Origin: Patescibacteria group bacterium
GTDB lineage: Bacteria > Patescibacteriota > Patescibacteriia > UBA1558 > GWA2-36-10
Assembly (NCBI GenBank): GCA_018819405.1
Contig: JAHJQF010000001.1
Span: 577,377 to 641,376, forward strand
Direction: 5' to 3'
DNA length: 64,000 nt
Shown here: positions 1 through 64,000 of the stretch, piece by piece
How positions within the stretch are numbered: position 1 is the stretch's first letter
Layout of the letters: each line of letters begins with the position of its first letter
Made by a program: the position numbers and the translations under genes
The notes under the pieces: model-generated
What the model saw: only the letters and a program-made list of their open reading frames with translations
What the model was told of the DNA's origin: nothing
Database searches by the model: none

Positions 1-248
1 CCTGGTTCAACTTAGTCCAGTCCGATGATTTGGGCAGAGTAAATTTTGGTATGATAGTTGATAAGGTTTACCAGGGTATGGGCTATGGCCAACAGATAAT
101 GGAGATTATAGAAAATGAAGCCAAAAAATTGGGAGCCAAAAAGATAAGATTAGGAGTTTTCCAAGATAATAATCCAGCAGTTCATATATATAAAAAGTTT
201 GGATTTAAGGAAACTGGTAAAGTGATAAACATGGAAAAGAAATTATAA
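1..248 (+). CDS. GNAT family N-acetyltransferase, C-terminal part (5' end outside window; frame open to base 3)
   Basis: Motif-A-like QGMGYG followed by IRLGV...N..A...Y.K.GF, typical of the GNAT fold. There is no in-frame stop upstream to the window edge. Confidence 0.6.
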   Translation, partial: WFNLVQSDDLGRVNFGMIVDKVYQGMGYGQQIMEIIENEAKKLGAKKIRLGVFQDNNPAVHIYKKFGFKETGKVINMEKKL

Positions 249-256
249 TTTTAGAT

Positions 257-736
257 ATGACCGAAGAAAATAAAAAATATTTAAAATTTGGCAAATACAC
301 AGCTAATTGCTCGGAGGAGCTTTTAGGTAAAATTAAAACTTTAAATTTAGATAAAGTAGACAAAGACACTGTTCATAAAATTTTTAAACTTATTAGACAA
401 GAGTTTGATCCAAGATTACACAAGGTTGAAATAGTGAATGATCTTGCAAAATCCCGATTTATTTCGGCTAAAGATTTATATAGTAAAAGACAATATTCTT
501 GTGGTTCTTTAGCAACATTGGTTGCTTCTATCCTTCGAACTTTAGGTGTGCCAAACAAGCTAATCGATGGAAAATATATAAAAGATAATCCAAATATGAG
601 ACATGCTTGGAATGAAGTATATTTATTAGATCAGGGAAAGTTTGTGGCCTTTGATATAACTAAACCGGGGTTTTCATTGAGTAAATATCATATAAAAGAA
701 GGTGAATACATTGATTGGGAGGATTTAGAAATATAA
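257..736 (+). CDS. transglutaminase-like cysteine peptidase domain protein
   Basis: Candidate Cys-His-Asp arrangement: CGSLATLVASILRTLGVP, then HAWNEVY, then a later Asp, characteristic of the transglutaminase-like superfamily. Confidence 0.6.
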   Translation: MTEENKKYLKFGKYTANCSEELLGKIKTLNLDKVDKDTVHKIFKLIRQEFDPRLHKVEIVNDLAKSRFISAKDLYSKRQYSCGSLATLVASILRTLGVPNKLIDGKYIKDNPNMRHAWNEVYLLDQGKFVAFDITKPGFSLSKYHIKEGEYIDWEDLEI

Positions 737-753
737 AAAATGATCCAAAAGAA

Positions 754-1341
754 ATGCCTAATAAAAGTAATATATTAGAAGCAGAAGCAAAATTTAGATG
801 TAAAGATATTGATAAATTGAAATCTTTGTGCCAGAAGTATAATTTTCGAAAAAAAGACTTAATCAAAGAAATAGATGATTATTTTACCGACAAAGAAAAA
901 ACTTTTATAAGAGATAGAGTATGTTTGAGGTTCCGTGATAAAAATGGAAAGAAGGAATTCACGTATAAGGGTAAATCGGAGTCAGATTCTAATCTTTTTA
1001 TTAAAAACGAATATAATATACAAATGGACCAATCCGAATATAAAGAGAAAATAAGATTTTTAGAATCACTGGGTTTTTATAAATATGTCACGGTTATTAA
1101 AAAAAGAGAGGTGTATACTCAAGTTGATGGGCATTATACCAAGAATGTTATGTTTGATAATGTAGAGGGAGTCGGTAATTTTGTGGAGTTTGAGATTATA
1201 ACTCAAAATAAAGATATATCAGATCAAAATGTAATAAAAAATAAGCTGAATCAATTTATTGATAATTTTAGAGAAGTTGGTTTAGAAAAAGCCGATCTTC
1301 CGTATAGAGATTATGTATCAGAATCAAAAGGTATAGAATAG
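754..1341 (+). CDS. CYTH-domain protein (class IV adenylyl cyclase / triphosphatase-like)
   Basis: N-terminal ILEAEAKFR (ExExK motif) and a C-terminal FVEFEI strand as in CYTH domains. The track ORF starts at a TTG at 715, but the ATG at 754 avoids overlap with the upstream gene. Confidence 0.55.
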   Translation: MPNKSNILEAEAKFRCKDIDKLKSLCQKYNFRKKDLIKEIDDYFTDKEKTFIRDRVCLRFRDKNGKKEFTYKGKSESDSNLFIKNEYNIQMDQSEYKEKIRFLESLGFYKYVTVIKKREVYTQVDGHYTKNVMFDNVEGVGNFVEFEIITQNKDISDQNVIKNKLNQFIDNFREVGLEKADLPYRDYVSESKGIE

Positions 1342-1347
1342 ATATAT

Positions 1348-1506
1348 ATGAAAAATAAAAAACACAATTTAATTTATCAGATTGCATGGTTGTTTATTAT
1401 TATTCTGATATTGTTTGGGTGTTTGATATTGGCTGTTCCCTGGTGGGTATTTTCAGGAATAAAGAATGTAATCACCAGAGAAGAGCAGTACGCAGTATAT
1501 TGGTAA
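1348..1506 (+). CDS. small hydrophobic membrane peptide (52 aa), hypothetical
   Basis: ATG-to-TAA ORF not in the 60-aa track: MKNKKHNLIYQIAWLFIIILILFGCLILAVPWWVFSGIKNVITREEQYAVYW. It has a single TM helix and sits directly upstream of the toxin module. Confidence 0.3.
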   Translation: MKNKKHNLIYQIAWLFIIILILFGCLILAVPWWVFSGIKNVITREEQYAVYW

Positions 1507-1544
1507 AATAAAAACAGGCAAGCTAATAATTAGTTTGCAAAGGA

Positions 1545-2699
1545 ATGAAAAAAAGCGATTTTGGGAGCATAATTTTTATGTTTTGCACTTTGATAATGAT
1601 TGTTCCCCGGCAGATCTTGGCTGTCGGGGACGCAGTCAAACAAATAACTGATAAAACAAAATATGTAGATCAGTATTTTGAGGTTAATCAAAATGGCCAA
1701 TTTAAATTGTATGTTTATTTAGGAGATCAAAAAATTGCTACTATAGATAATGATGATAATTATTTCAATTTGGACAACCATTTGAGCTCACATACCATTA
1801 TTACCAACCCGACGGGTCAAATAGTAGAGACAAATGATTATGATGATTATGGCAGTGTTATACACAGTGAATCATCAATAAATAATGATTATAAATTCAC
1901 TGGTAAGGAGTTTGATACAGAAACGGGCTTGCAATATTTTGGTCAGAGATATTATGATAGTGATGTTGGCAGATTTGCTAGTATTGATCCTTTGCTTATA
2001 TCTGAGATAAATCAATTTTTGTCTGATCCGCAACAGCTCAATAGCTATAGCTACAGTCGTAATAATCCAATTAGCTTAGTGGATAAGACAGGGGAAAAAG
2101 TGTCTGAGTTTCAGCCATATTATAGTAGTAGCGGGTTTTATGAATACAGGCAGGATTATGGTAAATATAGAGGTATGGAATTGGTAAGTGCTGGCGAGTA
2201 TTCGGGACAAGGTTGGCATGATTATCAATGTGTCGATTGGGTTAAAAAATTTGTGAATGACCAATATAAAGTTGAATTAGGCAGCATAGGTAACGCCAAT
2301 TTTTATAGTAAACAATCAAGTTTTAATGATTTTAATAAGAGTCACGACGGACAATATACTGTTTATAAAAATAATAGCAGTATAATGCCTCAAGAAAATG
2401 ATATTTTGACTTGGTCAGGTGGCGATTATGGACACGTAGGTATAATTGCGGAAGTAAGTTTTGATGGAAATTCTAATATAGGTTATGTTTATACATTAGA
2501 GCAGAATTATAGCGGTAAACAGGGACTATATAGTCAATCATTTGTTCGTTCATACAATGATAGTGGTCAGCCAGAATATACAGTAAATGATAGAGGTGGA
2601 TTAAAAGTTCAAGGATGGGCACGCTATAGTCAGCAGACTAGTATTCCATATAGTAATATATTATATACTCCCGCTCCGGGAAATTATATTTATGAATAG
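1545..2699 (+). CDS. mini-Rhs protein: signal/TM anchor + RHS repeat-associated core + C-terminal CHAP-domain (peptidoglycan amidase/peptidase) toxin
   Basis: N-terminal hydrophobic FGSIIFMFCTLIMIV. RHS core block DNHLSSHTIITNPTGQ...YKFTGKEFDTETGLQYFGQRYYDSDVGRFASIDP...NNPISLVDKTGE parallels the core of the 2170-aa protein downstream. The C-terminus has CHAP-like Cys (QCVDWVKKF) and His (GDYGHVGIIAEV) motifs. Confidence 0.6.
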   Translation: MKKSDFGSIIFMFCTLIMIVPRQILAVGDAVKQITDKTKYVDQYFEVNQNGQFKLYVYLGDQKIATIDNDDNYFNLDNHLSSHTIITNPTGQIVETNDYDDYGSVIHSESSINNDYKFTGKEFDTETGLQYFGQRYYDSDVGRFASIDPLLISEINQFLSDPQQLNSYSYSRNNPISLVDKTGEKVSEFQPYYSSSGFYEYRQDYGKYRGMELVSAGEYSGQGWHDYQCVDWVKKFVNDQYKVELGSIGNANFYSKQSSFNDFNKSHDGQYTVYKNNSSIMPQENDILTWSGGDYGHVGIIAEVSFDGNSNIGYVYTLEQNYSGKQGLYSQSFVRSYNDSGQPEYTVNDRGGLKVQGWARYSQQTSIPYSNILYTPAPGNYIYE

Positions 2700-3219
2700 T
2701 AAAAAAACAATATTAATTATAATTATCGTATTGGCAGCTATAATTTATTTTTATTTAAATTTTTATAAAAATAATAAAAAGCCCATTGGTTCTAATAACA
2801 TAAATGTCATAAATTTTCAGTCAGAAAATCAAGAATCTCCTGAAGGGTATAAAAAATTTGTTTCTCAAAATGAAAAATTAATCTTTTTTTATAAAAATGA
2901 TTGGGAATGCAGCGAAGTGGTTTATGATAAAAGAGTGGATTGTTATCCTATAGATAGGATCATGGAGGAATATGATTCAGGTCTAGATAAACAAATTGTA
3001 TATTATCCTGACATAAGTATTTATGACGAGAGTGATCTATGCTCTTTGGTCGTTGACCAAGAAGAATTATTAAAAGCAGAAAAGGAGCCGCTAGTATATA
3101 ATGAATATGGTGAAAATTATTATGGTCTTTTTTATAAAAAATTTAATAATTGTATGACAAAGATTATAACATTGCCCTACATTGATTCTCAAGAAAAATT
3201 AGAAGAAATAATAAGATAA
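2692..3219 (+). CDS. putative cognate immunity protein (N-terminal membrane anchor, extracytoplasmic body)
   Basis: Its start overlaps the toxin stop by 8 nt (translational coupling). TM helix ILIIIIVLAAIIYFYL. No recognisable catalytic motif. Its position immediately 3' of a CHAP-tipped toxin is typical of toxin/immunity pairs. Confidence 0.45.
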   Translation: MNSKKTILIIIIVLAAIIYFYLNFYKNNKKPIGSNNINVINFQSENQESPEGYKKFVSQNEKLIFFYKNDWECSEVVYDKRVDCYPIDRIMEEYDSGLDKQIVYYPDISIYDESDLCSLVVDQEELLKAEKEPLVYNEYGENYYGLFYKKFNNCMTKIITLPYIDSQEKLEEIIR

Positions 3220-3263
3220 TTTTACCCCGTTAAATATATTTTCATAAATTAATCACAAAGCAT

Positions 3264-6200
3264 ATGACAAGCATGAGAAAAATTAATAAATCCAGACTAG
3301 TAATATTATTTTTGATGTTTAGTCTGGTTTTTTCTAGTGTAGCGCCAAGTTTGGCACAGGCTAGAGAAATACTCACTCCAGTGGAAGTAGTGCCAGTAGA
3401 AGATTCAAAAGAAACAGGTATTCCTGTGGTGGAGATTTTGCCTTTGCCAGTAGAGGAATATCCTATTAATGATAAGCCTGTAGATATTGAGCCAATTATT
3501 GATGAGCCGGTTTTGTCACCAGAAGAGCGACTGGAAACACTTTTAGAAGATCCGCCAGCCGATATAACTTATTTGGATAAAGATGAGAAAAAACTGGCTA
3601 ATAAGAAATTAAATATAGATGTTGATAATAATACAGGTGCTTTAATTTATAATTATCCTATTCAAATTCCTTCAGGCCGTAATAATTTTCAGACAGATAT
3701 CAGTTTAACTTATAATAGCCAAGATAAAGAGACACATAATTTATTTGGTTTAGGATGGTCGGTAAACATTCCCAGTATAGAGGTAAGCACTAAACGGGGC
3801 GTTTATTATATGTATAGTAATTACGATTATATCTCATCTATGAGTGGTGAGTTGGTGCCGGTGGGCGCTGTCACTCCGTATGGTAATTATGGCGCTCGGG
3901 TTGAAAACGGCGACTATTTACAATATGAATTTTCTAGTATTACTAATGCTTGGACAGCGACCGATAAACAGGGGATAGTTTATAAATTTGGATCCAGCTT
4001 ATCTAGTCGTCAGGATAACCCTGAAGGACCGAGTATGATATATAAATGGATGCTAGAAGAGGTAAGAGATACAAATGACAATTATATTCGCTATGAATAT
4101 TATAAGGATCAGGGGCAGATTTATCCAGCCAAGATATTTTATACAGGGCACGGTAGCACCGATGGGATTTTCGAAATAGATTTTATCAGAGAGTCTCGTC
4201 TAGATGATTTGGAATCTTATGATAGTAGGTTTTTGGTCAAGAATAATTATCGTATTTCTGAAATACAAATAAAAGTGAATGGCTCTTGGGTCAAAAAATA
4301 TAATTTTAATTATACAGTTGGGGAAAATGGGTCTTTATCAATTTTGGACAACATTGTGGAAAGTGGTAGAGATGAAACAAGTGGACAAGTGATAACATTA
4401 CCCAGTGATGATATGAGTTATAGCCAGGATTTAGAAAGTTGGCAAGGTGGAATAGATTGGAATTTTCCAGTTGGTTTTATTAGTGACAATGGCTATCAGT
4501 CTTTTGATCTGGGCGTACGCATGGCTGATATCAATGGCGATGGATTGACCGATATAGTCAAAGGTTATAGAGATATAAAAGAAATTTATATTAATCATTA
4601 CCCCGATTGGAGTACTAGTACCACTTATTCATTGCCAGATTCTTTTATTTCGGGGGACAATTTTGATGATGGTTTGAGATTGGCCGATGTGAATGGGGAT
4701 AATTTAGTGGACTTGATAAAAGCTGTATATCTTCAGGACGAAGTTAGAGAAATCAGAGCGGTCTATATCAATAATGGTACAAACTGGGTTTTGGATCCTT
4801 CTTGGATTTTTCCTTTGAATTTTGTCAGGCATGATGATTCGGGTGCGGGTATAAGAAGTTTTGATTTGGGTACGCGTATGGCCGATATCAATGGTGACGG
4901 TTTGGTTGATGTGGTATTGGGTTCAAATATAGAAACAAACAAAATTTATATTAATAATGGACATGGTTGGGATTTGGAAACAAATTATACTTTACCTACT
5001 TATTTTGTAGATTCGGATCAGGACGCGGGCACTCGTTTTATGGATGTTAATAGTGATGGTTTGATAGACATTGTCAGAGGAGTGAATGCTTATGGTGCAG
5101 GAGGTGGAAATCAACATAATGAAGTTTATATTAATAATGGGCATGGTTGGGAACTGAATTTAAATTATAGTCTGCCCACTTATTTTGTAAATTTTGATGG
5201 TAGTTGGTATACAGATTATGGTACTAGATTATCAGATATCAATGGGGATGGTTTGATTGACATTCTTCGTGATATATATCCTGATACTTCCGAGGTTTAT
5301 ATTAATACGGGTCAAGGTTGGCATTTAAATAATAATTATTACATATTGAGTCATTTTTTAGGAGGGTCATTTATGATAGACCAAGGGGTTAGACTTTTTG
5401 ATATCAATGGTGACGGGCAAGATGATTTTATAAGAGCTAAAGAGGCTTATCCCAGATATGTTCATGTAAGTTTAGCAAATAAAGAAAATTTAGAAACAGT
5501 TAATAATTCTCGTGGCAGTCAAATTAATTTGGAATATCAGTCAGCTACTCAATATATAGACAGCCCAGACAATCTACCTAATCCCGACTTACCATTTAAT
5601 ATAGAGACAGTCAAAAATATTGTTATAGACGATGGTTTGGGAGGTATTGCCACTACTACCTATAGCTATAGTGGGGGAGACTACTATTATGCTGATCCAT
5701 ATGATAAAAAGTTTGCTGGCTTTGCAGAAGTAGAAAAAACAATTGGTAATCAGAAAACCACCACTTACTATCACCAAGGTAATGTTAGTGATTCTAGTCA
5801 AGGAGAATATCAAGATAGCTACTATAAGATTGGTAAGCCATATCGCCAAGAAATATATGATAATAATACCAATGGATTATTGAATCAGAATATTTACAAA
5901 TGGGAAGAAACCGACTTAGGGCATAATAATAAATTTGTATATAATTCTCAGAAGGCGTCTACTGATTTTACGCAAAGCATTCAATCAACAGCTGTGCAAA
6001 ATGAATATGATTTTAGCACGGGAAATTTACTTACTGAGCATAGTTTGGGTCAAGTGCAGGTAGATACTGCAACTGGTGAAATTTTGGATCAAGTAATTGG
6101 CGATGAAAAAGACACAAATTATGATTACGCCCAAAATACAACCAAACATATTTTAGCAGCTCCAAAAACTAAAATTATATCGAACACTTCTGATAGTAAG

Positions 6201-9200
6201 GAACAAAATCTATACTATGATAATTTACCATTAGGTCAAATAGAAAAAGTCAATTTGACTAAAGAGGACTATATAGAACAAGGCGTAGAAATAAATAGAA
6301 ATTTTAACAGTTATGGCTTGGTGTCTGAAGAAATTAGTCCAGAGGGTGATTCTACTGCTATTGTTTATGATAGCTTAAATCTTTACCCATCAGAAATTAC
6401 CAACGTCTTTAATCAAACTACCTATACGGAATACAATTTGCTTAATGGGCAACTTGCCACCTCCACTGCACCTAATGGAATGCTGACGATTAATAGTTTT
6501 GACGCTTTTGGTCGGCTGGTAGAGGTAAAAATTTCGGACCCAGATAATCCCACTACAACATTTATTAAACAAGAAATTGAATACCAAGATCCTTTTGTAT
6601 TTTTTAGATATAGTGACGATACAGGCTGGTTGTCTCCAACACAAACCGGAAAATACTATAATCAATTTTATAATCCAAGTAATGCTTATGCTAGTGACGA
6701 TATTTATACTACAGCCAGAGATTTTGGTAATGGTGGTTCATCAAGATTTCAATCATACGAAGGATTTAATATAAATCTTCCAGCTGCCTCTGAAATAATT
6801 GGCTTTGAAGTAATGAGTGAACATTTAGTAGATAATACTACCGATGTTGATGAATCTATAAGGTACTATTCTGCTAGTAATGGGGTTTGGTCAGATCCCC
6901 GATTTTTATCAGTTTCTACTATTGATCATGTAGATACAGTGGGAGGTTCCGATGATATTTGGGCATTAAACCCCGTAAGCTCTGATTTTATTAATGATAA
7001 TTTTTCAGTAAATTATTCTGGTTCTCGGCTTGATGGTGGGGATACTACTTGGTTTTTAGATGATATAAAAATTAAGGTTTATTATGGTGTAAATACTGAG
7101 ATAGGCTACAAAGAAACCAAAGACTATTTTGATGCCACTAGCTACATCATTTCTCGTGAATACTACGATGGCCTATATAGAGTAGTGCAAAAGAAATCTC
7201 AAACTGCTACTGCCAATCAGTATGCTACAGTAGATATCAGCTATGATTCTCAGGGTAGAGTAGATAGGCAGTCATTGCCATATATTACTTCTACTTTGGA
7301 ATATACAACAGCAAATCTTAGTCAACCAGCCAAGACCTATACCTATGATGCCTTAGATAGAGTATTGTCAGAAGCTACTCCAACTGGCGTGACCAGTTAT
7401 GAATATGATGGCTTCAAGACTACTATCACTGATCCAAACGGCAATATCAAAGAGCTAACCAAAGACGCCTACGGCAATTTGGTGGAAGTCAAAGAGCATA
7501 ATGATTCTAATATATATACCACTAGTTATGACTATACTTTGACCAACAAATTGGAAAAAATCACTGACAGTCAGGGTAATATTAGAAATTTCCACTACGA
7601 CGCCTTAGACAATCTAGACTGGCAGGATATGGTGCATTTATCATCAGTAGCCGATCCTGAGAAAATACAGTACACTCATGACAAAAATGGCAATGTGCTG
7701 ACTGAGACTAGCTTCAAGGGAGACGCTATTTCCTATGAGTATGATAGTTTAAATAGAGTGTTGTATGAAAAATTAGATAATAGTCCAGTTATTAGTTATG
7801 CCTACGATCAAAATGGTGACATTGGTCAGCTGTCTTTTGTAGATTATGGTGGAGGTAATTCCAAGGCCTATGACTATGATATACTAGGACGACTTACCAC
7901 AGCTACCACAACTATTGAAAATGAAGTCTTTGTCATGAAATATGACTACAATTTAAATGGTGACATCAAAGAAATACAATATCCAAATGCTTGGAAAGTA
8001 GCTTATAGTTTTGATTCCATTGGCCAAGTAAATGGTGTGTCTCTTGATAAAGGTCAGGGTCCAATGAGTATAGTAAATAATATTGTTTACAACCAAAATG
8101 GCCAGATGACTCATCTGGAGCGCGCCAATGGCGTAGTTAGTGATTATACTTATGATCCTCAGCAAAATTTCCGTTTAACTGATTTGATTAGCACTCAAGG
8201 TGCTACAACTTTGCAAGACATATCATATACTTATGACAATATCGGTAATATCACAAATATCACTGACAGCTCTGACACTGACTTGGCCAAGAGCGTGGAT
8301 TATGAATACGATGACTTCTACAGACTGGCATCGAGTACAGTCAGCTATGTCACTCATCCGGCTGACAATTATTCACGAGAGTATCAGTATGATCAGGTAG
8401 GCAATATGACCTACAACTCAGAACTAGGTACAATGAATTATGCCTTTGACAATCCACACCAGTTGTCCAGCTATGGTAGTCGCAATTTTAGTTATGACGA
8501 CGCTGGTAATATGTATTTAAATGGTGGTATTAGCAAATTTTCTTGGGACTGGAGAAATAGACTCAAAAACAGCTATGACATTGCTACCACCAAAAATAGC
8601 TATTATCAATATGACCACAACAATCAGCGCTTCTTGAAATACACTGAAGATTATGTATTTATTCCTCCAGATTTGGAAGATCCACCAATTGTGGGAATGA
8701 TGTCTTTATCTATGGACACTAGTGGAGGTACTTATGAACTCAGACGTGTCAAAGAAGATAAGTATGTAGATAAGTATTTTGAAAAAGACTTGTCTGATAA
8801 TGAAAAAAGCCACCTATTCCTAGGTAGTACCAGAGTGGCTAGTTTAAAAAATAATGATAATCCATATTATTATATATCTGATCATCTAAGCTCCAATAAT
8901 ATTATTACTGACAATTCGGGCAATACCCTTGAATTGAGTGATTATGAGCCTTATGGTAAAATAAACTATGAAACAGGTTCTTCAGAAAACAACTTCAAAT
9001 TTACCGGCAAGGAAATTGATGAAGAAAATGCCTTGCAATACTTTGGGGCGAGGTATATGGATAACCAGACTGGACGATTTACGACGGTGGATCCGGCTAC
9101 TCTTATACTTCACGATGGTCAGAAGTTGAAAGAGATTACCAGAGGTGATCTAGAGAGATTGTTGGCTAATCCGCAGAACCTTAATAGCTATGCATATGCG

Positions 9201-9776
9201 TTGAATAATCCAGTGATAATGAAGGATGATACTGGTGAGTTTGCATTTTTGGCTGTAGTCGCCGTTGCTTGGATTGCTGCTGAAGTAGGTTTTAGTGCGT
9301 GGGATGCTTATGATGCTGGTAATGCGTGGTTTGGTGAGGATACTAGTTCAAAAGAAAAGACATCATCTGGTGGATTCCTACTAGTAGGGTTGGCATTACC
9401 TGGTGGTGGGTATGGGCACATTGATGAAGGTGTTGATGTATTAAAAACGGTCGATAAAACAATTGGCAAATCAATTGATAACGCTGTAAATAAAATTGGT
9501 AATACAGTGTCAGATCATCTTACTAAAATGGATTATGCAGGCTTTATAAGAGATCTGAGTAAGGCACCAGTTTGGAGCAATAATTTAGGCAGGAATTTTG
9601 ACCATTATGATGAAGTTATGTCCGCCTATAAAGGTTTGCAAAATAATGTATCAAAGCTTACAAGATATTTAGATAATTATAATTTAGATAAGAAAACAGT
9701 CGACAGCGTTAACAAAGCTATTGATACAGCTAAAAGTCACATAGACAGAATAGATAATATATTAAAATCACATTAG
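3264..9776 (+). CDS. secreted giant Rhs/Tc-toxin-like protein: Sec signal + SpvB/TcB N-terminal domain + FG-GAP-like repeats + YD/RHS repeats + RHS core + unrecognised C-terminal tip
   Basis: Signal peptide ending ...VAPSLAQA. SpvB-N-like ISLTYNSQDKETHNLFGLGWSVNIPSIEV. Six or more D(I/V)NGDGL.D(I/V/L) repeats. Many YDxxGRL/YDxLxR YD repeats. RHS core DHLSSNNIITDNSG...KFTGKEIDEENALQYFGARYMDNQTGRFTTVDP...NNPVIMKDDTGE. After the core come about 178 aa with no recognisable toxin motif. Confidence 0.85.
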   Translation: MTSMRKINKSRLVILFLMFSLVFSSVAPSLAQAREILTPVEVVPVEDSKETGIPVVEILPLPVEEYPINDKPVDIEPIIDEPVLSPEERLETLLEDPPADITYLDKDEKKLANKKLNIDVDNNTGALIYNYPIQIPSGRNNFQTDISLTYNSQDKETHNLFGLGWSVNIPSIEVSTKRGVYYMYSNYDYISSMSGELVPVGAVTPYGNYGARVENGDYLQYEFSSITNAWTATDKQGIVYKFGSSLSSRQDNPEGPSMIYKWMLEEVRDTNDNYIRYEYYKDQGQIYPAKIFYTGHGSTDGIFEIDFIRESRLDDLESYDSRFLVKNNYRISEIQIKVNGSWVKKYNFNYTVGENGSLSILDNIVESGRDETSGQVITLPSDDMSYSQDLESWQGGIDWNFPVGFISDNGYQSFDLGVRMADINGDGLTDIVKGYRDIKEIYINHYPDWSTSTTYSLPDSFISGDNFDDGLRLADVNGDNLVDLIKAVYLQDEVREIRAVYINNGTNWVLDPSWIFPLNFVRHDDSGAGIRSFDLGTRMADINGDGLVDVVLGSNIETNKIYINNGHGWDLETNYTLPTYFVDSDQDAGTRFMDVNSDGLIDIVRGVNAYGAGGGNQHNEVYINNGHGWELNLNYSLPTYFVNFDGSWYTDYGTRLSDINGDGLIDILRDIYPDTSEVYINTGQGWHLNNNYYILSHFLGGSFMIDQGVRLFDINGDGQDDFIRAKEAYPRYVHVSLANKENLETVNNSRGSQINLEYQSATQYIDSPDNLPNPDLPFNIETVKNIVIDDGLGGIATTTYSYSGGDYYYADPYDKKFAGFAEVEKTIGNQKTTTYYHQGNVSDSSQGEYQDSYYKIGKPYRQEIYDNNTNGLLNQNIYKWEETDLGHNNKFVYNSQKASTDFTQSIQSTAVQNEYDFSTGNLLTEHSLGQVQVDTATGEILDQVIGDEKDTNYDYAQNTTKHILAAPKTKIISNTSDSKEQNLYYDNLPLGQIEKVNLTKEDYIEQGVEINRNFNSYGLVSEEISPEGDSTAIVYDSLNLYPSEITNVFNQTTYTEYNLLNGQLATSTAPNGMLTINSFDAFGRLVEVKISDPDNPTTTFIKQEIEYQDPFVFFRYSDDTGWLSPTQTGKYYNQFYNPSNAYASDDIYTTARDFGNGGSSRFQSYEGFNINLPAASEIIGFEVMSEHLVDNTTDVDESIRYYSASNGVWSDPRFLSVSTIDHVDTVGGSDDIWALNPVSSDFINDNFSVNYSGSRLDGGDTTWFLDDIKIKVYYGVNTEIGYKETKDYFDATSYIISREYYDGLYRVVQKKSQTATANQYATVDISYDSQGRVDRQSLPYITSTLEYTTANLSQPAKTYTYDALDRVLSEATPTGVTSYEYDGFKTTITDPNGNIKELTKDAYGNLVEVKEHNDSNIYTTSYDYTLTNKLEKITDSQGNIRNFHYDALDNLDWQDMVHLSSVADPEKIQYTHDKNGNVLTETSFKGDAISYEYDSLNRVLYEKLDNSPVISYAYDQNGDIGQLSFVDYGGGNSKAYDYDILGRLTTATTTIENEVFVMKYDYNLNGDIKEIQYPNAWKVAYSFDSIGQVNGVSLDKGQGPMSIVNNIVYNQNGQMTHLERANGVVSDYTYDPQQNFRLTDLISTQGATTLQDISYTYDNIGNITNITDSSDTDLAKSVDYEYDDFYRLASSTVSYVTHPADNYSREYQYDQVGNMTYNSELGTMNYAFDNPHQLSSYGSRNFSYDDAGNMYLNGGISKFSWDWRNRLKNSYDIATTKNSYYQYDHNNQRFLKYTEDYVFIPPDLEDPPIVGMMSLSMDTSGGTYELRRVKEDKYVDKYFEKDLSDNEKSHLFLGSTRVASLKNNDNPYYYISDHLSSNNIITDNSGNTLELSDYEPYGKINYETGSSENNFKFTGKEIDEENALQYFGARYMDNQTGRFTTVDPATLILHDGQKLKEITRGDLERLLANPQNLNSYAYALNNPVIMKDDTGEFAFLAVVAVAWIAAEVGFSAWDAYDAGNAWFGEDTSSKEKTSSGGFLLVGLALPGGGYGHIDEGVDVLKTVDKTIGKSIDNAVNKIGNTVSDHLTKMDYAGFIRDLSKAPVWSNNLGRNFDHYDEVMSAYKGLQNNVSKLTRYLDNYNLDKKTVDSVNKAIDTAKSHIDRIDNILKSH
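4500..5440 (+). repeat. FG-GAP/VCBS-like calcium-binding repeats (protein level) inside the giant toxin gene
   Basis: Recurring DINGDGLTDIV, DVNGDNLVDLI, DINGDGLVDVV, DVNSDGLIDIV, DINGDGLIDIL, DINGDGQDDFI spaced about 50 aa apart. Confidence 0.6.
7200..8900 (+). repeat. YD/RHS repeat region (protein level) inside the giant toxin gene
   Basis: Repeated YDxxGR(L/V) units: SYDSQGRVDRQ, TYDALDRVLSE, EYDSLNRVLYE, DYDILGRLTTA, EYDDFYRLASS, YQYDQVGNMTY. Confidence 0.65.
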
Positions 9777-9777
9777 T

Positions 9778-10221
9778 ATGATAGAAAATTTAGAAAAGTC
9801 ACTAAATGAGCTAGATGGCTCTATGGACGCTAGTGATCCCAATGATTCTCTTGTTAAAAAGGTAGAAGATATTAGGAAAAAGAGGTTAAAAGATTTAAGT
9901 GTGGATGATTTGGCATTATTGTTAAGGCAGCAGATTAGTTTAGGTTTTGTGGTACCGTTATCTTTAAGCAAATTAAATGAGAATATACTCATTGAGACTG
10001 AAGACACCGGATTTCGTCTACTATCAACTTTATTAAAAGTTGAAAAGGATTTTTGGTCTAGCAATGATGAGTTATATAATCAAACTGCAGATTTAATAAA
10101 TAGTAAGATGGATGAAATTATAAATCCAAAAATGGATAATCCAGTAGAATTAGATAGCTATATATCTGATGAGCTACCAGAGATTTTGAAACTATATCAG
10201 AGTTTTAAAGATTTAATATAA
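9778..10221 (+). CDS. putative immunity protein for the C-terminal tip of the giant toxin (small acidic cytoplasmic protein)
   Basis: Starts 2 nt after the toxin stop. 147 aa, acidic, no signal peptide. Position and coupling typical of Rhs immunity genes. Confidence 0.4.
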   Translation: MIENLEKSLNELDGSMDASDPNDSLVKKVEDIRKKRLKDLSVDDLALLLRQQISLGFVVPLSLSKLNENILIETEDTGFRLLSTLLKVEKDFWSSNDELYNQTADLINSKMDEIINPKMDNPVELDSYISDELPEILKLYQSFKDLI

Positions 10222-10266
10222 TTTATTTCACTGGTGATTTTTTAAGCCACCGGTGAAATTACACTT

Positions 10267-11073
10267 ATGACAGAATTTTTATTAAAATGGCAAACTCTTA
10301 TTGGAGCTGCACTTGGTCCCTTTCTTTTGGGGCTCGGTGCTTGGCTTAAGGGCGTAATGAGTAAGAAAGAAGAGCGTAAGGAGCATCTACGGCGAATAGA
10401 AATTAGTATAACACGAAGTTTAGATGATACATATAAAACACGCCAAAAACTACAAGATTTTGTTTCTAGATTAAGAATTCTGGTTAATCAAATAAGAGCC
10501 ATAACAGATAAGCACCATTTTTCTCTTGAGACCACAAATTATCCAGCTATAAGAGATGTCTATCGTGACATAGAAGCACCAAATTTTAAGATAAAAAGTT
10601 ATTACTTACATAATAAACTTTTATGGACAGATTCTGGCATTAAAGAGACAAATGAGGCCGTAGCGGGTCTTAAAAATGATTTTGCAGATTTACTAAGAAA
10701 GAACGAACTACATATAGCTTTGATAAGGCAAAATCAAAATCTAAATTCGGATCAACAGAGAGAAGACTATGCCTATAATCTGCAGGGATTTGCTAATTCC
10801 ATAGATGAATTTATAAATAAATTTATAAAACACGGTATAGAAATCATGACGCAAGTCAAGATATATAATGACCATTTGCGTAAAAGGAGTGGAAAATGGT
10901 TTTTATGGAAATGTGAAGGAATTAATTTTAGATATTTTCGTAGTAAAGTTAAACAGAAAGAATTTTCCAGAAATCTTAATTCACTAGAGCGTATTGATAA
11001 GATCATAGAGAAAGAAGTTAAATCAGCTATACAAGACGCAGAAAACAGAGCTGCTGAATTATCACGGAAATAA
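10267..11073 (+). CDS. hypothetical membrane-anchored helical protein (possible orphan immunity/accessory gene of toxin locus)
   Basis: N-terminal TM LIGAALGPFLLGLGAWL. The remainder is predicted helical/charged. No recognisable catalytic motif. Confidence 0.3.
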   Translation: MTEFLLKWQTLIGAALGPFLLGLGAWLKGVMSKKEERKEHLRRIEISITRSLDDTYKTRQKLQDFVSRLRILVNQIRAITDKHHFSLETTNYPAIRDVYRDIEAPNFKIKSYYLHNKLLWTDSGIKETNEAVAGLKNDFADLLRKNELHIALIRQNQNLNSDQQREDYAYNLQGFANSIDEFINKFIKHGIEIMTQVKIYNDHLRKRSGKWFLWKCEGINFRYFRSKVKQKEFSRNLNSLERIDKIIEKEVKSAIQDAENRAAELSRK

Positions 11074-11321
11074 TAATATCAGGGTATAAATCACCCAATC
11101 CGTCAATTTAGTTCATTTCATTAATAAATAAACAAAATGCGACACTTTCTAAACCCTTTTTATACTGTCGCATTTGTCTCATTTTGCTGGAGCAGGTGAG
11201 CACCATAATGGTTCTATTATAATAAATAATGTAAGTGATCCAAATTTACCATATTCTCAAGATATTATAGTTCGCGATCAGAATATTGTTAGTGAAATTA
11301 ATAAGTATATAGTTAAATAAT

Positions 11322-11627
11322 ATGATAGATTTAAGATTTTATACAATTATAGTACGAAAGGATAAGGTTAATGACAAGTTTATGTTTTTATTTAATACTT
11401 TTAATGGGCCGAAAAATGAGGATGATTACTTTTATGTTTTTTATACTATGGCAGAAAGTATTTTGATGGAAATTAAAAAGGAATTAAAGGTTAAGGCAAA
11501 TTTGAAAGGGATAGATAACGATGGAAAATGGCAAGATTATGTTATAGTTGGTTCTATGCAAGGTATATTAGAAGGAAAGTGTGATTGGATTAAGATAGTT
11601 GATAATAAGGTGGAGTATATTGGATAA
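11322..11627 (+). CDS. hypothetical small protein (possible orphan immunity protein)
   Basis: 101-aa ORF with no recognisable motif, located at the distal end of the toxin neighbourhood. Confidence 0.25.
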   Translation: MIDLRFYTIIVRKDKVNDKFMFLFNTFNGPKNEDDYFYVFYTMAESILMEIKKELKVKANLKGIDNDGKWQDYVIVGSMQGILEGKCDWIKIVDNKVEYIG

Positions 11628-11754
11628 AATAATCTCCGAGCCCTAGAAAAATCCTCAGAATTTGATCGCTGATAGTTGTGTATGCATGCTTTTTGCGGAG
11701 ACATTTTCCTGCTATTTGACTGGACAAAAAGAGGTAACAATTAAATAAATGTGA

Positions 11755-11791
11755 CCTCGGAGGTTAATTAACCTCCGAGGTTGTTTCTTTT
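11755..11791 (+). terminator. intrinsic terminator-like perfect 26-bp palindrome + T-tract
   Basis: CCTCGGAGGTTAATTAACCTCCGAGG followed by TTGTTTCTTTT. Confidence 0.5.
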
Positions 11792-11807
11792 AAAAAATAA
11801 TCAAAAA

Positions 11808-11834
11808 TGGTATAATACTTGTACAGGTGTATAA
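11808..11834 (+). promoter_or_regulatory. tandem -10 elements (extended TGgTATAAT and gTGTATAAT) upstream of glycolytic block
   Basis: TGGTATAAT at 11808-11816 and GTGTATAAT at 11826-11834, just upstream of the AATTTCTAACGGG-ATG start context. Confidence 0.4.
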
Positions 11835-11855
11835 TAAAATTAAATTTCTAACGGG

Positions 11856-12248
11856 ATGAAAACTAGCCATTCAATAGTCTTTTTTGTAATTATCCTCTTA
11901 GTAGGATTTTCTATATTTTTGTTTGTAGATCACAAAGAAAAAAACAAACCAGATATAGTCAGATATAAAGTGGGCTGTGATAGCGACAAGATAGAGGCTT
12001 CTATCTACGGACTTAGTGGTAATACCAGTCGTATTGGAGCAATGATAAAGACAAAAGAACAGCCTATTTCGCAAGAAAACAAAGACAAATTGAGCGACTT
12101 GGGTGTATTTTTGGATGAGGCTAGCTCTATTTTTGATTATGTCAGAGTAGAAATACCGACTGAAAAACTTTGTGATTTAGCTCAGCTGGATTTTGTCGTA
12201 TCAATTTTTAATCCAGAAACAAAAGAAGATACTAATTTGTTACAATAA
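11856..12248 (+). CDS. hypothetical membrane-anchored/secreted small protein
   Basis: N-terminal hydrophobic IVFFVIILLVGFSIFLFV. Its stop is 1 nt before the pgk start. Confidence 0.35.
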   Translation: MKTSHSIVFFVIILLVGFSIFLFVDHKEKNKPDIVRYKVGCDSDKIEASIYGLSGNTSRIGAMIKTKEQPISQENKDKLSDLGVFLDEASSIFDYVRVEIPTEKLCDLAQLDFVVSIFNPETKEDTNLLQ

Positions 12249-12249
12249 A

Positions 12250-13413
12250 ATGAAGCTTAGAAATCTCGAGCAAATAAGGACTTTAGAAGGAAAACGGGTT
12301 TTATTACGCCTAGACCTTAATGTCCCTCTCAAAGGTGATCAAGTAGACCCGTCTGGGGACTGGCGTTTGGATCGATCTTTGCCAACTATCAATTATCTTA
12401 TCAAACATAAGGCCAAGATAATTATCGTGGCTCATTTGGGTCGGCCAGATGGTCAAAGGCAAGAAAAATTTTCGCTTTTGCCAGTAGCCAAATCTTTATC
12501 CAAAAAGTTGGGGCAAAAAATAGAATTTTGGGCTGATGATTTTCGTGATTATGTAAAAGACAGTCAGTCTATGGAGTTTTCTCAGATAGCTATGCTGGAA
12601 AATATCCGTTTTGAGCCTCGGGAAAAGAAAAATTGCAAGCGCTTGGCCAAAGATCTGAGTAAATTGGCTGATATTTATGTCAATGATGCTTTTGGCAATT
12701 TACACAGGCAGGATTCTTCAATGCACGCTATTACTGAATATTTGCCAGCTTATGCCGGATTTTTGATCATAGACGAGATAAAACACCTTTCTCAGATACT
12801 GGACGCCAAAGATGGTGTGGTCATTATGTTTGGTGGCGCCAAGATTTCTACCAAGATAAAGCTTATCAAAAAACTATCAGTCAAAGCTGATAAAATACTC
12901 CTAGGTGGAGCGTTAGCCAATACAATGATCAAAGCTTCTGGATACAGTGTGGGCAAGTCTTTGGTGGATGACAAGTCACTAGCCAGCGCCAAGACACTTT
13001 TGAAAAATAATATCCACTTGCCCATTGATGTCAATGTCGCCACCAGCCTAAAAGTAAAAAAGTATCAAACCAAAACAATTGATAATATTCCCAAAAATGC
13101 CATGATTTTGGATATTGGTCCGGCTACAATCAAGGAATATGAAAGTATTTTAAAGTCAGCCAAACTGGTTGTTTGGAATGGACCTTTTGGATATTTTGAG
13201 AACAAAAATTTTGTACAGGGTTCTCGGGAGATTATGAAGTATCTGGCCAAACTGCCAGCCAAAGTCATTATCGGTGGTGGTGAGACAGTAGAACTGGCCA
13301 AAGAGCTTGGTTTTGACAAAAAATTTGATTTTATTTCTACGGGCGGTGGAGCAATGCTCACATACTTGGGGGGTAGTAAGATGCCGTCGTTAGATAGATT
13401 GAAAATAAGGTAA
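12250..13413 (+). CDS. pgk: phosphoglycerate kinase
   Basis: RVLLRLDLNVPL, AHLGRPDG, and a C-terminal FISTGGGA-type motif. The start is taken at MKLRNLEQ (12250) rather than the longer track start at 12193. Confidence 0.9.
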   Translation: MKLRNLEQIRTLEGKRVLLRLDLNVPLKGDQVDPSGDWRLDRSLPTINYLIKHKAKIIIVAHLGRPDGQRQEKFSLLPVAKSLSKKLGQKIEFWADDFRDYVKDSQSMEFSQIAMLENIRFEPREKKNCKRLAKDLSKLADIYVNDAFGNLHRQDSSMHAITEYLPAYAGFLIIDEIKHLSQILDAKDGVVIMFGGAKISTKIKLIKKLSVKADKILLGGALANTMIKASGYSVGKSLVDDKSLASAKTLLKNNIHLPIDVNVATSLKVKKYQTKTIDNIPKNAMILDIGPATIKEYESILKSAKLVVWNGPFGYFENKNFVQGSREIMKYLAKLPAKVIIGGGETVELAKELGFDKKFDFISTGGGAMLTYLGGSKMPSLDRLKIR

Positions 13414-13432
13414 TTCAATATTTAAAAAACAT

Positions 13433-14704
13433 ATGCCGGATAAAATAAAAAAAATTAGCGCTATAGAAATTCTTGATTCCCGCGGCAATCCAACTCTAGA
13501 GACTACAGTTGAATTATCAAGTGGTATATCAGCTACGGCGGCGGTGCCTTCGGGAGCATCGACTGGTCGCTTTGAAGCTCATGAGCTCCGAGATGGTGAC
13601 AAGGTAAGATACGGCGGCCAAGGAGTGCTCAAGGCAGTAAACAATGTAAATACCATTTTAAATAAAGAATTAACTGGTTTATTAGTCAATGAGCAAAGCA
13701 AACTAGATAGATTAATGATTGAGCTTGATGGCACCAAAAATAAAAGCAAGCTCGGCGCCAATGCTATATTATCAGTTTCTTTGGCTTTGGCTCATGCGGC
13801 GGCCAAGTTCAACAATGTCCAGCTTTATGAATATATTAGACAGATTTATAATCCGCGACTTAGATCTTATATTTTACCGACTCCAGTGGTCAATGTCATA
13901 AACGGTGGAGCTCATGCTTCTACCAATATCAATATTCAGGAGTTTTGGATAGTGCCCGTCAAGGCAGCGACTTTTGCCGAAAAATTGCGTCAAGCCAGTG
14001 AGATATTTCATAAACTAGGTACTTTATTGGACGGGATAGGTCTAGATACTGATTTGGGCAATGAAGGTGGCTATGCACCAAATGTCAACTCACACCGTCA
14101 GGTTTTTGAGCTTTTGATGCAGTCAATTGAGAGTAGTGGTTATCAGCCTGATAAAGATATACTTTTGGGTGTTGATGCTGGAGCTTCTGAGTTTTATGAT
14201 GACCAGCAAAAAAAATATATTTTGGACTTGGAGAAGGCCAAATTTAGTAGTGATGAGATGATAGATTTTTATCTGGATCTGATGGAAGTATATCCACTTC
14301 GTTTTTTGGAAGACCCACTTGATCAGGAGGACTGGTCATCTTGGGCGGATTTTACAGGCGATGGTTTTATCCAATCTCAAGATGTCTGTCTGATTGGTGA
14401 TGATTTGTTTGTGACCAACAAGGCTAGACTCAAAAAAGGTGTAGAAATGAAAGTGGCCAATACAATCCTAATCAAGCCAAATCAAATTGGCACCTTGACC
14501 GAGACATTGGACACTATCCGTTACGCACGAGAAAATAATTATAAACTAATAGTTTCTCATCGTAGTGGAGAAACTAGCGACACGACAATTGCCGATTTGG
14601 CAGTAGCTGTCAATTCCGATTATATCAAGACTGGTTCTACTGCCAGAGGTGAGAGGACAGCCAAATATAATAGATTATTAAATATAGAACAAAAAATTAA
14701 ATAA
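13433..14704 (+). CDS. eno: enolase (phosphopyruvate hydratase)
   Basis: SAIEILDSRGNPTLE, SGASTG, and IKPNQIGTLTET signatures. Full length, 423 aa. Confidence 0.95.
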   Translation: MPDKIKKISAIEILDSRGNPTLETTVELSSGISATAAVPSGASTGRFEAHELRDGDKVRYGGQGVLKAVNNVNTILNKELTGLLVNEQSKLDRLMIELDGTKNKSKLGANAILSVSLALAHAAAKFNNVQLYEYIRQIYNPRLRSYILPTPVVNVINGGAHASTNINIQEFWIVPVKAATFAEKLRQASEIFHKLGTLLDGIGLDTDLGNEGGYAPNVNSHRQVFELLMQSIESSGYQPDKDILLGVDAGASEFYDDQQKKYILDLEKAKFSSDEMIDFYLDLMEVYPLRFLEDPLDQEDWSSWADFTGDGFIQSQDVCLIGDDLFVTNKARLKKGVEMKVANTILIKPNQIGTLTETLDTIRYARENNYKLIVSHRSGETSDTTIADLAVAVNSDYIKTGSTARGERTAKYNRLLNIEQKIK

Positions 14705-14710
14705 TATTTT

Positions 14711-16270
14711 ATGTCTAATATACAAAAAAAAGCAAAGACCTTAGCCCTTGTTATTTTGGATGGTTGGGGTTTGTGGGGAGAAGAAAAGGGCAATGCTATA
14801 GCGCAAGCTGATACTCCGGTTATGGCAAAATTGTACAAAAAATATCCCAATATTCAGATTCAGGCTTCAGAAAAATATGTAGGCTTGCCTGACGGTCAAC
14901 CAGGAAATTCTGAGGCGGGGCACATGAATATTGGCGCGGGACGGGTGATAGAGCAGGATGCAGTGACAATATCACGCTCTATAAATAATGGTACTTTTTT
15001 TAAAAATCCAGCTTTTTTGCAAGCTGCTAGCCATGCGGAAAAACACAAATCAGATATACATCTGATAGGCCTACTTTCCAACGGCACCAGTCCTCATTCC
15101 CATGATGATCACATATTATCTCTCTTGAGTTTTTTTATTTCTAAGACAAAACAAAATATTTATTTACACCTTTTTACTGATGGTCGTGACAGTCCTCCTT
15201 ATTCGGCTCTCAAAATATTGGCTCAGTATAATACTGTATTCAACAGTGATCGGGTAAAAATTGCCTCAGTGATGGGTAGGTTTTATGCGATGGACAGAAA
15301 AAAAGCTTGGGATAGAACCCGTAAAGCTTATGAGGCTATAGTTATAGGTAAAGGATATAAAGCTAAGAGCGCTGTCGAAGCTGTCAATCAAGCCTACAAT
15401 AGAGGAGAGAGCGATGAATTTATATTGCCGACAGTTATTAGTAAAAATAAAAAACCTCTTGGGCCAATAAATGATAATGATAGCGTTGTATTTTTTAATC
15501 TGCGTTCTGATAGAGCTAGGCAGTTGACCAAAGCTTTTGTACAAAAAGACTTTGAAAAGAAAAACGGAGGCACTTTCAAGCGCCAAGTAGTGCCCAAAAA
15601 TCTTATTTTTGTAGCTTTGACCGACTTTGGTCCTGATTTGGGTGGGGTGCTCACTGCTTATCCAGGTATTGATATACCAGATACTTTGCCGATAGCTCTT
15701 AAAGATGTCAGACAACTTTATATAGCGGAAACAGAAAAATATGCTCATGTTACATATTTTATAAACGGTGGTTATGATCATCCTATAGCTGGAGAGGATA
15801 GGATTGATATTCCTTCCAAAGATGTGCTTTCTTATGATAAAAAGCCAGAAATGAGTACCAAGGAAATAACTGATAAAGTAATACAATGTCTAAAAAATGA
15901 TAAATATGATTTTTTCTGTATCAATTTTGCAGCGCCTGATATGGTTGGCCATACTGGCAATCTCAAAGCGGGTATCAAAGCAGTGGAGGCAGTAGATAAA
16001 CATTTGGGTAGAATAGTGGATGAATTTTTGAAATTCAGAGGGACAGTAATAGTTACGGCCGATCATGGAAATGTAGAGGAAATGATAAATTTAAAGACAC
16101 AGGAGATTGATACCGAACACTCCATAAATCCAGTCCCTTTTATAATTGTTTCAGATAAAAAATATAAATTGAAAAAAACCGGCCGTCTTTCCCATATTGC
16201 ACCGACTATTTTGGATATCATGGGGATAGATAAACCAATATTAATGAAAGACAATAGTTTAATAAAGTAA
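14711..16270 (+). CDS. gpmI: 2,3-bisphosphoglycerate-independent phosphoglycerate mutase (iPGM), copy 1
   Basis: LVILDGWG N-terminal signature, HTGN metal-binding motif, TADHGN. 519 aa. Confidence 0.9.
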   Translation: MSNIQKKAKTLALVILDGWGLWGEEKGNAIAQADTPVMAKLYKKYPNIQIQASEKYVGLPDGQPGNSEAGHMNIGAGRVIEQDAVTISRSINNGTFFKNPAFLQAASHAEKHKSDIHLIGLLSNGTSPHSHDDHILSLLSFFISKTKQNIYLHLFTDGRDSPPYSALKILAQYNTVFNSDRVKIASVMGRFYAMDRKKAWDRTRKAYEAIVIGKGYKAKSAVEAVNQAYNRGESDEFILPTVISKNKKPLGPINDNDSVVFFNLRSDRARQLTKAFVQKDFEKKNGGTFKRQVVPKNLIFVALTDFGPDLGGVLTAYPGIDIPDTLPIALKDVRQLYIAETEKYAHVTYFINGGYDHPIAGEDRIDIPSKDVLSYDKKPEMSTKEITDKVIQCLKNDKYDFFCINFAAPDMVGHTGNLKAGIKAVEAVDKHLGRIVDEFLKFRGTVIVTADHGNVEEMINLKTQEIDTEHSINPVPFIIVSDKKYKLKKTGRLSHIAPTILDIMGIDKPILMKDNSLIK

Positions 16271-16282
16271 ATTTCTAACGGG

Positions 16283-17860
16283 ATGAACAGACCAAAACCA
16301 GTGGTATTAATTATATTAGATGGATTCGGTATTGCTCCACCGTCTCGAGCCAATGCAATTTCTTTGGCCAAGACGCCCAATCTTGATAAATATTCTTCCA
16401 ATTATCCGGTCATGCCGGTGGCTGCTTCAGGTGAGGCAGTTGGTTTGTCTTGGGGAGAAATGGGCAATTCCCAAGTGGGTCATTTATCATTGGGTTCAGG
16501 TGTTATCCCATATCAAAATTTGCCTAGGATTTCCAAGTCAATTATTGATGGTGATTTTTTACAAAACGAAGCTTTTTTGAAAGTTTGTGATCATGTCAAA
16601 AAAAATAACAGCGCCCTTCATCTTATTGGTTTGCTTAGCTCTGGAGGTGTGCATAGCTATAATGAACACCTTTATGCTTTGATAGATTTGGCCAAAGAAC
16701 AAAAAGTAGAGCGGGTTTATGTGCATGCTTTTTTAGATGGTCGCGATACACCTTATAATAGTGCTTTAAATTTTGTTACTAAACTGGAAGAAAGATTAAA
16801 AAAAGTAGGTTTGGGGGCTATTGCTACACTTAGTGGTCGTTTTTGGGCAATGGATAGAGACAATCGTTGGGACAGGACGGAAAAAGCCTGGCGAGCCTTG
16901 GTAGACGGCGTGTCTGATGAAAAATTTGAAGATCCCCTAGTGGCTATAGAAAAATCCTATGAAAAAAAAGTTTATGATGAAGAGTTTGTTCCAGTGGTGA
17001 TTGTCGATGACATGGGCAAACCACGAGGCACCATCAAAGACAAGGATGGGGTAATATTTTTTAATTTTAGATCAGATCGTGCTAGACAACTGACCAAGGC
17101 TTTGGTTTTGCCTGGTTTTGAAAAATTCAAAAGAGACTATTTCAAAAATTTGATGATGATTACTATGGCTGAATATGAAAAAGATTTGCCGGTTTTGGTG
17201 GCTTTTCCTCCTTTGGTCATAGAGACGCCTTTAGCTAGAATTATTTCTGAAGCCGGATTGCGTCAGCTTCATATTGCCGAAACTGAAAAATATGCTCATG
17301 TTACTTATTTTTTTAATGGTGGTCAAGAAAAAATATATGAAGGCGAAGACAGAGTACTGGTGCCATCACCTCAGGTTACTTCGTATGACCAAAAACCAGC
17401 TATGAGTGCCAGAGATTTGACAGCCAAGGTTACTCAGGCCATCAAAGAAGGCACTTATGATTTTATAGTGCTCAATTATGCTAATCCTGATATGATTGGC
17501 CATACTGGCAATATCCAGGCTACTATTGAAGCTATAGAAATATTAGATCAGTTGATTGGGGAAGCAGTAGAAACTACTTTGTCGTATGAGGGTGTAGTTT
17601 TAATAACCTCTGATCATGGTAATGCCGAGAGTCTTTATGACCTGCAGACCGGTGAGATAAACAAAGAACATTCCAACAATCCGGTGCCTTTATTTATTAT
17701 TGGAAAAGATTTTGCTGGTAAGGCAGTTTTGTCCGGTGTAGCCGGTACTGATCTTAGTCATGTCACGCCAGTGGGAGTGTTGTCTGATGTAGCACCGACA
17801 ATACTCAAGATTATGGGACTCAAAAAACCGCCCGAAATGACGGGCAGCTCTTTGATATAA
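16283..17860 (+). CDS. gpmI: 2,3-bisphosphoglycerate-independent phosphoglycerate mutase (iPGM), tandem paralog copy 2
   Basis: VVLIILDGFG, HTGN, TSDHGN. 525 aa. Clearly homologous to the upstream gene but diverged. Confidence 0.85.
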   Translation: MNRPKPVVLIILDGFGIAPPSRANAISLAKTPNLDKYSSNYPVMPVAASGEAVGLSWGEMGNSQVGHLSLGSGVIPYQNLPRISKSIIDGDFLQNEAFLKVCDHVKKNNSALHLIGLLSSGGVHSYNEHLYALIDLAKEQKVERVYVHAFLDGRDTPYNSALNFVTKLEERLKKVGLGAIATLSGRFWAMDRDNRWDRTEKAWRALVDGVSDEKFEDPLVAIEKSYEKKVYDEEFVPVVIVDDMGKPRGTIKDKDGVIFFNFRSDRARQLTKALVLPGFEKFKRDYFKNLMMITMAEYEKDLPVLVAFPPLVIETPLARIISEAGLRQLHIAETEKYAHVTYFFNGGQEKIYEGEDRVLVPSPQVTSYDQKPAMSARDLTAKVTQAIKEGTYDFIVLNYANPDMIGHTGNIQATIEAIEILDQLIGEAVETTLSYEGVVLITSDHGNAESLYDLQTGEINKEHSNNPVPLFIIGKDFAGKAVLSGVAGTDLSHVTPVGVLSDVAPTILKIMGLKKPPEMTGSSLI

Positions 17861-17864
17861 AATT

Positions 17865-18302
17865 TTACTTTGGCCAGGTATAGATTAACAACATTGTTAG
17901 TACAATGCCGATTATCATGCCAACTATTATTTCTGTGTTGGTATGACCAAAGCGTTCGTTGAGTACCGGAAATTTATATTTTTCTTTACTTGGCATTTTT
18001 TTGGTCATTTGATTGATTATCTGAGCTTGTTTGCCTAGCTTGCGTCTGATGCCAGCTGCATCCTTGACTATCACTATAGCCATTATCAGGGCAATGGCAA
18101 AACTGACTGAAGCCCAACCTTCAAAATACCCAATTACCAGAACCAGAGAGGTGGCTAGAGCTGTATGAGAAGATGGCATACCACCATAAGAAAATATTTT
18201 ACCCCAGCTAAAATTGCCTTGGAATCCATGGACAAGGAGCTTGATTATTTGATTTATACACAATACTAATAGGGGAATAATAAAGAATTTGAAATCAGCC
18301 AT
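17865..18302 (-). CDS. divergent PAP2 family (YuiD-like) membrane protein
   Basis: GGMPSSHTALATSL and KDAAGIRR motifs of acid phosphatase/haloperoxidase-related DUF212 proteins. Confidence 0.6.
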   Translation of the reverse strand: MADFKFFIIPLLVLCINQIIKLLVHGFQGNFSWGKIFSYGGMPSSHTALATSLVLVIGYFEGWASVSFAIALIMAIVIVKDAAGIRRKLGKQAQIINQMTKKMPSKEKYKFPVLNERFGHTNTEIIVGMIIGIVLTMLLIYTWPK

Positions 18303-18395
18303 ATTGCTTTTTTAAAAATAATAATATAAAGTCATTATAACAGAAAATTTTGTTAAAATAAATGGTAAAATATATAATAATTAATTTTTAACGAG

Positions 18396-19178
18396 GTGAA
18401 TGTACTAGAAATTATATTTTTGGGCATTGTTCAGGGTATAACTGAATGGTTGCCTATATCCAGCTCCGGCCATTTAGTGCTGTTTGAAAAGTGGTTAAAT
18501 ATTGATGTTGATTTGTCTTTTGACATTTTTTTACACTTAGCTACTTTATTAGTCATTTTGTGGTTTTTTAGGAGTCAGATAAAAGAAGTTATTTTAGCTC
18601 CATTTGGCAAGGCAGAGTCCGACAAAAAAAGATGGTGGCTATATATTATGGTTAGTAGTTTTTTTACTGCTATATTAGGTTATATATTTTATGAACAAAT
18701 AGATACTTTTCGGACTGTTGATTCTGTCAGTGGTTGGCTACTGGTTACTTCAATGTTGCTATTAGCTACCAAATTTTCCAAAGGGGAAAAAGATTTGAAT
18801 ATTTGGCACGCTATTGCGCTAGGGCTTGCTCAGGGTTTTGCGGTACTTCCGGGCTTGTCTAGAAGTGGAGCAGTCATTGCTTTGGCTCTGACTATGAAGA
18901 TAAAAAAAGATCAGGCTTTTGAATACGGTTTTATAGTGGCTATTCCAGCTATACTAGGTTCATTTCTTTTAACTATCAAAGATATTTATGCTATGTTTTC
19001 GTCAGTGGGCTCTGAGGCGAGTATAGGTTTTAATTGGACATATCTAGCCGCTTTTTTAGTGACTATGGTGGTTAGTTATTTATCTCTTTCTTTATTAAAA
19101 GTTATTTTAAAACGTGATTATTTTTATTTATTTTTTATCTATACTTTAGTCTTAGCAGTTATTATTAAATTAAATTGA
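18396..19178 (+). CDS. uppP: undecaprenyl-diphosphate phosphatase
   Basis: IVQGITEWLPISSSGHL N-terminal BacA/UppP signature and LPGLSRSG motif. GTG start. Confidence 0.9.
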   Translation: MNVLEIIFLGIVQGITEWLPISSSGHLVLFEKWLNIDVDLSFDIFLHLATLLVILWFFRSQIKEVILAPFGKAESDKKRWWLYIMVSSFFTAILGYIFYEQIDTFRTVDSVSGWLLVTSMLLLATKFSKGEKDLNIWHAIALGLAQGFAVLPGLSRSGAVIALALTMKIKKDQAFEYGFIVAIPAILGSFLLTIKDIYAMFSSVGSEASIGFNWTYLAAFLVTMVVSYLSLSLLKVILKRDYFYLFFIYTLVLAVIIKLN

Positions 19179-20218
19179 TGCTGTACCCAGTGATATTAGC
19201 CGGTGGATTGGGCACGCGTTTGTGGCCAGTATCCAACCAAAATAATCCCAAGCAATTCAAAGCACTTTTGTCGGATAAGACGTTACTACAGAATACTTAT
19301 GATAGGGTAGCTAGCTCTTTTGATAAAAAAAATATTTTTGTGGTCTCTTGTCAAAATATTGTTGACAACATCAGGCAGCAGATAGATATCTTGCCGGAAA
19401 ATATTTTAATTGAGCCACAGGCAAAGGGCACAGCTATTGCTATTGCCCTAGCAACTCTTAAAATAAAAAATATTGATCCTCAGGCAATCATAGTAACTGT
19501 AAATAGCGACCATTTTATAAAAAACGAAAAAGAATACACAAAAGCTTTAAAAAAAGCTGAAAAGGTAGTAGAAAAAAACCCAGACAAGATGCTTCTTTTT
19601 GGGGTCAAACCAGCTTATCCTGAGACTGGTTATGGCTACATTGAGACCAAGGGTTCCAAAGGCGATATTTATGAAGTAGCCAGCCTAAAAGAAAAGCCAG
19701 ATCTGGCTACGGCCAAGGCTTATGTAAAATCAGGTAAATTTTTGTGGAGTCCGGGAATTTTTGTCTTTAAAGCGGCTAGCTTGATTGATTGGTATAAAAA
19801 ATATTTGCCAGGGCAATATCAAGCTCTTTTAAGGATAGAGAAGTCACCGGATAATATAGCCAAGGAGTATGAGAAAATACAAAACATCTCCATTGATTAT
19901 GGACTTTTAGAAAAAATGGATAATATGCTGGTAATGCCCATAAATTTTACTTGGGCTGATGTGGGTCATTGGAGGAGTTTGCGTGATATTTTACTTGATG
20001 GTAAAGACAATGTCACCAATACAAGCAGCGTTACTGTTGATAGCAAAAACAATTTGTTGTATAGTTTTAGTGGTAAGCTCGTTGCTACAGTTGGGGTAGA
20101 GAATATGGTATTGGTAGAGACTGAAGATGTTATATTTTTGTGTCCGGCAGATCGTGCTCAGGATGTAAAAAAGCTTTTAGAGCAAATAAAAAATAATGGT
20201 TTGGAAAAATATTTATAA
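19175..20218 (+). CDS. manC: mannose-1-phosphate guanylyltransferase-like sugar nucleotidyltransferase
   Basis: YPVILAGGLGTRLWP nucleotidyltransferase G-x-G-T-R-L motif. 347 aa. Start overlaps the uppP stop. Confidence 0.7.
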   Translation: MMLYPVILAGGLGTRLWPVSNQNNPKQFKALLSDKTLLQNTYDRVASSFDKKNIFVVSCQNIVDNIRQQIDILPENILIEPQAKGTAIAIALATLKIKNIDPQAIIVTVNSDHFIKNEKEYTKALKKAEKVVEKNPDKMLLFGVKPAYPETGYGYIETKGSKGDIYEVASLKEKPDLATAKAYVKSGKFLWSPGIFVFKAASLIDWYKKYLPGQYQALLRIEKSPDNIAKEYEKIQNISIDYGLLEKMDNMLVMPINFTWADVGHWRSLRDILLDGKDNVTNTSSVTVDSKNNLLYSFSGKLVATVGVENMVLVETEDVIFLCPADRAQDVKKLLEQIKNNGLEKYL

Positions 20219-20258
20219 ACACTTGGAAAAAGCTATTTAATAATTAATTTCTAACGGG

Positions 20259-21254
20259 GTGAAAAAATTTATTTTTAAGTTAATTTTAATATTTTTGGTA
20301 GTTTTGCTAGCTTGGTTTTTTATTATAGTAAATTCCAACAACGGTCTATCAAAAAATAAAACATTTTTGGTTCAAGATGGCCAAGGTGTGAATCAGATTA
20401 GTAATGGACTATACAATGATAACCTGATAAAAAGTAAATTTGTCTTTGAATCGTGGTTGTGGATCAAACAGGCCGAGTCAAAATTAATTGCTGGAGTTTA
20501 TGATATTCCAGCTGGTGTTTCTATCCGACAGTTGACCAATCTTTTGATTTTGGGACCGCAGGATTCTCAGGAATCAGTCACGCTTTTAGAAGGCTGGACC
20601 AGAAAATTGATGTCCGAAGCACTAGACAGACACGGTATGTCTGGTCAAAAATTTATGGAGCTTAGCTCTGAAAAGATTGATTGGCAGGACGATTATGATT
20701 TTTTGCTTGATGCTCCTAGTAATGCCAGTTTGGAAGGTTATATTTTTCCAGACACTTATTTTATTGATAGCTCTACCAGTGAAGAATTTTTTATCAAAAA
20801 AACTCTCAACAATTTTAACCGCAAGCTTAGTGACTCTCTTCGCGAGGAAATAAATCGTCAGGGCAAAACTATTTTTGAAGTTGTTACTTTAGCCTCAATC
20901 ATTGAGAGGGAAGTGCCTGTTTATGCTGATAAAAAAATGATAGCGGATGTATTTTTAAAAAGGATTGACGCTGGTATTGGCCTGCAATCTGATGCTACTA
21001 TCAATTATATTACTGGTAAAGGCATGGAACAGCCTACTTTGGATGATTTAACTATTGACTCACCTTACAATACCTATAAATATAAAGGCTTGCCACCAGG
21101 GCCAATTTCTAATCCAGGTATTGATAGTATAGAGGCGGTTGTTTATCCGACTGCCAATGAATATTATTATTTCTTAACTAGCGATGACGACAAAGTGATA
21201 TATAGTCGTACTTATGAAGAACATTTGGAAAATAAAGCCCGTTATTTAGACTAG
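20259..21254 (+). CDS. mltG: endolytic murein transglycosylase MltG (YceG family)
   Basis: N-terminal TM, LTLASIIEREV, LQSDATINY, YNTYKYKGLPPGPISNPG motifs. GTG start. Confidence 0.85.
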   Translation: MKKFIFKLILIFLVVLLAWFFIIVNSNNGLSKNKTFLVQDGQGVNQISNGLYNDNLIKSKFVFESWLWIKQAESKLIAGVYDIPAGVSIRQLTNLLILGPQDSQESVTLLEGWTRKLMSEALDRHGMSGQKFMELSSEKIDWQDDYDFLLDAPSNASLEGYIFPDTYFIDSSTSEEFFIKKTLNNFNRKLSDSLREEINRQGKTIFEVVTLASIIEREVPVYADKKMIADVFLKRIDAGIGLQSDATINYITGKGMEQPTLDDLTIDSPYNTYKYKGLPPGPISNPGIDSIEAVVYPTANEYYYFLTSDDDKVIYSRTYEEHLENKARYLD

Positions 21255-21277
21255 AAAAATAGGAAATTTTACCCAGA

Positions 21278-21310
21278 AAACCCCCTAAAATAGGGGGTTT
21301 TTATATTTTA
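21278..21310 (+). terminator. intrinsic terminator
   Basis: AAAACCCCCTAAAATAGGGGGTTTTTATATTTT. Confidence 0.7.
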
Positions 21311-21340
21311 ACACGTGGTGAACGTAGTGAGCTTTACATG

Positions 21341-21369
21341 TTGACAAAAATATAAAAATATGATATAAT
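21341..21369 (+). promoter_or_regulatory. consensus sigma70-type promoter (TTGACA-17-TATAAT)
   Basis: TTGACA at 21341-21346, a 17-nt spacer, then TATAAT at 21364-21369. It lies upstream of the GC-rich gene. Confidence 0.55.
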
Positions 21370-21446
21370 AGTATATTACTTTGAGGTGGAATGCGACTTG
21401 TTTTAAGTTGCTAGCTAGTGATAAGCCCAAGCAAGGAGAAGCTGCA

Positions 21447-22115
21447 ATGACTCGTCTGTTCAAACTCGTTGCCCTCATCGCCATGTCCCTTTCCATCTTC
21501 GCGCTGCCGGCTGCGGCTCAGTGGCAGCACAACATCAAGTGGTCAGACTCCTGGCACGCTCCGCGAGCCAGGATCCTGTTTCACAACAGCGAGGAAGTCT
21601 CGCCTGGGCTGGAGCGGCGTATCCATTGCTTGTTCCCCAACGTCAACCTCGAAGGTCGGCTCAACTTCCTGGCGTATCTGGGTCTCAACTTCAAATCGAT
21701 GTCACATCTGGATGTCGAGCCAGCTATTGGCTACAACCTGCGTCAGGAGACGATGATCACCTCCACGCGCTTCAGTCTGTATGACGGCCAGTCCATGGCC
21801 TACAGCCGGGCTTATGCTTGGCTGGATCTGGAATACACCCCCAATGGGCAGGGCACCTACTATTTTGCCCAGGCTGAGTACAGCGCTTTGGAGTATGTCG
21901 AATTCGGATTGGAGTCTGAAGGCTGGGGAGGCTTGGACGGCCAAAGCAAATCCATCGGTCTCGGTCCGAACTTGATCCTGCATTTCCGCCGTGGACCGCA
22001 CAACATCAACGTCGATCTGGCGGTCCATTACCGTGACCTCGATGACGTGCCGGACGCGGGCTGGAAGCCGGAGTTCTTCTTCCGGCTGCATCTGATCCCC
22101 AACTTGACAGATTAG
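21447..22115 (+). CDS. GC-rich foreign-looking secreted protein (signal peptide; beta-rich, aromatic-rich), hypothetical
   Basis: Canonical SD AAGGAG 8 nt before the ATG. Signal peptide LVALIAMSLSIFALPAAAQW. GC-rich with CTG/CCG/GCG-rich codon use unlike neighbours. Multiple spurious overlapping ORFs on both strands, typical of GC-rich DNA. Confidence 0.55.
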   Translation: MTRLFKLVALIAMSLSIFALPAAAQWQHNIKWSDSWHAPRARILFHNSEEVSPGLERRIHCLFPNVNLEGRLNFLAYLGLNFKSMSHLDVEPAIGYNLRQETMITSTRFSLYDGQSMAYSRAYAWLDLEYTPNGQGTYYFAQAEYSALEYVEFGLESEGWGGLDGQSKSIGLGPNLILHFRRGPHNINVDLAVHYRDLDDVPDAGWKPEFFFRLHLIPNLTD

Positions 22116-22122
22116 GCTGCTA

Positions 22123-22170
22123 GGCCCCGAAAAACGTGGTTTTTACCACCTTTCGGGGCCTATTTCTTTT
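22123..22170 (+). terminator. intrinsic terminator (GC-rich hairpin + T-tract)
   Basis: GGCCCCGAAA...TTTCGGGGCC followed by TATTTCTTTT. Confidence 0.7.
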
Positions 22171-22195
22171 GCCTTGACCCGTCGGGTAGGCGGAC

Positions 22196-22224
22196 TTGAC
22201 AATATTGCCATTATAATATATAAT
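22196..22224 (+). promoter_or_regulatory. consensus sigma70-type promoter (TTGACA-17-TATAAT) for rplJL
   Basis: TTGACA at 22196-22201, a 17-nt spacer, then TATAAT at 22219-22224. Confidence 0.6.
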
Positions 22225-22404
22225 TTTTTCATCAATTAAATATAGACCGTAGACAGTGGGTTTCGGATCATTTGGTCAGATATAAATCCTACCGAGGAAT
22301 AGCTTATTTTTTCATCGTCTGCGGTATATTGCGCAGATTTTTTTGTACCTGTCATCCTGAACTTGCTTCAGGATCTATCAGGAGGATTCTGAATTAAATT
22401 CAGA
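22225..22404 (+). promoter_or_regulatory. ribosomal protein L10 leader (structured 5' UTR of rplJL)
   Basis: Long leader with hairpins ATCCTGAACTTGCTTCAGGAT and ATTCTGAATTAAATTCAGAAT. Its position matches the known L10(L12)4 autoregulatory leader. Confidence 0.5.
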
Positions 22405-22944
22405 ATGACAATTAATATAAATTATATGCCAAAAACAAGACAACAAAAACAAGATATTTTGGACAATTTGAAAGATAAATTAGCCAAAAGTAAATCAGTA
22501 GTTTTTAGTTCTGACAACGGTCTATCTGTCAAAACCATTGAAGGCATCAGAAAAGAAATGAAGCAAAACAATGCTGAATATTTGGTAGCCAAAAAGACTT
22601 TGGTCAAAATGGCCACCGAAGATATATCAGATGTTAATTTGGACAGTTTGACCGGTTCGGTAGCTTTGACTATTTCTTATGAAGATGAAGTGGCCGGAGC
22701 CAGATTACTAAACAAATATGCCAAAGAAAATGAAGCCTTGCAGCTTGACGGTGGTATTTTGGAAGGTAAGTTCATCATGGCTGATATGGTCAAAAGATTA
22801 GCCAATTTGCCATCCAAAGAGCAATTACTAGCCAAATTGGTGGGGTCACTCAATTCTCCAATGGCCGGTATAGTAGGAGTACTATCTGGTGTACAGAGAA
22901 ATTTTGTTGGAGTTTTATCAGCTATTAAAGATCAAAAAGAATAA
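22405..22944 (+). CDS. rplJ: 50S ribosomal protein L10
   Basis: KQDILDNLKDKLAKSKSVVFSSDNGLSVKTIEGIRKEM...EYLVAKKTLVKMA is L10-like and is followed by rplL. The start may be the downstream MPKTRQQ (22426). Confidence 0.85.
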   Translation: MTININYMPKTRQQKQDILDNLKDKLAKSKSVVFSSDNGLSVKTIEGIRKEMKQNNAEYLVAKKTLVKMATEDISDVNLDSLTGSVALTISYEDEVAGARLLNKYAKENEALQLDGGILEGKFIMADMVKRLANLPSKEQLLAKLVGSLNSPMAGIVGVLSGVQRNFVGVLSAIKDQKE

Positions 22945-23041
22945 TTAATTTTATATATTTATAATTTTACCCCGTTAAATCCTGCTTCGCAGGAGCTCGC
23001 AAAGCGAGCTATTTAACAGGGGTGAAGAAAGGATAAAAAAT

Positions 23042-23452
23042 ATGTCAGAAGAAAAAAAAGTAGAAAAAAAGGACGTTGAAGTTCCTGCCAAATTTAAAGC
23101 AATTGTTGAAGAGATTGAAAAAATGTCAGTTTTGGATTTATCAGAATTGGTATCAATCTTGGAAGATAAATTTGGTGTTTCAGCTGCTCAACCAGTAGCT
23201 ATGGCTGCTATGCCAGCCGCTGCTGAAGCCCAAGAAGAAAAATCTTCATTTACCGTTGAGCTTACTGCCGCTGGTGGCAACAAAATTGGTGTCATCAAGG
23301 TAATCCGCGAAATCACCCAATTGGGCTTAAAAGAAGCCAAAGATATGGCTGATAGTGCTCCATCTCCAATCAAAGAAGGTGTAGCCAAAGAAGAAGCTGA
23401 AACAATCAAGAAAAAACTTGAAGAAGCCGGTGCTACCGTAACTTTGAAATAA
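23042..23452 (+). CDS. rplL: 50S ribosomal protein L7/L12
   Basis: Ala-rich hinge and C-terminal [19 protein letters not shown]...EAGATVTLK. Confidence 0.95.
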
Positions 23453-23465
23453 ATTATATTAAAAA

Positions 23466-23497
23466 ACACCCCCGCATTTTGTGGGGGGTGTTTTTAT
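23466..23497. terminator. bidirectional intrinsic terminator between rplL (+) and the convergent minus-strand gene
   Basis: A-tract, then ACACCCCCGCATTTTGTGGGGGGTGT, then T-tract. Confidence 0.7.
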
Positions 23498-25615
23498 TTA
23501 TTCATTTATTGCTAAGAGATATAGATGATTAGCATTGAGAAGATAAATAGCCTTTTCATCAGGATCCACAGCCAGATCAAGTAAATTATCAAATTTTTGT
23601 GAGGTATATTGATCCTTAATATTGCCATCTTTGTCCAATATTACTATTCTCATGTTTTGTGGGTCAATAATATATAGATAAGCAGAATCCCTGAAGGTTT
23701 TTATCTTGGCTGATTGGCCGATAGTTGGTCTGGGTTCATGATAGTTGAAATCTTCTTCTTGTCCTTTGAGGAAATTTTGGATTTTGCCGCTGTTGTCTAT
23801 GATATATATACCACCATCAATAGTCAAACTGCTGGTTTGTGATAAATCAGCTTCTTCCTGTAGCCATTTTATACCACCGGCAAAAGAACTGCCACTTTCA
23901 GGATATTTAAATATTTGATTACTGGACTGATCTAAGACATATAAATTGTTGCCGTATATAGCCAGATCACCAACTGCTTGGTTGTCGGCTGATTTTTTTA
24001 GTTCGCCGACTATTTTCTTTTGGCTTATATCAAACACTTTGTATGAGCCTTGACTTTCACTGTCTTGGGTATAGATTACTATTTTTTCAGTGTCTGGCCA
24101 GTTGGTCATGGATTGGACTGTTTGATTTTCTGTAAAGTCGTATAAGGTATTTAAGGTATTATCTTTTATTTCATATAATTTATTGTCGCCTAGGATATAA
24201 AAAATCCCGTTTTTTTGGACAATACTTTGTGGTACAGAGACCAAAGAGCCCATGTCAAAAAGCTCCATTGGCATATCTACCACGTGAATATGTCGGACTT
24301 TGTTTAGTTTATGGAACAATGTTTCGTTGAGCTGGTCTATATTTTCTTGTTGTTCCGGAGAGCTGGCCTTGAGGCTGTCTATCAGGTCTTTTATTTCTAA
24401 GAGTATATTTTCAGACGCTTCTTCATCATTATAAATCAGTTTGGCGTCTGCTTCATCATATTTATTTTGGATGCTTATGAGAGTATTATCATAGTATTGA
24501 TTTTTTTCTTCATCAGCTTTTTCTTGGGTCAAAAATATTAGGCTTTGCAAAAATATCAATAAAATTACAAAGAGAGTTACTACGGCTATTTTTTTCTTAA
24601 TACTTAGATTTTTGAACCAATAGTATTTTTTATCAGTGACATTTTTTATACTATCTATAGTTTTTTCTTCTTTAGCTTTGCGGTATTTTTTGGAAGTCAA
24701 AAATAGTATACTAGCTTTGATTTTTTGGAAAATATAGACAAAAATACTGGCTACCATTTGGAAAAATGTACCAGCTAGGGAAAAAAGATTACCTATTTTT
24801 TGGAAAATACCTATATTTTTAAAACCTTTGACATCTACCACCAGTTTGGTTTTGGGTTTACCTATGGTGTCTTGGGGAGTTTTTTCTATAGTATCGCTAA
24901 TTTTTATATCAAGCTCTTGTTGTATATGGCTTGCTTGTCGGGCTTGTTCGGGGTTGATGTCCATATCTCCTAAGCCTGGTTTTTTTATTAAGATAGAATT
25001 AAAGGTCACAAATTCTGGTACAGATTCCAAGAGTTCATTGATTTTTATAGCGGCAGCAGAAGGGGAATATTTGCCGATAATTTGTTTTATTTTTTCTTTT
25101 GATATGTAATCAAATAAAGAATTGGTAGAAATTATCAAAGAATCTCCTTCGTCAAGTTGACCGCTGATAATATCAGAAAAAGCTTTGGCGGGGTTTATAT
25201 CGGTGTTTTTGCTGACAATCGTAGTTATTTGATTGTTGTGCATCAAAAGGCCGTTTATACTGCCAATACTGGATATATATATATTGTCACCGCTCATAAT
25301 GCCAATAGCTAGATCCAAAGTGTTTATCCAGTTGCGGATTTTGATAGAGCCGGCCATTTCTGGGAGTAGTTGGTTTATTTCTTGGAGTATTTCTTCCAAA
25401 AGTGTTTCTGGATCTTCCTGGCCACTGGTATCAAAATAAGTAGCCGCCTGATTTATTAGTTCGTCTACGTAAGGTTGTTGATCAATTTTATGCTTAGGCA
25501 ATTCCAGGATTATAAAGATGCGTCCATGATCAGAAGAGTCGCTCATATATACTTCTGACACTTCTCTAGCATTAAGATGATCATGAGTAAATATTTTGTG
25601 GTATTTTAGGCTCAT
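23498..25615 (-). CDS. large membrane protein: N-terminal cytoplasmic PPM/SpoIIE-like phosphatase-like region (tentative), central TM helices, C-terminal beta-propeller-like repeats
   Basis: N-terminal GRIFIILELP...IGIMSGDNIYISSIGSINGLLMH...SGQLDEGDSLIISTN resembles PP2C-fold blocks. TM segments LFSLAGTFFQMVASIFVYIF and IAVVTLFVILLIFLQSLIFL. C-terminal repeated Y..D/GxxY..D blades. Confidence 0.4.
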   Translation of the reverse strand: MSLKYHKIFTHDHLNAREVSEVYMSDSSDHGRIFIILELPKHKIDQQPYVDELINQAATYFDTSGQEDPETLLEEILQEINQLLPEMAGSIKIRNWINTLDLAIGIMSGDNIYISSIGSINGLLMHNNQITTIVSKNTDINPAKAFSDIISGQLDEGDSLIISTNSLFDYISKEKIKQIIGKYSPSAAAIKINELLESVPEFVTFNSILIKKPGLGDMDINPEQARQASHIQQELDIKISDTIEKTPQDTIGKPKTKLVVDVKGFKNIGIFQKIGNLFSLAGTFFQMVASIFVYIFQKIKASILFLTSKKYRKAKEEKTIDSIKNVTDKKYYWFKNLSIKKKIAVVTLFVILLIFLQSLIFLTQEKADEEKNQYYDNTLISIQNKYDEADAKLIYNDEEASENILLEIKDLIDSLKASSPEQQENIDQLNETLFHKLNKVRHIHVVDMPMELFDMGSLVSVPQSIVQKNGIFYILGDNKLYEIKDNTLNTLYDFTENQTVQSMTNWPDTEKIVIYTQDSESQGSYKVFDISQKKIVGELKKSADNQAVGDLAIYGNNLYVLDQSSNQIFKYPESGSSFAGGIKWLQEEADLSQTSSLTIDGGIYIIDNSGKIQNFLKGQEEDFNYHEPRPTIGQSAKIKTFRDSAYLYIIDPQNMRIVILDKDGNIKDQYTSQKFDNLLDLAVDPDEKAIYLLNANHLYLLAINE

Positions 25616-25688
25616 GATTTTACATTTCTATCAATAAATATTATACTATAATTAAGCTATCAAGTAAACAAACTCCATTTTTATTCAT

Positions 25689-26300
25689 ATGCTTGAACAA
25701 ATTTTTAGTTCAGTAGCTAGGACCAAGATACTAAAATTTTTTTGTGTCCATTATCAAGAGAAATTTTTTGTCAGGGAGCTGGCAAGGCGTTTGGGTGTAC
25801 AGCTCAATTCTATTAGGCGTGAACTGGACAACCTAGAAAATTTTGGTTTTTTACATAGTGAAAATGAAGGTGGTAAGAAATACTATTATGCCAATACAGA
25901 TTTTCCCTTATTTTCTGAAATCAAAAATTTAGTTTTCAAATCTTTGGCCTTGGAGGAGATGAATGTTGCTGGTAAGATGTCCAAAGTGCCTGGTTTGAAA
26001 CTTTTGGTATTTACGGGGATTTTGACAGAGTCGCCAGCCGCTACAGATGTTCTTATTGTCGGCAAGGTTAATAAAACACAATTTGATAAATATTTGGGTA
26101 AAATTGCCGAGGGATTACCGGCAGAACTACGCTATACATTTTTGTCTTTGTCTGATTATCTGTATCGTATAGAAATTACTGATAAATTTATCTACGATAT
26201 CTGGGCTCACAACAAAATAATCGTAGTAGACAAAATTTCTGACAAATTGAAAAAAAATATCTGGGATGACTTTAATTTTAAGCACTTTAAAGGGGATTAA
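25689..26300 (+). CDS. winged-helix (ArsR/MarR-like) DNA-binding domain protein
   Basis: ARTKILKFF...VRELARRLGVQLNSIRRELDNLENFGFL HTH-like N-terminus. Confidence 0.4.
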   Translation: MLEQIFSSVARTKILKFFCVHYQEKFFVRELARRLGVQLNSIRRELDNLENFGFLHSENEGGKKYYYANTDFPLFSEIKNLVFKSLALEEMNVAGKMSKVPGLKLLVFTGILTESPAATDVLIVGKVNKTQFDKYLGKIAEGLPAELRYTFLSLSDYLYRIEITDKFIYDIWAHNKIIVVDKISDKLKKNIWDDFNFKHFKGD

Positions 26301-26309
26301 TAAAATTTT

Positions 26310-26708
26310 ATGAATAATAAAGAAAAAAAGATAAAAATTTCCAAGCCTGTTAGAGATTCATCTCTAAACGGGACTAGGGGGATAAAAAACGTATTTTTAC
26401 TTTTACTTATCTTGCCTTTGCTCTGGGGTTGGGGATGTAAGTCAAAAGACACAAATCAAAATCAACAACAGAATCAGCAGGGTCAACAGCAAGGCCAGAC
26501 TGACGAGCCTTTTGAAGTGCCAAAGGAGAGAGTAGATATCCTGATGCTCAACTGTACTTCAGGCGGAGATGATGGTTGTTGTCTGAGATCGGTTGAGGTT
26601 ATTACTGAAGGTAGTTTTGAATTATCAGATAATGGGGCTTGTGCTGAAGGATATGTAGTAAAAAATTTGGACTGTGAGGGCGGTTATAGTTGGTGCCAAC
26701 CAAAGTAA
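26310..26708 (+). CDS. small secreted Cys-rich protein with Q/N-rich linker, hypothetical
   Basis: Signal-like LLLLILPLLWGWGC. A QNQQQNQQGQQQGQ tract. Eight Cys in the C-terminal 70 aa. Confidence 0.35.
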   Translation: MNNKEKKIKISKPVRDSSLNGTRGIKNVFLLLLILPLLWGWGCKSKDTNQNQQQNQQGQQQGQTDEPFEVPKERVDILMLNCTSGGDDGCCLRSVEVITEGSFELSDNGACAEGYVVKNLDCEGGYSWCQPK

Positions 26709-26711
26709 TTT

Positions 26712-27113
26712 ATGTTGTTGATACTCTTTGTAGAAGATAGAAACAAAGCTTCCTGGATTTTGGGAGACAAGGTCCGGGATTTTGAAATGTTGCCAGGGCA
26801 GGATAATTTGCTTTTGGAGTTGGATAAATTGAAAGTTAATTTTAAAAAAATAGATGCTTTGATTATGCTAGTCAAAGATGCTAGTCTTACTCAGCTCAAA
26901 GTATTTACGACTACCTTAAATACTTTAGCTTGGAGCTTTGATTTGCCGACTTTAGGCAAATTTTATTTTAATGAAGATAAAGAGCAAATCATTAATAAAT
27001 CTAGCCGTGAAATTGCCAAGATAAAAAAATTTAAACCCATTAAAGTAGAGTATAGGAGACAGGCCGAAATTACTTTGAGTAAAAAACAGCCAAAGTACAA
27101 AATAGCCAAATAA
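26712..27113 (+). CDS. short TsaB/YeaZ-like protein (tentative)
   Basis: LLLELDKLKVNFKKIDALIMLVKDASLTQLKVFTTTLNTLAWSFDLPTLG resembles the Kae1/TsaB N-terminal block (subunit-interface region). Confidence 0.3.
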   Translation: MLLILFVEDRNKASWILGDKVRDFEMLPGQDNLLLELDKLKVNFKKIDALIMLVKDASLTQLKVFTTTLNTLAWSFDLPTLGKFYFNEDKEQIINKSSREIAKIKKFKPIKVEYRRQAEITLSKKQPKYKIAK

Positions 27114-27232
27114 ATTACTAAATTTATCAATAAAAACACTACTTGAAAGAAAGTAGTGTTTTATGTTTTAGTTATACACAAAAATTGACTTAGGTTGTTT
27201 TGTGGTGTGGATAAGTATCTTATTTGTTTGAT

Positions 27233-27261
27233 TGACATTTTGGCTAATGGTGGGGTATAAT
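27233..27261 (+). promoter_or_regulatory. consensus sigma70-type promoter (TTGACA-17-TATAAT) for the mraZ-dcw block
   Basis: TTGACA at 27233-27238, a 17-nt spacer, then TATAAT at 27256-27261. Confidence 0.6.
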
Positions 27262-27279
27262 GTAGTTACGTATTAAAAA

Positions 27280-27320
27280 AGTGGGAAAAAATGGGGAATT
27301 AACAACAATCCCTGTGGATA
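27280..27320 (+). promoter_or_regulatory. candidate MraZ operator (GTGGG-type direct repeats) between promoter and mraZ
   Basis: GTGGGAAAAAATGGGGAATT...CCCTGTGGATAAG. TGTGGATAAGT also recurs at 27205 and 27304. Confidence 0.35.
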
Positions 27321-27332
27321 AGTTTGAAACTT

Positions 27333-27764
27333 ATGTTTATTGGTGAGTATAAATACAATTTGGACGACAAAAATCGCTTGGCAATGCCAGCCAAGTTTCG
27401 TGCGCTTTTTAAAGAAGGAGCAGTTATTACCAAAGGTTTGGATAGCTGTCTTTTTATTTATACTGCCAAAGAATGGAAAAAATTAGCGGATAAGTTGGCT
27501 AATTTGCCTTTTTCTCAGGCCAAATCACGTGCCTTTTCCCGTATGATGTTGGCTGGCGCTATGGATGTGAAGTTAGATGCCCAAGGCAGGGTAATGCTAC
27601 CTGATTATCTCAAGCAATTTGCCACTTTAAATAAAAAAGTTGTCATTGCTGGTTTGTATAACAGGCTGGAAGTTTGGGATGAAAAACTGTGGAGCAAGTA
27701 TCAGCAGGTTTCTGAAAAAGACTCTAATGAAATTGCCGAAGGCTTGGTTGACTTAGGAATTTAA
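27333..27764 (+). CDS. mraZ: transcriptional regulator MraZ
   Basis: MFIGEYKYNLDDKNRLAMPAKFR and a second DAQGRVMLP repeat (duplicated MraZ domains). Confidence 0.9.
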   Translation: MFIGEYKYNLDDKNRLAMPAKFRALFKEGAVITKGLDSCLFIYTAKEWKKLADKLANLPFSQAKSRAFSRMMLAGAMDVKLDAQGRVMLPDYLKQFATLNKKVVIAGLYNRLEVWDEKLWSKYQQVSEKDSNEIAEGLVDLGI

Positions 27765-27765
27765 T

Positions 27766-28755
27766 ATGCCAGATGAGTATCAGCACAAAGGTGTGCTAGC
27801 TAAAGAAGTCATAGATTATCTGGAGCCAAAAAGTAATCAGAATTTTGTAGATTGTACTTTAGGCGGAGGCGGACACAGCTTCATGATACTAGAAAAAATT
27901 GGGCCAAAGGGCAAATTGATAGCTTTTGAGCTAGATAGTAGAGCCATTAGAGCCAGTAAAGAAAGATTAAAAAAATTCAAAGACAGACTAATTATAGTAA
28001 ATAAGAATTTTGTTCATTTAGAAGAAGAAGTAAAAAAACACCAATTAGATATCTCAGGTATAGTACTTGACCTGGGGCTGTCATCTGATCAGTTGGATAA
28101 AGCGGATAGGGGATTCTCTTTTAAAGACCATGGACCACTGGACATGCGCTTTGACCCAACTGGTCAGGCTTTGACGGCATCTGATATTATCCTTAATTAT
28201 AATGAGGACCAACTTTTTAAAATATTCCGAGAGTATGGCGAAGTTTATCAGCCCAAAAGGCTGGCCAGGAACATTGTGACTTGGCGAAAAAACTTGGATA
28301 AACAAAAACAAAAAGCCATAAAAACTTCCATGCTTGTCGTCGCCATACTCCGGATATTGAATATAAGCTCCAAGTATAGCTCGGAGCAAAAACAAACTAA
28401 TTTACAAAAATATCGTATACATCCAGCTACTAAAATTTTTCAAGCTCTTCGCATTGCCGTTAATGATGAGTTGGGCAGTCTCCAAAAGACCTTACCTCAG
28501 GCCTTCTCAGTATTACAACCAGCTGGAAGATTAGCGGTCATTAGTTTTCACTCTTTGGAGGATAGAATAGTCAAAAATTACTTTAAAGATTTGGCCAGAG
28601 GCTGTATTTGTCCTCCGGAATCACCTATATGTAGATGCAATCAAAAACCACGGGTCAAGATAATTACCAAAAAGGGCATCAAGCCAAGCTCGGAGGAGAT
28701 AAAAGCTAATCCTCGTAGTCGTAGCGCTATACTAAGAGTAATAGAAAAAATTTGA
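27766..28755 (+). CDS. rsmH: 16S rRNA (cytosine1402-N4)-methyltransferase RsmH
   Basis: HKGVLAKEVIDYL...FVDCTLGGGGHS SAM-binding signature. Sits after mraZ. Confidence 0.9.
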   Translation: MPDEYQHKGVLAKEVIDYLEPKSNQNFVDCTLGGGGHSFMILEKIGPKGKLIAFELDSRAIRASKERLKKFKDRLIIVNKNFVHLEEEVKKHQLDISGIVLDLGLSSDQLDKADRGFSFKDHGPLDMRFDPTGQALTASDIILNYNEDQLFKIFREYGEVYQPKRLARNIVTWRKNLDKQKQKAIKTSMLVVAILRILNISSKYSSEQKQTNLQKYRIHPATKIFQALRIAVNDELGSLQKTLPQAFSVLQPAGRLAVISFHSLEDRIVKNYFKDLARGCICPPESPICRCNQKPRVKIITKKGIKPSSEEIKANPRSRSAILRVIEKI

Positions 28756-28855
28756 TATATAAAATAGCGATGAATCCCGTTAGAAATTCACAAAGTCATA
28801 ACGGGGATATATAAGTAAAATAATAAAAATAAATTTCACTATAATTTCTAACGGG

Positions 28856-29182
28856 ATGAAAACAAAAACAAAAACAAAAATAACGAACATTTGGCAGACT
28901 ATCAAAAAGATTAATGCCTTTACGGTAGTACTTTTGGTGGGTATGCTAATGACTATGCTGATTTCTACCAATTATGCCAATAGTCAGAATCTAGAAAGGA
29001 CAGATCTAAGTAAAGAAATCAAGGCTCTAGAAGATGAATTGAGGCTTTTAAATGCTTCAATCAGCGAGCTTCAGACAACCGGTAGAATTGAAGAAGAGAG
29101 TCAAAGGCTAAATTTGGTAAAGATACAGGCAGAGGACATTTATTACTTGGCCGCTAATGCTGATAGAGTGGCTTTGAAATAG
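28856..29182 (+). CDS. ftsL: cell division protein FtsL-like (single TM + coiled coil)
   Basis: TM VVLLVGMLMTMLIST then coiled coil LSKEIKALEDELRLLNASISELQ. Position between rsmH and ftsI. Confidence 0.55.
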   Translation: MKTKTKTKITNIWQTIKKINAFTVVLLVGMLMTMLISTNYANSQNLERTDLSKEIKALEDELRLLNASISELQTTGRIEEESQRLNLVKIQAEDIYYLAANADRVALK

Positions 29183-29200
29183 CTAATGCTCTGGTAAATT

Positions 29201-31015
29201 ATGAACATATTTAGATCTAAAAATCATCAGATCTCTGCTTTTAGAATAAATGCCCTAGAGTGGGCTATTTTTTTGTTGGTGGCTATTATTTCTGTCCGAT
29301 TGTTTTATGTCCAAATATTGCAAAATAAACAATATTTTCAGGCGGGCTTGGCTCAGCGTTCTATAATAAAAGATGTCAAACCAGAAAGAGGTAGAATTTT
29401 TGCTATTGCCAGTGAACAGGACGGAGATGAGTTTTATCCTTTGGCGGTCAATACTGTATATTATGAGATTAGTGTAGATCCTAGCAAAATAATCCGCCCA
29501 CAAAATGTAACAGACATTTTTGCTGAAGTATTGGAGTTAGATGATGAAGCCAAATCCAAAATACTAGGTAAGGTAAAAAAAGATAATAGATTTTATGAAT
29601 TAATTGCCAGAGAAGTACCTAGAGAAAAAGTAGATACTTTGAAAGAAAAATTTGAAGAACTTAGATTTGATATCAATAAAAGTAAAAATGAGGATGAGAA
29701 AATAGATAGTTTAGAAGAGCTGGGAGTAAATTTTATAAAAAATGTTTTGCGCTATTATCCAGACAAAGAATTGGGAGCCCATATTTTGGGATTTTTAGGT
29801 TATAATGATGATGGTTTGGAAAGAGTGGGAAAATATGGATTGGAAGCCTATTTTGAAAACGAACTAGCTGGTCTTACTGGACAGATAGTTGGTGAAACTG
29901 ACTTAGCTGGTAGGCTATTGGCGGAAAGTAGCGGTAAGGAGGTTGAAAATGGAGCTGATATTGTTTTGACTATAGATCGTACAGTTCAATATGCTGCTTG
30001 TAAATCTCTAGAAAAAGCAGTAGCTAGGTATGAAGCCAAATCAGGCACGGTCATTGTTATGGATACTAAAAGTGGTGCAATCAGGGCAATGTGTAATTAT
30101 CCTAGTTTTGACCCAAACAATTATAGTGATATAGATAACGGCCATGTTTTTAATAATCTAGCTGTTTATGATAGTTATGAACCTGGTTCGGTCATGAAAG
30201 CTGTTAGTATGTCCATTGCGATTGATCAGGGCAAAGTCACGCCAAATACTTTGTTTGAAGATGAGGGTGAAATAAAATTTGCGGGTGGTCAGATTATTAG
30301 AAATTCAGATCTCAAGGCTCACGGTGTGGTGGATATGAAAGATGTTTTGGCCTTGTCATTAAACACCGGTATTATATTTGCCACCAAAGACATCAACAAT
30401 AAGATATTTGAAGACTATATGAAAAAATTTGGTTTTGGTGAAAAAACCAGTTTGATGATTAGTCAGGACTCAGACGGCAATATTTCATCTTTGGCCAAAA
30501 GTGGTGATATATTTAAAGCTACGGCTTCTTATGGGCAAGGTATTACAGTCTCACCAATGCAGATGTTGAGTGCTATAAATGTCATAGCCAATCGTGGTAA
30601 TTTGGTAAAACCATATATTGTGTCTAAGATTATTTATCCAAATGGCAAAGAAAATATTTTTTCTCCCAAAATATTACGTCAGGTGATAGATACATCTACC
30701 GCTACCCAGCTGTCAGCTATGATGGTTAATGTAGTAGATAATGGTCATGCTACCAAAGCAGGAGTAAATGGCTATTACGTAGCTGGCAAAACCGGCACTG
30801 CTCAAGTGGCTAATCCGGATACCGGAAGGTATTATGCTGATAAATTTATTCATACTTTTGTTGGTTTTGCTCCCAATGATAATCCAAAATTTACTATGAT
30901 TACCAAGTTAGACTTTCCCAGTGCTGCTAATTTTGCAGCCGATACCACAGCCCCATTATTTGGTGAAATTGCCAAATTTCTGTTAGAATATTATCAAATA
31001 GCTCCAACTAGATAA
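29201..31015 (+). CDS. ftsI: penicillin-binding protein 2/3-type transpeptidase (FtsI-like)
   Basis: N-terminal TM. Transpeptidase motifs SVMK (SxxK), SLN (SxN), KTGTA (KTG). Confidence 0.85.
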   Translation: MNIFRSKNHQISAFRINALEWAIFLLVAIISVRLFYVQILQNKQYFQAGLAQRSIIKDVKPERGRIFAIASEQDGDEFYPLAVNTVYYEISVDPSKIIRPQNVTDIFAEVLELDDEAKSKILGKVKKDNRFYELIAREVPREKVDTLKEKFEELRFDINKSKNEDEKIDSLEELGVNFIKNVLRYYPDKELGAHILGFLGYNDDGLERVGKYGLEAYFENELAGLTGQIVGETDLAGRLLAESSGKEVENGADIVLTIDRTVQYAACKSLEKAVARYEAKSGTVIVMDTKSGAIRAMCNYPSFDPNNYSDIDNGHVFNNLAVYDSYEPGSVMKAVSMSIAIDQGKVTPNTLFEDEGEIKFAGGQIIRNSDLKAHGVVDMKDVLALSLNTGIIFATKDINNKIFEDYMKKFGFGEKTSLMISQDSDGNISSLAKSGDIFKATASYGQGITVSPMQMLSAINVIANRGNLVKPYIVSKIIYPNGKENIFSPKILRQVIDTSTATQLSAMMVNVVDNGHATKAGVNGYYVAGKTGTAQVANPDTGRYYADKFIHTFVGFAPNDNPKFTMITKLDFPSAANFAADTTAPLFGEIAKFLLEYYQIAPTR

Positions 31016-31025
31016 ATAATAGAGA

Positions 31026-32291
31026 ATGAAAAAAATATTATATTTTAAACTTAAAATTTTGGCCAAAATGGTACTGGCCAAATATAAACCAAAAATTATT
31101 GGTGTGACTGGATCAGTGGGCAAAACTTCCGCTAAAGAAGCAATTTTTTCGGTTTTAGATGGTCATTTTAATGTGCGCAGAAACGGCAAAAATTTTAACA
31201 ATGAGATAGGTACACCACTTACTATCTTTGGTTTTGACAAAAGTCCAGGTAAAAATCTTTTTTTATGGGTTTGGTATTTCTTTTTAGCTTTAAAATTAGT
31301 TTTGATAAAGGATAAAAAATATCCTCAAGTATTGATTTTGGAAATGGGAGCGGATAAACCAAGGGATATAACTTATCTTACTTCTATTGCCCGGCCATCA
31401 ATTGGTGTGATTACAGCCATTGGCCCAAGTCATTTAGAAAAATTTAAAAGTATAAAAAATATTATTCATGAAAAGAGTCAGATTCTTAAAGGTTTGGGGG
31501 AAGATTCATGGGCTATTTTAAATAATGATGACTCAAATCTAAAAGCAGTTATTTCAAGCTGCAAGACTCAGTTAAAGACTTTTGGTATGAAAGAAGGGGC
31601 GGATGTCAGATTGTCTGATGTCAAAATTACCAAAAAAGGGGATGAGTATGGTACAGTTTTTAAGCTAGCTCATCAAGGTTCGGAAGTGCCGATGTTTTTG
31701 CCCGATGTTTTGGGTTGGCAGCACGCTCAAGCCTCAGCAATCGGAGCAGCCGTTGGTTTATCAATGGGGCTCAATCTGGTAGAAATTGGTAAACGTCTTC
31801 TAGATTATCGTCCGGCCAGAGGTAGAACAAATTTGATAAAGGGTGTAAAAAATACTTGGATAATAGATGATACATATAATGCCTCGCCACAATCTTCTAA
31901 AGTAGCGTTAGATATTTTGGCTGAAATGCCAATTGCTGGCCGTAAAATTGCTGTATTTGGAGATATGTTAGAATTAGGAGCTTTGTCTGAACAGGGGCAT
32001 CAGGAAGTAGGGCGGGAGCTTGTCCGATTAGGAATTGATTATCTTTTTGTAATAGGGGAGAGGTCAAGAGATATTGCTCGTGGTGCTAGACAAGCTGGTA
32101 TGGAAGAAGATAAAATATATCATTTCCCCTATACTATGGAGGCAGGTGTATTTTTGCAGGAAAGATTGCAGGAAAATGATGTGGTATTAATAAAAGGCTC
32201 ACGTGGTTCAAAAATGGAGCAAGTGGTTTATGAAATTATGGCCAGACCATGGCTAGCAGGCGAACTTTTGGTTGCCAAAGTAATTAAGTAA
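31026..32291 (+). CDS. murF: UDP-N-acetylmuramoyl-tripeptide--D-alanyl-D-alanine ligase (MurF-like Mur ligase)
   Basis: P-loop IIGVTGSVGKTS. MurF-like DDTYNASPQSSKVALDILAEMP...GRKIAVFGDMLELG. 421 aa with a short N-terminal domain. Confidence 0.7.
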   Translation: MKKILYFKLKILAKMVLAKYKPKIIGVTGSVGKTSAKEAIFSVLDGHFNVRRNGKNFNNEIGTPLTIFGFDKSPGKNLFLWVWYFFLALKLVLIKDKKYPQVLILEMGADKPRDITYLTSIARPSIGVITAIGPSHLEKFKSIKNIIHEKSQILKGLGEDSWAILNNDDSNLKAVISSCKTQLKTFGMKEGADVRLSDVKITKKGDEYGTVFKLAHQGSEVPMFLPDVLGWQHAQASAIGAAVGLSMGLNLVEIGKRLLDYRPARGRTNLIKGVKNTWIIDDTYNASPQSSKVALDILAEMPIAGRKIAVFGDMLELGALSEQGHQEVGRELVRLGIDYLFVIGERSRDIARGARQAGMEEDKIYHFPYTMEAGVFLQERLQENDVVLIKGSRGSKMEQVVYEIMARPWLAGELLVAKVIK

Positions 32292-32294
32292 ACT

Positions 32295-32323
32295 TGACTA
32301 GTTTGTTTATTTTTGTTAAAAAT
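32295..32323 (+). promoter_or_regulatory. candidate promoter for the tRNA-Glu/tRNA-Val transcript
   Basis: TTGACT, then a 17-18 nt spacer, then TAAAAAT. Confidence 0.35.
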
Positions 32324-32366
32324 AGTTTCGTCTATAGCCCATTGTCTAGCGGCTAGGACATTACCA

Positions 32367-32441
32367 GGCCCCATCGTCTAGCGGCTAGGACATCAGGTTC
32401 TCATCCTGACAACCGGAGTTCGATTCTCCGTGGGGTCACCA
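32367..32441 (+). tRNA. tRNA-Glu (anticodon CTC), CCA encoded
   Basis: Cloverleaf by eye: acceptor GGCCCCA/TGGGGTC, D-arm GTC-TAGCGGCTAG-GAC, anticodon loop TTCTCAT, T-arm CGGAG-TTCGATT-CTCCG. Confidence 0.8.
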
Positions 32442-32630
32442 TTCGATTCCGTTCTGCTTTGCAGAACTCCACTCATGGTCTCCGATCAGAAAAACAAATT
32501 AAATAACTTATATTGAATGTCCTGAGCGAAGTCGAAGGGCAGCTCATATATGCGGTCGCATGACTTCCTTTGACTAGACCCTCTCGATTCTACTCGAGGA
32601 CTTCGTTCGGGACAGGCAGCTAGTTAGCGG

Positions 32631-32707
32631 GGGCATGTAGCTCAGTTGGTTAGAGCACTACATTCACATTGTAGGGGTCGAAGGTTCGAGTCCCTCCATG
32701 CCCACCA
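32631..32707 (+). tRNA. tRNA-Val (anticodon CAC), CCA encoded
   Basis: Acceptor GGGCATG/CATGCCC, D-arm GCTC-AGTTGGTTA-GAGC, anticodon stem CTACA/TGTAG with loop TTCACAT, T-loop TTCGAGT with one A-C mismatch in the T-stem. Confidence 0.7.
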
Positions 32708-32756
32708 TTTTACTCTATTTAGCTTTATAAATTTTTATTATTATATGCTTATGTTA

Positions 32757-32787
32757 GAAAACAACTTGCTCAAGTTGTTTTTGTTAA
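32757..32787 (+). terminator. intrinsic terminator after the tRNA pair
   Basis: AACAACTTGCTCAAGTTGTTTTTGTT. Confidence 0.55.
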
Positions 32788-32900
32788 ATTTGAGATATTA
32801 GCTATGCCTTGATAATATATTAGTAGAATAAAAATAATCAAAATATTTAATAATATAATTGTCCAAATAGATATTTTTTTGTTATAATTATAATACTAAT

Positions 32901-33488
32901 ATGAAATTATATAATTTTCATAAACTACTTATAGCTTCTTATGGTATTGCTACTTTTTCAGAAGGAGTATTAATGCCTATTTATGCTATATTTGTGCAAA
33001 GGATAGGTGGAGATATTTTAGAAGCTTCGGGCGCAATTTCTATATTTTTATTTGTTTCTGGGTTAACAACTATTTTAATTCATCGTTCAGATTGGGGCCA
33101 AAAACATCGTATCAAACTCATGGTATATGGTTGGTTGTTGTGGGTTATTGGCATAGGGGGATATTTTTTTATTTCTAATATTTATACATTGTTTGGAATC
33201 CAGATTGTGGTGGCTCTTGGAAATGCCATAGCTAATCCAGCCTTTGATGCTGAGTTAGATGATAGTATTAATAGAAAAAGTAAGTCCTATTCTTGGGGAA
33301 TTTTTGAAGGTATACAAGACATAGCTAATAGCATAGCCGCTATTTTGGGTGGTATTATAGCGAGTTTTTTTGGCTTTCGTGTTTTGATAGCTTTTATGTT
33401 TATTACAGCCGTTGTTTCTTTTTTTATAATTTTATATTATGTAAAGATAAAGAATGAAAGTTGGTTAAATAAAATATTTTTCAAATAA
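32901..33488 (+). CDS. hypothetical polytopic membrane protein (about 6 TM; MFS-half-like)
   Basis: Multiple hydrophobic helices. No diagnostic motif. Confidence 0.35.
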   Translation: MKLYNFHKLLIASYGIATFSEGVLMPIYAIFVQRIGGDILEASGAISIFLFVSGLTTILIHRSDWGQKHRIKLMVYGWLLWVIGIGGYFFISNIYTLFGIQIVVALGNAIANPAFDAELDDSINRKSKSYSWGIFEGIQDIANSIAAILGGIIASFFGFRVLIAFMFITAVVSFFIILYYVKIKNESWLNKIFFK

Positions 33489-33577
33489 TTTTTTATATAT
33501 TTTGTTGGGTTTGTTGTTGATGGAATTCCAGGTATAGGAGCTAGCCAGGTTTTTATAAAAGCCTGTTTTTTTGTAGC

Positions 33578-33618
33578 CAAAAAGAAAACCGCCGCGCGTT
33601 GCATGCAACGCGCGGCGG
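33578..33618 (-). terminator. intrinsic terminator of the GC-rich lipoprotein gene (perfect 30-bp palindrome + T-tract on minus strand)
   Basis: CCGCCGCGCGTTGCATGCAACGCGCGGCGG. On the minus strand it is followed by TTTTCTTTTT. Confidence 0.65.
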
Positions 33619-33635
33619 AAACAACAGACATAGGG

Positions 33636-34061
33636 CTAGTGCCCTTCCTTGTTCCAGTACTTGGTGTAGGCCCAGTCGAGGCGTTCGATCTTGGGGTTGG
33701 AAATGTCCTGGACTATCGTCGGTACACCGACGCGGATACGAACGAGCTCGCGGAGCTGTTCGCCGGTGTCGGGGTCGACACCGCCGTTGAGGTACAGGGT
33801 CGCTTTCTGCCGGATGAGCTCGTTGACCGAGCTTGCGGTCACGATGTCTTCGACGAAGTTGGGCTTGTCACCCTGGGGTTTGAAGTGGAAGACCACATGG
33901 CGCAGGTCCTTGAGCTCCGTCTTGGGGGGCTCGGGAACCTCCGAGTAGGGGTTGTCCTTGAGTTTGATGGTCACCTTCTCGGGCTTGGTGATGTCGCTCT
34001 TGGAGCAACCCACGGTCGAGATGGCAACCAGCAGGAGGAGGATGGTGGCGAACAGTTTCAT
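33636..34061 (-). CDS. GC-rich foreign-looking lipoprotein, hypothetical
   Basis: Lipobox-like signal LLLLVAISTVGC-SKS. Canonical SD GAAAGGA 8 nt upstream. GC-rich with an overlapping spurious plus-strand ORF. Confidence 0.5.
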   Translation of the reverse strand: MKLFATILLLLVAISTVGCSKSDITKPEKVTIKLKDNPYSEVPEPPKTELKDLRHVVFHFKPQGDKPNFVEDIVTASSVNELIRQKATLYLNGGVDPDTGEQLRELVRIRVGVPTIVQDISNPKIERLDWAYTKYWNKEGH

Positions 34062-34224
34062 GACGCGTCCTTTCGTCGGGTGTCAGTGACTTGACTAGCG
34101 AATTGTCTGTATATGTGAGTGCTTTTTGAGCACTTCTTTGGAAACGAACTTGCTTTGAGCAATCATATAATTATAGCATCTTTTATCTTTTTTGTCAATT
34201 TTATAGACTTAGACCCAATAATAG

Positions 34225-34253
34225 TTGACAATTATACTAATTATTGCTATTAT
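34225..34253 (+). promoter_or_regulatory. near-consensus promoter (TTGACA-17-TATTAT) for rplU
   Basis: TTGACA at 34225-34230, a 17-nt spacer, then TATTAT at 34248-34253. Confidence 0.5.
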
Positions 34254-34281
34254 CTTATTGTTTTAAAATTATGTCAGTATT

Positions 34282-34596
34282 ATGAAAGCAATAATAAAAA
34301 CAGGTGGAAAACAATATTTAGTAGCCAAAGGAGATGTCCTTAAGATTGAAAAATTACCCAACGCCGAAGTCGGTAAACCAGTAGTTTTTGATCAAATTTT
34401 AGCTTTAGTTGATAAAGATCAGATTACTTTGGGAAAGCCAATGATAGCCAAAGCTAAGGTAGAAGCTACACTGCTCAAAAATCTCAAAGATAAAAAAGTA
34501 GATGTTACTAAATATAAAAATAAGACCAGATACAAAAGAGTAATTGGTCATCGCCACCAAAGAAGCGAAGTCAAGATTGATAATATAGTAGTTTAA
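34282..34596 (+). CDS. rplU: 50S ribosomal protein L21
   Basis: MKAIIKTGGKQYLVAKGDVLKIEKL N-terminus typical of bL21. Confidence 0.9.
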   Translation: MKAIIKTGGKQYLVAKGDVLKIEKLPNAEVGKPVVFDQILALVDKDQITLGKPMIAKAKVEATLLKNLKDKKVDVTKYKNKTRYKRVIGHRHQRSEVKIDNIVV

Positions 34597-34627
34597 TAAA
34601 AACCCCGCGCTCGCGGGGTTTTTTGTT
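34596..34627. terminator. bidirectional intrinsic terminator (rplU + / recR -)
   Basis: A-tract, then CCCCGCGCTCGCGGGG, then T-tract. Confidence 0.65.
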
Positions 34628-35223
34628 TAGATATTTTTTCTATTTTTTAGAGCCGAGGATAGAGTCACTTCATCGGTATATTCTATATTAGCACCCATTG
34701 GTATGCCTCGGGCCAGCTGGCTGATAGTGACAGGGTGGTCAGTCAATAATCGGGACAAATATATAGTTGTAGCTTCTCCTTCCATACTTTGATCAAGTGC
34801 TAGGATTATCTCTTTGACGCTATTTTTTTTAATACGATCCAAAAGCTCCTTTATTTTTATTTTTTCAGGAGTAATACCTTCTAAAGGACTTAATAATCCG
34901 TTTAGTAAATGATATACTCCAGGGAATTCTCCGGTTTTTTCTATAGCTTCGAGATCTTGATTACCACCCACCACACAGATAAGAGTTTTGTCTCTTTGGG
35001 GATTGGCACAAATATTACACAAGCCGTCATCAGTCAGATTTTGGCACTCGGGGCATAAATTTATATTTTGATAAGCCTGATATAAGGCATCAGCCATTTC
35101 TTTGATATCATCTTTTCTATGGAGTAGATTAAAAACTAACCTGGTGGAAGTTTTTGGTCCAATACCAGGCAGTTTGTCAAATTCAGCAATAAGCTTTTGG
35201 ATAAAATCGGGCAAATGTTGCAT
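34627..35223 (-). CDS. recR: recombination protein RecR
   Basis: LPGIGPKTSTRL HhH, C4 zinc finger CPECQNL...CNICANP, Toprim region VICVVGG. Confidence 0.9.
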   Translation of the reverse strand: MQHLPDFIQKLIAEFDKLPGIGPKTSTRLVFNLLHRKDDIKEMADALYQAYQNINLCPECQNLTDDGLCNICANPQRDKTLICVVGGNQDLEAIEKTGEFPGVYHLLNGLLSPLEGITPEKIKIKELLDRIKKNSVKEIILALDQSMEGEATTIYLSRLLTDHPVTISQLARGIPMGANIEYTDEVTLSSALKNRKNI

Positions 35224-35227
35224 GAAA

Positions 35228-35518
35228 TTATTTTAATAGGCTGTCTAGGCCACCCATTTCTTGCATTTTCATAGCCATTTTTCTTTGGACTTTTTTGATA
35301 GCATCGGAGATGGCATTGATAATTTCTTTTTCCAGCTCTGATTTTTTATCTTTACTTAGATACTCTTCTTTGATATCCAAAGATTTAATATCCTGATTAC
35401 CATCCATGGTTAATTTTACAGCGCGATTTTCCACTTCGACTGTTTCTTGAGCCATGGCACTTTTTAGAGTGCTAGCCTGTTTTCTTAGGTCGTTGTATTG
35501 TTTTAGTTTGTTAAACAT
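35228..35518 (-). CDS. ybaB: nucleoid-associated protein YbaB/EbfC
   Basis: 96 aa; KQASTLKSAMAQETVE...KLTMDGNQDIKSLDIKEEYL...MAMKMQEMGG pattern of the YbaB family, adjacent to recR as usual. Confidence 0.8.
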   Translation of the reverse strand: MFNKLKQYNDLRKQASTLKSAMAQETVEVENRAVKLTMDGNQDIKSLDIKEEYLSKDKKSELEKEIINAISDAIKKVQRKMAMKMQEMGGLDSLLK

Positions 35519-35639
35519 GAATTTAATTTTAATATTAAAATTTTATTTATTTTTTTATTCCCGACTAGTTCGGGAATCTAGCAAATTTTGCTGGATTTCC
35601 GGAGCAAGTCCGAAAATGACAAATAGTCTTTATAATTAA

Positions 35640-37103
35640 TTATGGTATGTTCTGCCAGCCCATATCAGATTGCTGGTCATTTTGTTTGTGGGAAGGTGAT
35701 TTGTTGTCAAAATTTGGGACTGGTATTTCATCGCCACTAGGAGTAGATATATCAGCTCCTTGATATTCTGTATCTAGATTTTTGAAGGAGACTTTGTTTT
35801 CATCAAAAAATAGTCTGCTCATACCAGTTGGACCATTTCTATGCTTATCAATATGAATCTCAGCGATGTGTCGTTCTTCCTCCGGACACTCACGGGATTT
35901 ATCTTTGGCTTTTCTGTAGATAAACATTACGATATCAGCATCCTGCTCAATAGACCCTGATTCTCTTAGGTCAGCTAGTTTTGGTATAGCTGGTGATCTA
36001 GCTTCTACCGCACGAGATAGCTGTGACAAGGCAAGTACCGGAATATCAAGTTCACGGGCAATTTGTTTCAAAGAACGAGAGATAGCTGATATTTCTTGGA
36101 CACGATTTTCAGTCTTGGTACTACCTTCCATAAGTTGTAGATAGTCAATCACCAAAAAACCTAGATTGTGTTCCATTTTTAGACGGCGAGCCTTGGTACG
36201 TATTTCCATAACATTGGCATTTGGAGAATCGTCAATAAATATTGGCGCTTCAGATAGTATGCCCATGGCTCGACCAATACGAGGGAAATCATCATCTTCT
36301 TCTCTGTCGGACAATTTGCCGGTACGCATTTTCCAAAGATCTACCTCAGCTTCAGCAGATAGCAGTCTGTCCACTAGTTGTTCTTTACTCATTTCCAGTG
36401 AAAATATACCGACAGGCACTCTGGCTCTGATAGCTACATTTCGGACCAAATCTAGAGCCAGAGTAGTTTTTCCCAGTGATGGCCTAGCAGCTAGTATTAT
36501 CAGATCAGAATTTTGAAAACCAGATAGTTTGTTGTCCAAATCACGGAAGCCAGTCGGGACACCTCTAGTACCTTTGCCGCCGGATTTGTGTAGTTCATCA
36601 ATACGATTGAAAGTATCGGTCAAAATATTTTTGATTGGTATAAAGTTTTTTTTGAGAGATTCTTGAGAAATAGCAAAAAGTTTTTGCTCAGCTTTGTCCA
36701 GCAATTTGGCTACATCTTCGTCTTGAGAAAAACTAAATTCAGATATTTCTGCCGCGGCTTGTTCTAGGCGACGCAGAGTGGATTTCTTTTGTATAATATC
36801 GGCGTATGATTCTACATGAGAAGAGTTGGGCACTGAAGCAGTCAGCTCGGCCAGATAGGCTTTACCACCAATACTCTCCAGTTGTTTTTTTTCATCCAAG
36901 CGGTTACCAACCGACAAGATATCAATTGGGTCATGTTTTTCAAATAAATCCAAAATAGCCTGATATATCAGACCATTACCATCTTTATAAAAATCAGTAG
37001 GACGCAAAGTATCACCAACTTTTATGACGGCCTCTTTATCTAGGAGTAAGGCTCCTAAAAGTGAGGATTCAGCTTCTAGATTTTGCGGGGGAATTTTGGT
37101 CAT
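35640..37103 (-). CDS. dnaB: replicative DNA helicase DnaB
   Basis: N-terminal PPQNLEAESSLLGALLLD, Walker A GARPSLGKTTLAL, RecA-like motifs LVIDYLQLM. Confidence 0.95.
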   Translation of the reverse strand: MTKIPPQNLEAESSLLGALLLDKEAVIKVGDTLRPTDFYKDGNGLIYQAILDLFEKHDPIDILSVGNRLDEKKQLESIGGKAYLAELTASVPNSSHVESYADIIQKKSTLRRLEQAAAEISEFSFSQDEDVAKLLDKAEQKLFAISQESLKKNFIPIKNILTDTFNRIDELHKSGGKGTRGVPTGFRDLDNKLSGFQNSDLIILAARPSLGKTTLALDLVRNVAIRARVPVGIFSLEMSKEQLVDRLLSAEAEVDLWKMRTGKLSDREEDDDFPRIGRAMGILSEAPIFIDDSPNANVMEIRTKARRLKMEHNLGFLVIDYLQLMEGSTKTENRVQEISAISRSLKQIARELDIPVLALSQLSRAVEARSPAIPKLADLRESGSIEQDADIVMFIYRKAKDKSRECPEEERHIAEIHIDKHRNGPTGMSRLFFDENKVSFKNLDTEYQGADISTPSGDEIPVPNFDNKSPSHKQNDQQSDMGWQNIP

Positions 37104-37238
37104 GCTTTTTTACTTGTAAAATCAGCTTACCTTATCTGGGCTTATTTTTCAAGGCTTATTTATTGACAATTTATAAACACCTTGAGTCAGCTCAGTGCGG
37201 GGTAAATAAAAAAACAGCCGATTGGCTGATATTATAAG

Positions 37239-37315
37239 TGGTGCGCCCAGTAGGATTCGAACCTACGACCGTCTGCTTAAAAGGCAGCTGCTCTACCAGG
37301 CTGAGCTATAGGCGC
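37239..37315 (-). tRNA. tRNA-Lys (anticodon TTT), CCA encoded
   Basis: Reverse complement folds as acceptor GCGCCTA/TGGGCGC (one G-U), D-arm GCTC-AGCCTGGTA-GAGC, anticodon loop CTTTTAA, T-arm GTAGG-TTCGAAT-CCTAC. Confidence 0.75.
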
Positions 37316-37484
37316 GTATGAAAATTGAAATTGATTGTAAATAAATACTAGAGAGCCTAATATCGCTAATTAGCGAAGCCTGGAAGGCTGCCTGCCCCGT
37401 AGCTTTAGCGTAGCGGGGAGCTTATAGGCGCAAAAGCAAAATTACGAGGCTTAGTATATGGTATTTTGGCTGTTTTGTCAATAT

Positions 37485-39296
37485 CTACATTTGCTCAGGT
37501 GCTTCAATTCCCAATAACTTTAGGCCTTTAGCCAAGGTCTCTTGGGTTAATAGAGAAATATTTAGCCTAATTTGTTTAGTATTATCATCTTCGGCATTTA
37601 AGACAGAGTGATGCTGATAAAAATTATTATAACTTTTGGCTAATTCAAAAAGATATTGATTGATCAGACTGGGATTATATTCTTTGGCACTTTTTAAAGT
37701 GATATGAGGAAATTGTAAGATAGTTTTGACCAGTTTTTTTTCTTCAGTATTAAAATGACTGGTTTCGAGGTTCTTTATTTTTTTTATTTGTCCGGATTTT
37801 TTTAGAATACTAGAAATTCTAGCATGGGTGTATTGTATAAAAGTACCAGTGTAACCGTCAAAAGAAATAGATTCACTTGGTTTAAATACTATATTCTTTT
37901 GCGGATTGGCAGAAAGCATAAAAAATTTGAGTGCTCCCAAGCCTACAATTTTAGCAATATTTTGTTTTTGATCATCGCTGGTTTCAACTTTTTTTTCAGC
38001 TTTGTTCATTACTTCTTTAGCAACATCAGTCATAGTAGCCATCAAATCATCAGCATCAGCTGTCTTGCCTTCGCGGGATTTTATTTTGCCGCCAGGTAGA
38101 GATACCATGCCATAGGAAAGATGATAAAGATTATCAGCCCATTTATAACCCAATTTTTCCAAGGTCAAAAATAATATCTTAAAATGGTAGTCTTGCTCAT
38201 TGGCAACTACATAAATACCCTGGTCAAATTTGAATTTTTTATATCTTTTGACGGCTGTACCCAAATCTTGAGTTAAATATACAGAAGTACCGTCAGCTCT
38301 TAGGAGGATTTTTTCGTCCAGTCCTTTTTTGGTCAAATCAATCCAAACAGAACCGTCATCTTTTTTGTAAAAGGTATTTTTCTTTAGGCCCTCTCCAACA
38401 ATTTGTTTGCCCAAAAGATAAGTATCACTTTCAAAATCCAGATGGTCAAACTCTACACCTAGATTTTTGTAGGTTTCTTCATAGCCAATATAAACCCAAT
38501 CATTCATCATTTTCCACAAGCGTCTGACATCTGGGTCATTGTTTTCCCAAGCAATCAGCATAGCATGAGCTTTTTTCATCCACTGGGAATGATTCAAAAA
38601 TTCTTCTTCAGCTTTTTTTCTCTCTAGATTTGGTAGTTTAGCCAAATCAATATTTTTTTTCTTAAAATATTTGTCTTGTTCTTCTTTTAAAACTTGGCCG
38701 AATTTTACATAATATTTTCCCACTAGGTGGTCGCCTTTCATATTGCTCGTTTCAGGTGTTTCACCATCTGCAAATTCTTGCCAGGCCAACATGCTTTTTA
38801 CTATATGTATACCTCGGTCATTTATAATATTTACAGCAATAGTTTTGTAGCCATTAGCTTTGAATATACTTATTAGGCTTTGGCCAATACAGGCATTTCT
38901 GACATGTCCGACATGTTGAGGCTTGTTGGTGTTTGGTCCAGAAAATTCTATCAGTACTTTTTGGCCTTTTCCGATTTTGTTTTGCCCAAATTTTTTATTG
39001 TCAGCTATTTCTTCCAGTGATTTTTTGACAAAATGTCGGTTTACAAAAATATTGAGATACGGACCAATGTTTTTTATTTCTTTTATTAATTCATTTTTAA
39101 CAAATGATTTGGCTAGTTGACTAGCTATGTCATTTGGTTTTTTTTTGCTTTTAGTGGCCAGCTCAAAACAAGCAAAGGCATAATCACCTAGTTTGTCTTC
39201 GGGCGGTAAATCCAAATCAAAATCATCCAATTCTATAGATAATATTGACCGGACATTTTCTTTTATATTTTCTTTTATCTGTTCTAAGGCAGTCAT
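37485..39296 (-). CDS. argS: arginine--tRNA ligase
   Basis: Class I HIGH motif PNTNKPQHVGHVRN, Add-1 N-terminal domain, DALR anticodon-binding C-terminus. Confidence 0.9.
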   Translation of the reverse strand: MTALEQIKENIKENVRSILSIELDDFDLDLPPEDKLGDYAFACFELATKSKKKPNDIASQLAKSFVKNELIKEIKNIGPYLNIFVNRHFVKKSLEEIADNKKFGQNKIGKGQKVLIEFSGPNTNKPQHVGHVRNACIGQSLISIFKANGYKTIAVNIINDRGIHIVKSMLAWQEFADGETPETSNMKGDHLVGKYYVKFGQVLKEEQDKYFKKKNIDLAKLPNLERKKAEEEFLNHSQWMKKAHAMLIAWENNDPDVRRLWKMMNDWVYIGYEETYKNLGVEFDHLDFESDTYLLGKQIVGEGLKKNTFYKKDDGSVWIDLTKKGLDEKILLRADGTSVYLTQDLGTAVKRYKKFKFDQGIYVVANEQDYHFKILFLTLEKLGYKWADNLYHLSYGMVSLPGGKIKSREGKTADADDLMATMTDVAKEVMNKAEKKVETSDDQKQNIAKIVGLGALKFFMLSANPQKNIVFKPSESISFDGYTGTFIQYTHARISSILKKSGQIKKIKNLETSHFNTEEKKLVKTILQFPHITLKSAKEYNPSLINQYLFELAKSYNNFYQHHSVLNAEDDNTKQIRLNISLLTQETLAKGLKLLGIEAPEQM

Positions 39297-39490
39297 ATGT
39301 TTACCCTGTTAAATAATATTTAAGCATACTTAAATATTAAATTCAAATTTCTTCTTATTTTGTTTATTAGTTTTTTAGCTTATTATATTCTTCTATTATT
39401 TGAATTTATTATATCAAAACTTGAATTTATTTAACAGGGTAATTTCAATAAAATTCAAGCGTGGTCATATTTATTATTTGTCTATATTTA

Positions 39491-39499
39491 TGTTATAAT
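39491..39499 (+). promoter_or_regulatory. extended -10 (TGtTATAAT) placed for a leaderless P-type ATPase transcript
   Basis: TGTTATAAT ends 6 nt before the ATG at 39506, putting the predicted TSS at the start codon. Confidence 0.45.
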
Positions 39500-39505
39500 A
39501 TAGGC

Positions 39506-42178
39506 ATGTCTGAAAAAGAAATAGCTTGGCATAGTTTGAGTTCAGCCCAAGTTTTGAAAAATCTAGACTCTAGTGAAAAGGGCTTGAGTTCCCAAGAAGC
39601 AAAAAAACGTCTAACAAAATATGGTTTTAATTTATTGGCAAAATCCAAGCATTTTTCTGCTGGGGCTTTATTTTTCTCACAATTTAAAAGTGCTTTAGTT
39701 TATGTTTTGATAATAGCGGGATTTATTTCTTTGTTTTTTGGTGAATATATAGATTCGTATGTTATTTTTTTGGCGGTTATCATAAATGTTATTGTTGGTT
39801 TTATTCAAGAATTCAAAGCCAATAAATCATTGGAAAAATTAAATGAAGTGGTCAAGCAAGAAACAATAGTTTTTAGAGATGGGCAGGAGCTAAAAATAGA
39901 ATCTCATAATATTGTAGTGGGGGATATTATAATTCTTGAATCAGGTAACCGTGTGCCAGCTGATGCACGTTTGATTTTAGCAAATGATTTGGAGGTAGAT
40001 GAGGCTACTCTTACCGGAGAATCTTGGCCGGTGAAAAAAAAATTGAACTCTATTGATATAGGTACTGTATTGGCCGAGAGGACAAATATGGTTTTTATGG
40101 GGACCTTGGTCGTTGAAGGTAGGGCTAAGGCAGTGGTAGTAAATACTGGTTTTACTACTGAAATGGGCAAGATTACTGTGTTGTTGAAAGAAACAGAGGA
40201 TGAAAAAACACCTTTACAGGAAAGATTAGACAATTTTGCCAGAAGTATTACCAAAATAATAGTTGTTATTGCTATTTTTTTGTTTATTTTTGGGATATTA
40301 AAAGGTCAGGAATGGTCTCATATGTTTACATTGGCGGTAGCCGTGGCCGTATCGGCAATTCCAGAAGGATTGATAATAGGTATGACTATGATTCTAACTG
40401 TAGGTATGCAGAGAATCCTAAAACACAATGGTTTGGTCAGGCGTCTGATTTCAGCTGAGACACTGGGATCAACGACTGTGATTTGTACAGATAAAACTGG
40501 CACCCTAACCGAAGGCGAAATGAGAGTGACTAGTATAATTACCAGCAGCCACCGTTTTGATTTGTCTACCGGCTCATTAAAAGATATTCTCTCAAAAACT
40601 GAAATTGATATTTTGGAAAAAATTTCTTTTTTGTGTAATGATAGCTCAATACAAAATATAGATCAGGCAGCTGACGATTGGTCTATTATTGGCAGTCCAA
40701 CTGAAAAAGCGTTAATTATATTTAGTGCAAACAATAGTAATGTCAGAAATTTGAGCAAAGAGCATCCGCGAGTTCAAGAAATACCTTTTGATTCTGGTAG
40801 AAAGTTTATGATTACCCGTCATCATTTTGATACTAAGCGTGATATCATATTTATCAAAGGAGCACCGGAAAAGATATTGTCTTTTTCAGATTTTTATCAA
40901 AATGATAAAAAAGTTACCAAAATTTCAAGTTCGCTAAAGAAGCGTTTTGATGAAGATTGGCAGAATTTGAGCAAAGAGGGGCTTAGGGTTTTGGCTGGAG
41001 CATATAGATTGGTACCTAAGGATTTTAAAGATTTTGAAAAATGTAAAGATAATCCTAATAATTTTATTTTTGTAGGTATTTGGGGTCTGTCTGATCCACT
41101 GAGGCCCGAGGCCAAAGAAACTTTACAAAAAACTTTGGCGGCTGGTATTAATACGGTGATAATTACTGGTGACAACAAATTTACAGCCAAAAGTATTGCC
41201 AAGGAACTCGGATTACCAGTCAGCGATAATAGTATTGTCACAGGTGACGAGCTACTTCAAATGACGGATGGAGAATTAAGCAAAAGAATTAGAGATATCA
41301 AACTTTATGCTAGGGTCACTCCAGCTGATAAATTGAGGATTATCAAAGCCTGGCAGAGTAAAGGTGAGGTAGTTTCTATGACTGGCGACGGAGTCAACGA
41401 TGCGCCAGCTCTTAAGGCAGCTGATACAGGTGTGGCTGTATCAAGCGGTTCTGATATAGCCAAAGAAACCGCGGATTTAGTGCTTTTGGATAATAATTTT
41501 TCCACCATAGTAATGGCAGTCAAACAGGGTAGAGTTATTTTTTCAAATCTCAAAAAACTTATATTATATCTTTTGTCAGATGCATTTTCAGAGGTTATAT
41601 TAATTACCGGTAGTTTTATATTGGGTATGCCTTTGCCTATTTTGGCTGCTCAGATATTGTGGGTAAACTTGGTTGACGATGGTTTTCCAGCTCTGGCTTT
41701 AACCATGGAGCCGGAAGAAGAGGAAATCATGAACAAAAAACCGGATAGAGGCAGCTCTTTATTAGATTTTGAAAGCAAATTTATTATTATGATGATCAGT
41801 TTTTTGACTGGTAGTGCTAGCTTGTTGATATTTTGGTTTATTTCTCAAAATACACATGATGAGGATTTAGCTAGGACAGTTACTTTTACTTTTTTGGCAA
41901 TTAGTACTTTGTGCTATGTATTTTCTATTAAGAGCCTGGAAAATAATATTTTTAGGTCTCATCCTTTTAATAATAAATATTTAAATGGAGCTGTTTTCAT
42001 AGGACTGATTACTCAATTGGCAGCTGTTTATCTTCCTTTTTTTAATAAGTTTTTAAGGACAAAACCAATAGGCTTTTATGAGTGGCAGGTTATTATTTTA
42101 TCTATCTTATTTTTGATAGTTTTAATAGAAATATCAAAGTTCATATTTATCAAATATAATAGAAAGTTTTCAAAATAA
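39506..42178 (+). CDS. P2-type cation-transporting P-type ATPase (Ca2+/Mg2+-ATPase-like)
   Basis: DKTGTLTEGEM phosphorylation site, PEGL, TGDGVNDAPALKAADTGVAV hinge, 10 TM pattern. Start taken at MSEKEIAW (39506), not the track start at 39461. Confidence 0.9.
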   Translation: MSEKEIAWHSLSSAQVLKNLDSSEKGLSSQEAKKRLTKYGFNLLAKSKHFSAGALFFSQFKSALVYVLIIAGFISLFFGEYIDSYVIFLAVIINVIVGFIQEFKANKSLEKLNEVVKQETIVFRDGQELKIESHNIVVGDIIILESGNRVPADARLILANDLEVDEATLTGESWPVKKKLNSIDIGTVLAERTNMVFMGTLVVEGRAKAVVVNTGFTTEMGKITVLLKETEDEKTPLQERLDNFARSITKIIVVIAIFLFIFGILKGQEWSHMFTLAVAVAVSAIPEGLIIGMTMILTVGMQRILKHNGLVRRLISAETLGSTTVICTDKTGTLTEGEMRVTSIITSSHRFDLSTGSLKDILSKTEIDILEKISFLCNDSSIQNIDQAADDWSIIGSPTEKALIIFSANNSNVRNLSKEHPRVQEIPFDSGRKFMITRHHFDTKRDIIFIKGAPEKILSFSDFYQNDKKVTKISSSLKKRFDEDWQNLSKEGLRVLAGAYRLVPKDFKDFEKCKDNPNNFIFVGIWGLSDPLRPEAKETLQKTLAAGINTVIITGDNKFTAKSIAKELGLPVSDNSIVTGDELLQMTDGELSKRIRDIKLYARVTPADKLRIIKAWQSKGEVVSMTGDGVNDAPALKAADTGVAVSSGSDIAKETADLVLLDNNFSTIVMAVKQGRVIFSNLKKLILYLLSDAFSEVILITGSFILGMPLPILAAQILWVNLVDDGFPALALTMEPEEEEIMNKKPDRGSSLLDFESKFIIMMISFLTGSASLLIFWFISQNTHDEDLARTVTFTFLAISTLCYVFSIKSLENNIFRSHPFNNKYLNGAVFIGLITQLAAVYLPFFNKFLRTKPIGFYEWQVIILSILFLIVLIEISKFIFIKYNRKFSK

Positions 42179-42296
42179 CTTAATTTATTGACAAATATAT
42201 ATATTTATGTTAAACATATATGTTTTTTAGTTTCCGGAATTATGAGGATAATTCACGGAGGAAGCAAGTAGTACACTGAACAAAGGAGTTGTTGCA

Positions 42297-43118
42297 ATGG
42301 CTCAAGATAAGCGGATCAATGCTCACCTGAGTAAGTTGTCTCTGGATGAGCAGGAAGCTTGTTCTCTGGTTGGCGGCTACGGTAGTCGTCATTTATCACC
42401 GACTTTTGTCTACGATTTTCGTCTCTTGCCGGAGGTCGTGATCTACTCCGGACCAAGTCGCTGTTGCCTGCGACGCATGATCAGGCAAGCCGAGAAGACT
42501 GGTAGCCGCAAGGCCTTGATCATGGATTTGGCTGATCGCACCAGGGTCAGCAAGCGATCTGTCCGTCGTTGGTTTAGCCTGAAGGCCGAACCCGGGCTCT
42601 TCCACTGGCTGGCTCTGCAGTACTTCATGTATTTCAAAGGATATGTGTCCCACGAAATCAGCATGCTGCCGGACTACGCCCGTAGTCTGATTGAGTCTGT
42701 TATCCAGGACAAGATCAGTCTCGGACAGGTGGCTCAGCGCATGGGCTGCAATCTGAATGATCTTGGAGAGCTTTTCCGAGGAGAGCGTCGGCTCACCTCC
42801 AAGGATAGACTCAAGATGTTGATGCTGGTCAGATATTTGAGTGATCAGCAGCACAATGAGGCTGTCCTGGCGGTGGCGGAGCTGGATCTCAACGAGGAGG
42901 GCGATACTCAGCTGACTGATGAAGGCATTAGTCAGGTTGCGCGCTATCTGCCTACTTTCGGACAAAATCATCGTCAGATTTTGGCCGGGGACAAGGCCAG
43001 CGACAGCACCAAGACTGATGGCGAATCGGCCGTCAAACGCAAGAAGAACACCAAGCGCAAGATTCGTCGCAACCGCGCGGCCAAGCGCAAGGAAAAGGAG
43101 AACGACAAGGACTCCTGA
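42297..43118 (+). CDS. GC-rich foreign-looking HTH-containing protein with lysine/arginine-rich C-terminal tail, hypothetical
   Basis: Canonical SD AAAGGAG 9 nt upstream. HTH-like LADRTRVSKRSVRRWF and SLGQVAQRMGCNLNDLGELF. C-terminal KRKKNTKRKIRRNRAAKRKEKE. Elevated GC with a fully overlapping antisense ORF. Confidence 0.5.
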   Translation: MAQDKRINAHLSKLSLDEQEACSLVGGYGSRHLSPTFVYDFRLLPEVVIYSGPSRCCLRRMIRQAEKTGSRKALIMDLADRTRVSKRSVRRWFSLKAEPGLFHWLALQYFMYFKGYVSHEISMLPDYARSLIESVIQDKISLGQVAQRMGCNLNDLGELFRGERRLTSKDRLKMLMLVRYLSDQQHNEAVLAVAELDLNEEGDTQLTDEGISQVARYLPTFGQNHRQILAGDKASDSTKTDGESAVKRKKNTKRKIRRNRAAKRKEKENDKDS

Positions 43119-43126
43119 TGACAAGT

Positions 43127-43170
43127 CCCCGTCGGAAGTGCCAAACACTTCCGACGGGGATATTTTTTTA
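43127..43170 (+). terminator. intrinsic terminator (15-bp stem + T-tract)
   Basis: TCCCCGTCGGAAGTG-CCAAA-CACTTCCGACGGGGA followed by TATTTTTTTA. Confidence 0.75.
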
Positions 43171-43369
43171 TTCTGATTTGACAGATTGGCTAATATTTGG
43201 TTAAATATAATTAATACTAATAAATTTAAAAGAATTTATGTTTGGAAAAGTCTTAAATAATGTAAATAACGCTAACCGATTGTTGTGACCGGGGACTTTT
43301 TATATATTGATTTAAAAAAGAAAATATCTCAAAGTTGTCGGTCACAGAAGGCCGATTTTTTTATCGCTT

Positions 43370-43445
43370 TCCGGGGTAGTTGAGTTGGTACAACGCCACG
43401 CTGTTAACGTGGATATCGCAGGTTCGAGTCCTGCCCCCGGAGCCA
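43370..43445 (+). tRNA. tRNA-Asn (anticodon GTT), CCA encoded
   Basis: Acceptor TCCGGGG/CCCCGGA, D-arm GTTG-AGTTGGTA-CAAC, anticodon stem CCACG/CGTGG with loop CTGTTAA, T-arm GCAGG-TTCGAGT-CCTGC. Confidence 0.8.
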
Positions 43446-43487
43446 CCGAGCTCAGCTCAATAAAAGTGTGCTATAATTATAAAACTT

Positions 43488-45248
43488 ATGCAGTATTTGA
43501 CAAAACAAACATTTAAAATTTTTTGGGAACACTTGCTAAAGTATAAATGGCAGGTTTTATTCATTTTGTCATCTATTACACTCGCTTCAATTGGCAATAT
43601 TATTGGGCCACTTTTGTATAAAGATTTTTTTGATATTTTGAGTAGTTCAGGAGATAGTATTGATAAAGTACCAATGCTCAAAATCATTCTGATGAAGGTA
43701 CTAGCTGTGTATATGATAAGTTGGTTTTTTTGGAGGGTCTCTACTTTTTTGACCACTTATTTTCAGACTCATGCTATGGCCGATATATCCAATTCTTCTT
43801 TTGCATATTTACACAAACATTCCATTTCTTTTTTTAATAATAGTTTTGTAGGATCGCTCGTCAAAAAAGTAAATAGATTTTCTAGGGCTTTTGAGGTTAT
43901 CACTGATTTAATATTTTGGGATTTTTTGCCAATTTTGGTAAATATATCTTTGATTATTATAGTGCTGGGCAAAAGAAATATATGGTTAGGCCTTGGTATT
44001 TTGACTTGGACTATAATTTATATGTTGATTAATTATTATTTTTCTTTATATAAATTAAAATACGATGTAGAAAGGGCTAGTCTCAACTCCAAGGTTACTG
44101 GAGTATTGGCCGATACTATTAGCAATCATCTTAATGTCAGATTGTTTAGTGCTTATAGTAGAGAAAGAAAGCGCTTCAAAGATGTAAATAGTGAGTATCA
44201 AAAAATGCATCAATTTACTTGGAATTTGGCCAATTATTTTGAAGCTTTCCAAACATTACTGATGACTGCTTTGGAAATTGGTGTGATGTATTATGCTATT
44301 TCTCTGTGGCAAAAAAATATTATTAGTATTGGAGATTTTGTTTTAATTCAGACTTATTTAATCAGTATAATAATGAGGCTCTGGAATTTTGGCCGTATTA
44401 TTAGAAAATATTATGAAGCTATGGCTGAGGCAGAAGAGATGACTGAAATATTGGAAACTCCACACGAAATTCAAGACATTAAGAGTGCCAAAACACTCAA
44501 AGTAAGTGGTGGTCAAATACAATTTCAAGAAGTAGATTTTTCTTACCACAAAACTCGGGAGATTATTTCTGATTTTAATCTAGATATTAAGCCTAAAGAA
44601 AAAATAGCCTTAATTGGTCCATCGGGCAGTGGCAAATCCACTTTAGTAAATTTGTTGCTGAGAAATTATGATATTGATAGGGGTGGTATTTTGATTGATA
44701 AGCAAAAGATTATCGGTGTCACACAAGAGTCTTTGTGGCAAAATATAGCTTTGGTCAATCAAGATCCGGTGTTGTTTCATAGGACACTCAAAGAAAATAT
44801 ACGTTACGGAAAACCAAATGCTAGTGATAAGGAAATTAAAAAAGCTGCTAAGTTGGCCCACGCTAATGTTTTTATTGATAATTTTACTGAAAAATATGAA
44901 ACATATGTAGGCGAGCGTGGGGTCAAACTTTCGGGTGGTGAAAGACAGCGTGTAGCTATTGCCAGAGCTATTCTCAAAAACGCGCCGATATTGGTACTTG
45001 ATGAGGCTACTTCATCTTTAGACTCTGAATCCGAAGAAATGATTCAAGACGCACTGGCTAATTTGATGAAAGATAAAACAGTAATGGTCATTGCTCATCG
45101 TTTGTCTACTATTATGAAGATGGATAGGATAGTTGTCCTTGATAAAGGTAAGATTGTAGAACAAGGTACTCATCAGGAGTTGATCAATAAAAAAGGCGGT
45201 TTGTATAAAAAACTTTGGGAAAAGCAAGTGGGCGGTTTTATTGCATAA
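43488..45248 (+). CDS. ABC transporter permease/ATP-binding protein (type I exporter, MsbA-like half transporter)
   Basis: Six N-terminal TM helices. Walker A GPSGSGKST, signature LSGGERQRVAIARA, Walker B ILVLDEATSSLD. Confidence 0.9.
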   Translation: MQYLTKQTFKIFWEHLLKYKWQVLFILSSITLASIGNIIGPLLYKDFFDILSSSGDSIDKVPMLKIILMKVLAVYMISWFFWRVSTFLTTYFQTHAMADISNSSFAYLHKHSISFFNNSFVGSLVKKVNRFSRAFEVITDLIFWDFLPILVNISLIIIVLGKRNIWLGLGILTWTIIYMLINYYFSLYKLKYDVERASLNSKVTGVLADTISNHLNVRLFSAYSRERKRFKDVNSEYQKMHQFTWNLANYFEAFQTLLMTALEIGVMYYAISLWQKNIISIGDFVLIQTYLISIIMRLWNFGRIIRKYYEAMAEAEEMTEILETPHEIQDIKSAKTLKVSGGQIQFQEVDFSYHKTREIISDFNLDIKPKEKIALIGPSGSGKSTLVNLLLRNYDIDRGGILIDKQKIIGVTQESLWQNIALVNQDPVLFHRTLKENIRYGKPNASDKEIKKAAKLAHANVFIDNFTEKYETYVGERGVKLSGGERQRVAIARAILKNAPILVLDEATSSLDSESEEMIQDALANLMKDKTVMVIAHRLSTIMKMDRIVVLDKGKIVEQGTHQELINKKGGLYKKLWEKQVGGFIA

Positions 45249-45367
45249 GATAATATGGCTAATAAATATCAATATTCTACACGAAACATTAAGCTTGTGT
45301 TATAATTTAAATATAATAAATTGCAGGCATCAATGTGCCTTTTTTTATTAAACTTTTAAATAAAATT

Positions 45368-47098
45368 ATGAAACAAGAGACAGCCTTAGAAATTTTGAAA
45401 TCAGGAGCTAATGTTTTTTTGACCGGTTCAGCCGGAACTGGCAAAACTTATCTTTTGAATCAATATATAAATTATCTAAAAGAAAGAGATATAGAATTAG
45501 CTATTACTGCACCGACAGGTATAGCGGCTTCTCATATAGGTGGTATTACTATTCATTCTTTTTTTGGTGTTGGTATTAGAGAAAATATAGATGATTATTT
45601 TTTGGATTCTTTAATGCAAAAAGAATATCTGTTCAATCGTTTCAAAAAATTAAAAGTTCTCATTATTGATGAAATATCAATGGTATCGCCCGAGCTGTTT
45701 AAATCTATGGATAAGATTTTGCGTAATTTCAAAAATTTACACCAAGCTTTTGGGGGAGTTCAATTGGTATTGTCGGGAGATTTTTTTCAATTACCGCCAG
45801 TTAGCAAAAGTACAAGTGATTTGAGGTTTGCTTGGCAGGTAGATGCTTGGCGAGAAGCAGACCTGAAATCTTGCTATCTTACAGAAAAATTCAGACAAAG
45901 TGATGAGACACTGATAAATATTTTAGATGAAATTCGCTCAGGTCAGGTATCTCCAGAGTCTATGGAAGTTTTTAAGACTTCTTACAAAAAAGAATTAAAA
46001 GTAGATTTTAAAGTCACCAAACTTTATACTCACAATAGAGATGTAGATAAAATAAACGAACAAGAATTAGCTTTGTTGCCAGGTCAGCATATATTTTTTC
46101 AGGCTAGAAATAAAGGGGCCAAAAAAGATCTAGAGAAAATTTTTAGCACTTCTTTGGTAAGTGAAGAGTTGGTACTCAAAAAGAAAGCTTTGGTTATTTT
46201 TATTAAGAATAATTATGAAGCTGGTTATATAAATGGCACTTTGGGTCAGGTGATAGATTTTGATAAAAACACTGGCTTACCTGTAGTTAGGATTTTTTCT
46301 GGCCGAAAAATTGTAGTAGAGCATGAAGAATGGAAATTAGAAAATGCCAAAGGAGAAATAAAGGCAATAGCTAGACAGATTCCTTTGCGTTTGGCTTGGG
46401 CTTTGACTATCCACAAATCGCAAGGCATGACCCTAGATGCTGCCGAAATTGATTTGTCGCAGACTTTTGAAACAGGTCAAGGTTATGTAGCTTTATCCAG
46501 AATAAAATCTATTGAAGGTTTGAGACTCATGGGACTCAATGATGTGGCTCTCAAAGTTGATAAAATTATTTTGAGTGTTGATAAAAAAATCAAAGAAGCA
46601 TCAGACTCATACGAAAAAAAATTTGCTGAATTTTCTCAAAAAGATAAAGAAAAAATGTTCAAAGATTTTATTATTAGAAATGAAGGCACTGTGCAGGAAG
46701 ACAAGATAAAAGAAAATAAAAAGAAATTTAAAAGTAAATCACAAAATATAAATACATCAACCAAAGAAAAAACTTTGGAAGTTACCAAAAAATTATTAGC
46801 CAAAAAGAAAAGTATAATAGAAATTTCAAAAGAAAGAGGGATATCTGAAAATACTGTTTTAGATCACATAAAAAAGATTTCCAAATTTTGGCCAGATTTT
46901 GAGCTGGATTATTTGAAGCCCAAAAAGAAAGTTTTGGACAGGATTTTTGAAACAACAAAAAAAATTGAAGCAGAAAATAACAAAGATAATTTATTGGCGG
47001 ATGGCACTGTAAAATTGAGAGTTATTTTTGAAGCTTTGGGCGAAGAAATTCCTTATGAGGATATAAAAATGGCTTTGATATTTTATTATAAAAATTAA
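45368..47098 (+). CDS. PIF1/RecD-family ATP-dependent DNA helicase with C-terminal helix-turn-helix-like extension
   Basis: Walker A FLTGSAGTGKTY. PIF1 blocks LAITAPTGIAA, LIIDEISMV, GDFFQLPPV, TIHKSQGMTLD. Start at MKQETALEIL. Confidence 0.8.
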   Translation: MKQETALEILKSGANVFLTGSAGTGKTYLLNQYINYLKERDIELAITAPTGIAASHIGGITIHSFFGVGIRENIDDYFLDSLMQKEYLFNRFKKLKVLIIDEISMVSPELFKSMDKILRNFKNLHQAFGGVQLVLSGDFFQLPPVSKSTSDLRFAWQVDAWREADLKSCYLTEKFRQSDETLINILDEIRSGQVSPESMEVFKTSYKKELKVDFKVTKLYTHNRDVDKINEQELALLPGQHIFFQARNKGAKKDLEKIFSTSLVSEELVLKKKALVIFIKNNYEAGYINGTLGQVIDFDKNTGLPVVRIFSGRKIVVEHEEWKLENAKGEIKAIARQIPLRLAWALTIHKSQGMTLDAAEIDLSQTFETGQGYVALSRIKSIEGLRLMGLNDVALKVDKIILSVDKKIKEASDSYEKKFAEFSQKDKEKMFKDFIIRNEGTVQEDKIKENKKKFKSKSQNINTSTKEKTLEVTKKLLAKKKSIIEISKERGISENTVLDHIKKISKFWPDFELDYLKPKKKVLDRIFETTKKIEAENNKDNLLADGTVKLRVIFEALGEEIPYEDIKMALIFYYKN

Positions 47099-47110
47099 TT
47101 AGTTATTTTT

Positions 47111-47407
47111 ATGTCTAACAAATATCAACATTTTAATAATGCCCAGGCTGAGCTAGATTTTCATAATCGTGGCCCAATGACCAATCAGCAGATTGTTGAT
47201 TTGGCCGATAAATTTATTCATCAATCAGCGTCTGAGGGATGTAGGACTATAGCTATTATTACGGGTGTAGGTATACATTCCAAAAATGGTCCGGTCATAA
47301 AACCATTAATTGAAGATTTACTTAGAAGTCATCCCTTGGTTCTCAGTTTTGCTGAAGGAAAATTTGCTCAAGGTGGGCAAGGAATGTTTAAAATTAAATT
47401 GCTTTAA
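47111..47407 (+). CDS. Smr (small MutS-related) domain protein
   Basis: LDFHNRG ... IAIITGVGIHSKNG matches the Smr LDLHG / ITGKG pattern. Confidence 0.6.
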   Translation: MSNKYQHFNNAQAELDFHNRGPMTNQQIVDLADKFIHQSASEGCRTIAIITGVGIHSKNGPVIKPLIEDLLRSHPLVLSFAEGKFAQGGQGMFKIKLL

Positions 47408-47474
47408 TATTTTACTCAGCCGTGTTTGATACGGTTTTTTATAAAAAGTTTTTAATATAAATAAACTATTTTGT

Positions 47475-47522
47475 CAACCTGCGAGCTTGGGTCAACCTCG
47501 CAGGTTGTAGTAGAACTTTTTG
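47475..47522 (+). terminator. terminator-like hairpin (11-bp stem) downstream of the Smr gene
   Basis: CAACCTGCGAG-12 nt-CTCGCAGGTTG. The T-run follows only after 8 nt, so efficiency is uncertain. Confidence 0.35.
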
Positions 47523-47649
47523 TTAAAATGTTGTATAATATATTTATTCTTTTAGGTGTTTATAAAATTATATATAAAAATTTATTAGTTTTTTAGCACG
47601 GTTTATAAAACACGTGGTATTTTTTTTATAAAAAATTCTAAAGAGTAAA

Positions 47650-48627
47650 ATGGCAAACAAAAACATAATAGAAAAATTACAATTAGCTGATTTACGCGGT
47701 AGAGGTGGCGCTAATTTTCCCACTTATATAAAATGGCAGACTGTTTTGGAAGCAAAAGGTAAAATTACTTATATTTTGGCCAATGGTAGTGAAGGAGAGC
47801 CGGCTACCATGAAAGACGCTTATATTATTGAAAATTATGCTGAGGATTTGATTGACGGCATCAAGATTGCTTTGGGCGTCTTCAAAAACAGTCAAGCTTT
47901 TATTTATTTACGCAAAGATTATTTCAAAAAATACAAAAGAAAATTGGAAAAATTGATTGGTGATTTGCCGATTACAGTTGTCCGAGAAAAAGGTGGTTAT
48001 TTGTCTGGTGAAGAAACAACAGCTTGTCAGGAGATAGAAAAAAAGATTCGTCGTCCACGACTGAGGCCACCATATCCAGGTCAGGCCGGTATTTTTGGTA
48101 TGCCTACTTTGATAAATAATATTGAGACTTTTTATTATATATCTCAAATTGCCAAAGATAAATACAAAAAAAATAGATTTTATACTATCTTGGGCAAAGT
48201 AAAAAATAAAGGAGTTTTTGAATTACCTATCAACTGGCCAATAGCCAAAATACTTCAGGAAACTGGCAACTGGCCAAAATTTGAATTTTTTTTACAAGTA
48301 GGCGGTGGAGCCAGCGGTGAAATACTTTTGGCCAATGAAACAAAACAACTGGCCGGTGGGAGTGGTTCAATAGTTGTTTATGACAAAAATCAAACAGATC
48401 CTTGGGATCTTATGAGAAATTGGTTGGATTTTTTTATGAATGAAAATTGTGACAAATGTACACCCTGTCGTGAAGGTACCTATCGTTTGATGCAAATGGT
48501 CAGAGACAGAAAATTTGATGAGCAGATTTTGGATGATCTTTTATTTGTTTTGGAAAATACTAGTTTTTGTGCCTTGGGCAAGTCAGTAGCTATGCCATTT
48601 AGGTCGGCAGTTAAAAAATTATTATGA
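47650..48627 (+). CDS. NuoF-like (51-kDa) NADH-binding flavoprotein subunit, probable hydrogenase diaphorase partner
   Basis: LRGRGGANFPTYIKW (NuoF GRGGAGFPTG-like), SLBB region, 4Fe-4S CDKCTPCREGT. Its stop overlaps the hydrogenase start (ATGA). Confidence 0.75.
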   Translation: MANKNIIEKLQLADLRGRGGANFPTYIKWQTVLEAKGKITYILANGSEGEPATMKDAYIIENYAEDLIDGIKIALGVFKNSQAFIYLRKDYFKKYKRKLEKLIGDLPITVVREKGGYLSGEETTACQEIEKKIRRPRLRPPYPGQAGIFGMPTLINNIETFYYISQIAKDKYKKNRFYTILGKVKNKGVFELPINWPIAKILQETGNWPKFEFFLQVGGGASGEILLANETKQLAGGSGSIVVYDKNQTDPWDLMRNWLDFFMNENCDKCTPCREGTYRLMQMVRDRKFDEQILDDLLFVLENTSFCALGKSVAMPFRSAVKKLL

Positions 48628-50351
48628 AAAATAAAAATATAAACTTAACAATCAACGGCAAAAAATATACAGCCCAAGCAGGGGAGACTATTTTGGATGT
48701 GGCCAGACGCAATAATATTCATATTACTACTCTCTGTTATCATCCGGATGTCAAAATTCAGGGATCTTGTCGTATGTGTATGGTAGAAGTAGAGGGGCAA
48801 AAGGGTTTGCAGGCTTCTTGTACTACTCCGGTGTCTGAAGGGATGAAAATTATTACAGATTCAGAAAATATTTATCGGGCAAAAAAAGTAAATTTAGAAT
48901 TGGTTTTTTCTGAACATTGTGAGGAATGTAATGATTGTCTGTATTTTCAGGATTGCAATATAAAAAAATATGCTAAAGATAGCAAAGCAAAAATTACCAG
49001 ATTTCCTGACAGAAAAAAAAGCTATCCAGTCCACAAATTCGGACCAGCCATAGAATTTGATTCTTCCAAGTGCATTGATTGCGGACTGTGTGTAGAAATT
49101 TGCAAAAAAGAAGGTGTAGATTTTTTGGAGTTTAAGAAAAAAGGCAAGTTTTATGAAGTCTTGCCGTCAGCTAAAATTTCTAAAGATTGTATATATTGCG
49201 GGCAATGCCTGACTCATTGTCCAGTGGGAGCTTTTGAAGGAGTGGGCGAATTTGAAGATGTAGATAAATATATTGATTTCAAAGGCAAAACAGTAGTATT
49301 TCAGTTTGCTCCGTCAATACGCTCTACTATTGGAGAAGAATTTGGTATGCCATATGGGTCAGTAGTTACTGGCAAATTGATAGCGGCTATTCAAGCACTG
49401 GGGATTAAACATGTTTTTGATGTATGTGTAGGAGCGGATATGACCACTATGGAAGAGGCCAAAGAATTACTTGATAGAATAAAAAATGATAAGCCACTAC
49501 CGATGTTTACTTCTTGTTGTCCGGCTTGGGTAAAATATGTAGAGTTTTTTCGTCCTGATATGATTCCTCATCTGACCACTGTCCGCAGTCCTCAACTTAT
49601 CATGGGCGGTATTATCAAAACATATTGGGCCAAACAAATGGGACTCAAAGCCAAGGATATTATAGTAGTAGGTGTGATGCCCTGTGTAGCCAAAAAATAT
49701 GAGATAGAAAGAAGTCAGGTCAAGATAAATGGCATCAAGCCAGTTGACCAGATACTGACTACTCGTGAGCTGGCTTATCTTTTTAGAAAAAAGAAAATAG
49801 ATTTTAAAAATATCAAACCAGTCAAACCCAACTCTCCGATTCATGCTTCCAGTGGGGCAGCAGTAATTTATGGAGCGTCAGGTGGTGTGATGGAATCAGC
49901 CTTACGGGCAGCCTATCGCATGGCTACCGGCAAAGCAATGCCAAATTTGCAACTCAAACAGGTCAGGGGGATTAAGGGTTTTAAAAAAGCCAATATTAAA
50001 ATAGGAAAAAAGACTTTGAAGGTAGGAGTAGTCAACGGTATTAGTAATGCCAAGCGAATTTTAGAGGAGCTAGAAGCCAATCCCAAAGCCTATGATTATG
50101 TAGAAGTAATGGCTTGTTTTGGTGGTTGTATTGGTGGTGGTGGTCAGCCAGTACCAGTAGATGATGAAATCAGAATAAAGCGCTCCCAAGCTTTGTATGG
50201 AGTTGATGACAGACAAAAAGTACGTAGTGCCGAAGCCAATCCTATTATACAAAAGCTGTACAAAGAATTTTTTAAAGATCACATTACTACTCATTCAATT
50301 TGCCATACCTCATTTGTCAAAAAGAAAAAAGAGGTATATCCTAAAAAATAA
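48624..50351 (+). CDS. hydA: [FeFe]-hydrogenase catalytic subunit with N-terminal 2Fe-2S and two 4Fe-4S ferredoxin-like domains
   Basis: H-cluster motifs L1 TSCCPAW, L2 MPCVAKKYE, L3 EVMACFGGCIGGGGQP. CIDCGLCVEICK and CIYCGQCLTHCP 4Fe-4S motifs. N-terminal CYHP...GSCRMC 2Fe-2S. Confidence 0.9.
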   Translation: MKNKNINLTINGKKYTAQAGETILDVARRNNIHITTLCYHPDVKIQGSCRMCMVEVEGQKGLQASCTTPVSEGMKIITDSENIYRAKKVNLELVFSEHCEECNDCLYFQDCNIKKYAKDSKAKITRFPDRKKSYPVHKFGPAIEFDSSKCIDCGLCVEICKKEGVDFLEFKKKGKFYEVLPSAKISKDCIYCGQCLTHCPVGAFEGVGEFEDVDKYIDFKGKTVVFQFAPSIRSTIGEEFGMPYGSVVTGKLIAAIQALGIKHVFDVCVGADMTTMEEAKELLDRIKNDKPLPMFTSCCPAWVKYVEFFRPDMIPHLTTVRSPQLIMGGIIKTYWAKQMGLKAKDIIVVGVMPCVAKKYEIERSQVKINGIKPVDQILTTRELAYLFRKKKIDFKNIKPVKPNSPIHASSGAAVIYGASGGVMESALRAAYRMATGKAMPNLQLKQVRGIKGFKKANIKIGKKTLKVGVVNGISNAKRILEELEANPKAYDYVEVMACFGGCIGGGGQPVPVDDEIRIKRSQALYGVDDRQKVRSAEANPIIQKLYKEFFKDHITTHSICHTSFVKKKKEVYPKK

Positions 50352-50363
50352 CAAGACAAAAAT

Positions 50364-50876
50364 ATGACATTTACCAGAACTTTAGCTTTGGATAGAGCCA
50401 AAACAATCGCTATTATACAATTTGTTACCTTGTTAAGTATTGCTACAGTTGCGCCCTTTTTTCATCAGCAGTGGCTGACCGGGCCGATTGTCAATGCCAT
50501 GTTTTTGATAGCCGTAGCACTTTTGGGTACAGAGAGCGCAATTTTTTTGGCGCTGCTACCTAGTACTATTGCTTTGTCAGTCGGTATGTTGCCGGCAATT
50601 TTGGCACCGATGATTCCTTTTATAATAATTAGTAATACCATTCTGATTTTAGGTTTTTCTTATTTGAGGGACAAAAACTTTTGGCTTGGTGTGATAGTTG
50701 CTAGTTTCTTGAAATACCTTTTTCTTTGGTCAACCAGTTTTGTTGTAATAAATTTACTTATAAAAAAAGAATTAGCTACCAATGTCTCAGCTATGATGAG
50801 CTGGCCACAGTTTGTAACGGCAGTTTTAGGAGGAGTGATTGCCTACGGATTTTTGAAAAGCATCAAGAAAATATAA
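50364..50876 (+). CDS. hypothetical polytopic membrane protein (5-6 TM)
   Basis: Hydrophobic helices throughout. No diagnostic motif. Confidence 0.35.
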   Translation: MTFTRTLALDRAKTIAIIQFVTLLSIATVAPFFHQQWLTGPIVNAMFLIAVALLGTESAIFLALLPSTIALSVGMLPAILAPMIPFIIISNTILILGFSYLRDKNFWLGVIVASFLKYLFLWSTSFVVINLLIKKELATNVSAMMSWPQFVTAVLGGVIAYGFLKSIKKI

Positions 50877-50936
50877 ATTACAGATTTTAAATACCCCACA
50901 ACAGTCCTTACCCACCAGCTTAAGGAGGTGATTTAG

Positions 50937-51191
50937 ATGAGTCAGGGTAGTATCGACAGGGAAGGAGCCTTCATCGACATCACAGTGCCTGTCGAATTTG
51001 CCCAGGAAATTCGTGACCGACTAAGTCAGTGCGAGTCTTACACTCTTGATCAAAACAATTGTCATCAGGATCAGGAGGTGGCGCACATACGCATAATCCT
51101 CAAGGTCATGTCCAGAGGGGCATGTTACCAGAAGATCAAGGAGATCGGTCAAGAATTAGGGATTTCTGTCTTGGACAAGACAGCAGGCTGA
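50937..51191 (+). CDS. GC-rich foreign-looking small protein (84 aa), hypothetical
   Basis: Canonical SD AAGGAGG 9 nt upstream of the ATG. GC-rich, CTG/CGC-rich codons. Followed by a strong hairpin terminator. Confidence 0.45.
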   Translation: MSQGSIDREGAFIDITVPVEFAQEIRDRLSQCESYTLDQNNCHQDQEVAHIRIILKVMSRGACYQKIKEIGQELGISVLDKTAG

Positions 51192-51237
51192 AAAAAATTC
51201 CCCGCGAAGCGAAGCTTCGCGGGGAATAATTTTTTTT
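51192..51237. terminator. bidirectional intrinsic terminator
   Basis: AAAAAAATT-CCCCGCGAAGC-GAA-GCTTCGCGGGG-AATAATTTTTTTT, between convergent genes. Confidence 0.7.
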
Positions 51238-52687
51238 ATCTTTCTATTAGTGGCATAGGAACACCAGGTTGATCTATAGGTGTGAGTCGGCTATCTACAA
51301 TATCTTTGGCCAGGGGTACTACTACTGTTTCTTTGTAGTAATATCCCTCAGTCGGTTGTTCTAGGACTGGAAATACTAGGGCTGGCACAAACAATTGATA
51401 TGATTGCATTCCATCGTAGTGCCAGGCGCTGGTATAAGCTAGTTTTGGTTCGCCTAATTTTACTTCTACGATTTCTGAATCTTGGGCATAATATATTGGC
51501 CATCCACCACCTTGTTCAGCTAGTTTTTTCAGTCGGTTGGTGTCAGTTTCCATGTCATAAAGGGAGCTTTGGTATTTTTGACTGCTAATACCCCAGGCGC
51601 CTGATGCTCTATTTTCACGGATATTTATATTCACCCTTAGACCAAATTTTCCACCATATTCTTCGTATATTTCCTGTTCATTTATAATTTGTGGGTAAAC
51701 TACTGATATCATCTCAGGTATGTAATAATAGTCCTTTTCTGGTGAGTTTTCATAATATAATCTCCATTGATTGTCCACGCTTGGCTCGCCGTATTGGCTG
51801 ATGTCTATTTTTTTATCAGCCAAAAATTTGTCGGCAATACTTATTAATTTTTCGTCACTTGGTATTTGTTCTATTTTTATAGGCTCATTATATTGAGGTT
51901 GTGGCCATCTTTCCCAGTTTTCTGAAATAGAAATTATACCTTCATATAAATCTACATATAGTGAATATCCGTAGTCTCTATCTTCCGTAATATTGAAGTT
52001 TCTGAGCTGGGTATTTTTGAATGAACTCATATTGAGATCTTCAAATTTTGTCTGTTGTATCATTTGAGCTAGTGATGAAGCAGCACTGGAGCCTTTTATT
52101 TTTTTGTATACTGGCAGTTGTGACTGATCAAAATCAATTTCACCATCATAAATATATTTGTATGATACAGGCATAGGAGCAATCATTTTGCTGTCAGCCA
52201 TGGCAGAATCTGTGCCGGTGATACCGCCACCTCCACCCAAGCCTGCGGCCTCAGCAGTAGGAGCAGTGCCTCCTGAATTATCAGTTAAAGAGCCAAAAGC
52301 TCTATCTTGTATTGGTAGTACTTCAAAAGAAAAATTTGCCTTTTCAGTTTTATTGGCTAGTTTGAGTTGGCCAGGAGTATCTTTTGATAAATTTGGTAGA
52401 ACTATTAAAAGAACGACTAAGGCAGCGCCCCCAAGGGCATAAAATAATTTATTCATAAAATTGTTATTAGTTTTTAATTTTTGTTTCATATCATCCTGTT
52501 GTTTTATTTGATTAAATTTTTCCAAAAGCTCACTGCGCAGCTGGCTTTTGAATGATTCGTCAAATTTTACTTTTGGACGAGAAGCAATCAGTGATTCTAT
52601 TATTTTTATGAGCTCTGGTTCATATTTTTTTAGGCTTTTGTCAGCCAAGTAGAGCTCGTCTAAAATTGTTTGTATATTTTTGTCCAT
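51236..52687 (-). CDS. putative anti-sigma factor: cytoplasmic N-terminal helix, single TM, large extracytoplasmic domain
   Basis: Lies immediately downstream of, and 4 nt from, the ECF sigma gene on the same strand. TM LFYALGGAALVVLLIVL at about residue 85. Confidence 0.5.
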   Translation of the reverse strand: MDKNIQTILDELYLADKSLKKYEPELIKIIESLIASRPKVKFDESFKSQLRSELLEKFNQIKQQDDMKQKLKTNNNFMNKLFYALGGAALVVLLIVLPNLSKDTPGQLKLANKTEKANFSFEVLPIQDRAFGSLTDNSGGTAPTAEAAGLGGGGGITGTDSAMADSKMIAPMPVSYKYIYDGEIDFDQSQLPVYKKIKGSSAASSLAQMIQQTKFEDLNMSSFKNTQLRNFNITEDRDYGYSLYVDLYEGIISISENWERWPQPQYNEPIKIEQIPSDEKLISIADKFLADKKIDISQYGEPSVDNQWRLYYENSPEKDYYYIPEMISVVYPQIINEQEIYEEYGGKFGLRVNINIRENRASGAWGISSQKYQSSLYDMETDTNRLKKLAEQGGGWPIYYAQDSEIVEVKLGEPKLAYTSAWHYDGMQSYQLFVPALVFPVLEQPTEGYYYKETVVVPLAKDIVDSRLTPIDQPGVPMPLIER

Positions 52688-52691
52688 ATTT

Positions 52692-53246
52692 TTAATTGAT
52701 GATTAGAGTAATAAATAATATGAGAATTGTTAGAGACAACTTGAGTTGTTTTATGGCTCGGGAAAATGTCATTTTGCAGCTACCTTCTGATTTGCCGACA
52801 ATCTGAGATATTTCTTTGTATGACAGTTCATTCCAGACACGCATTATAATTATTTCTTTTTGCTGAGGACTTAGGCTGTCAAGTTTTTCAGTTATTTTTT
52901 CTAGCTCTTGTTTTTGACTGATGTTTTCTTCTAATTTTTTGTCATCATAAGTCATAAAATTTTCTTCTAGGCTAGTAGTTTCTTTGTTTGATCGGTAATA
53001 ATCTATTAGGTTGTTTCTGGCAATTTTATATAGCCAGGCTGAAAAAAAGCTAGAGGACGTATCAAAGCTTTGTATTTTTTCTAAGGCCTTGCTAAAAGTC
53101 AGACTGGTTAGATCTTCGGAAGTTTCTTTGTGGCTAGTTTTGTAATAAATGAAACGGTAAATTTTTTGAAAGTATTTGTCGTAGAGCTGACCAAAGGCAG
53201 CGCTGTCGCCATTTTGACAATTTAGGATTAATTGTTTTTCTTCCAT
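52692..53246 (-). CDS. ECF-type RNA polymerase sigma-70 family factor
   Basis: Region 2 FGQLYDKYFQKIYRFIYYK...AWLYKIARNNLIDYYR and region 4 SPQQKEIIIMRVWNELSYKEISQIVGKSEGSCKMTFSRAIKQL. Confidence 0.8.
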   Translation of the reverse strand: MEEKQLILNCQNGDSAAFGQLYDKYFQKIYRFIYYKTSHKETSEDLTSLTFSKALEKIQSFDTSSSFFSAWLYKIARNNLIDYYRSNKETTSLEENFMTYDDKKLEENISQKQELEKITEKLDSLSPQQKEIIIMRVWNELSYKEISQIVGKSEGSCKMTFSRAIKQLKLSLTILILFITLIIN

Positions 53247-53361
53247 ATTTTTGTTATCTCACTATATTATAACGAATTTTTCGTAAAAAGGTAACATATA
53301 TTGACAAAAAAGCTAAAAAATGCTAATTTGGGCAGACTTATTATAATATTAAAATCTAAAT

Positions 53362-54981
53362 ATGAAGACTTATTCACTAAAAATTCGTTTCTTATCAATT
53401 TTGTTGATTTTGCCATTTTTTTTGGCTGGATGTGGACAAAATAATGATGAACAGACAGAAACTACTATTAAAAAGAAAGTAGAAGTACAACAGGTTGTAA
53501 AACAAAATCAGGTTTCATCCAAGCTTTTGGCTAGTGGTACAGTAGTCCCAAAAGAATATAGCTTGATTCGCTCTCTTACTCCTGGAACCATAGAATATTT
53601 AGCTCCGGTGGGTTCGGAAGTAGTGGCCGGACAGCCGCTATTTTCTATAAAAGATTCGGGAGTAGAAAATAATTATTATAATAGTTTAAATAATTTTCAA
53701 CAAACTCAGATAACTAGTAATCAGCGTATTCAACAAGCCGAGCTGGGTGTAAATAATGCTAAAGCTAGGTTGGATTTAGCTAGAGTTCAATACGATAATA
53801 CTGTTATTCAAACTGAACAGAATACTGGCAACATAGAAAATTCGGCTATTGTTGCCTATGGTTCAGCTTATAATACTTTAAGCCAGTTTTTATTGTTTTT
53901 AAATAGTAGTGTTAGCTTTGATAATCCAGTATATATTTATGAAAATATATTGACAGCTCAATATCAATTTTCAGTAGATACTAGATGGCAGTTTTTAAAG
54001 TCTGTTAATGAATATAAAACTTTAGCTACTCAGATAAGTTTGGAAAATTTGGATGGTGATTTATTTAAAATGCACAAAGTACTTTTAGAAAGTAAGTTGT
54101 CGGTAGATAATACTATTATTTTATTACAAAATGCTATACCAGGCGCTAATTTTACATCAACAAGTATAGAAAATGATAAATTAATTATAGCTGGTTACCA
54201 AACATCTATTAATCAACATTTATCTAATATTATTAGTATTATAAATAGTGTAGAAAATATTAAAATAACAAATAGTCTAGCCATAAATAATTCTCAAGCG
54301 CAGCTTGATTTGGCAGAAATAGAATATAAAAATTCTGAAATTGCTTTACAAAATGCCAAAGATGGAGCTGACTTGGAGCAAAGCATATCTCAATCACAGT
54401 TTGATATGGCCGCTTATAGCTATAATAATTTATCAATGCCCTCACCTTTTAGTGGTACAATTTTGTCGCATTTTGTCACTGAGGGTGAGCAAGTATCAGT
54501 CGGAAAAGAGCTGGTGGAAATTGGTAATCTTTCTTTGGTAGAAATTAGCGTTGATGTAGATGTAGATTTTGCCAAAGCTATAAAACTTGGCGATGAAGTA
54601 ACTATTGATCAAAAATATAAAGGCATTGTTTCAGAGATTGAGCCGATTGGTGATCTAAAAAGTGGCAAAATCAGCGTCACAGTGCAAAGCCAGGAGGCCG
54701 GTGATGGTCTAGTGGCTAGTAGTATTGCTGAAGTAGAATTCAATCTTCTCTATGAGGGGCTTGATACCATGGTCATTCCTATAAAATCCGCTACTATTGA
54801 AGCTTCTGGAAATTATGTTTATACAGTAGAGGACGGAAAAATTGTCAGAAAAAATGTGACTTTGGGTCAAATATATGGTGACAAAGTATCTGTAGTTAGT
54901 GGTCTGGAAGAAGGTGAAAATCTGGTGATTTTAAATGGTGTATTTGTTTCCAGTGGAGAAGAAGTGGAAGTCATTGAATAA
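53362..54981 (+). CDS. efflux transporter periplasmic adaptor (membrane fusion protein)-like lipoprotein
   Basis: Lipoprotein signal LAGC. Long coiled-coil segments. C-terminal beta-barrel-like GDKVSVVSGLEEGENLVILNG. Directly precedes the RND pump. Confidence 0.55.
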   Translation: MKTYSLKIRFLSILLILPFFLAGCGQNNDEQTETTIKKKVEVQQVVKQNQVSSKLLASGTVVPKEYSLIRSLTPGTIEYLAPVGSEVVAGQPLFSIKDSGVENNYYNSLNNFQQTQITSNQRIQQAELGVNNAKARLDLARVQYDNTVIQTEQNTGNIENSAIVAYGSAYNTLSQFLLFLNSSVSFDNPVYIYENILTAQYQFSVDTRWQFLKSVNEYKTLATQISLENLDGDLFKMHKVLLESKLSVDNTIILLQNAIPGANFTSTSIENDKLIIAGYQTSINQHLSNIISIINSVENIKITNSLAINNSQAQLDLAEIEYKNSEIALQNAKDGADLEQSISQSQFDMAAYSYNNLSMPSPFSGTILSHFVTEGEQVSVGKELVEIGNLSLVEISVDVDVDFAKAIKLGDEVTIDQKYKGIVSEIEPIGDLKSGKISVTVQSQEAGDGLVASSIAEVEFNLLYEGLDTMVIPIKSATIEASGNYVYTVEDGKIVRKNVTLGQIYGDKVSVVSGLEEGENLVILNGVFVSSGEEVEVIE

Positions 54982-54986
54982 TATTT

Positions 54987-57900
54987 ATGAATGAGAATAA
55001 TATAGAAAATAAAAAAGACGAAGCAAAGAATAAATTTGCTCATCAAGCTATTATTAGAACTCGTAAGAGTTTTAAGGGTTATTTTATTACTCATTTTAGG
55101 GTAATAATTTTGATGATTTCGGCTATTGTGATTATGGGTGCTTTGGCTTTGGCAAGTATTCCTCGCGAATCAGATCCAGAAGTCAAAATTCCTATTGCAG
55201 TTGTGACAACTGTTTATCCCGGAGCCAGTCCAGCTGATGTGGAAAATCTAGTGACTGATGAGATAGAAAATAGACTGGAGGAACTAGATAATGTCAAACT
55301 TATTACTTCAGCTTCTAGAAATAGTATTTCCTCAATTACTGTAGAGTTTGAGGCCGAGGCAAATCTTGATGACAGTATCAGAGAGTTAAAAGATAAAGTA
55401 GGCGAAGTCACTGGTTTGCCAGGGGATGCGGAAGATCCAGTAGTGACCCAAATAAGAGCCAATGATTACCCTATCATTACATTTTCTCTTTCTGGTGATT
55501 TGACTGATAATCAGTTCAAACAATTGGGGGAAATAGTTCAAGATGAACTAGAGGGTATTTCTGGAGTTTCCAAAGTGCCTTTACTTGGTGTCAGAGACAA
55601 GGAATTTTCAGTCTTGGTTGATAAGACTGCTTTGTCCCGTTTGAATTTGTCTTTATCAACAATAGTTGGTGCAATCAGAGCTTCTAATCTGGATATGCCG
55701 CTGGGCAATATTGATATAGATGATTTGCATTATAATATCAGATCTGTTGGTAAATTGAATGATATTGATAATCTAAAAAACGTCGTTGTAGCCAACAACA
55801 ATGGTCAGATTGTGCTTTTGAAGGATATTGCACAGGTCAATGAACAATTTGTAGACCGTAGCAATATTTCTAGGATTTCTATTGCTGGTGAAACGACTCA
55901 AGAAAATATATCTTTGCAGATTTACAAAAAGACTGGTGGGAATATATTGGACATTGTTGATAGTGCCAAGGCCAAAGTAAATATGCTAAGTGATGAGAAA
56001 GTAATTCCTGACAATGTAAAAATAGAAATAAACAGTGACTATTCTTCTTTTATCCGTGATGATTTGCATACTTTGGGAAGCAGTGGAATACAGGCTACAA
56101 TTTTGATATTTATTATCATGTTTATAGCCTTGAGTTTTAAGGAAGCTATTATTGCCCTATTGGCTATTCCGCTCAGTCTTTTGATTACTATCATAGCTTT
56201 ATATTTTTCTGGTTATACCTTAAACAGTATGTCTCTTTATGCTCTGGTGTTGTCACTGGGACTTTTGGTGGACGCTTTTATAGTGGTACTTGAAGGAATA
56301 TTTCATAATATTCGCGAAGGTTATTCTTCCAAGGATGCCGCGCTTTTGTCAGTAGCTCACTATAGCGGTCCGGTGACATCGGGCATGCTTACTACTGTAG
56401 CGGCTTTTTTCCCTATGCTTCTGGTCAGTGGTATTTTGGGAGAATATTTAAAAATATTTCCAATTACAATTGGCATTACTTTGACGGCGTCTTTATTTGT
56501 ATCTTTGATTTTAGTGCCCTCTTTTGCTTCTATATTTTTGAAGAAAAGTCAGTTTGTAGGCACAGCCAAAGAAAGTATTTTGGAAAAATATGTCACCAAT
56601 AAACTCAGAAGACTTTATCGTAAAAATATTACTATTTTTTTGAGAAGCAAAAAATCAAAATTTAGGTTTTCTATAATTCTGACAATTTTGTTTGTAGCCT
56701 CTTTGGGACTTTTGGTAACCCAGACTATACCAGTACAGCTTTTCCCAAAGATGGATGCCGATTTTGCTTATGTTGATATAAAAATGCCGATTGGTACTAA
56801 TCTGGAAACAACTAGTCAGCTAGTTTCTCAAATAGAGGAAAAACTGTATAAATATCCAGAAATAAAAAACTTTGTCAGCACTATTGGTCAGTCATCTAGT
56901 ATTGGATCATTTGACCCAAGTAGGTCAAGTGAACATTTGGCCAATATTTCTATTGATTTTGTAGACAAAAAAGAAAGAAGCAAAAAAAGCTATGATATTG
57001 TAGATAGTATCAGAGAAGATATCAAGACAATCAATGAAGGTGATATAAGTATCACTGAATTGTCAGGTGGTCCACCAACTGGTTCTCCAATTGAAGCTAG
57101 AATAAGTGGAGAAGATTTGTTGGTACTTGATAGTATATCAAATAAGGTAAAAAATATTTTGGAAAATACCGAAGGCGTCATCAATGTCAGTAGTAATCAA
57201 GACCTATCACCGGCTGATTTGACTTTTACATTAAATAAAGAAACAGTAGCTAAATCAGGCTTGACCGTGGCTGATGTATCAAATTTACTCAGGACTGCTA
57301 TTTTCGGTGTGACTGCTACAGAAATTTCTCAAGACAATAATGATCTTGATGTAGTAGTAAAACTTGATAAAAATAAAATTGATTCAGTAGAGCAAATAAA
57401 AAATCTGTCACTAATAAACAATTATGGTCAGGAAGTAAAACTTTCTTATTTGGCTGATTTTTCACTGGAGCCGGCTTTGGCTACTATTCGTCATCGTGAT
57501 TTTGAAAGGACAATCAGTGTCAGTGCTGATTTGGCATCAGGATATACGGCGGCCAAAGTTGTGCCAGGGATAGAAGAATTAGTAGCTCAGGAAAATATAG
57601 CCCATGGCTACAGAGTAGATTTTGGAGGAGAAGTAGAGGATATCCAACAGTCATTTACTGAATTATGGAATGCCATGATTGTGGCGGTAATACTAATTTT
57701 GATTATTTTGGTCTTAGAATTTGATTCATTTATACGCACTGGTATCATACTAATGTCACTGCCTTTGATGCTGATTGGTGTGGTAGTCGGTATGGGTATA
57801 TTTGGTCTGCCATTTAGCTTTATGGTATTTTTGGGACTGGTGTCACTAGCTGGTATTGGAGTCAATGATGCAATAGTGCTAATGGATAAGACCAAAAGAA

Positions 57901-58184
57901 ATATTGAAGAAAAAAATATGACGCCACTTGAAGCAGTGGCTGATGCTGGGGATACAAGACTTCAACCTATTTTGTTGACTACCATTACTACTATTATGGG
58001 TGTAATACCCTTGGCCTTTGCCAATGAATTTTGGGTAGGACTGTCTATTTCTATAATTTTTGGTTTGGCTTTTGCTACTGTCATACAGCTATTTGTCATA
58101 CCAATGCTTTTTGTCAGATTTGAAGGCAAGAAAAAAAATAAGAAAGACAAGGCAGATATTCCTGAAGTACAATATTCTAAATAA
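54987..58184 (+). CDS. RND (HAE family, AcrB-like) efflux transporter permease
   Basis: 1065 aa; 12-TM pattern with two large periplasmic loops. LVDDAIVV-type motif at VDAFIVVLEGI, conserved GLAFATVIQLFVIPMLF C-terminus. Confidence 0.85.
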   Translation: MNENNIENKKDEAKNKFAHQAIIRTRKSFKGYFITHFRVIILMISAIVIMGALALASIPRESDPEVKIPIAVVTTVYPGASPADVENLVTDEIENRLEELDNVKLITSASRNSISSITVEFEAEANLDDSIRELKDKVGEVTGLPGDAEDPVVTQIRANDYPIITFSLSGDLTDNQFKQLGEIVQDELEGISGVSKVPLLGVRDKEFSVLVDKTALSRLNLSLSTIVGAIRASNLDMPLGNIDIDDLHYNIRSVGKLNDIDNLKNVVVANNNGQIVLLKDIAQVNEQFVDRSNISRISIAGETTQENISLQIYKKTGGNILDIVDSAKAKVNMLSDEKVIPDNVKIEINSDYSSFIRDDLHTLGSSGIQATILIFIIMFIALSFKEAIIALLAIPLSLLITIIALYFSGYTLNSMSLYALVLSLGLLVDAFIVVLEGIFHNIREGYSSKDAALLSVAHYSGPVTSGMLTTVAAFFPMLLVSGILGEYLKIFPITIGITLTASLFVSLILVPSFASIFLKKSQFVGTAKESILEKYVTNKLRRLYRKNITIFLRSKKSKFRFSIILTILFVASLGLLVTQTIPVQLFPKMDADFAYVDIKMPIGTNLETTSQLVSQIEEKLYKYPEIKNFVSTIGQSSSIGSFDPSRSSEHLANISIDFVDKKERSKKSYDIVDSIREDIKTINEGDISITELSGGPPTGSPIEARISGEDLLVLDSISNKVKNILENTEGVINVSSNQDLSPADLTFTLNKETVAKSGLTVADVSNLLRTAIFGVTATEISQDNNDLDVVVKLDKNKIDSVEQIKNLSLINNYGQEVKLSYLADFSLEPALATIRHRDFERTISVSADLASGYTAAKVVPGIEELVAQENIAHGYRVDFGGEVEDIQQSFTELWNAMIVAVILILIILVLEFDSFIRTGIILMSLPLMLIGVVVGMGIFGLPFSFMVFLGLVSLAGIGVNDAIVLMDKTKRNIEEKNMTPLEAVADAGDTRLQPILLTTITTIMGVIPLAFANEFWVGLSISIIFGLAFATVIQLFVIPMLFVRFEGKKKNKKDKADIPEVQYSK

Positions 58185-58221
58185 AAAAGAAAAGCCGCCC
58201 CAGTATTATGCCGGGGCGGCA
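58184..58221 (-). terminator. intrinsic terminator for the minus-strand GC-rich membrane gene
   Basis: GCCGCCCCAGTATTATGCCGGGGCGGC with a T-tract on the minus strand (plus-strand AAAAAGAAAA). Confidence 0.6.
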
Positions 58222-58261
58222 GGTGAGCAGTTGTGACTTGCTCAGGTCTGATGCCGGAGGA

Positions 58262-58864
58262 CTAACCTCTGGTTTTTTGGTTGAAGCGTAGTCTGGTTAC
58301 AGCTATCGCTATAGTACCCTGTAGCAGGATCAGCCAGATGCCGGTGATCAGGTGCCCGTCGAGCAGGCTGCAAAAAGTAGCAGTGACGGCCAATGCCCAG
58401 GCCAAGAGGTCTTCTTGTTTTTTTTCCACAAGGACCTTTTTGAGGATGGGTAAGGAGGCAGCACTGATACCCGCCAAGGCGCAAGCAGTAGCAGCCAGAG
58501 GGCCGACAGACAAGTAGAGGGCAATAGATATGCCCACAAATATACTGCAGCCTGTTTCCAGCTTTGACCAAGTGGCGTATCCGTATTTCAGGGTGAAAAG
58601 GGCTACAGCCAGTGTGCCAATATTATACTCAATCATCATCGGGTCAAGGATGCCATTACTGAGCTGGCTGCCCAGAATGACAACGTCGAGCGCCATGTAT
58701 AGAAACCAAGACGAGCGAGGAGGCGGTGGCAGTGTACCCTTGACCATGGCCACGATAAAGCGCAAATGCACTATCGCGGAAAAGACAAAGGATAGTAGGC
58801 CAAAGAGCCTTACTTCGATAGGATAGCCCCGAAGGGCCGTGTCTATCACGACAGGATTCCACAT
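58262..58864 (-). CDS. GC-rich foreign-looking integral membrane protein (about 5 TM), hypothetical
   Basis: Canonical SD GGAGGG 8 nt upstream. GC-rich with overlapping spurious ORFs on both strands. A TTGACA-18-TATATT promoter lies at plus 58914-58942 on the minus strand. Confidence 0.5.
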   Translation of the reverse strand: MWNPVVIDTALRGYPIEVRLFGLLSFVFSAIVHLRFIVAMVKGTLPPPPRSSWFLYMALDVVILGSQLSNGILDPMMIEYNIGTLAVALFTLKYGYATWSKLETGCSIFVGISIALYLSVGPLAATACALAGISAASLPILKKVLVEKKQEDLLAWALAVTATFCSLLDGHLITGIWLILLQGTIAIAVTRLRFNQKTRG

Positions 58865-59012
58865 ATTGTAGACCCTCCAGGGTTTGGGTGTTGTCAGTGA
58901 ACTTTAACTTTGTAATATACAATATATTGTCTATTTTGTCAATATTATATAATTAATACCTTGTAAAATCTTTGTATTTTAGCTATTATTTAATAAGCTA
59001 ATTTTTTTATTT

Positions 59013-60302
59013 ATGGAAAAAGTATTTATAAATGATTTATCACAATATGTTGATAAACAGGTAGAAATAAATGCCTGGGTAGCCAATTTTCGCTCATCAG
59101 GCAAGATTTCTTTTTGGCAATTGAGAGATGGTTCGGGTTATACTCAGGCTATACTCAATCAGGCTGATTTTTCTGAGGACAAATGGGTGGAATCTCAAAA
59201 AGTAACTCTGGAAACGTCAGTCAAAATAATGGGCGTTGTAGCCAAACATCCCAAAAAAGAAGAGTATGAACTGCATGTCAAAGATTTTGATTTTTATCAA
59301 ATTGCCCAGGATTATCCAATATCAAACAAAGAACATGGGCCAGAATTTTTGATGGACAATAGGCACTTGTGGCTTCGCTCTTCCAAGCAGTGGGCTATCC
59401 AGAGAGTGAGAAATACTCTGATTCAGGCGACATATCAATACATGAAAAATAATAATTTTATCAAGATTGATTCGCCGATTCTTACACCAAATGCCTGCGA
59501 AGGAACAACTGAGCTTTTTGAAATGGATTATTTTGATACCAAAGCTTATCTTTCTCAATCTGGTCAACTATATTTGGAGTCAGCTATTTTTGCTCACAAT
59601 AGAGTCTATGATTTTGGTCCGGTATTTCGAGCAGAAAAATCCAAAACCAGACGTCATTTGACAGAATTTTGGATGATGGACGCTGAAATGGCTTTTGTAA
59701 ATCTTGATGACAATTTAAAAATTCAGGAAGATTTGATTCGTTTTATGGTGCAAGCAGTTTTGAAAAACAACCAAGCTGATTTGCAGATACTGGAGAGAGA
59801 CATCAAACCGCTGGAAAATATTAGCAAGCCATTTCATAGAATCACACACAGCGAAGCTATCAAAAAATTGCAAGCTATGGGAAGTGATATCAAAGATGGC
59901 GAGGATTTGGGAGCTGATGATGAAACAATGCTGACCAAAGAATTTGACAATCCAATATTTGTGACCAATTATCCGGCCAAGATAAAGGCTTTTTATATGA
60001 AGAGAAATGCTAAAGATGATAGCCTGGCCGAATGTGCTGATTTGCTTGCTCCAGAAGGATACGGAGAAATAATTGGTGGTAGTCAGCGTGAAGATGATTA
60101 TGATGAGCTCCTAAAGAGAATAAAAGAGCATCATTTGCCAGTTGAAGAATTTCAGTGGTATTTGGATTTAAGAAAATACGGTAGCGTACCACATGGTGGT
60201 TTTGGTTTTGGTTTGGAGAGGATTGTAGCTTGGGTAAGTGGTATCCAGCATGTCAGAGAAACCATACCATTTCCAAGGACGATTTATAGGCTCAGGCCAT
60301 AA
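59013..60302 (+). CDS. asnS: asparagine--tRNA ligase
   Basis: Class II motifs FRAEKSKTRRHLTEFWMMDAEMAF (motif 2) and GGFGFGLERIVAWVSG (motif 3). N-terminal OB fold. 429 aa. Confidence 0.85.
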   Translation: MEKVFINDLSQYVDKQVEINAWVANFRSSGKISFWQLRDGSGYTQAILNQADFSEDKWVESQKVTLETSVKIMGVVAKHPKKEEYELHVKDFDFYQIAQDYPISNKEHGPEFLMDNRHLWLRSSKQWAIQRVRNTLIQATYQYMKNNNFIKIDSPILTPNACEGTTELFEMDYFDTKAYLSQSGQLYLESAIFAHNRVYDFGPVFRAEKSKTRRHLTEFWMMDAEMAFVNLDDNLKIQEDLIRFMVQAVLKNNQADLQILERDIKPLENISKPFHRITHSEAIKKLQAMGSDIKDGEDLGADDETMLTKEFDNPIFVTNYPAKIKAFYMKRNAKDDSLAECADLLAPEGYGEIIGGSQREDDYDELLKRIKEHHLPVEEFQWYLDLRKYGSVPHGGFGFGLERIVAWVSGIQHVRETIPFPRTIYRLRP

Positions 60303-60311
60303 TCGGCTTTT

Positions 60312-60387
60312 GCCGAGATAGCTCAGTTGGTAGAGCAGCGGTATCGTAAACCGCGGGTCGCAGGTTCGACTCCTGTTCTCGGCTCCA
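60312..60387 (+). tRNA. tRNA-Thr (anticodon CGT), CCA encoded
   Basis: Acceptor GCCGAGA/TCTCGGC, D-arm GCTC-AGTTGGTA-GAGC, anticodon stem GCGGT/ACCGC with loop ATCGTAA, T-arm GCAGG-TTCGACT-CCTGT. Confidence 0.8.
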
Positions 60388-60414
60388 TTATTTTTTAAAT
60401 AAGTAAATAAAAAT

Positions 60415-61830
60415 ATGCAAAGAAGCAAAACTATTGAAACAGTTGGAAAAATAGGTGAAAATGTCCAGCTCTTTGGTTGGGTCAATGTCCGCCGTAATAT
60501 GGGTAAAATTGTCTTTCTTGATTTGCGAGATCGTTGGGGCATACTACAAGTAGTAGTTGTACCATCTGAGCTAGATAAAGACTCTGAAGAAATTTTGGCT
60601 AATATTAGACCTGAATATGTTTTATCTATTCAAGGTTTGGTTCAAAGTAGAGGAGCTAAACAGATTAATAAAGATTTGCCAACTGGTATGGTGGAAGTTT
60701 TGGCCAAAAAGATAAATATATTGTCCAGTGCCGAGACACCGCCTTTTGAAATAGACAATGAAGAACGTCAGGCCAATGAAGAATTGAGACTCAAATATAG
60801 ATATCTTGATTTGAGACACGAGCGCATGAAAAAAAATATCTTAGTCAGAGACAAGGTTTTTGCCTATTTACGTAATTATTTGCATGACAATGATTTTATT
60901 GAAATTCAGACTCCTATACTTTCCAAATCAACTCCGGAAGGAGCTAGAGATTATTTAGTACCGAGTCGTTTGCATAAGGGCAAATTTTTTGCTTTGCCAC
61001 AAGCCCCACAGCAATACAAGCAGCTACTCATGGTGGCTGGTATGGAAAAATATTTTCAGATTGCTCCATGTTTTCGTGATGAAGATGCCAGAGCTGATAG
61101 AAGCCCAGGTGAATTTTATCAACTAGATATGGAAATGTCTTTTGTCAAACAAGAAGATATTCTTAATCTGGTAGAGAGTATGTTTACTGCCATGGTAGAG
61201 GAGATATTTCCAGAAAAGAAAATGACTTTTAGTCCTTGGCCACGATTAAACTACAGTGAAGTAATGGAAAAATATGGCTCTGATAAGCCAGATTTGAGAA
61301 AAGACAAAAATGATCCAAATGAATTGGCTTTTGCCTGGGTAGTAAATTTTCCACTATTTATGCCACAGACTGATGAAGACAGATTTGTCGGCGCCGGGGA
61401 CACTTGGGGCCCGGCTCACAATATGTTTACAGCACCCAAAGAAGAAGATGTTGCTTTGCTAGATTCTGATCCAGGCAAAGTCAGATCATACCAACATGAT
61501 TTGGTACTCAACGGTTTTGAAGTAGGTGGGGGAGCAGTTCGTATTCATGATATGAAAATTCAGGAAAAAGTCTGGGATTTGATTGGTTTTACAGATAAAC
61601 AAAAAGAACAATTTAGACACTATTTTGAAGCATTCAAATATGGTGTCCCACCACATGGTGGTATTGCGCCTGGTTTGGAAAGACTTTTGATGGTACTCTT
61701 GGGTGAAAAAAACCTCAAAGAAGTAACAGCCTTTCCTTTGACTTCAGATGGGCGGGATCCGATGATGGAGTCTCCATCAGAAGTAGACAAGTCTCAACTT
61801 GATGAACTTGGTCTAGAATTGAAGAGATAA
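60415..61830 (+). CDS. aspS: aspartate--tRNA ligase, short form lacking the GAD insertion
   Basis: LRLKYRYLDLR, motif 2 FRDEDARADRSPGEFYQLDMEMSF, motif 3 GGIAPGLERLLMVLLG. 471 aa. Confidence 0.85.
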   Translation: MQRSKTIETVGKIGENVQLFGWVNVRRNMGKIVFLDLRDRWGILQVVVVPSELDKDSEEILANIRPEYVLSIQGLVQSRGAKQINKDLPTGMVEVLAKKINILSSAETPPFEIDNEERQANEELRLKYRYLDLRHERMKKNILVRDKVFAYLRNYLHDNDFIEIQTPILSKSTPEGARDYLVPSRLHKGKFFALPQAPQQYKQLLMVAGMEKYFQIAPCFRDEDARADRSPGEFYQLDMEMSFVKQEDILNLVESMFTAMVEEIFPEKKMTFSPWPRLNYSEVMEKYGSDKPDLRKDKNDPNELAFAWVVNFPLFMPQTDEDRFVGAGDTWGPAHNMFTAPKEEDVALLDSDPGKVRSYQHDLVLNGFEVGGGAVRIHDMKIQEKVWDLIGFTDKQKEQFRHYFEAFKYGVPPHGGIAPGLERLLMVLLGEKNLKEVTAFPLTSDGRDPMMESPSEVDKSQLDELGLELKR

Positions 61831-61873
61831 TTTTAAAATATAGATAAAATTAATATATTGTCCTCAACTCGTA

Positions 61874-61949
61874 AGTCCCCGCCAAAGAGCTATGCCTCAG
61901 CAATCTACCAGACTGGAGAGCTCTTTGGCGGGGACTCTTTCTTTTTTTT
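61874..61949 (+). terminator. intrinsic terminator of aspS (18-bp stem, large loop, T-tract)
   Basis: AGTCCCCGCCAAAGAGCT...AGCTCTTTGGCGGGGACT followed by CTTTCTTTTTTTT. Confidence 0.7.
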
Positions 61950-61976
61950 GACAAAATCAATTTTTTATATTATAAT
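61948..61976 (+). promoter_or_regulatory. perfect consensus sigma70-type promoter (TTGACA-17-TATAAT) driving a non-coding GC-rich segment
   Basis: TTGACA at 61948-61953, a 17-nt spacer, then TATAAT at 61971-61976. Confidence 0.6.
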
Positions 61977-61983
61977 TCTCAAG

Positions 61984-62149
61984 AATTCAGTTCCTATTCA
62001 TTTCATCGCATCATGCTGCAGAGTTGGATCCCCAGCTCCAATCCTGACGGCATGGCCGTCGTACTAGAAGCGTGCTCCACAAGAGTATTTCGAGACGCCT
62101 CTTACGATGGCACCCAGGGGTTCGGCAATCGTCGAACCCCTCTTTTTTT
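61984..62149 (+). ncRNA. candidate small RNA (about 165 nt, GC-rich, structured) of unknown family
   Basis: Bounded by the consensus promoter and an intrinsic terminator AGGGGTTCG-GCAAT-CGTCGAACCCCT-CTTTTTTT (62115-62149). No plausible ORF: the only long frame runs through the terminator stem and lacks an SD. Internal hairpins GACGGC-ATG-GCCGTC and GCGTGCTC...GAGACGC. Confidence 0.45.
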
Positions 62150-62213
62150 GTTGAAAATAAAAACTAAAAATGTTATAATATTTGTGAAATTCTTAATTTT
62201 TTTATTATAGCCA

Positions 62214-62918
62214 ATGCATAAAATTCAGCTTGAACAATTTGAAGGGCCGCTTGATCTCCTGCTAAAACTAATAGAAAAAAATAAGTTACAAATCACAGAA
62301 ATTTCTTTAGCTAAGCTTACTGATCAATATCTCTCATATATAGAAAATACTGACAACTTGGCTTCCACTGAAGTGGCCGATTTTTTGTTGATTGCTTCTA
62401 AACTTATTTATCTAAAATCAAAATATCTTTTACCTGATCTTGATGTAGAAGATGAGCAGGGTGCTGGTGATCTGGAAAAACAACTCAAAATATATCGTCA
62501 GTATTATGAAGCCAGCTTGGCTATCAATAAAATGTTTTTGAGTAAAAAGAAATTTGCTTATCATCGTATGGCTAGCTACAAACTGCCTCAAGACCAAGGA
62601 TTTTCACCACCACAAAATGCTGATCCATATTCTATGAAAGAGGTTTTTTTATTGGTTTTATCCAAAATTGAAAGAGTGGTCAACTTGCCCAAGATGGTTA
62701 TTGCTAGGGCTATTTCTATAGGAGAAAAAATATCACATATTCAGGAGATGATAAAAAGTAATACCAAATTTAATTTTAAAAAGCTTTTGCAAAAAAACGA
62801 TAAGACAGAGATTGTAGTCAGTTTTTTGGCGCTTCTTGAATTGGTAAAAAGAAAAGAAATTAATGTAGATCAAGAGGCTCTTTTTGGTGATTTAAATATT
62901 TCAAAAAACAATAAATAA
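62214..62918 (+). CDS. scpA: segregation and condensation protein A (kleisin ScpA)
   Basis: N-terminal LEQFEGPLDLLLKLIEKNKLQITEISLAKLTDQYL kleisin motif. Followed by scpB. Confidence 0.85.
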   Translation: MHKIQLEQFEGPLDLLLKLIEKNKLQITEISLAKLTDQYLSYIENTDNLASTEVADFLLIASKLIYLKSKYLLPDLDVEDEQGAGDLEKQLKIYRQYYEASLAINKMFLSKKKFAYHRMASYKLPQDQGFSPPQNADPYSMKEVFLLVLSKIERVVNLPKMVIARAISIGEKISHIQEMIKSNTKFNFKKLLQKNDKTEIVVSFLALLELVKRKEINVDQEALFGDLNISKNNK

Positions 62919-62919
62919 T

Positions 62920-63474
62920 ATGGAAAAAAATAAACTATCAGAACTCGAAAGTTTACTTTTTGCATCAGGCAAGGCAATGACTTTCAAAGAGTTAGAAAAT
63001 TTTTTATCCGCCAAAACCGGAGAACTGGAGGAGATGCTAGAATCTCTAAAGCAAAAATTCAATAATGACGAGAGTGGATTACACATCAATATAAATAACA
63101 AAAAAGCCCAATTTGTTTCTAATCCGAAAAATGTCACCACTTTGCGTAAATATTTTAATGATGAATTAAGCGGTGAGCTAAGCAAGCCATCTCTGGAGAC
63201 GCTGACTATCATTGCTTATCGTCAGCCTATTTCCAAAGAAGAATTGGAACAAATAAGAGGAGTCAACTGTTCTTTAATTTTGAGGAATTTACTCATCAGG
63301 GGTTTGGTGGAAGAAAGTACTCAAAAGGGTGATTTATCAGCCAAATATTCAGTTACCATGGATTTTTTGCGTCATTTGGGTATCAACTCGGTCCAGGAAT
63401 TACCTGATTATGAAAAATTAAATAGTGACGATAATTTACAAAAATTACTTGAAGATGGAACAGAAGAAAATTAG
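62920..63474 (+). CDS. scpB: segregation and condensation protein B (ScpB)
   Basis: LESLLFASGKAMTFKEL and TLTIIAYRQPISKEELEQIRGV winged-helix repeats. Confidence 0.85.
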   Translation: MEKNKLSELESLLFASGKAMTFKELENFLSAKTGELEEMLESLKQKFNNDESGLHININNKKAQFVSNPKNVTTLRKYFNDELSGELSKPSLETLTIIAYRQPISKEELEQIRGVNCSLILRNLLIRGLVEESTQKGDLSAKYSVTMDFLRHLGINSVQELPDYEKLNSDDNLQKLLEDGTEEN

Positions 63475-64000
63475 ACTAGCTAAGTTTTTGTCTCAGGCCG
63501 GAGTTGCTTCTCGTCGCAAGGCAGAAAATTTGATAAAACAGGGCAAAGTAAAAATTGGCCTTCATATAGTCAAAGATCTGGCTACAAGTGTCCCCGAAAA
63601 TAGTCAGGACATTTTTGTAAATAATAAAGCTGTAATTTTAGAAAAAAAAGTTTATTATCTTTTGAATAAACCGACTGGATATGTTTGTTCGGTCTCAGAT
63701 CCGCATAATAAAAAAACAGTCATGTCATTGGTACCAAAAGAGCCAAAAGTTTTTCCAGTCGGACGCTTGGACAAAGATTCGCAAGGATTAATACTTTTGA
63801 CCAATGACGGAGACTTGGCTCACCAGTTGACTCATCCAAAATTTGAAGTAAAAAAAACTTATTTGGTTACTGTAGATAAAATTTTGACTAGAGATATTGA
63901 ATCAAAATTAAAAAAAGGTATCAGTTTGGAAGAAGGTTTGGCCAAAGTGGATAAACTGAAAATTTTGTCCAGCAAGAAATTGGAGATTGTTATTCATCAG
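63455..64000 (+). CDS. rluB: RluB/RsuA-family pseudouridine synthase with N-terminal S4 domain (3' end outside window)
   Basis: S4 RLAKFLSQAGVASRRKAENLIKQGKVKIG and catalytic PVGRLDKDSQGLILLTNDG. Its start overlaps the scpB end by 20 nt. The ORF is open at the window edge. Confidence 0.8.
   Translation, partial: MEQKKIRLAKFLSQAGVASRRKAENLIKQGKVKIGLHIVKDLATSVPENSQDIFVNNKAVILEKKVYYLLNKPTGYVCSVSDPHNKKTVMSLVPKEPKVFPVGRLDKDSQGLILLTNDGDLAHQLTHPKFEVKKTYLVTVDKILTRDIESKLKKGISLEEGLAKVDKLKILSSKKLEIVIHQ

Follow-up and report, generated by a model that had tools for sequence, protein, structure and literature searches.

REP sequences are short palindromic repeats conserved across species, and as inverted pairs (REPINs) they form long hairpins; the byp elements of yeast mitochondria and T4 gene 60 are short mobile inserts characterized by inverted repeats and by matching take-off and landing codons. 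ERIC sequences, also short palindromic repeats, are conserved in sequence across species (PMC10969869). The Correia elements (CREE or NEMIS) of Neisseria are MITEs of ∼100–150 bp with inverted repeats and a target duplication, which mostly lie immediately upstream of genes, carry sigma-70-like outward promoters and form mRNA hairpins affecting expression (PMC10969869). Rickettsia palindromic elements (RPE) are selfish sequences of reduced genomes that are inserted in frame within coding genes and translated with them, the protein surviving their presence (PMC10969869).

Here we analysed a stretch of 64,000 nucleotides from a Patescibacteria genome (hereafter the window), in which a 13-mer abuts the start codons of several genes. 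The original prediction regarded this motif as a lineage-specific initiation signal replacing the Shine-Dalgarno (SD) sequence. Our analysis indicates instead that it is probably one end of a small mobile element. Literature searches on the motif, and on initiation, MITEs or structured RNA in Patescibacteria, returned nothing relevant.

Results

The exact 12-mer ATTTCTAACGGG occurs four times on the + strand of the window (11844–11855, 16271–16282, 20247–20258 and 28844–28855), and as an A precedes every one of these copies, all extend to the 13-mer AATTTCTAACGGG. Directly 3' of them lie the start codons of long open reading frames (ATG at 11856, 16283 and 28856; GTG at 20259), which confirmed the zero spacing originally described for four genes. 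A decayed copy was found at a fifth gene, uppP, where the predicted variant motif does precede the GTG at 18396, but the string given for it was shifted by one base, because the window reads TAATTTTTAACGAG at 18382–18395. A further exact 12-mer, absent from the original prediction, is located on the − strand (28776–28787); no start codon follows it, and together with the ftsL copy it makes up an inverted repeat. Compared with 100 dinucleotide-preserving shuffles, the five exact 12-mers of the window stand against 0.00 expected, whereas the 10 matches obtained with up to two mismatches did not differ significantly from the 5.8 expected. The enrichment at start codons, with zero spacing, was huge as proposed, and the TATAAT-like boxes described beside the motif were found at 28837–28842 and 18374–18379. 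The reported absence of SD sequences was likewise borne out, GGAG, GAGG or AGGA being present at positions −20 to −4 in 5 of 49 genes compared with a background of 7.5%. Pfam identified gpmI (twice, the two copies being 44% identical to each other), uppP/BacA and mltG/YceG among the genes concerned, and the DivIC/FtsL match was weak.

The − strand copy proved to be part of a complete element at ftsL, the components of which all follow each other on the + strand. The sequence ATGAAT (28770–28775), representing the ancestral ftsL start codon together with the left copy (TGAA) of a direct repeat, now opens a 14-codon upstream ORF (MNPVRNSQSHNGDI*). It is followed by the left inverted-repeat arm L (CCCGTTAGAAAT, 28776–28787), which is the exact reverse complement of the motif, a spacer of 55 nt (28788–28842), the right arm R (AATTTCTAACGGG, 28843–28855) and the present start ATGAAA (28856–28861), which contains the right copy (TGAA) of that repeat. 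Within the spacer are a third partial copy, AACGGGGAT (28800–28808), then TATATAAGT, and the TATAAT box at 28837–28842, which shares one base with the R arm. As RNA, the two arms are predicted to form a stem of 15 bp (−19.1 kcal/mol, z = −4.65) that includes the AU of the ftsL AUG, the A of this start being complementary to the T before the L arm. Neither a two-hexamer sigma-70 promoter nor an intrinsic terminator was predicted in the ftsL element region, so that our statements on promoters draw on −10-like boxes only.

In total, the window contains one full copy (ftsL), four right-end remnants (at the 130-aa gene, gpmI copy 2, uppP and mltG) and three variant copies, and nhmmer detected no further copies within it; there are five right ends of one family and one left arm. 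The solo R arm of gpmI copy 2 (16270–16282, + strand) directly joins the TAA stop of the first gpmI copy to the ATG of the second; judging from the complete element at the orthologous site of L202, it is what remains after loss of a left arm and a spacer. Another solo R arm precedes the gene for a membrane protein of 130 aa (11843–11855, + strand), and the decayed one before the uppP GTG (ATTTTTAACGAG, 18382–18395, + strand) has two mismatches. Before the mltG GTG, an internally deleted element (20215–20258, + strand) retains 25 nt of internal sequence in front of a perfect R arm (20246–20258); its left flank ATAAAC is mutated from ATGAAC, the TAA serving as the present stop of the upstream gene. 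Three solo R arms of the window are perfect, and the left arm is lost in four of the five copies. The variants, all on the + strand, comprise an element in the rplJ–rplL spacer (22970–23022) that reads CCCCGTTAAAT, 30 nt, ATTTAACAGGGG and then TGAAG, with no start codon there, a pair CCCTGTTAAAT ... ATTTAACAGGG spaced 114 nt apart (39304–39439) between the divergent argS and P-type ATPase genes, and a solo L-type arm CCCCGTTAAAT in an intergenic region (3225–3235). No ORF lies inside the element and no transposase Pfam domain was detected in the window. Against Rfam 15, the window gave no match at gathering thresholds, and permissive scans of the element gave chance-level hits only.

Scanning of GTDB species genomes with the motif yielded at least 120 stretches, and the counts below cover the matches listed; the 126 motif sites consist of the listed GTDB loci and the four + strand copies of the window. 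An inverted partner was present at most 200 nt upstream, typically 30–90 nt away, at 103 of the 126 sites, and the arm-to-arm distance was 30–90 nt in 91 of 111 cases, with a full range from 4 to ∼170 nt. The same architecture recurs at about 100 loci or more, spread over numerous classes of Patescibacteria and also MAGs that bear the label Planctomycetota. The full element can be written as ATGAAy-CCCGTTAGAAAT-(spacer)-AATTTCTAACGGG-rTGAAn, has inverted ends of 13 bp (yCCCGTTAGAAAT ... ATTTCTAACGGGr), measures ∼60–130 bp and is devoid of ORFs. The arms span 12–13 bp, both being perfect in 83 of the listed elements, and the bases adjoining them are complementary (T..A or C..G) in 97 of 103. 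Symmetric arm variants (ACTTCT.../...AGAAGT) were seen in L022, L107 and L118, and further variants in L007 and L045. Chance matches to the motif in high-GC genomes and viral contigs possessed neither partner arm nor ORF; the 15 viral-contig matches were discarded as such, nine or ten of them being copies of one phage gene on the other strand.

Outside the arms, a direct repeat of 4 bp was perfect in 66 of 105 listed elements and agreed at three of four positions in 11 more, TGAA accounting for 49, TGGA for six, TGAG for five and TGGG for three. When the left repeat was not TGAA, the right one was still identical in 14 of 20 cases compared with 1.4 expected (permutation p ≤ 1e-5), and two mutually related copies in one genome (L078) are flanked by different repeats, ATGAAT/ATGAAT and ATGGAT/ATGGAT, respectively. 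The 4-bp repeat (TGAA, TGGA, TGAG) therefore looks like a target-site duplication. Copies at different genes of one genome (L103a/b) are ∼90% identical over the whole element, L097a/b show ∼90% identity in the left half, and the copies of the window and of the close relative L202 have a common right end, TATTTAATAAtTAATTTCTAACGGGrTGAA, the full copies sharing the left half as well. About 80% of the copies listed sit on start codons, and tandem copies at the same start codon were found in L036 and L026.

Orthologous sites in the closest relatives are either empty or filled by full copies. The ftsL site is empty in L122–L124, where the rsmH stop runs straight to the ftsL ATG. At gpmI2, where the window has a solo R arm, L202 carries a complete element (ATGAAT-CCCGTTAAAAAT-46 nt-ATTTCTAACGGG-ATGAAT), the spacer of which is homologous to that of the ftsL element, and the site is empty in L203 and L204. 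The uppP site is occupied in L202 by a complete element with perfect arms and a GTG, and is empty in L203 and L204, in which the gene starts with ATG. The mltG site is free of any insert in L202, L203 and L204 (...AAATATTTATGAAAAAATTT with an ATGA stop/start overlap). At the 130-aa gene, the promoter region of L202 is 90% identical and the R arm is missing; the rplJ–rplL variant occurs in the window only, no insert being present in L202, L203 and L204, whose spacer can otherwise be aligned. The new rTG stands exactly at the ancestral Met, as in mltG (MKKFI to VKKFI) and likewise in rplC, tsaD and ndk. Since the relatives with empty sites are 67–90% identical at the protein level, precise loss instead of gain cannot be formally excluded for each such site. 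In 423 kb of unselected Patescibacteria DNA the arms were present only in L202. Between the window and L202, the R arms of gpmI2 and uppP are distinguished by only two of 26 positions, although the loci are 76% identical overall, and as the three solo R arms are also perfect, this arm may be under selection or homogenised.

Discussion

We consider it probable that the motif represents the right-hand terminal inverted repeat of a MITE-like mobile element that is small and non-coding. We observed the repeat anatomy, the direct repeats, the similarity among multiple copies, the empty sites, a patchy distribution and the exact replacement of start codons; like MITEs, the elements are below ∼300 bp without a transposase ORF, and have inverted repeats, a duplication, multiple copies and insertion polymorphism. 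Insertion would take place at TGAA-like tetranucleotides in a start-codon context (A|TGAA), which would then be duplicated. To the left, the former ATG would keep its previous promoter, SD sequence or overlap with the upstream gene and open a short upstream ORF (MNPVRN...); to the right, the A or G that ends the element would combine with the duplicated TG to rebuild an ATG or GTG exactly at the original Met position. The zero spacing would thus follow from the geometry of insertion, namely inverted repeat plus target duplication, and the rebuilding of the start would explain why the motif abuts the start codon and why GTG is over-represented. The orientation is fixed relative to the gene, with AT-rich −10-like boxes inside the element; G-ended subfamilies contain their own in-frame ATG ∼10 codons upstream, leading to an N-terminal M-x(n)-ISNGV extension, and in SD-using hosts an SD lies within the element. 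Because it brings −10-like boxes, an ATG and an SD, the element would behave as a self-compensating expression cassette. During subsequent decay, left arm and spacer would be deleted, leaving solo right arms such as the four in the window.

Transposition would presumably depend on a trans-acting DDE-type enzyme producing 4-bp staggered cuts. No autonomous element or transposase with these ends was encountered in about 1.5 Mb of fetched DNA, nor any L...R pair enclosing an ORF in about 1.3 Mb of fetched loci, and none of the arm pairs spaced 0.3–4 kb apart encloses a candidate transposase; IS1380-type ends, beginning with CC... and associated with a 4–5 bp duplication, may provide a lead to a cognate insertion sequence. 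The element may also possess promoter activity and may influence translation by reinitiation or hairpin effects. Its start-codon specificity could be due to enzymatic targeting or to purifying selection in a compact genome. The 4-bp target alone cannot account for the ∼80% placement on start codons, and repeated insertion at the same start codon suggests real targeting. The identity of the 13-bp ends across Patescibacteria classes and Planctomycetota-labelled MAGs is unusual for selfish MITEs and counts against the MITE-like reading, and the symmetric arm variants fit a hairpin constraint on RNA or DNA as well as they fit inverted-repeat subfamilies. A more far-reaching proposal, which we regard as tentative, is that of a superfamily of start-codon-homing, self-compensating cassettes that actively target ATGAA even in essential genes (dnaA, ribosomal protein genes, proS), bring their own promoter, start codon and, in SD-using hosts, SD, have a hairpin opened by upstream-ORF translation and have spread across Patescibacteria classes into Planctomycetota. 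Equally tentative, and only as part of that proposal, is the idea that the ends would be kept since they are functional, either for a transposase or recombinase or for translation.

The alternative closest to the original prediction is that the 13-mer acts at the RNA level as an initiation signal, being an SD substitute or part of a short leader transcribed from the adjacent TATAAT, in a lineage without SD sequences. The zero spacing to the start codon, the adjoining −10-like boxes and the SD-less genome would agree with it, as would the perfect solo R arms that persist after loss of the left arms and the conservation of R above the 76% background between the window and L202. The tail of the 16S rRNA of the related Patescibacteria L034 reads GGAAUAAUUCAAUU and also lacks CCUCC; however, duplex energies of the motif and of its complement with the last 735 nt of this 16S rRNA plus 25 nt of downstream spacer were no better than those of shuffles, so that complementarity to the 16S 3' region was not significant. 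Moreover, only five of the ∼49 window genes (∼10%) carry the motif, orthologous genes of relatives start normally without it or with a complete element, and the 423 kb of other Patescibacteria DNA lack it except in L202. It occurs in SD-using genomes too, where the left ATG is preceded by an SD or the element contains one, lies within the ORF in 26 of the 43 listed GTG-class (G-ended) copies, where it is translated as an N-terminal extension, and would be sequestered by its partner arm. A signal that replaces the SD is thus unsupported and we consider it improbable, whereas short-leader transcripts from an element-borne promoter are possible to judge by the −10-like boxes.

A further alternative is a cis-regulatory RNA switch, in which translation of the upstream ORF would melt a stem hiding the main start and L-spacer-R would spread as a module. 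The start codon contributes its first bases to the stable predicted stem, covariation is seen in the y/r pair and at some positions of the arms, and the internal third half-copy can pair with L to give an alternative structure. Upstream ORFs of 6–36 codons are present in 68 elements, and the left ATG is equipped with −10 boxes 6–8 nt upstream or with a properly spaced SD (L011, L031 and L090). Yet a stem does not require an invariant sequence across phyla, the stops of the upstream ORFs show no preferred position relative to the main start, the left arm is gone from four of the five window copies, and the genes are unrelated housekeeping genes. Target-derived repeats, empty sites and near-identical whole copies rather denote insertion events, and such a switch appears hardly likely.

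It is very unlikely that the arms are sites of an Xer- or integrase-like tyrosine recombinase with a 6-bp rTGAAy crossover core, delimiting integrated or excisable cassettes or invertible promoters. Abutted R-ATGAAT-L forms do have a 13-6-13 geometry as in lox or dif, the layout of the junctions is like attL/attR, core homology would account for the preference for ATGAA, and the outer GTTAAAT of the variant arms is presumably similar to the XerD arm of the dif site in E. coli. A unit of 60–130 bp is, however, too small for circularising or inverting, the 14 of 20 non-TGAA targets present on both flanks fit a duplication after staggered cuts and not the resolution of a heteroduplex, and no recombinase gene adjoins any copy examined. 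Of 33 informative elements, 32 show one and the same polarity with respect to the gene in the segment between the repeats: the internal CGGGr copy shares the strand of R in 32 and is reversed in one. With the orientation fixed in this way, nothing points to inversion. The idea that a global DNA-binding regulator recognises the arms as operator half-sites and so controls a cell-envelope regulon, to which the envelope or division role of three of the five window genes (uppP, mltG, ftsL) and the inverted repeats around promoter-like sequence might point, can practically be dismissed, given motif-bearing genes that are unrelated across genomes (dnaA, ribosomal proteins, hpf, ndk, proS, pnp), an inter-arm distance varying from 4 to ∼170 nt, presence or absence differing among close relatives, and a zero start-codon spacing and flanking direct repeats that are not properties of operators.

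Several presumed resemblances of the motif were dropped. Those to a CsrA site (RUACARGGAUGU), a T3/T7 promoter (CTAAAGGGAGA) and the integron attC core (GTTRRRY/RYYYAAC) fail, respectively, on the lack of GGA in the GTG class, on the missing context of a phage-type RNA polymerase together with the unexplained partner arm, and on the housekeeping genes and far too short sites. The likenesses we assumed to the NusB/E boxA (CUUUAACAA), to the 5' region of tmRNA and to MraZ or other operators were abandoned as well. A DNA uptake sequence would yield neither fusion to start codons nor flanking duplications, and the density is too low; translational bypass is at odds with upstream ORFs that end at normal stops.

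A MITE-like element of this kind explains signals in Patescibacteria that are easily misread, i.e. a conserved motif glued to starts, an excess of GTG and the recurrence of 'ISNGV' or 'MNPVRN' at the N-termini of predicted proteins, and such motifs should not be annotated as ribosome-binding sites. Landing on the start codons of housekeeping genes in genomes of ∼1 Mb and repairing the damage would be an unusual strategy, and where SD-based initiation has been lost the element would be a natural source of turnover in promoters, 5'UTRs and N-termini. It could serve as a marker of strain-level variation, and possibly, in the few Patescibacteria amenable to genetics, as a portable expression cassette.

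Compared with known systems, the element shares with the SD only its conservation just upstream of start codons: the SD pairs with the 16S tail, 5–10 nt upstream and with variable spacing, before most genes, whereas the present motif has zero spacing, occurs at ∼10% of genes, lacks rRNA complementarity and varies between relatives. ERIC and REP/REPIN sequences are mostly situated at 3' ends or in intergenic regions, none being fused to a start codon, and REP sequences are mobilised by RAYT without target duplication, unlike the element described here. The matching flanks ATGAAy ... rTGAAn recall byp and would be due to the target duplication, but the upstream ORFs end at ordinary stops, and promoter-like boxes and start codons are supplied by the element itself. 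With RPE it has in common that it can be read in frame (26 of 43 G-ended copies and eight of 68 whole elements), although RPE are inside ORFs, encode 30–50 residues, are Rickettsia-specific and show neither start-codon specificity nor regeneration of ATG or GTG. CREE differ from it in a 2-bp TA instead of a 4-bp TGAA-like duplication, in repeats of 26 instead of 13 bp and in their restriction to one genus, compared with many classes and possibly phyla; and while CREE neither lie in the start codon nor regenerate it, the end of the present element supplies its first base.

Motif copies and Shine-Dalgarno context in the window

The exact 12-mer ATTTCTAACGGG was found five times in the window (G+C content 31-39%) and not once in dinucleotide-preserving shuffles. 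Four forward-strand copies, at 11844, 16271, 20247 and 28844, each have an A on the 5' side and directly abut the ATG or GTG that opens a long ORF, and a copy with two mismatches lies directly before GTG 18396 (uppP), confirming the zero spacing reported in the original prediction. The fifth exact copy, on the reverse strand at 28776-28787, had been overlooked, and no start codon comes after it. Pfam analysis upheld the assigned gene names, with two iPGM paralogues (44% identical), BacA/UppP and YceG/MltG, the DivIC/FtsL match being weak. The tandem iPGM (gpmI) pair at 14711-17860 comes after pgk and eno, and this tandem arrangement is conserved in all three syntenic relatives (L202, L203 and L204).

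The predicted scarcity of Shine-Dalgarno (SD) sequences was likewise borne out, as SD-like tetramers precede only 5 of the 49 window genes compared with a 7.5% background, and the genome is therefore effectively SD-less. The usual bacterial 16S rRNA 3' end is GGAUCACCUCCUU. In a Candidatus Nomurabacteria locus (L034, positions 1-735, LBRM01000003) this end reads ...GGUCGUGGAAUAAUUCAAUU and the anti-SD CCUCC is absent, a loss that would account for genes lacking an SD in lineages of this kind. A strong SD at proper spacing was seen at three window genes, namely AAGGAGGTGA at 50919-50936 before an 84-aa ORF at 50937, AAGGAG at 42280-42296 before 42297, and, on the reverse strand, GGAGG at 58865-58885 before an ORF ending at 58864. 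Pfam gave no match for any of the three, which may be of foreign origin; alternatively, the lineage may retain an anti-SD.

Elsewhere in the window, a 2170-aa ORF and, after it, a small protein with a match to CdiI_3, a CDI immunity family (3264-10221), may represent a contact-dependent toxin and immunity pair, and a CHAP-domain protein is encoded upstream at 1545-2699. A NuoF-like flavoprotein (Complex1_51K) adjoins an [FeFe]-hydrogenase large subunit at 47650-50351, which suggests fermentative hydrogen metabolism in the source Patescibacterium. A match to Rfam HPnc0260, a Helicobacter antisense RNA (32669-32797, reverse strand; score 63.4, gathering score 59), overlaps tRNA-Val in antisense and is probably spurious.

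Anatomy of the element

The ftsL copy and the reverse-strand copy together form an inverted repeat, ATGAAT-CCCGTTAGAAAT-55 nt-AATTTCTAACGGG-ATGAAA, which as folded RNA gives a 15-bp stem (-19.1 kcal/mol, z = -4.65) that takes in the AU of the ftsL AUG. A search for AATTTCTAACGGGRTG across one genome per GTDB species returned at least 120 stretches. Among the matches listed, the majority were from Patescibacteria of many classes, the others being from MAGs labelled Planctomycetota, 'Deltaproteobacteria' and 'Gammaproteobacteria', together with obvious chance matches in high-GC genomes. The genes that follow the motif in the Patescibacteria matches are real and unrelated, and include dnaA, rpmJ, rplA, rplC, rplI, rplX, hpf, ndk, recR, proS, pyk, secG, pnp and murC.

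When the matches listed were combined with the four forward-strand window copies (126 motif sites), the inverted partner CCCGTTAGAAAT was present at most 200 nt upstream at 103 sites, typically at a distance of 30-90 nt, and the bases just outside the two arms were complementary (T..A or C..G) in 97 of these 103 elements. The full form can be written ATGAAy-L arm-spacer-R arm-rTGAAn, where L and R are the left and right terminal inverted repeats. Beyond the arms lies a 4-bp direct repeat: of 105 elements, 66 have it in perfect form and 11 more agree at three of four positions. Its sequence is TGAA in 49, TGGA in six, TGAG in five and TGGG in three. Of 20 cases in which the left repeat departs from TGAA, 14 have a matching right repeat, compared with an expectation of 1.4 (p <= 1e-5), and the repeats differ between two element copies of one genome; the repeat is therefore target-derived, like a target-site duplication. 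The element itself contains no ORF, the scanned window ORFs have no transposase or integrase domain, and nhmmer gave no additional copies in the window. In our view, the motif likely represents the terminal repeat of an element resembling a miniature inverted-repeat transposable element (MITE) and inserted at start codons.

Empty and filled sites in relatives

Three syntenic 21.6-kb loci from relatives of the source, labelled Komeilibacteria, were compared with the window: L202 (gpmI2 90% identical, 76% nucleotide identity overall), and L203 and L204 (81-82%). At mltG, the window carries 41 additional nucleotides that end in the R arm and are followed by GTGAAAAAATTT, the left flank being mutated to ATAAAC, and all three relatives are empty (...AAATATTTATGAAAAAATTT, with an ATGA stop/start overlap). 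At the originally flagged gpmI2 site, the R arm alone is joined to the TAA stop of gpmI1 in the window; L202 has a complete element, ATGAAT-CCCGTTAAAAAT-46 nt-ATTTCTAACGGG-ATGAAT, and L203 and L204 are empty (ATGAAAAGA). At uppP, the window holds a decayed solo R arm with GTG, L202 a complete element with GTG, and L203 and L204 are empty with ATG starts. Such solo right ends, from which left arm and spacer have gone, are decay products of the element. The R arm before the 130-aa gene of the window is missing from L202, where the promoter is 90% identical, and from L203 and L204. In the three closest metagenomic relatives at ftsL (RsmH 67-71% identical; L124, among them, and L204 represent a single organism), the rsmH stop runs directly into the ftsL ATG. 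In 423 kb of Patescibacteria DNA chosen without regard to the motif, the arms occurred in L202 only.

A second variant with shorter arms, CCCyGTTAAAT / ATTTAACrGGG, is intergenic and lies off start codons (window 22970-23022, 39304-39439 and 3225-3235). Its copy in the rplJ-rplL spacer (22970-23022; CCCCGTTAAAT-30 nt-ATTTAACAGGGG) is absent from L202, L203 and L204 and is an insertion relative to all three.

Contact with the start codon

In every comparison made, the rTG next to the R arm occupies precisely the position of the ancestral Met codon, whose first base is replaced by the element end. The mltG N-terminus accordingly changes from MKKFI to VKKFI, and the N-termini of rplC, tsaD and ndk behave likewise. 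The first base, A or G, comes from the element end and the remainder from the duplicated TGAA, which accounts for both the zero spacing and the surplus of GTG starts. A lineage-specific initiation signal replacing the SD, as had been proposed, is not supported as the primary explanation. A co-opted role for the arms is conceivable, whether through an RNA hairpin or within the initiation context, because about 80% of copies lie at start codons compared with about a fifth of tolerated insertions expected from the TGAA target alone (a rough estimate), the 13-bp ends are identical across classes and possibly phyla, the R arms of the window and L202 differ at only 2 of 26 positions in loci 76% identical overall, and some arm variants are symmetric.

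The old ATG is kept at the left end of the element, where it opens an upstream ORF of 6-36 codons (MNPVRN...). In front of it stand -10-like boxes at a distance of 6-8 nt or, in SD-using genomes (L011, L031, L090), an SD; alternatively, it overlaps the stop of the upstream gene (L036, L097). In the A-ended subfamily (52 copies) an in-frame upstream ATG occurs in only three copies and TAA is frequent before the arm; in the G-ended subfamily, 26 of 43 copies have an in-frame ATG, mainly 30-33 nt upstream, and the arm is translated as ...ISNGV. The in-frame ATG of L031 is preceded by its own SD, and Planctomycetia copies, including both in L097, have an SD (GGAGG) immediately before the R arm. 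Because of these in-frame ATGs and SDs within copies, the element seems to carry its own expression signals. G-type right ends with their own in-frame ATG were noted in L025, L031, L043, L067, L074, L088, L099 and others. Owing to the element-borne ATG, unrelated proteins (RplC, TsaD, Ndk, ProS and others) are predicted with N-terminal extensions like MEKKNNKISNGV, and the peptide strings ISNGV and MNPVRN could mark the element in protein databases.

Repetition, possible spread and proposed mobility

Whole elements are about 90% identical within one genome despite different flanking genes (L103a/b); in L097a/b this identity is confined to the left half. The window copies and those of the closest relative (L202) have a right end of 25-30 nt in common, and their full copies also the left halves. 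The orientation of the internal asymmetry relative to the gene is fixed (32 to 1). That insertion recurs at the same start codon is indicated by two tandem arrangements, L...R-GTGAAC-L...R-gene (L036) and R-ATGAAT-L...R-gene (L026). Copies also occur in L097 (1085-1175 and 2320-2424), L055, L059 and L090, on contigs of 43-47% G+C labelled Planctomycetia or Pirellulales, and the distribution suggests spread across phyla, provided that the MAG taxonomy is correct.

For movement of the element we propose a DDE-type transposase that would act in trans and cut with a 4-bp stagger; within the DNA fetched, no pair of arms surrounds a candidate autonomous element. Outward transcription might start at the -10-like boxes inside the element and might yield the short-leader transcripts of the original prediction; around the ftsL copy, a two-hexamer promoter was not predicted. 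Reinitiation downstream of the upstream ORF, or starts borne by the element, could make the insertion tolerable, and the left arm could be lost by microhomology deletion within AT-rich sequence.

Comparison with known systems

Abutted arms, R-ATGAAT-L in L026 and L011, have a 13-6-13 geometry resembling a Xer/dif-type recombinase site. So does GTTAAAT, the outermost 7 nt of the variant arm (e.g. window 39304-39314), which may be likened to the XerD arm of E. coli dif, TTATGTTAAAT. The target's version of the tetranucleotide stands on both flanks, which argues for DDE-type staggered cuts and against a tyrosine-recombinase crossover. Five of six tested MITE features were found; for the sixth, the fetched DNA yielded no cognate autonomous insertion sequence. 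Literature searches yielded no description of the element and Rfam no model for it, and a review covering the Correia and Rickettsia palindromic elements mentions neither start-codon insertion nor Patescibacteria (PMC10969869). The closest working likeness to the whole unit is provided by the Correia elements of Neisseria, promoter-bearing MITEs that lie directly upstream of genes and whose inverted repeats fold in the mRNA (PMC10969869), and the read-through forms work like Rickettsia palindromic elements (PMC10969869).

Follow-up and report, generated by a model that had tools for sequence, protein, structure and literature searches.

GC-rich, Shine-Dalgarno-led islets in an AT-rich Patescibacteria chromosome: candidate old, inherited units of maintained composition

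Genomic islets of horizontal transfer have atypical GC content and codon use, differing translation signals, positions between conserved operons, and some presence/absence variation, and all of these traits recur in the short GC-rich islets described here. The islets differ in being single genes that lack mobility genes, repeats and a detectable donor, in being syntenic over deep divergence, and in showing no amelioration despite synonymous turnover. Phage morons are likewise autonomous promoter-gene-terminator units of deviant GC that lie between unrelated operons and have accessory functions, but the islets reside in a cellular chromosome among housekeeping neighbours and are conserved by descent; no phage genes were found near them, and there were no PHROG or viral-contig matches. 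Integron cassettes are also compact single-ORF units with a hairpin-forming end and accessory functions, whereas the islets lie dispersed instead of in arrays, end in plain intrinsic terminators with a T run rather than in attC sites, come with no integrase that we could find, and mostly have their own upstream promoter.

A different kind of likeness is offered by the Bacteroidia, in which the ribosome is blind to the Shine-Dalgarno (SD) sequence and one SD-bearing gene is under special regulation (rpsU/bS21; PMC9976891, PMC7797042, PMC13000453). There, as here, SD sequences are depleted genome-wide and only a few genes have strong ones, which suggests a separate initiation regime. In F. johnsoniae the strong SD is found on the single gene rpsU, with no compositional distinction (PMC13000453), whereas here many accessory genes carry an SD, and it is coupled to GC enrichment of the whole transcript. 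A detectable anti-SD is often missing in Parcubacteria subgroups (PMC9297842), and if it is missing from the 16S of this genome the islet SD motifs would be unable to act in the way suggested below.

The window (the whole 64-kb stretch of DNA analysed) has a mean GC content of 36.0% (sd 6.4 points in 200-nt windows). An earlier note on this DNA had claimed six GC-rich islets; windowed GC shows that the contrast is real, with four strong islets of 51–59% GC and two weaker ones of 45–49% against the 36%-GC Patescibacteria chromosome, but islets 4 and 6 are only mildly GC-rich. Islet 6 (61850–62149) is just 45% GC in 300-nt windows, with a core at 62015–62141 of 58%. The remaining blocks of at least 48% GC in the window are two tRNAs at 32.35–32.70 kb and one 200-nt window at 13.45 kb. 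The features are listed below; islets 2 and 5 lie on the minus strand, which corrects the earlier note.

21401–22200: islet 1 block of at least 48% GC, 56%
21341–21369, plus: islet 1 promoter, TTGACA-17-TATAAT, 12/12, TG-extended, AT-rich, outside the GC block, conserved in sibling L082
21433–21438, plus: islet 1 SD AAGGAG, 8 nt before the ATG; GC block from about 21424
21447–22115, plus: islet 1 coding sequence, 222 aa, GC 0.57, GC3 0.74
22122–22170, plus: islet 1 intrinsic terminator, nested GC hairpin and T-rich tail
33501–34150: islet 2 block of at least 48% GC, 55%, peak 62%
33589–33618, minus: islet 2 terminator, 13-bp stem with 11 GC pairs, then T run; GC edge at 33588
33636–34061, minus: islet 2 coding sequence, 141 aa, GC 0.59, GC3 0.85, identical to MBU1203011.1
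34068–34074, minus: islet 2 SD GAAAGGA
34170–34198, minus: islet 2 promoter, TTGACA-17-TATAAT, 12/12, TG-extended, then a 5'UTR of about 95 nt
42251–43200: islet 3 block of at least 48% GC, 52%
42188–42216, plus: islet 3 candidate promoter, perfect -35 TTGACA and weak -10 TAAACA, read from the sequence; it failed the -10 rule of the promoter scan
42282–42288, plus: islet 3 SD AAAGGAG
42297–43118, plus: islet 3 coding sequence, 273 aa, GC 0.54, GC3 0.64, identical to MBU1203018.1
43125–43170, plus: islet 3 terminator, 16-bp stem with 10 GC pairs, then T run
43370–43445: tRNA-Asn, 3' of the islet 3 terminator
50901–51150: islet 4 block of at least 48% GC, 49%
50922–50929, plus: islet 4 SD AAGGAGGT
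50937–51191, plus: islet 4 coding sequence, 84 aa, GC 0.48, GC3 0.55
51197–51227: islet 4 bidirectional terminator, 14-bp stem with 9 GC pairs, common to a convergent 483-aa gene
58151–58900: islet 5 block of at least 48% GC, 51%
58194–58220, minus: islet 5 terminator, 10-bp stem with 9 GC pairs
58262–58864, minus: islet 5 coding sequence, 200 aa, GC 0.51, GC3 0.58
58873–58878, minus: islet 5 SD GGAGGG
58914–58942, minus: islet 5 promoter, TTGACA-17-TATATT, 11/12
61949–61977, plus: islet 6 promoter, TTGACA-17-TATAAT, read from the sequence (repeat I24)
61984–62150, plus: islet 6 small-RNA candidate, about 167 nt, MFE -65.1 kcal/mol, z -5.5
62117–62143, plus: islet 6 terminator hairpin and T run

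The true islet reading frames obey GC3>GC1>GC2 (GC1/2/3 of 0.56/0.39/0.68, against 0.45/0.32/0.29 in native genes). The reported dense ORFs on both strands are reproduced; islets use CTG/CTC, CCC/CCG, GTC, AAG and CAG where native genes use TTA/TTG, CCA, GTA, AAA and CAA. All five coding islets have an SD of at least 5 nt located 7–9 nt 5' of the ATG, and a weak 4–6-nt match is present in just 6 of 49 native genes, in agreement with the described contrast between textbook SDs and SD-less neighbours. Many native starts lie about 10–19 nt past a -10 box, so these genes are near-leaderless. In a set of 51 AT-rich loci with 861 ORF-genes, 4–5% of background genes are preceded by an SD of 5 nt or longer, as against 38% of those whose GC exceeds background by more than 10 points (odds ratio 10, p = 9e-8).

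The islet hairpins are the strongest terminators of the region (stems of 10–16 bp, with 9–11 GC pairs), as expected from the long GC-hairpin terminator noted for each coding islet. Sigma-70 promoters with 11–12 of 12 consensus positions precede islets 1, 2, 5 and 6, in AT-rich DNA outside the GC block. These AT-rich-embedded promoters were absent from the earlier note. The edges of the GC block coincide with the SD and the terminator: it begins 23–43 nt before the ATG, barely taking in the SD, and stops at the GC hairpin. At islet 1 the block ends at 22195 and the L10 promoter starts directly after (22196–22224). Each islet is a self-contained expression unit of resident-type sigma-70 promoter, 5'UTR, SD, GC block and terminator. 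In composition and architecture (SD, codon use, terminators of their own) the islets are foreign to the DNA around them, as reported. The reported placement at operon boundaries is supported, as is the lack of recognisable insertion machinery, since we found no integrases, attC-like sites, target-site duplications or repeats for the islets in the window.

The islet 1 product is a protein with a signal peptide and a 12-stranded outer-membrane-type beta-barrel of KdgM/NanC-like fold, and that of islet 5 is predicted from a structure model (pLDDT 96.6) to be a 7-TM membrane protein with a PQ-loop/SWEET/KDEL-receptor fold, replacing an earlier count of five TM helices. Pfam and PDB profile searches detected no sequence-level similarity to KdgM/NanC-type porins or PQ-loop/SWEET transporters respectively, and, unlike those outer-membrane porins, islet 1 belongs to a host presumed to have no outer membrane. 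The islet 2 product has a signal peptide and the residues TVGC and is lipoprotein-like. The islet 3 protein has weak HTH matches and a K/R-rich tail. Islet 4, whose family comprises 77–143-aa proteins, is probably co-transcribed with a 170-aa gene, since no promoter of its own was seen.

Homologs of all five islet proteins are present in sibling and distant relatives, with those of islets 1–4 at the same syntenic positions, where they remain GC-elevated to GC-rich and SD-led at protein identities down to 27–30%. The homologs of islets 1–3 have GC3 of 0.71–0.76 against 0.24–0.34 in their flanks. Islet 1 in sibling L082 has GC3 of 0.75 (flanks 0.27–0.34), with promoter and terminator kept and intergenic flanks 82–84% identical; the islet 2 homolog in L091 is syntenic, adjoins L21, and at 30% identity has GC3 of 0.76 against 0.25 for L21; and the islet 3 family in L006 (28%) and L087/L088 (27%) has GC3 of 0.71 against 0.24–0.28, with the SD caaggagg. 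Distant members of the islet 1 family are also GC-elevated and SD-led. Islet 4 has a syntenic homolog (P0030, 48% identity) on a 118-kb JGI contig and is missing from the corresponding slot in L087 and L007, while islet 5 homologs (43–46%), GC-elevated and SD-led, lie elsewhere (L083), and its slot in L007 is empty of it; a close relative lacking both islets indicates that slot turnover occurs. Neighbouring housekeeping genes change several times more slowly than the islet proteins. On the evidence of about ten contexts plus metagenome proteins, the islet units form a class of genes found repeatedly in this clade, with some slots gaining or losing units. The same-slot homologs speak against the proposed independent acquisition, at least as a recent event.

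Comparison of islet 1 with its sibling gives dS of 1.15 and dN/dS of 0.16; the gene is under purifying selection, and GC3 is unchanged at about 0.75; native genes in the same comparison have dS of 2.0–3.2. At native four-fold sites substitution is close to saturation (identity 0.38 versus 0.28 for random), giving a per-lineage retention of 0.37, so that under neutral decay even a 100%-GC ancestor would now be at 0.59 at most. Over the 67 four-fold sites of this one orthologous pair, islet 1 GC is 0.72 in each lineage. Its synonymous sites have thus been replaced more than once without loss of GC, which argues for a maintained equilibrium rather than the passive remnant of a recent transfer. 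Islet transcripts are also more structured than dinucleotide shuffles (mean z -1.31, p = 2e-8) and than native genes (-0.44; Mann-Whitney p = 9e-5), and coding regions of relatives differ in the same direction (-1.24 versus -0.55, p = 0.04). This excess is heterogeneous: z is close to 0 or even positive for some islets of relatives, and the native L10–L12 operon has as much structure as the islets.

The explanation we favour, which we regard as a little short of probable, is that the islets are a clade-wide class of fast-evolving, self-contained genes and small RNAs, and that selection keeps their mRNAs GC-rich, structured and dependent on an SD. They would be old, inherited parts of the lineage with an actively kept composition, and recent foreign cassettes or a chimera, as first suggested, are mostly not supported. 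Translation of bulk genes would need no SD and would begin at leaderless or unstructured, AU-rich starts, and islet genes would form a second regime of GC-rich, highly structured mRNAs. We propose that an SD-bound ribosome would shield the 5' side of the mRNA and a strong hairpin the 3' side, making it stable and startable only via SD pairing. Selection at the RNA level, of about 1.5 scaled units (4Nes) at four-fold sites, would oppose AT-biased mutation pressure, and weakly constrained protein sequences would drift to GC-rich codons. The products, which include a barrel resembling porins, a lipoprotein, a transporter of PQ-loop type, a protein with HTH matches and a small RNA, may serve a symbiont as envelope, uptake and regulatory accessories.

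Some islets may be of ancient foreign origin, and as a general explanation we consider the following unlikely: early-clade transfer from GC-richer, SD-using, probably diderm donors (e.g. the symbiont's hosts), with occasional replacement by new copies and foreign composition persisting through purifying selection, slow amelioration or repeated re-introduction. It stays a rival because islet 1 encodes an outer-membrane-type barrel, which with the islet 2 lipoprotein resembles proteins of diderm bacteria, and it would account for a gene-wide shift that includes GC1, GC2 and amino acids, and for strong SDs in an SD-poor genome. A donor, however, is not apparent: all 238 islet homologs found are metagenome proteins, in tiny metagenome-only clusters, with every inspected context Patescibacteria-like and SD-poor; none is in any named or GC-rich non-Patescibacteria genome, searches of Pfam, NCBIfam, PHROG, viral and PDB sequences gave no match, and neither a donor lineage or phage family nor a repeat or integrase came to light, contrary to the higher-GC, SD-using source originally envisaged. 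Variable presence of islets 4 and 5, and differing content of the aaRS2-ScpA slot among close relatives, fit transfer, but species share orthologous junctions, promoters and terminators, and the same slots are filled even at 27–30% identity. The lower synonymous divergence of islets could mean a later shared origin, which is unlikely as islet 1 protein identity is not above that of its flanks, and unchanged GC3 at dS >1 contradicts passive retention. Nor would random insertion predict that at five loci the GC block is trimmed precisely to the SD and the terminator.

We consider it improbable that the islets, as fast-evolving accessory genes, recombine frequently with DNA acquired from relatives and are locally enriched in GC by biased repair. 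GC-biased gene conversion would produce a GC-rich synonymous equilibrium with a lowered apparent rate, would suit fast protein evolution and slot turnover, and would affect UTR and terminator sequence too. Its tracts depend on flanking homology and should fade into the neighbours, whereas the GC steps are sharp at SD and terminator and flanking genes have ordinary GC3 of 0.27–0.34; SDs, strong terminators and structure beyond composition are left unexplained. To our knowledge, a rise in GC3 from 0.3 to 0.75 far exceeds any gene-conversion effect reported for bacteria.

Chimeric assembly, bin contamination or engineered insertion has only the sharp compositional contrast in its favour and is scarcely credible, because a single-run Logan assembly matches 34288–43416 of the window at 100%, spanning islet 3 and its two junctions, a separate 847-kb JGI contig carries an identical islet 1, the same junctions occur in contigs >1 Mb, other species hold orthologous islets at the same sites (one of them with the islet 1 junctions), and the islet promoters are native-type and conserved. 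For islets 1 and 3 this reading is refuted. The islets truly belong to the chromosome of a Parcubacteria-type Patescibacterium (NCBI MAG, locus tags KKH39_, on a contig of about 1.04 Mb), whose AsnRS is 74–81% identical to those of Parcubacteria, Komeilibacteria and Nomurabacteria MAGs.

The candidate RNA of islet 6 contains no SD-led ORF and matches no Rfam family; in relatives its slot holds different promoter-RNA-terminator units.

Mean GC content across the window is 36.0% in sliding windows, and four sharp GC-rich blocks stand out, at 21401-22200 (56%), 33501-34150 (55%, peak 62%), 42251-43200 (52%) and 58151-58900 (51%), joined by a weaker one at 50901-51150 (49%) and by a further small block at 61850-62149 (45%, core 58%). 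Of the six segments that the earlier note had described as GC-rich the four strong blocks are confirmed, but islets 4 and 6 are enriched only mildly. Elsewhere in the window values of at least 48% are seen only at tRNA genes and in one 200-nt window at 13.45 kb; GC islets are absent from the first 21 kb. Long ORFs are found on each strand in every block, in agreement with the dense overlapping ORFs first noticed. Islets 1-5 are coding and islet 6 is a small-RNA candidate; islets 2 and 5 lie on the minus strand, which corrects the first reading.

Coding sequences of the islets, each in the frame with GC3>GC1>GC2 (GC at the third, first and second codon positions)
21447-22115, plus strand, islet 1
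33636-34061, minus strand, islet 2
42297-43118, plus strand, islet 3
50937-51191, plus strand, islet 4
58262-58864, minus strand, islet 5

The islets have GC contents of 0.48-0.59 and GC3 of 0.55-0.85, against background values of 0.36 and 0.29, and their codon usage deviates as originally claimed, with a shift in amino-acid composition as well. G-ending codons, which are rare in the ordinary AT-rich (native) genes, are frequent in the islets (GAG 56% versus 25%, AAG 73% versus 19%). This roughly 1-Mb AT-rich genome retains three tRNAs that read G-ending codons, tRNA-Glu(CTC), tRNA-Val(CAC) and tRNA-Thr(CGT), at 32367-32441, 32631-32707 and 60312-60387 respectively, and these may be linked to decoding of the GC-rich class. 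On the strand opposite tRNA-Val, the segment 32669-32797 (minus) matches the Helicobacter antisense RNA HPnc0260 in Rfam (63 bits against a threshold of 59), probably a spurious tRNA-antisense match.

All five coding islets have a strong Shine-Dalgarno (SD) sequence 7-9 nt upstream of the ATG, whereas only 6 of 49 native genes have even a weak match, and the islet terminator hairpins outrank all others of the region, so that the canonical SDs, SD-poor neighbours and strong own terminators reported initially all stand. Promoters had been overlooked: there is a perfect TTGACA-17-TATAAT promoter at islets 1 and 2 and, by direct reading of the sequence, at islet 6, and islet 5 has one matching the consensus at 11 of 12 positions. 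A change-point fit places the start of the GC blocks 23-43 nt 5' of the ATG, with the SD just inside, and their end at the terminator; the promoters fall beyond the blocks, within AT-rich DNA. Many native genes have start codons about 10-19 nt downstream of a -10 box and are therefore leaderless or near-leaderless. An exact 10-mer, TTCTAACGGG, occurs five times (11846-11855, 16273-16282, 20249-20258 and 28846-28855 on the plus strand, and 28776-28785 on the minus strand), and four of the five copies abut a native start codon with a -10-like box upstream, in the arrangement TA(A/T)AAT-TTCTAACGGG-ATG; the gene at 18396 has the variant TTTTAACGAG. The 10-mer resembles a conserved element that would serve near-leaderless mRNAs as core promoter and start.

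The islets are not artefacts. A chimeric assembly or engineered insertion had been raised as a less attractive explanation, but window positions 34288-43416 are reproduced at 100% identity in a 9129-bp Logan assembly of the single run SRR6514730, which covers islet 3 with both junctions, and an unchanged copy of islet 1 is present on an 847-kb JGI contig. The islet 3 and islet 2 proteins have identical database entries, MBU1203018.1 and MBU1203011.1 respectively, which belong to a Patescibacteria group bacterium (locus tags KKH39_) and come from a contig of about 1.04 Mb. Native genes of the window include those for ribosomal proteins L10, L7/L12 and L21, aminoacyl-tRNA synthetases, DnaB, RecR, an RND pump, a P-type ATPase and an RHS toxin, and the gene for AsnRS shares 74-81% identity with genes from Parcubacteria, Komeilibacteria and Nomurabacteria MAGs.

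An exhaustive HMMER scan recovered 238 homologs spanning all five islet proteins. A word-indexed search with the five proteins concatenated gave no matches, a false negative since the HMMER set includes 100% matches, and a profile query for the islet 1 family in a word-indexed database returned only four proteins; 'no hit' in such a search should not count as evidence of an orphan gene. A four-sequence profile of that family found no confirmed relative among metagenome contigs, and a 40-sequence profile of it is without any conserved stretch. Exact-sequence look-ups with islet 1, islet 2, L21 and L10 gave no match, the gene calls on record being different or the record not indexed.

Comparison with related loci shows that islets 1-3 keep their syntenic positions in relatives even where identity has fallen to 27-30%, and are still GC-elevated there, which is contrary to their proposed recent, independent acquisition. 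In a sibling species (locus L082), which is 72-80% identical to the window in nucleotide sequence, the islet 1 ortholog (72.5% identical) also sits between YceG and L10, with a GC content of 0.57 and GC3 of 0.75 next to neighbours at 0.27-0.34. Its promoter, 5'UTR and terminator are kept, and the intergenic flanks are 82-84% identical. Two additional SD-poor genomes hold more distant members of the family (27-28% identity), with an SD and the highest or nearly highest GC among neighbouring genes. An islet 2 homolog in locus L091 (30% identity) lies divergent from L21 and adjoins RecR and YbaB, with GC3 of 0.76 versus 0.25 and an SD located at the true internal start. Homologs of islet 3 (27-28% identity) are found in L088 3' of the same P-type ATPase and in L006 5' of the same tRNA and ABC transporter, with GC3 of 0.71 and 0.60 respectively and flanks at 0.24-0.28 that lack an SD; the SD of the homolog in L087/L088 is caaggagg. 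Islet 4 has a homolog (48%) on a 118-kb contig downstream of the same hydrogenase and 170-aa gene, and its slot is vacant in L087 and L007. Islet 5 homologs (43-46% identity) are at other locations, GC-elevated and SD-led, and the islet 5 slot is vacant in L007. Native proteins in the same comparisons are 55-82% identical, showing that the islet proteins evolve several times faster.

Native four-fold sites are almost saturated between the window and the sibling species, with an identity of 0.38 over 450 sites where 0.28 is expected at random, corresponding under an F81 model to retention of the ancestral state in about 37% per lineage. A gene starting at 75% or 100% four-fold GC would by now stand at 0.50 or 0.59 under neutrality. 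Islet 1, with a dS of 1.15 between the two, nevertheless has a four-fold GC of 0.72 in both lineages, and the amelioration expected of a genomic island has thus not taken place. Its dN is 0.187 and its dN/dS 0.16 (NG86), as for a functional gene under purifying selection; native dS values are 2.0-3.2. The synonymous sites of islet 1 have turned over more than once while staying near a GC-rich equilibrium, with a rate about 0.4-0.5 of the native one. By arithmetic, equilibria of 0.72 and 0.36 imply a bias of about ln(4.6) = 1.5 scaled units.

GC-rich, SD-led genes form a clade-wide class. Among 861 ORF-genes that a simple calling method gave for 51 AT-rich loci, with an SD threshold of at least 5 nt, the SD frequency is 4-5% near background GC, 24% at 5-10 points above it and 38% at more than 10 points above. 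Enrichment in this last class (odds ratio 10, p 9e-8) persists although the class includes mis-stranded and RNA-derived ORFs, and both in the window and across the 51 loci this is an SD-poor lineage with few strong-SD genes. Further small GC-elevated genes with AT-richer surroundings, most of them with clear SD-like motifs, are present in L091 (944-1246, 2748-2984), L083 (524-1225, 3036-3479) and L004 (9341-9568, 9655-9858), and their products include a phasin-like protein of 100 aa, the other ORFs being 67-233 aa long. The class therefore exceeds the families present in the window. Relatives also hold unannotated GC-rich non-coding units with promoter and terminator. Across loci, the GC-rich SD-led genes show no significant excess of membrane or secreted products (0.38 versus 0.30, p 0.54). 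No account of such gene islets, GC-rich and SD-led, in Patescibacteria turned up in the literature searched, and as far as could be checked it is the combination that is new: single-gene units, vertical inheritance at fixed slots, equilibrium composition held against mutation pressure, and clade-wide SD association.

Islet transcripts are more stable than dinucleotide-matched shuffles (mean z -1.31, 37 windows, p 2e-8), and differ from native genes (mean z -0.44; p 9e-5); in coding regions of relatives the values are -1.24 and -0.55 (p 0.04), with exceptions. The edges of the GC blocks fall at mRNA features, the SD and the terminator. Drawing on published work, we infer that the islet composition is most likely maintained by RNA-level selection for structured, SD-dependent mRNAs. 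Such selection would favour stable islet mRNAs protected at both ends, whose translation could be started only through the SD, alongside AT-rich bulk genes translated independently of it. Many Parcubacteria are without a detectable anti-SD (PMC9297842), and with the SD-blind ribosomes of Bacteroidia the rare SD-bearing gene is a special regulatory case (PMC9976891, PMC7797042, PMC13000453), a dichotomy similar to the islet/native split here. No 16S 3' end was found in the relatives' loci, and 16S and rpsU are absent from the window and those loci.

Ancient transfer from diderm donors as the origin of some units is a serious rival, and the islets resemble horizontally acquired islets and phage morons in architecture, as well as genomic islands in their deviant composition and codon use; transfer alone, however, leaves the persistence of the GC-rich composition unexplained. 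GC-biased conversion is less likely, because conversion should leave tracts reaching into flanking DNA and would create neither SDs nor terminators. The higher-GC donor lineage postulated initially is not visible: all 238 homologs are unnamed metagenome proteins, the contexts inspected are Patescibacteria-like, and 20 sampled family members all fall in tiny, unnamed, metagenome-only clusters. The five families are absent from Pfam, NCBIfam and PHROGs and undetectable by sequence in the PDB. A phage moron or prophage remnant is rejected on negative PHROG and NCBIfam scans with all five proteins and viral-contig scans with islets 1, 3 and 5, and housekeeping genes surround the islets. We likewise reject integron and transposon mechanisms, since the only repeats in the window are promoter look-alikes. 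The hairpins consist of perfect GC stems followed by T runs, and the window has no shared core, array or integrase. The lack of an insertion signature remarked on at first sight is upheld by window searches for repeats, target duplications, attC-like elements and integrases; the islets have no flanking repeats, a Pfam-based sampling of the window genes shows neither integrase nor transposase, and a tRNA-Asn about 250 nt downstream of islet 3 has no associated repeat.

Patescibacteria presumably have no outer membrane. Islet 1 encodes a protein with a signal peptide and a 12-stranded transmembrane beta-barrel of KdgM/NanC-like fold, putatively of outer-membrane type; neither it nor 40 family members match Pfam, and it has no PDB profile match. 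The islet 2 product is lipoprotein-like, that of islet 3 has weak HTH matches and a basic tail, and that of islet 4, 84 aa long, belongs to a small conserved family. Islet 5, thought to have five TM helices, has seven, with a predicted 3+1+3 PQ-loop/SWEET/KDEL-receptor fold (pLDDT 96.6) and structural matches to cystinosin, the KDEL receptor and SWEET (probability 1.0, TM 0.55-0.59), although by sequence there is no PQ-loop/MtN3 Pfam match among 40 members and no PDB profile match.

A broader, speculative reading that we consider rather unlikely is that one small genome runs two expression regimes split by composition, an SD-less or leaderless AT-rich bulk and selection-held, GC-rich structured mRNAs read only when an anti-SD is available (a ribosome-state switch), the latter encoding the proteins of the symbiont's interface, among them a porin of outer-membrane type which the presumed-monoderm cell might insert into a diderm host. 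In an extreme and very improbable form, the signals would be host-like owing to a role of the cassettes, or of their mRNAs, inside the host. If selection holds the islet composition, this would be a clear bacterial case of gene-scale GC as an adaptive trait rather than a mutational or historical by-product, and would reveal that the Candidate Phyla Radiation, a group with ribosomes already established as unusual, has a second regime of translation or mRNA stability. Scanning for GC plus SD could simply retrieve lineage-specific interface genes (porin-like barrels, lipoproteins, transporters, regulators and small RNAs) from thousands of uncultured genomes, and compositional HGT detectors and contamination filters are liable to flag or remove such native genes wrongly. 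An outer-membrane-type beta-barrel family in a presumed-monoderm phylum is a testable lead on how episymbionts tap their hosts.

Islet 6 holds up as a non-coding RNA candidate, with about 167 nt from a perfect promoter to a terminator, a z of -5.5 and no SD-led ORF; it has no Rfam match above noise. Its GC signal is increased by the unusually long terminator of the second aaRS gene (61858-61945; 17-bp stem, loop of about 30 nt). The gap between this gene and ScpA, which holds islet 6, varies in length among relatives, from 12 bp to 2.9 kb, indicating a hot spot for inserted units. Elements in this slot in relatives are not alignable with islet 6 and give no consensus structure. In L009 (13900-14300), L011 (3820-4160) and L014 (13300-13642) the slot contains GC-rich non-coding units of about 300 nt, with promoter and terminator, that are mutually alignable, and GC-rich regions at L009 4151-4550/L014 4226-4650 and at 9451-9875 in both L009 and L014 have no convincing coding ORF. 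No Rfam family matches these units and regions of L009, L011 and L014, which suggests that they are unannotated RNAs of the clade.

The leader from the L10 promoter to rplJ (22225-22400) is long, has a terminator-like hairpin at 22317-22338 and is 84% identical in L082 (3610-3831); there is no Rfam call at the gathering score, and it is probably an L10-leader-type autoregulatory element. At 3264-10221, a 2170-aa RHS/SpvB/FG-GAP toxin-like protein is directly followed by a 147-aa ORF (9778-10221), a possible immunity gene.

Follow-up and report, generated by a model that had tools for sequence, protein, structure and literature searches.

A candidate small RNA gene between aspS and scpA of an uncultured patescibacterium, and a diverging family of related units upstream of scpA

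Described C-rich and GC-rich RNAs and the aspS-scpA unit

The small RNAs that come closest in design to the unit described here are those of the Gram-positive C-rich motif type. RsaE/RoxS carries C-rich stretches that pair with G-rich Shine-Dalgarno (SD) regions (PMC4409812), and the multicopy LhrC sRNAs of Listeria monocytogenes have CU-rich loops (PMC4132741). Surveys of GC-rich intergenic regions (GC-IGRs) by the Breaker laboratory have found structured non-coding RNA candidates in AT-rich genomes, with no mention of scpA, aspS or Patescibacteria in either report (PMC11109978, PMC8632094). Our full-text search of the literature likewise found no study of regulatory sRNAs in Patescibacteria/CPR. 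These bacteria, mostly uncultured and with tiny genomes, account for a large share of bacterial diversity.

The unit lies between aspS and scpA, at 61948-62149 of a 64,000-nt stretch of DNA (the window; 36% GC) from an uncultured Patescibacteria (CPR) genome. Like RsaE/RoxS and the Rsa sRNAs with UCCC motifs of Firmicutes, it has its own promoter, an intrinsic terminator, stable hairpins and several unpaired C-rich stretches. In contrast to RsaE/RoxS, the window sRNA is longer, with two long hairpins in addition to the terminator, belongs to the phylum Patescibacteria, displays CCCCAG and CUCCA where RsaE/RoxS repeats UCCC, and resides in a host that uses few SD sequences; it has no match to the Rfam model of RsaE even at E<=10. 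LhrC1-5 are encoded several in tandem in one intergenic region, and the parallel here is one of sibling units, each with its own promoter and terminator, which form arrays of 2-4 in relatives of the window. The LhrC siblings are near-identical, however, whereas units within the arrays here are often unrelated in sequence; the window itself holds one unit plus the aspS terminator hairpin, and Rfam reveals no homology between LhrC1-5 and the window sRNA. With the GC-IGR candidates the unit shares the principle of its detection, a stably folding GC-rich island in an AT-rich genome, and none of the Rfam motifs that we presume to stem from such surveys matches it. By analogy, the window sRNA may work like RsaE/RoxS or LhrC, without membership in either group.

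Anatomy, fold and conservation of the unit

The genes at the locus run in the order asnS, tRNA-Thr, aspS (60415-61830), the sRNA unit, scpA (62214-62918) and scpB. ScpA of the window is 100% identical to NCBI MBU1203033.1 ('Patescibacteria group bacterium'), and the nearest named relatives of the window are Komeilibacteria or Parcubacteria MAGs, with AspS 81-86% identical. A first-pass annotation of this DNA, made from the letters alone, had proposed a GC-rich, non-coding transcript framed by a perfect promoter right after the aspS terminator and by a strong intrinsic terminator about 165 nt downstream. We found both elements where it had placed them (Table 1), the latter with its T7 tract (CTTTTTTTG) directly 3' of the stem, and a body between them that is indeed GC-rich (52-54% GC, compared to 36% for the window). 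Perfect TTGACA-17-TATAAT promoters number four in the window, compared to 0.02 expected from shuffles. The parts of the locus are closely packed, in that the T-run of the aspS terminator hairpin merges into the sRNA promoter at its -35 box and the T-run of the sRNA terminator adjoins the -35 box of the scpA promoter.

Transcription from this sigma-70 consensus promoter would start at about 61983, some 6-7 nt upstream of the tail that begins at 61990, and would end at the intrinsic terminator, giving an RNA of ~160-167 nt. Ahead of the aspS terminator hairpin is a weak promoter-like site (TTTAAA-16-TATATT, 61832-61859), from which, to judge by its letters, a separate short transcript might conceivably arise. 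The hairpin itself has no homologue in the 100+ loci searched; relatives have a simple aspS terminator at the corresponding place, with an identical TTTTTTTGACA junction.

Table 1. Coordinates of features at the aspS-scpA locus and elsewhere in the 64,000-nt window
Feature	Position	Strand	Description
aspS terminator	61874-61948	+	18-pair predicted hairpin (61874-61936), 27-nt loop, T-rich tail; z = -5.5
sRNA promoter TTGACA-17-TATAAT	61948-61976	+	TTGACA 61948-61953, TATAAT 61971-61976; 12/12 matches
5' single-stranded tail	61990-62011	+	pyrimidine-rich, begins GUUC (GUUCCUAUUCAUUUCAUCGCAU); unpaired probability 0.99
Helix 1	62012-62054	+	16 pairs; apical loop UCCCCAGC at 62029-62036, loop unpaired probability 0.90
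Helix 2	62055-62111	+	base stem GCCGUCGUA/UACGAUGGC (conserved), then inner stems and a variable tip with GCUCCACAAG
ACCC linker	62112-62115	+	conserved, single-stranded by structure comparison and accessibility
Intrinsic terminator	62116-62149	+	hairpin 62116-62141: 11-bp stem (7 GC pairs), 4-nt loop AAUC; then U7
scpA promoter TTGAAA-17-TATAAT	62151-62179	+	TG extension; distinct from sRNA promoter, conserved in relatives
GC-rich ORFan genes	21447-22112, 33636-34061, 42297-43118, 50937-51191, 58262-58864	+, -, +, +, -	48-59% GC
Other perfect TTGACA-17-TATAAT	21341-21369, 22196-22224, 34170-34198	+, +, -	all flank GC-rich ORFan genes
AATTTCTAACGGG motif copies	11845-11855, 16272-16282, 18385-18395, 20248-20258, 28845-28855		inverted copy at 28776-28786

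The + strand of the unit folds at -67.7 kcal/mol with z = -5.6 (- strand, z = -3.1). In this fold a free 5' tail precedes two long hairpins and the terminator, and several of the G-U pairs are possible on the + strand only. The UCCCCAGC loop, the ACCC linker and the 5' tail have predicted unpaired probabilities of 0.90-0.99 in the window RNA, and CUCCA in helix 2 is also predicted to be accessible. Two short helices had been picked out by eye in the first-pass annotation. One, GCGTGCTC...GAGACGC, is part of helix 2, whereas the other, GACGGC-ATG-GCCGTC, is not in the supported fold, in which one of its arms makes up the 3' side of helix 1 and the other the 5' side of helix 2.

Consistent with the same annotation's failure to recognize SRP, 6S, tmRNA or RNase P, a scan of the sRNA against Rfam 15 gave no match at the gathering threshold or at E<=10, riboswitch families included, and ARAGORN found no tmRNA in the region. 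We rejected 6S, SRP, tmRNA and RNase P RNA on this basis; furthermore, the fold has no closing stem with a central bubble as in 6S, having instead a free 5' tail and two separate hairpins, and no GNRA-capped helix 8 as in SRP.

A match to the unit in a different metagenome allowed us to examine its conservation. Searches with blastn and nhmmer had found no homologue of the unit in 80 genome loci chosen as AspS relatives and 22 metagenome loci chosen as ScpA relatives, and homologues were detected only through the contig of the closest ScpA in the protein collection (P0002, 85% identical; ENA ERZ23510489) and through covariance models. The locus on this contig, here called L103, has a homologue at the corresponding position upstream of scpA, with the scpA promoter likewise downstream. 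The L103 promoter is TTGACA-17-TATATT, and its GTTC motif stands 13 nt past the -10 box, as in the window. A covariance model based solely on the window sequence with its MFE structure scored the L103 unit at 85 bits (E = 2e-23), and this unit, folded independently, adopts the same three-hairpin architecture (z = -8.7).

Among the 46 pairs predicted for the window RNA, 32 are unchanged in L103, 6 have compensatory changes, 5 have one-sided changes and 3 are gapped, the gaps corresponding to an indel at the helix-2 tip; none is broken. The 11 pair-preserving changes include one compensatory and three one-sided changes in helix 1 and two compensatory pairs in the terminator stem, and at one pair of the helix-2 base stem the window has U-A, L103 has C-G and L123 has A-U. 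By contrast, the helix-1 loop is identical at 7/8 positions (UCCCCAGC in the window, CCCCCAGC in L103), with CCCCAGC conserved, and the ACCC linker and the terminator loop are kept while the stems change. L103 likewise keeps the sequence of the terminator's apical part, CGGCAAUCGUCG, and L084 and L128 nearly do. Because the stem changes preserve pairing, with 6 of the 11 compensatory and none disruptive, and loops are conserved, this comparison with the one close homologue constitutes our main evidence that selection probably acts on the RNA, and not on DNA or a peptide. Together, the anatomy, the L103 fold and the pair-preserving changes point to an independent non-coding sRNA running from promoter to terminator, much as first proposed.

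If the unit were instead an mRNA for a small protein, the product would have to be that of its sole long ORF (62013-62210; 65 aa, ATG start). This ORF has no SD, runs across both the terminator and the scpA promoter, and is interrupted by a stop at codon 3 in L103; no reading frame is conserved between the two units, and the substitutions follow base pairs, not codons. The RNA is non-coding, in agreement with the earlier judgment that it held no credible ORF, and we regard a small protein as very improbable.

The annotation had also raised the concern that EcoRI, PstI and BamHI sites within 50 nt might mark a remnant of a cloning vector. Its EcoRI site is at 61983, as given; the PstI and BamHI sites are each one position from where it had put them, at 62016 (not 62015) and 62026 (not 62025). 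This is the only spot in the window with at least 3 of 11 classic polylinker sites inside 55 nt, but the 99 classic 6-cutter sites in the 64 kb yield an estimate of ~0.3 such clusters by chance, and the order EcoRI-PstI-BamHI differs from that in the pUC polylinker. We queried 174-221 nt of the region against 72,556 plasmids (PLSDB), 50,697 phage records (INPHARED) and 20,395 E. coli replicons, and found no match in any of them. Moreover, the 396 nt from aspS to scpA are 100% identical in an independent Logan assembly (SRR6514730), and L103 has the same RNA without the three sites. Thus, the vector concern falls away, and an origin in vector, contamination or an assembly artefact can be dismissed with great confidence.

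A variable family upstream of scpA

The single-sequence covariance model also matched units in L084 (25 bits) and L104 (18.6 bits). From four sequences (the window, L103, L084 and L104) we made a second model, which matched L123/L124 (31 bits) and L128/L129, equivalent to L082 (27.7 bits), with further matches in L002, L054 (three units), L091 (three units), L089, L092, L105, L006 and L127. All family matches are on the scpA strand and upstream of scpA, and most are inside the aspS-scpA spacer. Elsewhere in ~0.5 Mb of related DNA, we found just two marginal minus-strand matches to the terminator, and there were no family matches in 121 kb of unrelated phage DNA. Scans of viral contigs with two patterns were equally unproductive, since one pattern returned nothing and the other returned 16 chance matches, of which the model matched 0. 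In an alignment of eight sequences, which was fitted to the model and so leans towards structure, 93% of cells are paired, compared to 36-59% with slid partners; in the same fitted alignment 30 pairs are changed on both sides, compared to 4-10 with slid partners. MAFFT alignments, either with L001, L035 and L004 or of five units, were unusable for structure.

The aspS-scpA spacers of relatives contain 0 to 4 GC-rich promoter-to-terminator units in tandem, and genomes with AspS 81-86% identical to that of the window have units of unrelated sequence at this site. Tandem arrays occur in L054, L091, L092 and L087, often with unlike members; the window has one unit. From the final unit of an array to the scpA start codon there are 51-98 nt, and the scpA promoter lies in this gap. 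Most related units have GTTC 8-20 nt past the -10 box. Each terminator's T-run leads directly into the next -35 box (TTTTTTTGACA), and the units are therefore modular; recombination at short repeats could account for the way in which they are shuffled. Judged by these sequences, the family is lineage-specific and rapidly diverging, with 1-4 tandem copies in Komeilibacteria-like Patescibacteria, and the window unit and L103 are the first-described members of this modular family upstream of scpA.

We considered that the units might be selfish or neutral GC-rich cassettes that duplicate, shuffle and decay via the TTTTTTTGACA junctions, or degraded remnants of foreign genes, with no cellular function in either case. 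Such a view would account for the extreme turnover of units despite 81-86% identical AspS, for the copy number of 0 to 4 and for the short repeats at the junctions, and the same window does contain GC-rich ORFan genes with perfect promoters. However, the compensatory substitutions, the lack of disruptive ones and the conservation of loops between the window and L103 argue against it, as do the searches of the 64-kb window, in which the sRNA unit has no second copy and no similarity to any ORF. We therefore hold functionless cassettes to be rather unlikely.

The constant position of the family suggests another possibility, namely that the unit is a cis element for scpAB, either a leader or attenuator with regulated read-through or else an insulator, UP element or roadblock. 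A local role of this kind is one possible meaning of the strict synteny with scpA: the unit has the same orientation as scpA and nearly always lies directly upstream of it, at ScpA identities of 60-85%, and the T-run of its terminator abuts the scpA -35 box. In addition, helix 1 and helix 2 could form an alternative hairpin through GACGGC/GCCGUC, for which 84% of cells are paired, but as a switch this hairpin does not rise above shuffles (76/500). Against a cis role, too, are the conserved near-consensus scpA promoter between terminator and scpA, the arrays of 2-4 units with a promoter and terminator each, and the strong terminator with no conserved anti-terminator overlapping it. In L082/L128, furthermore, a 180-aa ORF separates a homologous unit from scpA. 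We rejected a riboswitch or attenuator leader of scpA since a promoter intervenes, the alternative hairpin is unsupported and no riboswitch family matches, and we hold a cis role more generally to be unlikely.

Spacers of relatives also contain units of other kinds. Directly after aspS in L001 (5455-5591), L035 (876-1017) and L004 (~2140-2270) there is a different conserved unit with the core GACGGGCTCATAACCC, which runs from promoter to terminator. The window lacks this unit, and Rfam gave no match to it even when the threshold was relaxed. Another unit family has CUCCCUCCAAU(C/U)CCCC, apparently in loops; it comprises L103 2566-2740, the second units of L087, L092 and L006, and L086. In the window sRNA, a related sequence, AGCUCCAAUCC, lies in the 3' half of helix 1. 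In L004 (~2300-2800), a module adjacent to aspS drives a type IV pilin-like ORF (MADFIAVVVIIGILAAVAIP...) and not a non-coding body, with a GTTC motif after the promoter as in the sRNA units. The GTTC motif was compared with an integron-like core site, which we rejected on sequence; the motif of the units is GTTCYY, as opposed to GTTRRRY for the integron core. Rfam finds only tRNAs in the spacers of relatives, and the SRP-like look of L001 unit 1 was unconfirmed by Rfam. In one close relative, L021, an N run of 99-100 nt (5509-5607) takes the place of most of the aspS-scpA spacer; it is probably a scaffold gap, which suggests that the region is hard to assemble.

C-rich loops and possible targets

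We counted k-mers on the transcribed strand of 29 curated units and found that C-rich motifs exceed their complements: UCCC occurs 35 times compared to 12 for GGGA, CUCC 32 compared to 10 for GGAG, and CCCC 52 compared to 31 for GGGG; GUUC is similarly in excess of GAAC (27 compared to 9). The difference is sharper in predicted loops, which contain 16 UCCC, 17 CUCC and 24 CCCC, compared to 0 for their complements. CCCC, UCCC, CCUCC or CUCCAAU is present in apical or internal loops of most members, including those of the window, L103, L123, L104, L105, L106, L002 and L127; L084 and L128 have no C-rich apical loop, and the number and position of motifs differ greatly between units.

On balance, we think it probable that 61948-62149 constitutes a gene of its own, encoding a structured non-coding sRNA of the C-rich base-pairing type. 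Such an RNA would act in trans, through the pairing of its C-rich elements with G-rich segments of mRNAs, for example SD-like sequences, and the pairing would lower the translation or stability of these targets. The elements in question are the loop CCCCAGC and, next to it, CUCC of the helix-1 3' arm, together with CUCCA in helix 2 and the linker ACCC. We favor base pairing with G-rich mRNA because the accessible, conserved C-rich elements resemble those of the Firmicutes sRNAs with C-rich motifs.

The target search was confined to the window. There, blastn-short gave no significant complementarity, the complement of the helix-1 loop had no match, and duplex energies of the sRNA with the 53 translation-initiation regions of the 64 kb were within the shuffled background. 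Pairing with a recurrent AAUUUCUAACGGG-AUG motif was rejected as well, its energies being within the range of shuffled sRNA. An SD-like motif precedes ~4/48 of the AT-rich genes in the window, as against 5/5 of the GC-rich ORFan genes. Because most genes of the organism lack an SD, the classical anti-SD target class is small; the contrast suggests, as a conjecture, that the GC-rich ORFan genes, which do have one, might be a target class.

Another explanation for the exposed motifs is that the RNA binds protein, as a sequestering or scaffold RNA for, e.g., a KH-domain poly(C)-type binder or S1, without any pairing to mRNA. The binding sites would be the C-rich loops, the ACCC linker and the terminator loop CGGC-AAUC-GUCG. 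We note in its favor that the stable hairpins present several short, conserved motifs in single-stranded form, that the terminator-loop sequence is oddly conserved across diverged members, and that the window yielded no pairing target in a genome where SD sequences are scarce. However, no gene for a partner protein is linked, the neighbors being aspS, scpA and scpB, and the variable number and position of motifs are more typical of fast-evolving base-pairing sRNAs. GGA motifs are typical of CsrA sponges, and these are absent from the loops. We consider protein binding without pairing unlikely, if less so than some of its competitors, and retain base pairing in trans as the preferred reading.

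The base-pairing reading can be carried further, to a hypervariable 'sRNA island' in the aspS-scpA spacer whose anti-SD-like loops would hit SD-bearing mRNAs or the mRNAs and ribosomes of a host cell. We regard this extension as distinctly improbable. If it were true, the targets would be the few SD-bearing mRNAs, perhaps those of the GC-rich ORFan genes behind perfect promoters, or, in a more radical version, SD-dependent mRNAs or ribosomes of the host cell of these episymbionts; host switching or an arms race would then lie behind the rapid replacement of units.

In design the sRNA is ordinary; it is the hypervariable island, the C-rich loops in an SD-poor genome and the lack of any sRNA described so far from CPR bacteria in the literature searched that merit follow-up. 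The locus defines a family in computational terms, by its fixed address upstream of scpA, modular build, covariation support and recurring C-rich motif. Such a family can be searched for in metatranscriptomes, bears on post-transcriptional regulation in SD-poor, Hfq-less minimal bacteria and, with its rapid replacement of units at a conserved site, offers a good system for the study of sRNA gene birth and loss. Should this be merely one more lineage-specific sRNA, the value would be modest, consisting of better CPR annotation and a new Rfam family.

Several other features of the window came to light in the course of this analysis. The five GC-rich ORFan products have no Pfam family and resemble a signal-peptide protein, a lipoprotein-like protein, a weak HTH protein, a small protein and a membrane protein; the product of 21447-22112 has just 2 homologues among 5.8 billion proteins. 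All five genes have an SD-like AGGA or GGAG, a feature seen in ~4 of their 48 AT-rich neighbors. We had considered four long GC-rich islands as large ncRNAs and rejected them, since signal-peptide, lipoprotein or membrane features mark the ORFs that they contain. The perfect promoter at 22196 is followed by a leader of ~180 nt and then by a gene at 22405. We also note a motif, AATTTCTAACGGG (with one variant, AATTTTTAACGAG), that abuts the ATG or GTG start of five SD-less genes (Table 1) and is found ahead of scpA in L092. We detected no pairing between this motif and the sRNA; it could be a repeat element or else an alternative signal for translation initiation. An Rfam match to the Helicobacter antisense RNA HPnc0260 at 32669-32797 (- strand; 63 bits compared to a threshold of 59) lies on the opposite strand to an overlapping tRNA-Val and is probably spurious. 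Finally, the tRNA-Lys of the window (37316-37481, - strand) has a TTGACA-17-TATACT promoter and a GC-rich leader of ~130 nt upstream, in which the sequence of the tRNA 5' end recurs (gcgcctataagctc compared to gcgcctatagctc).
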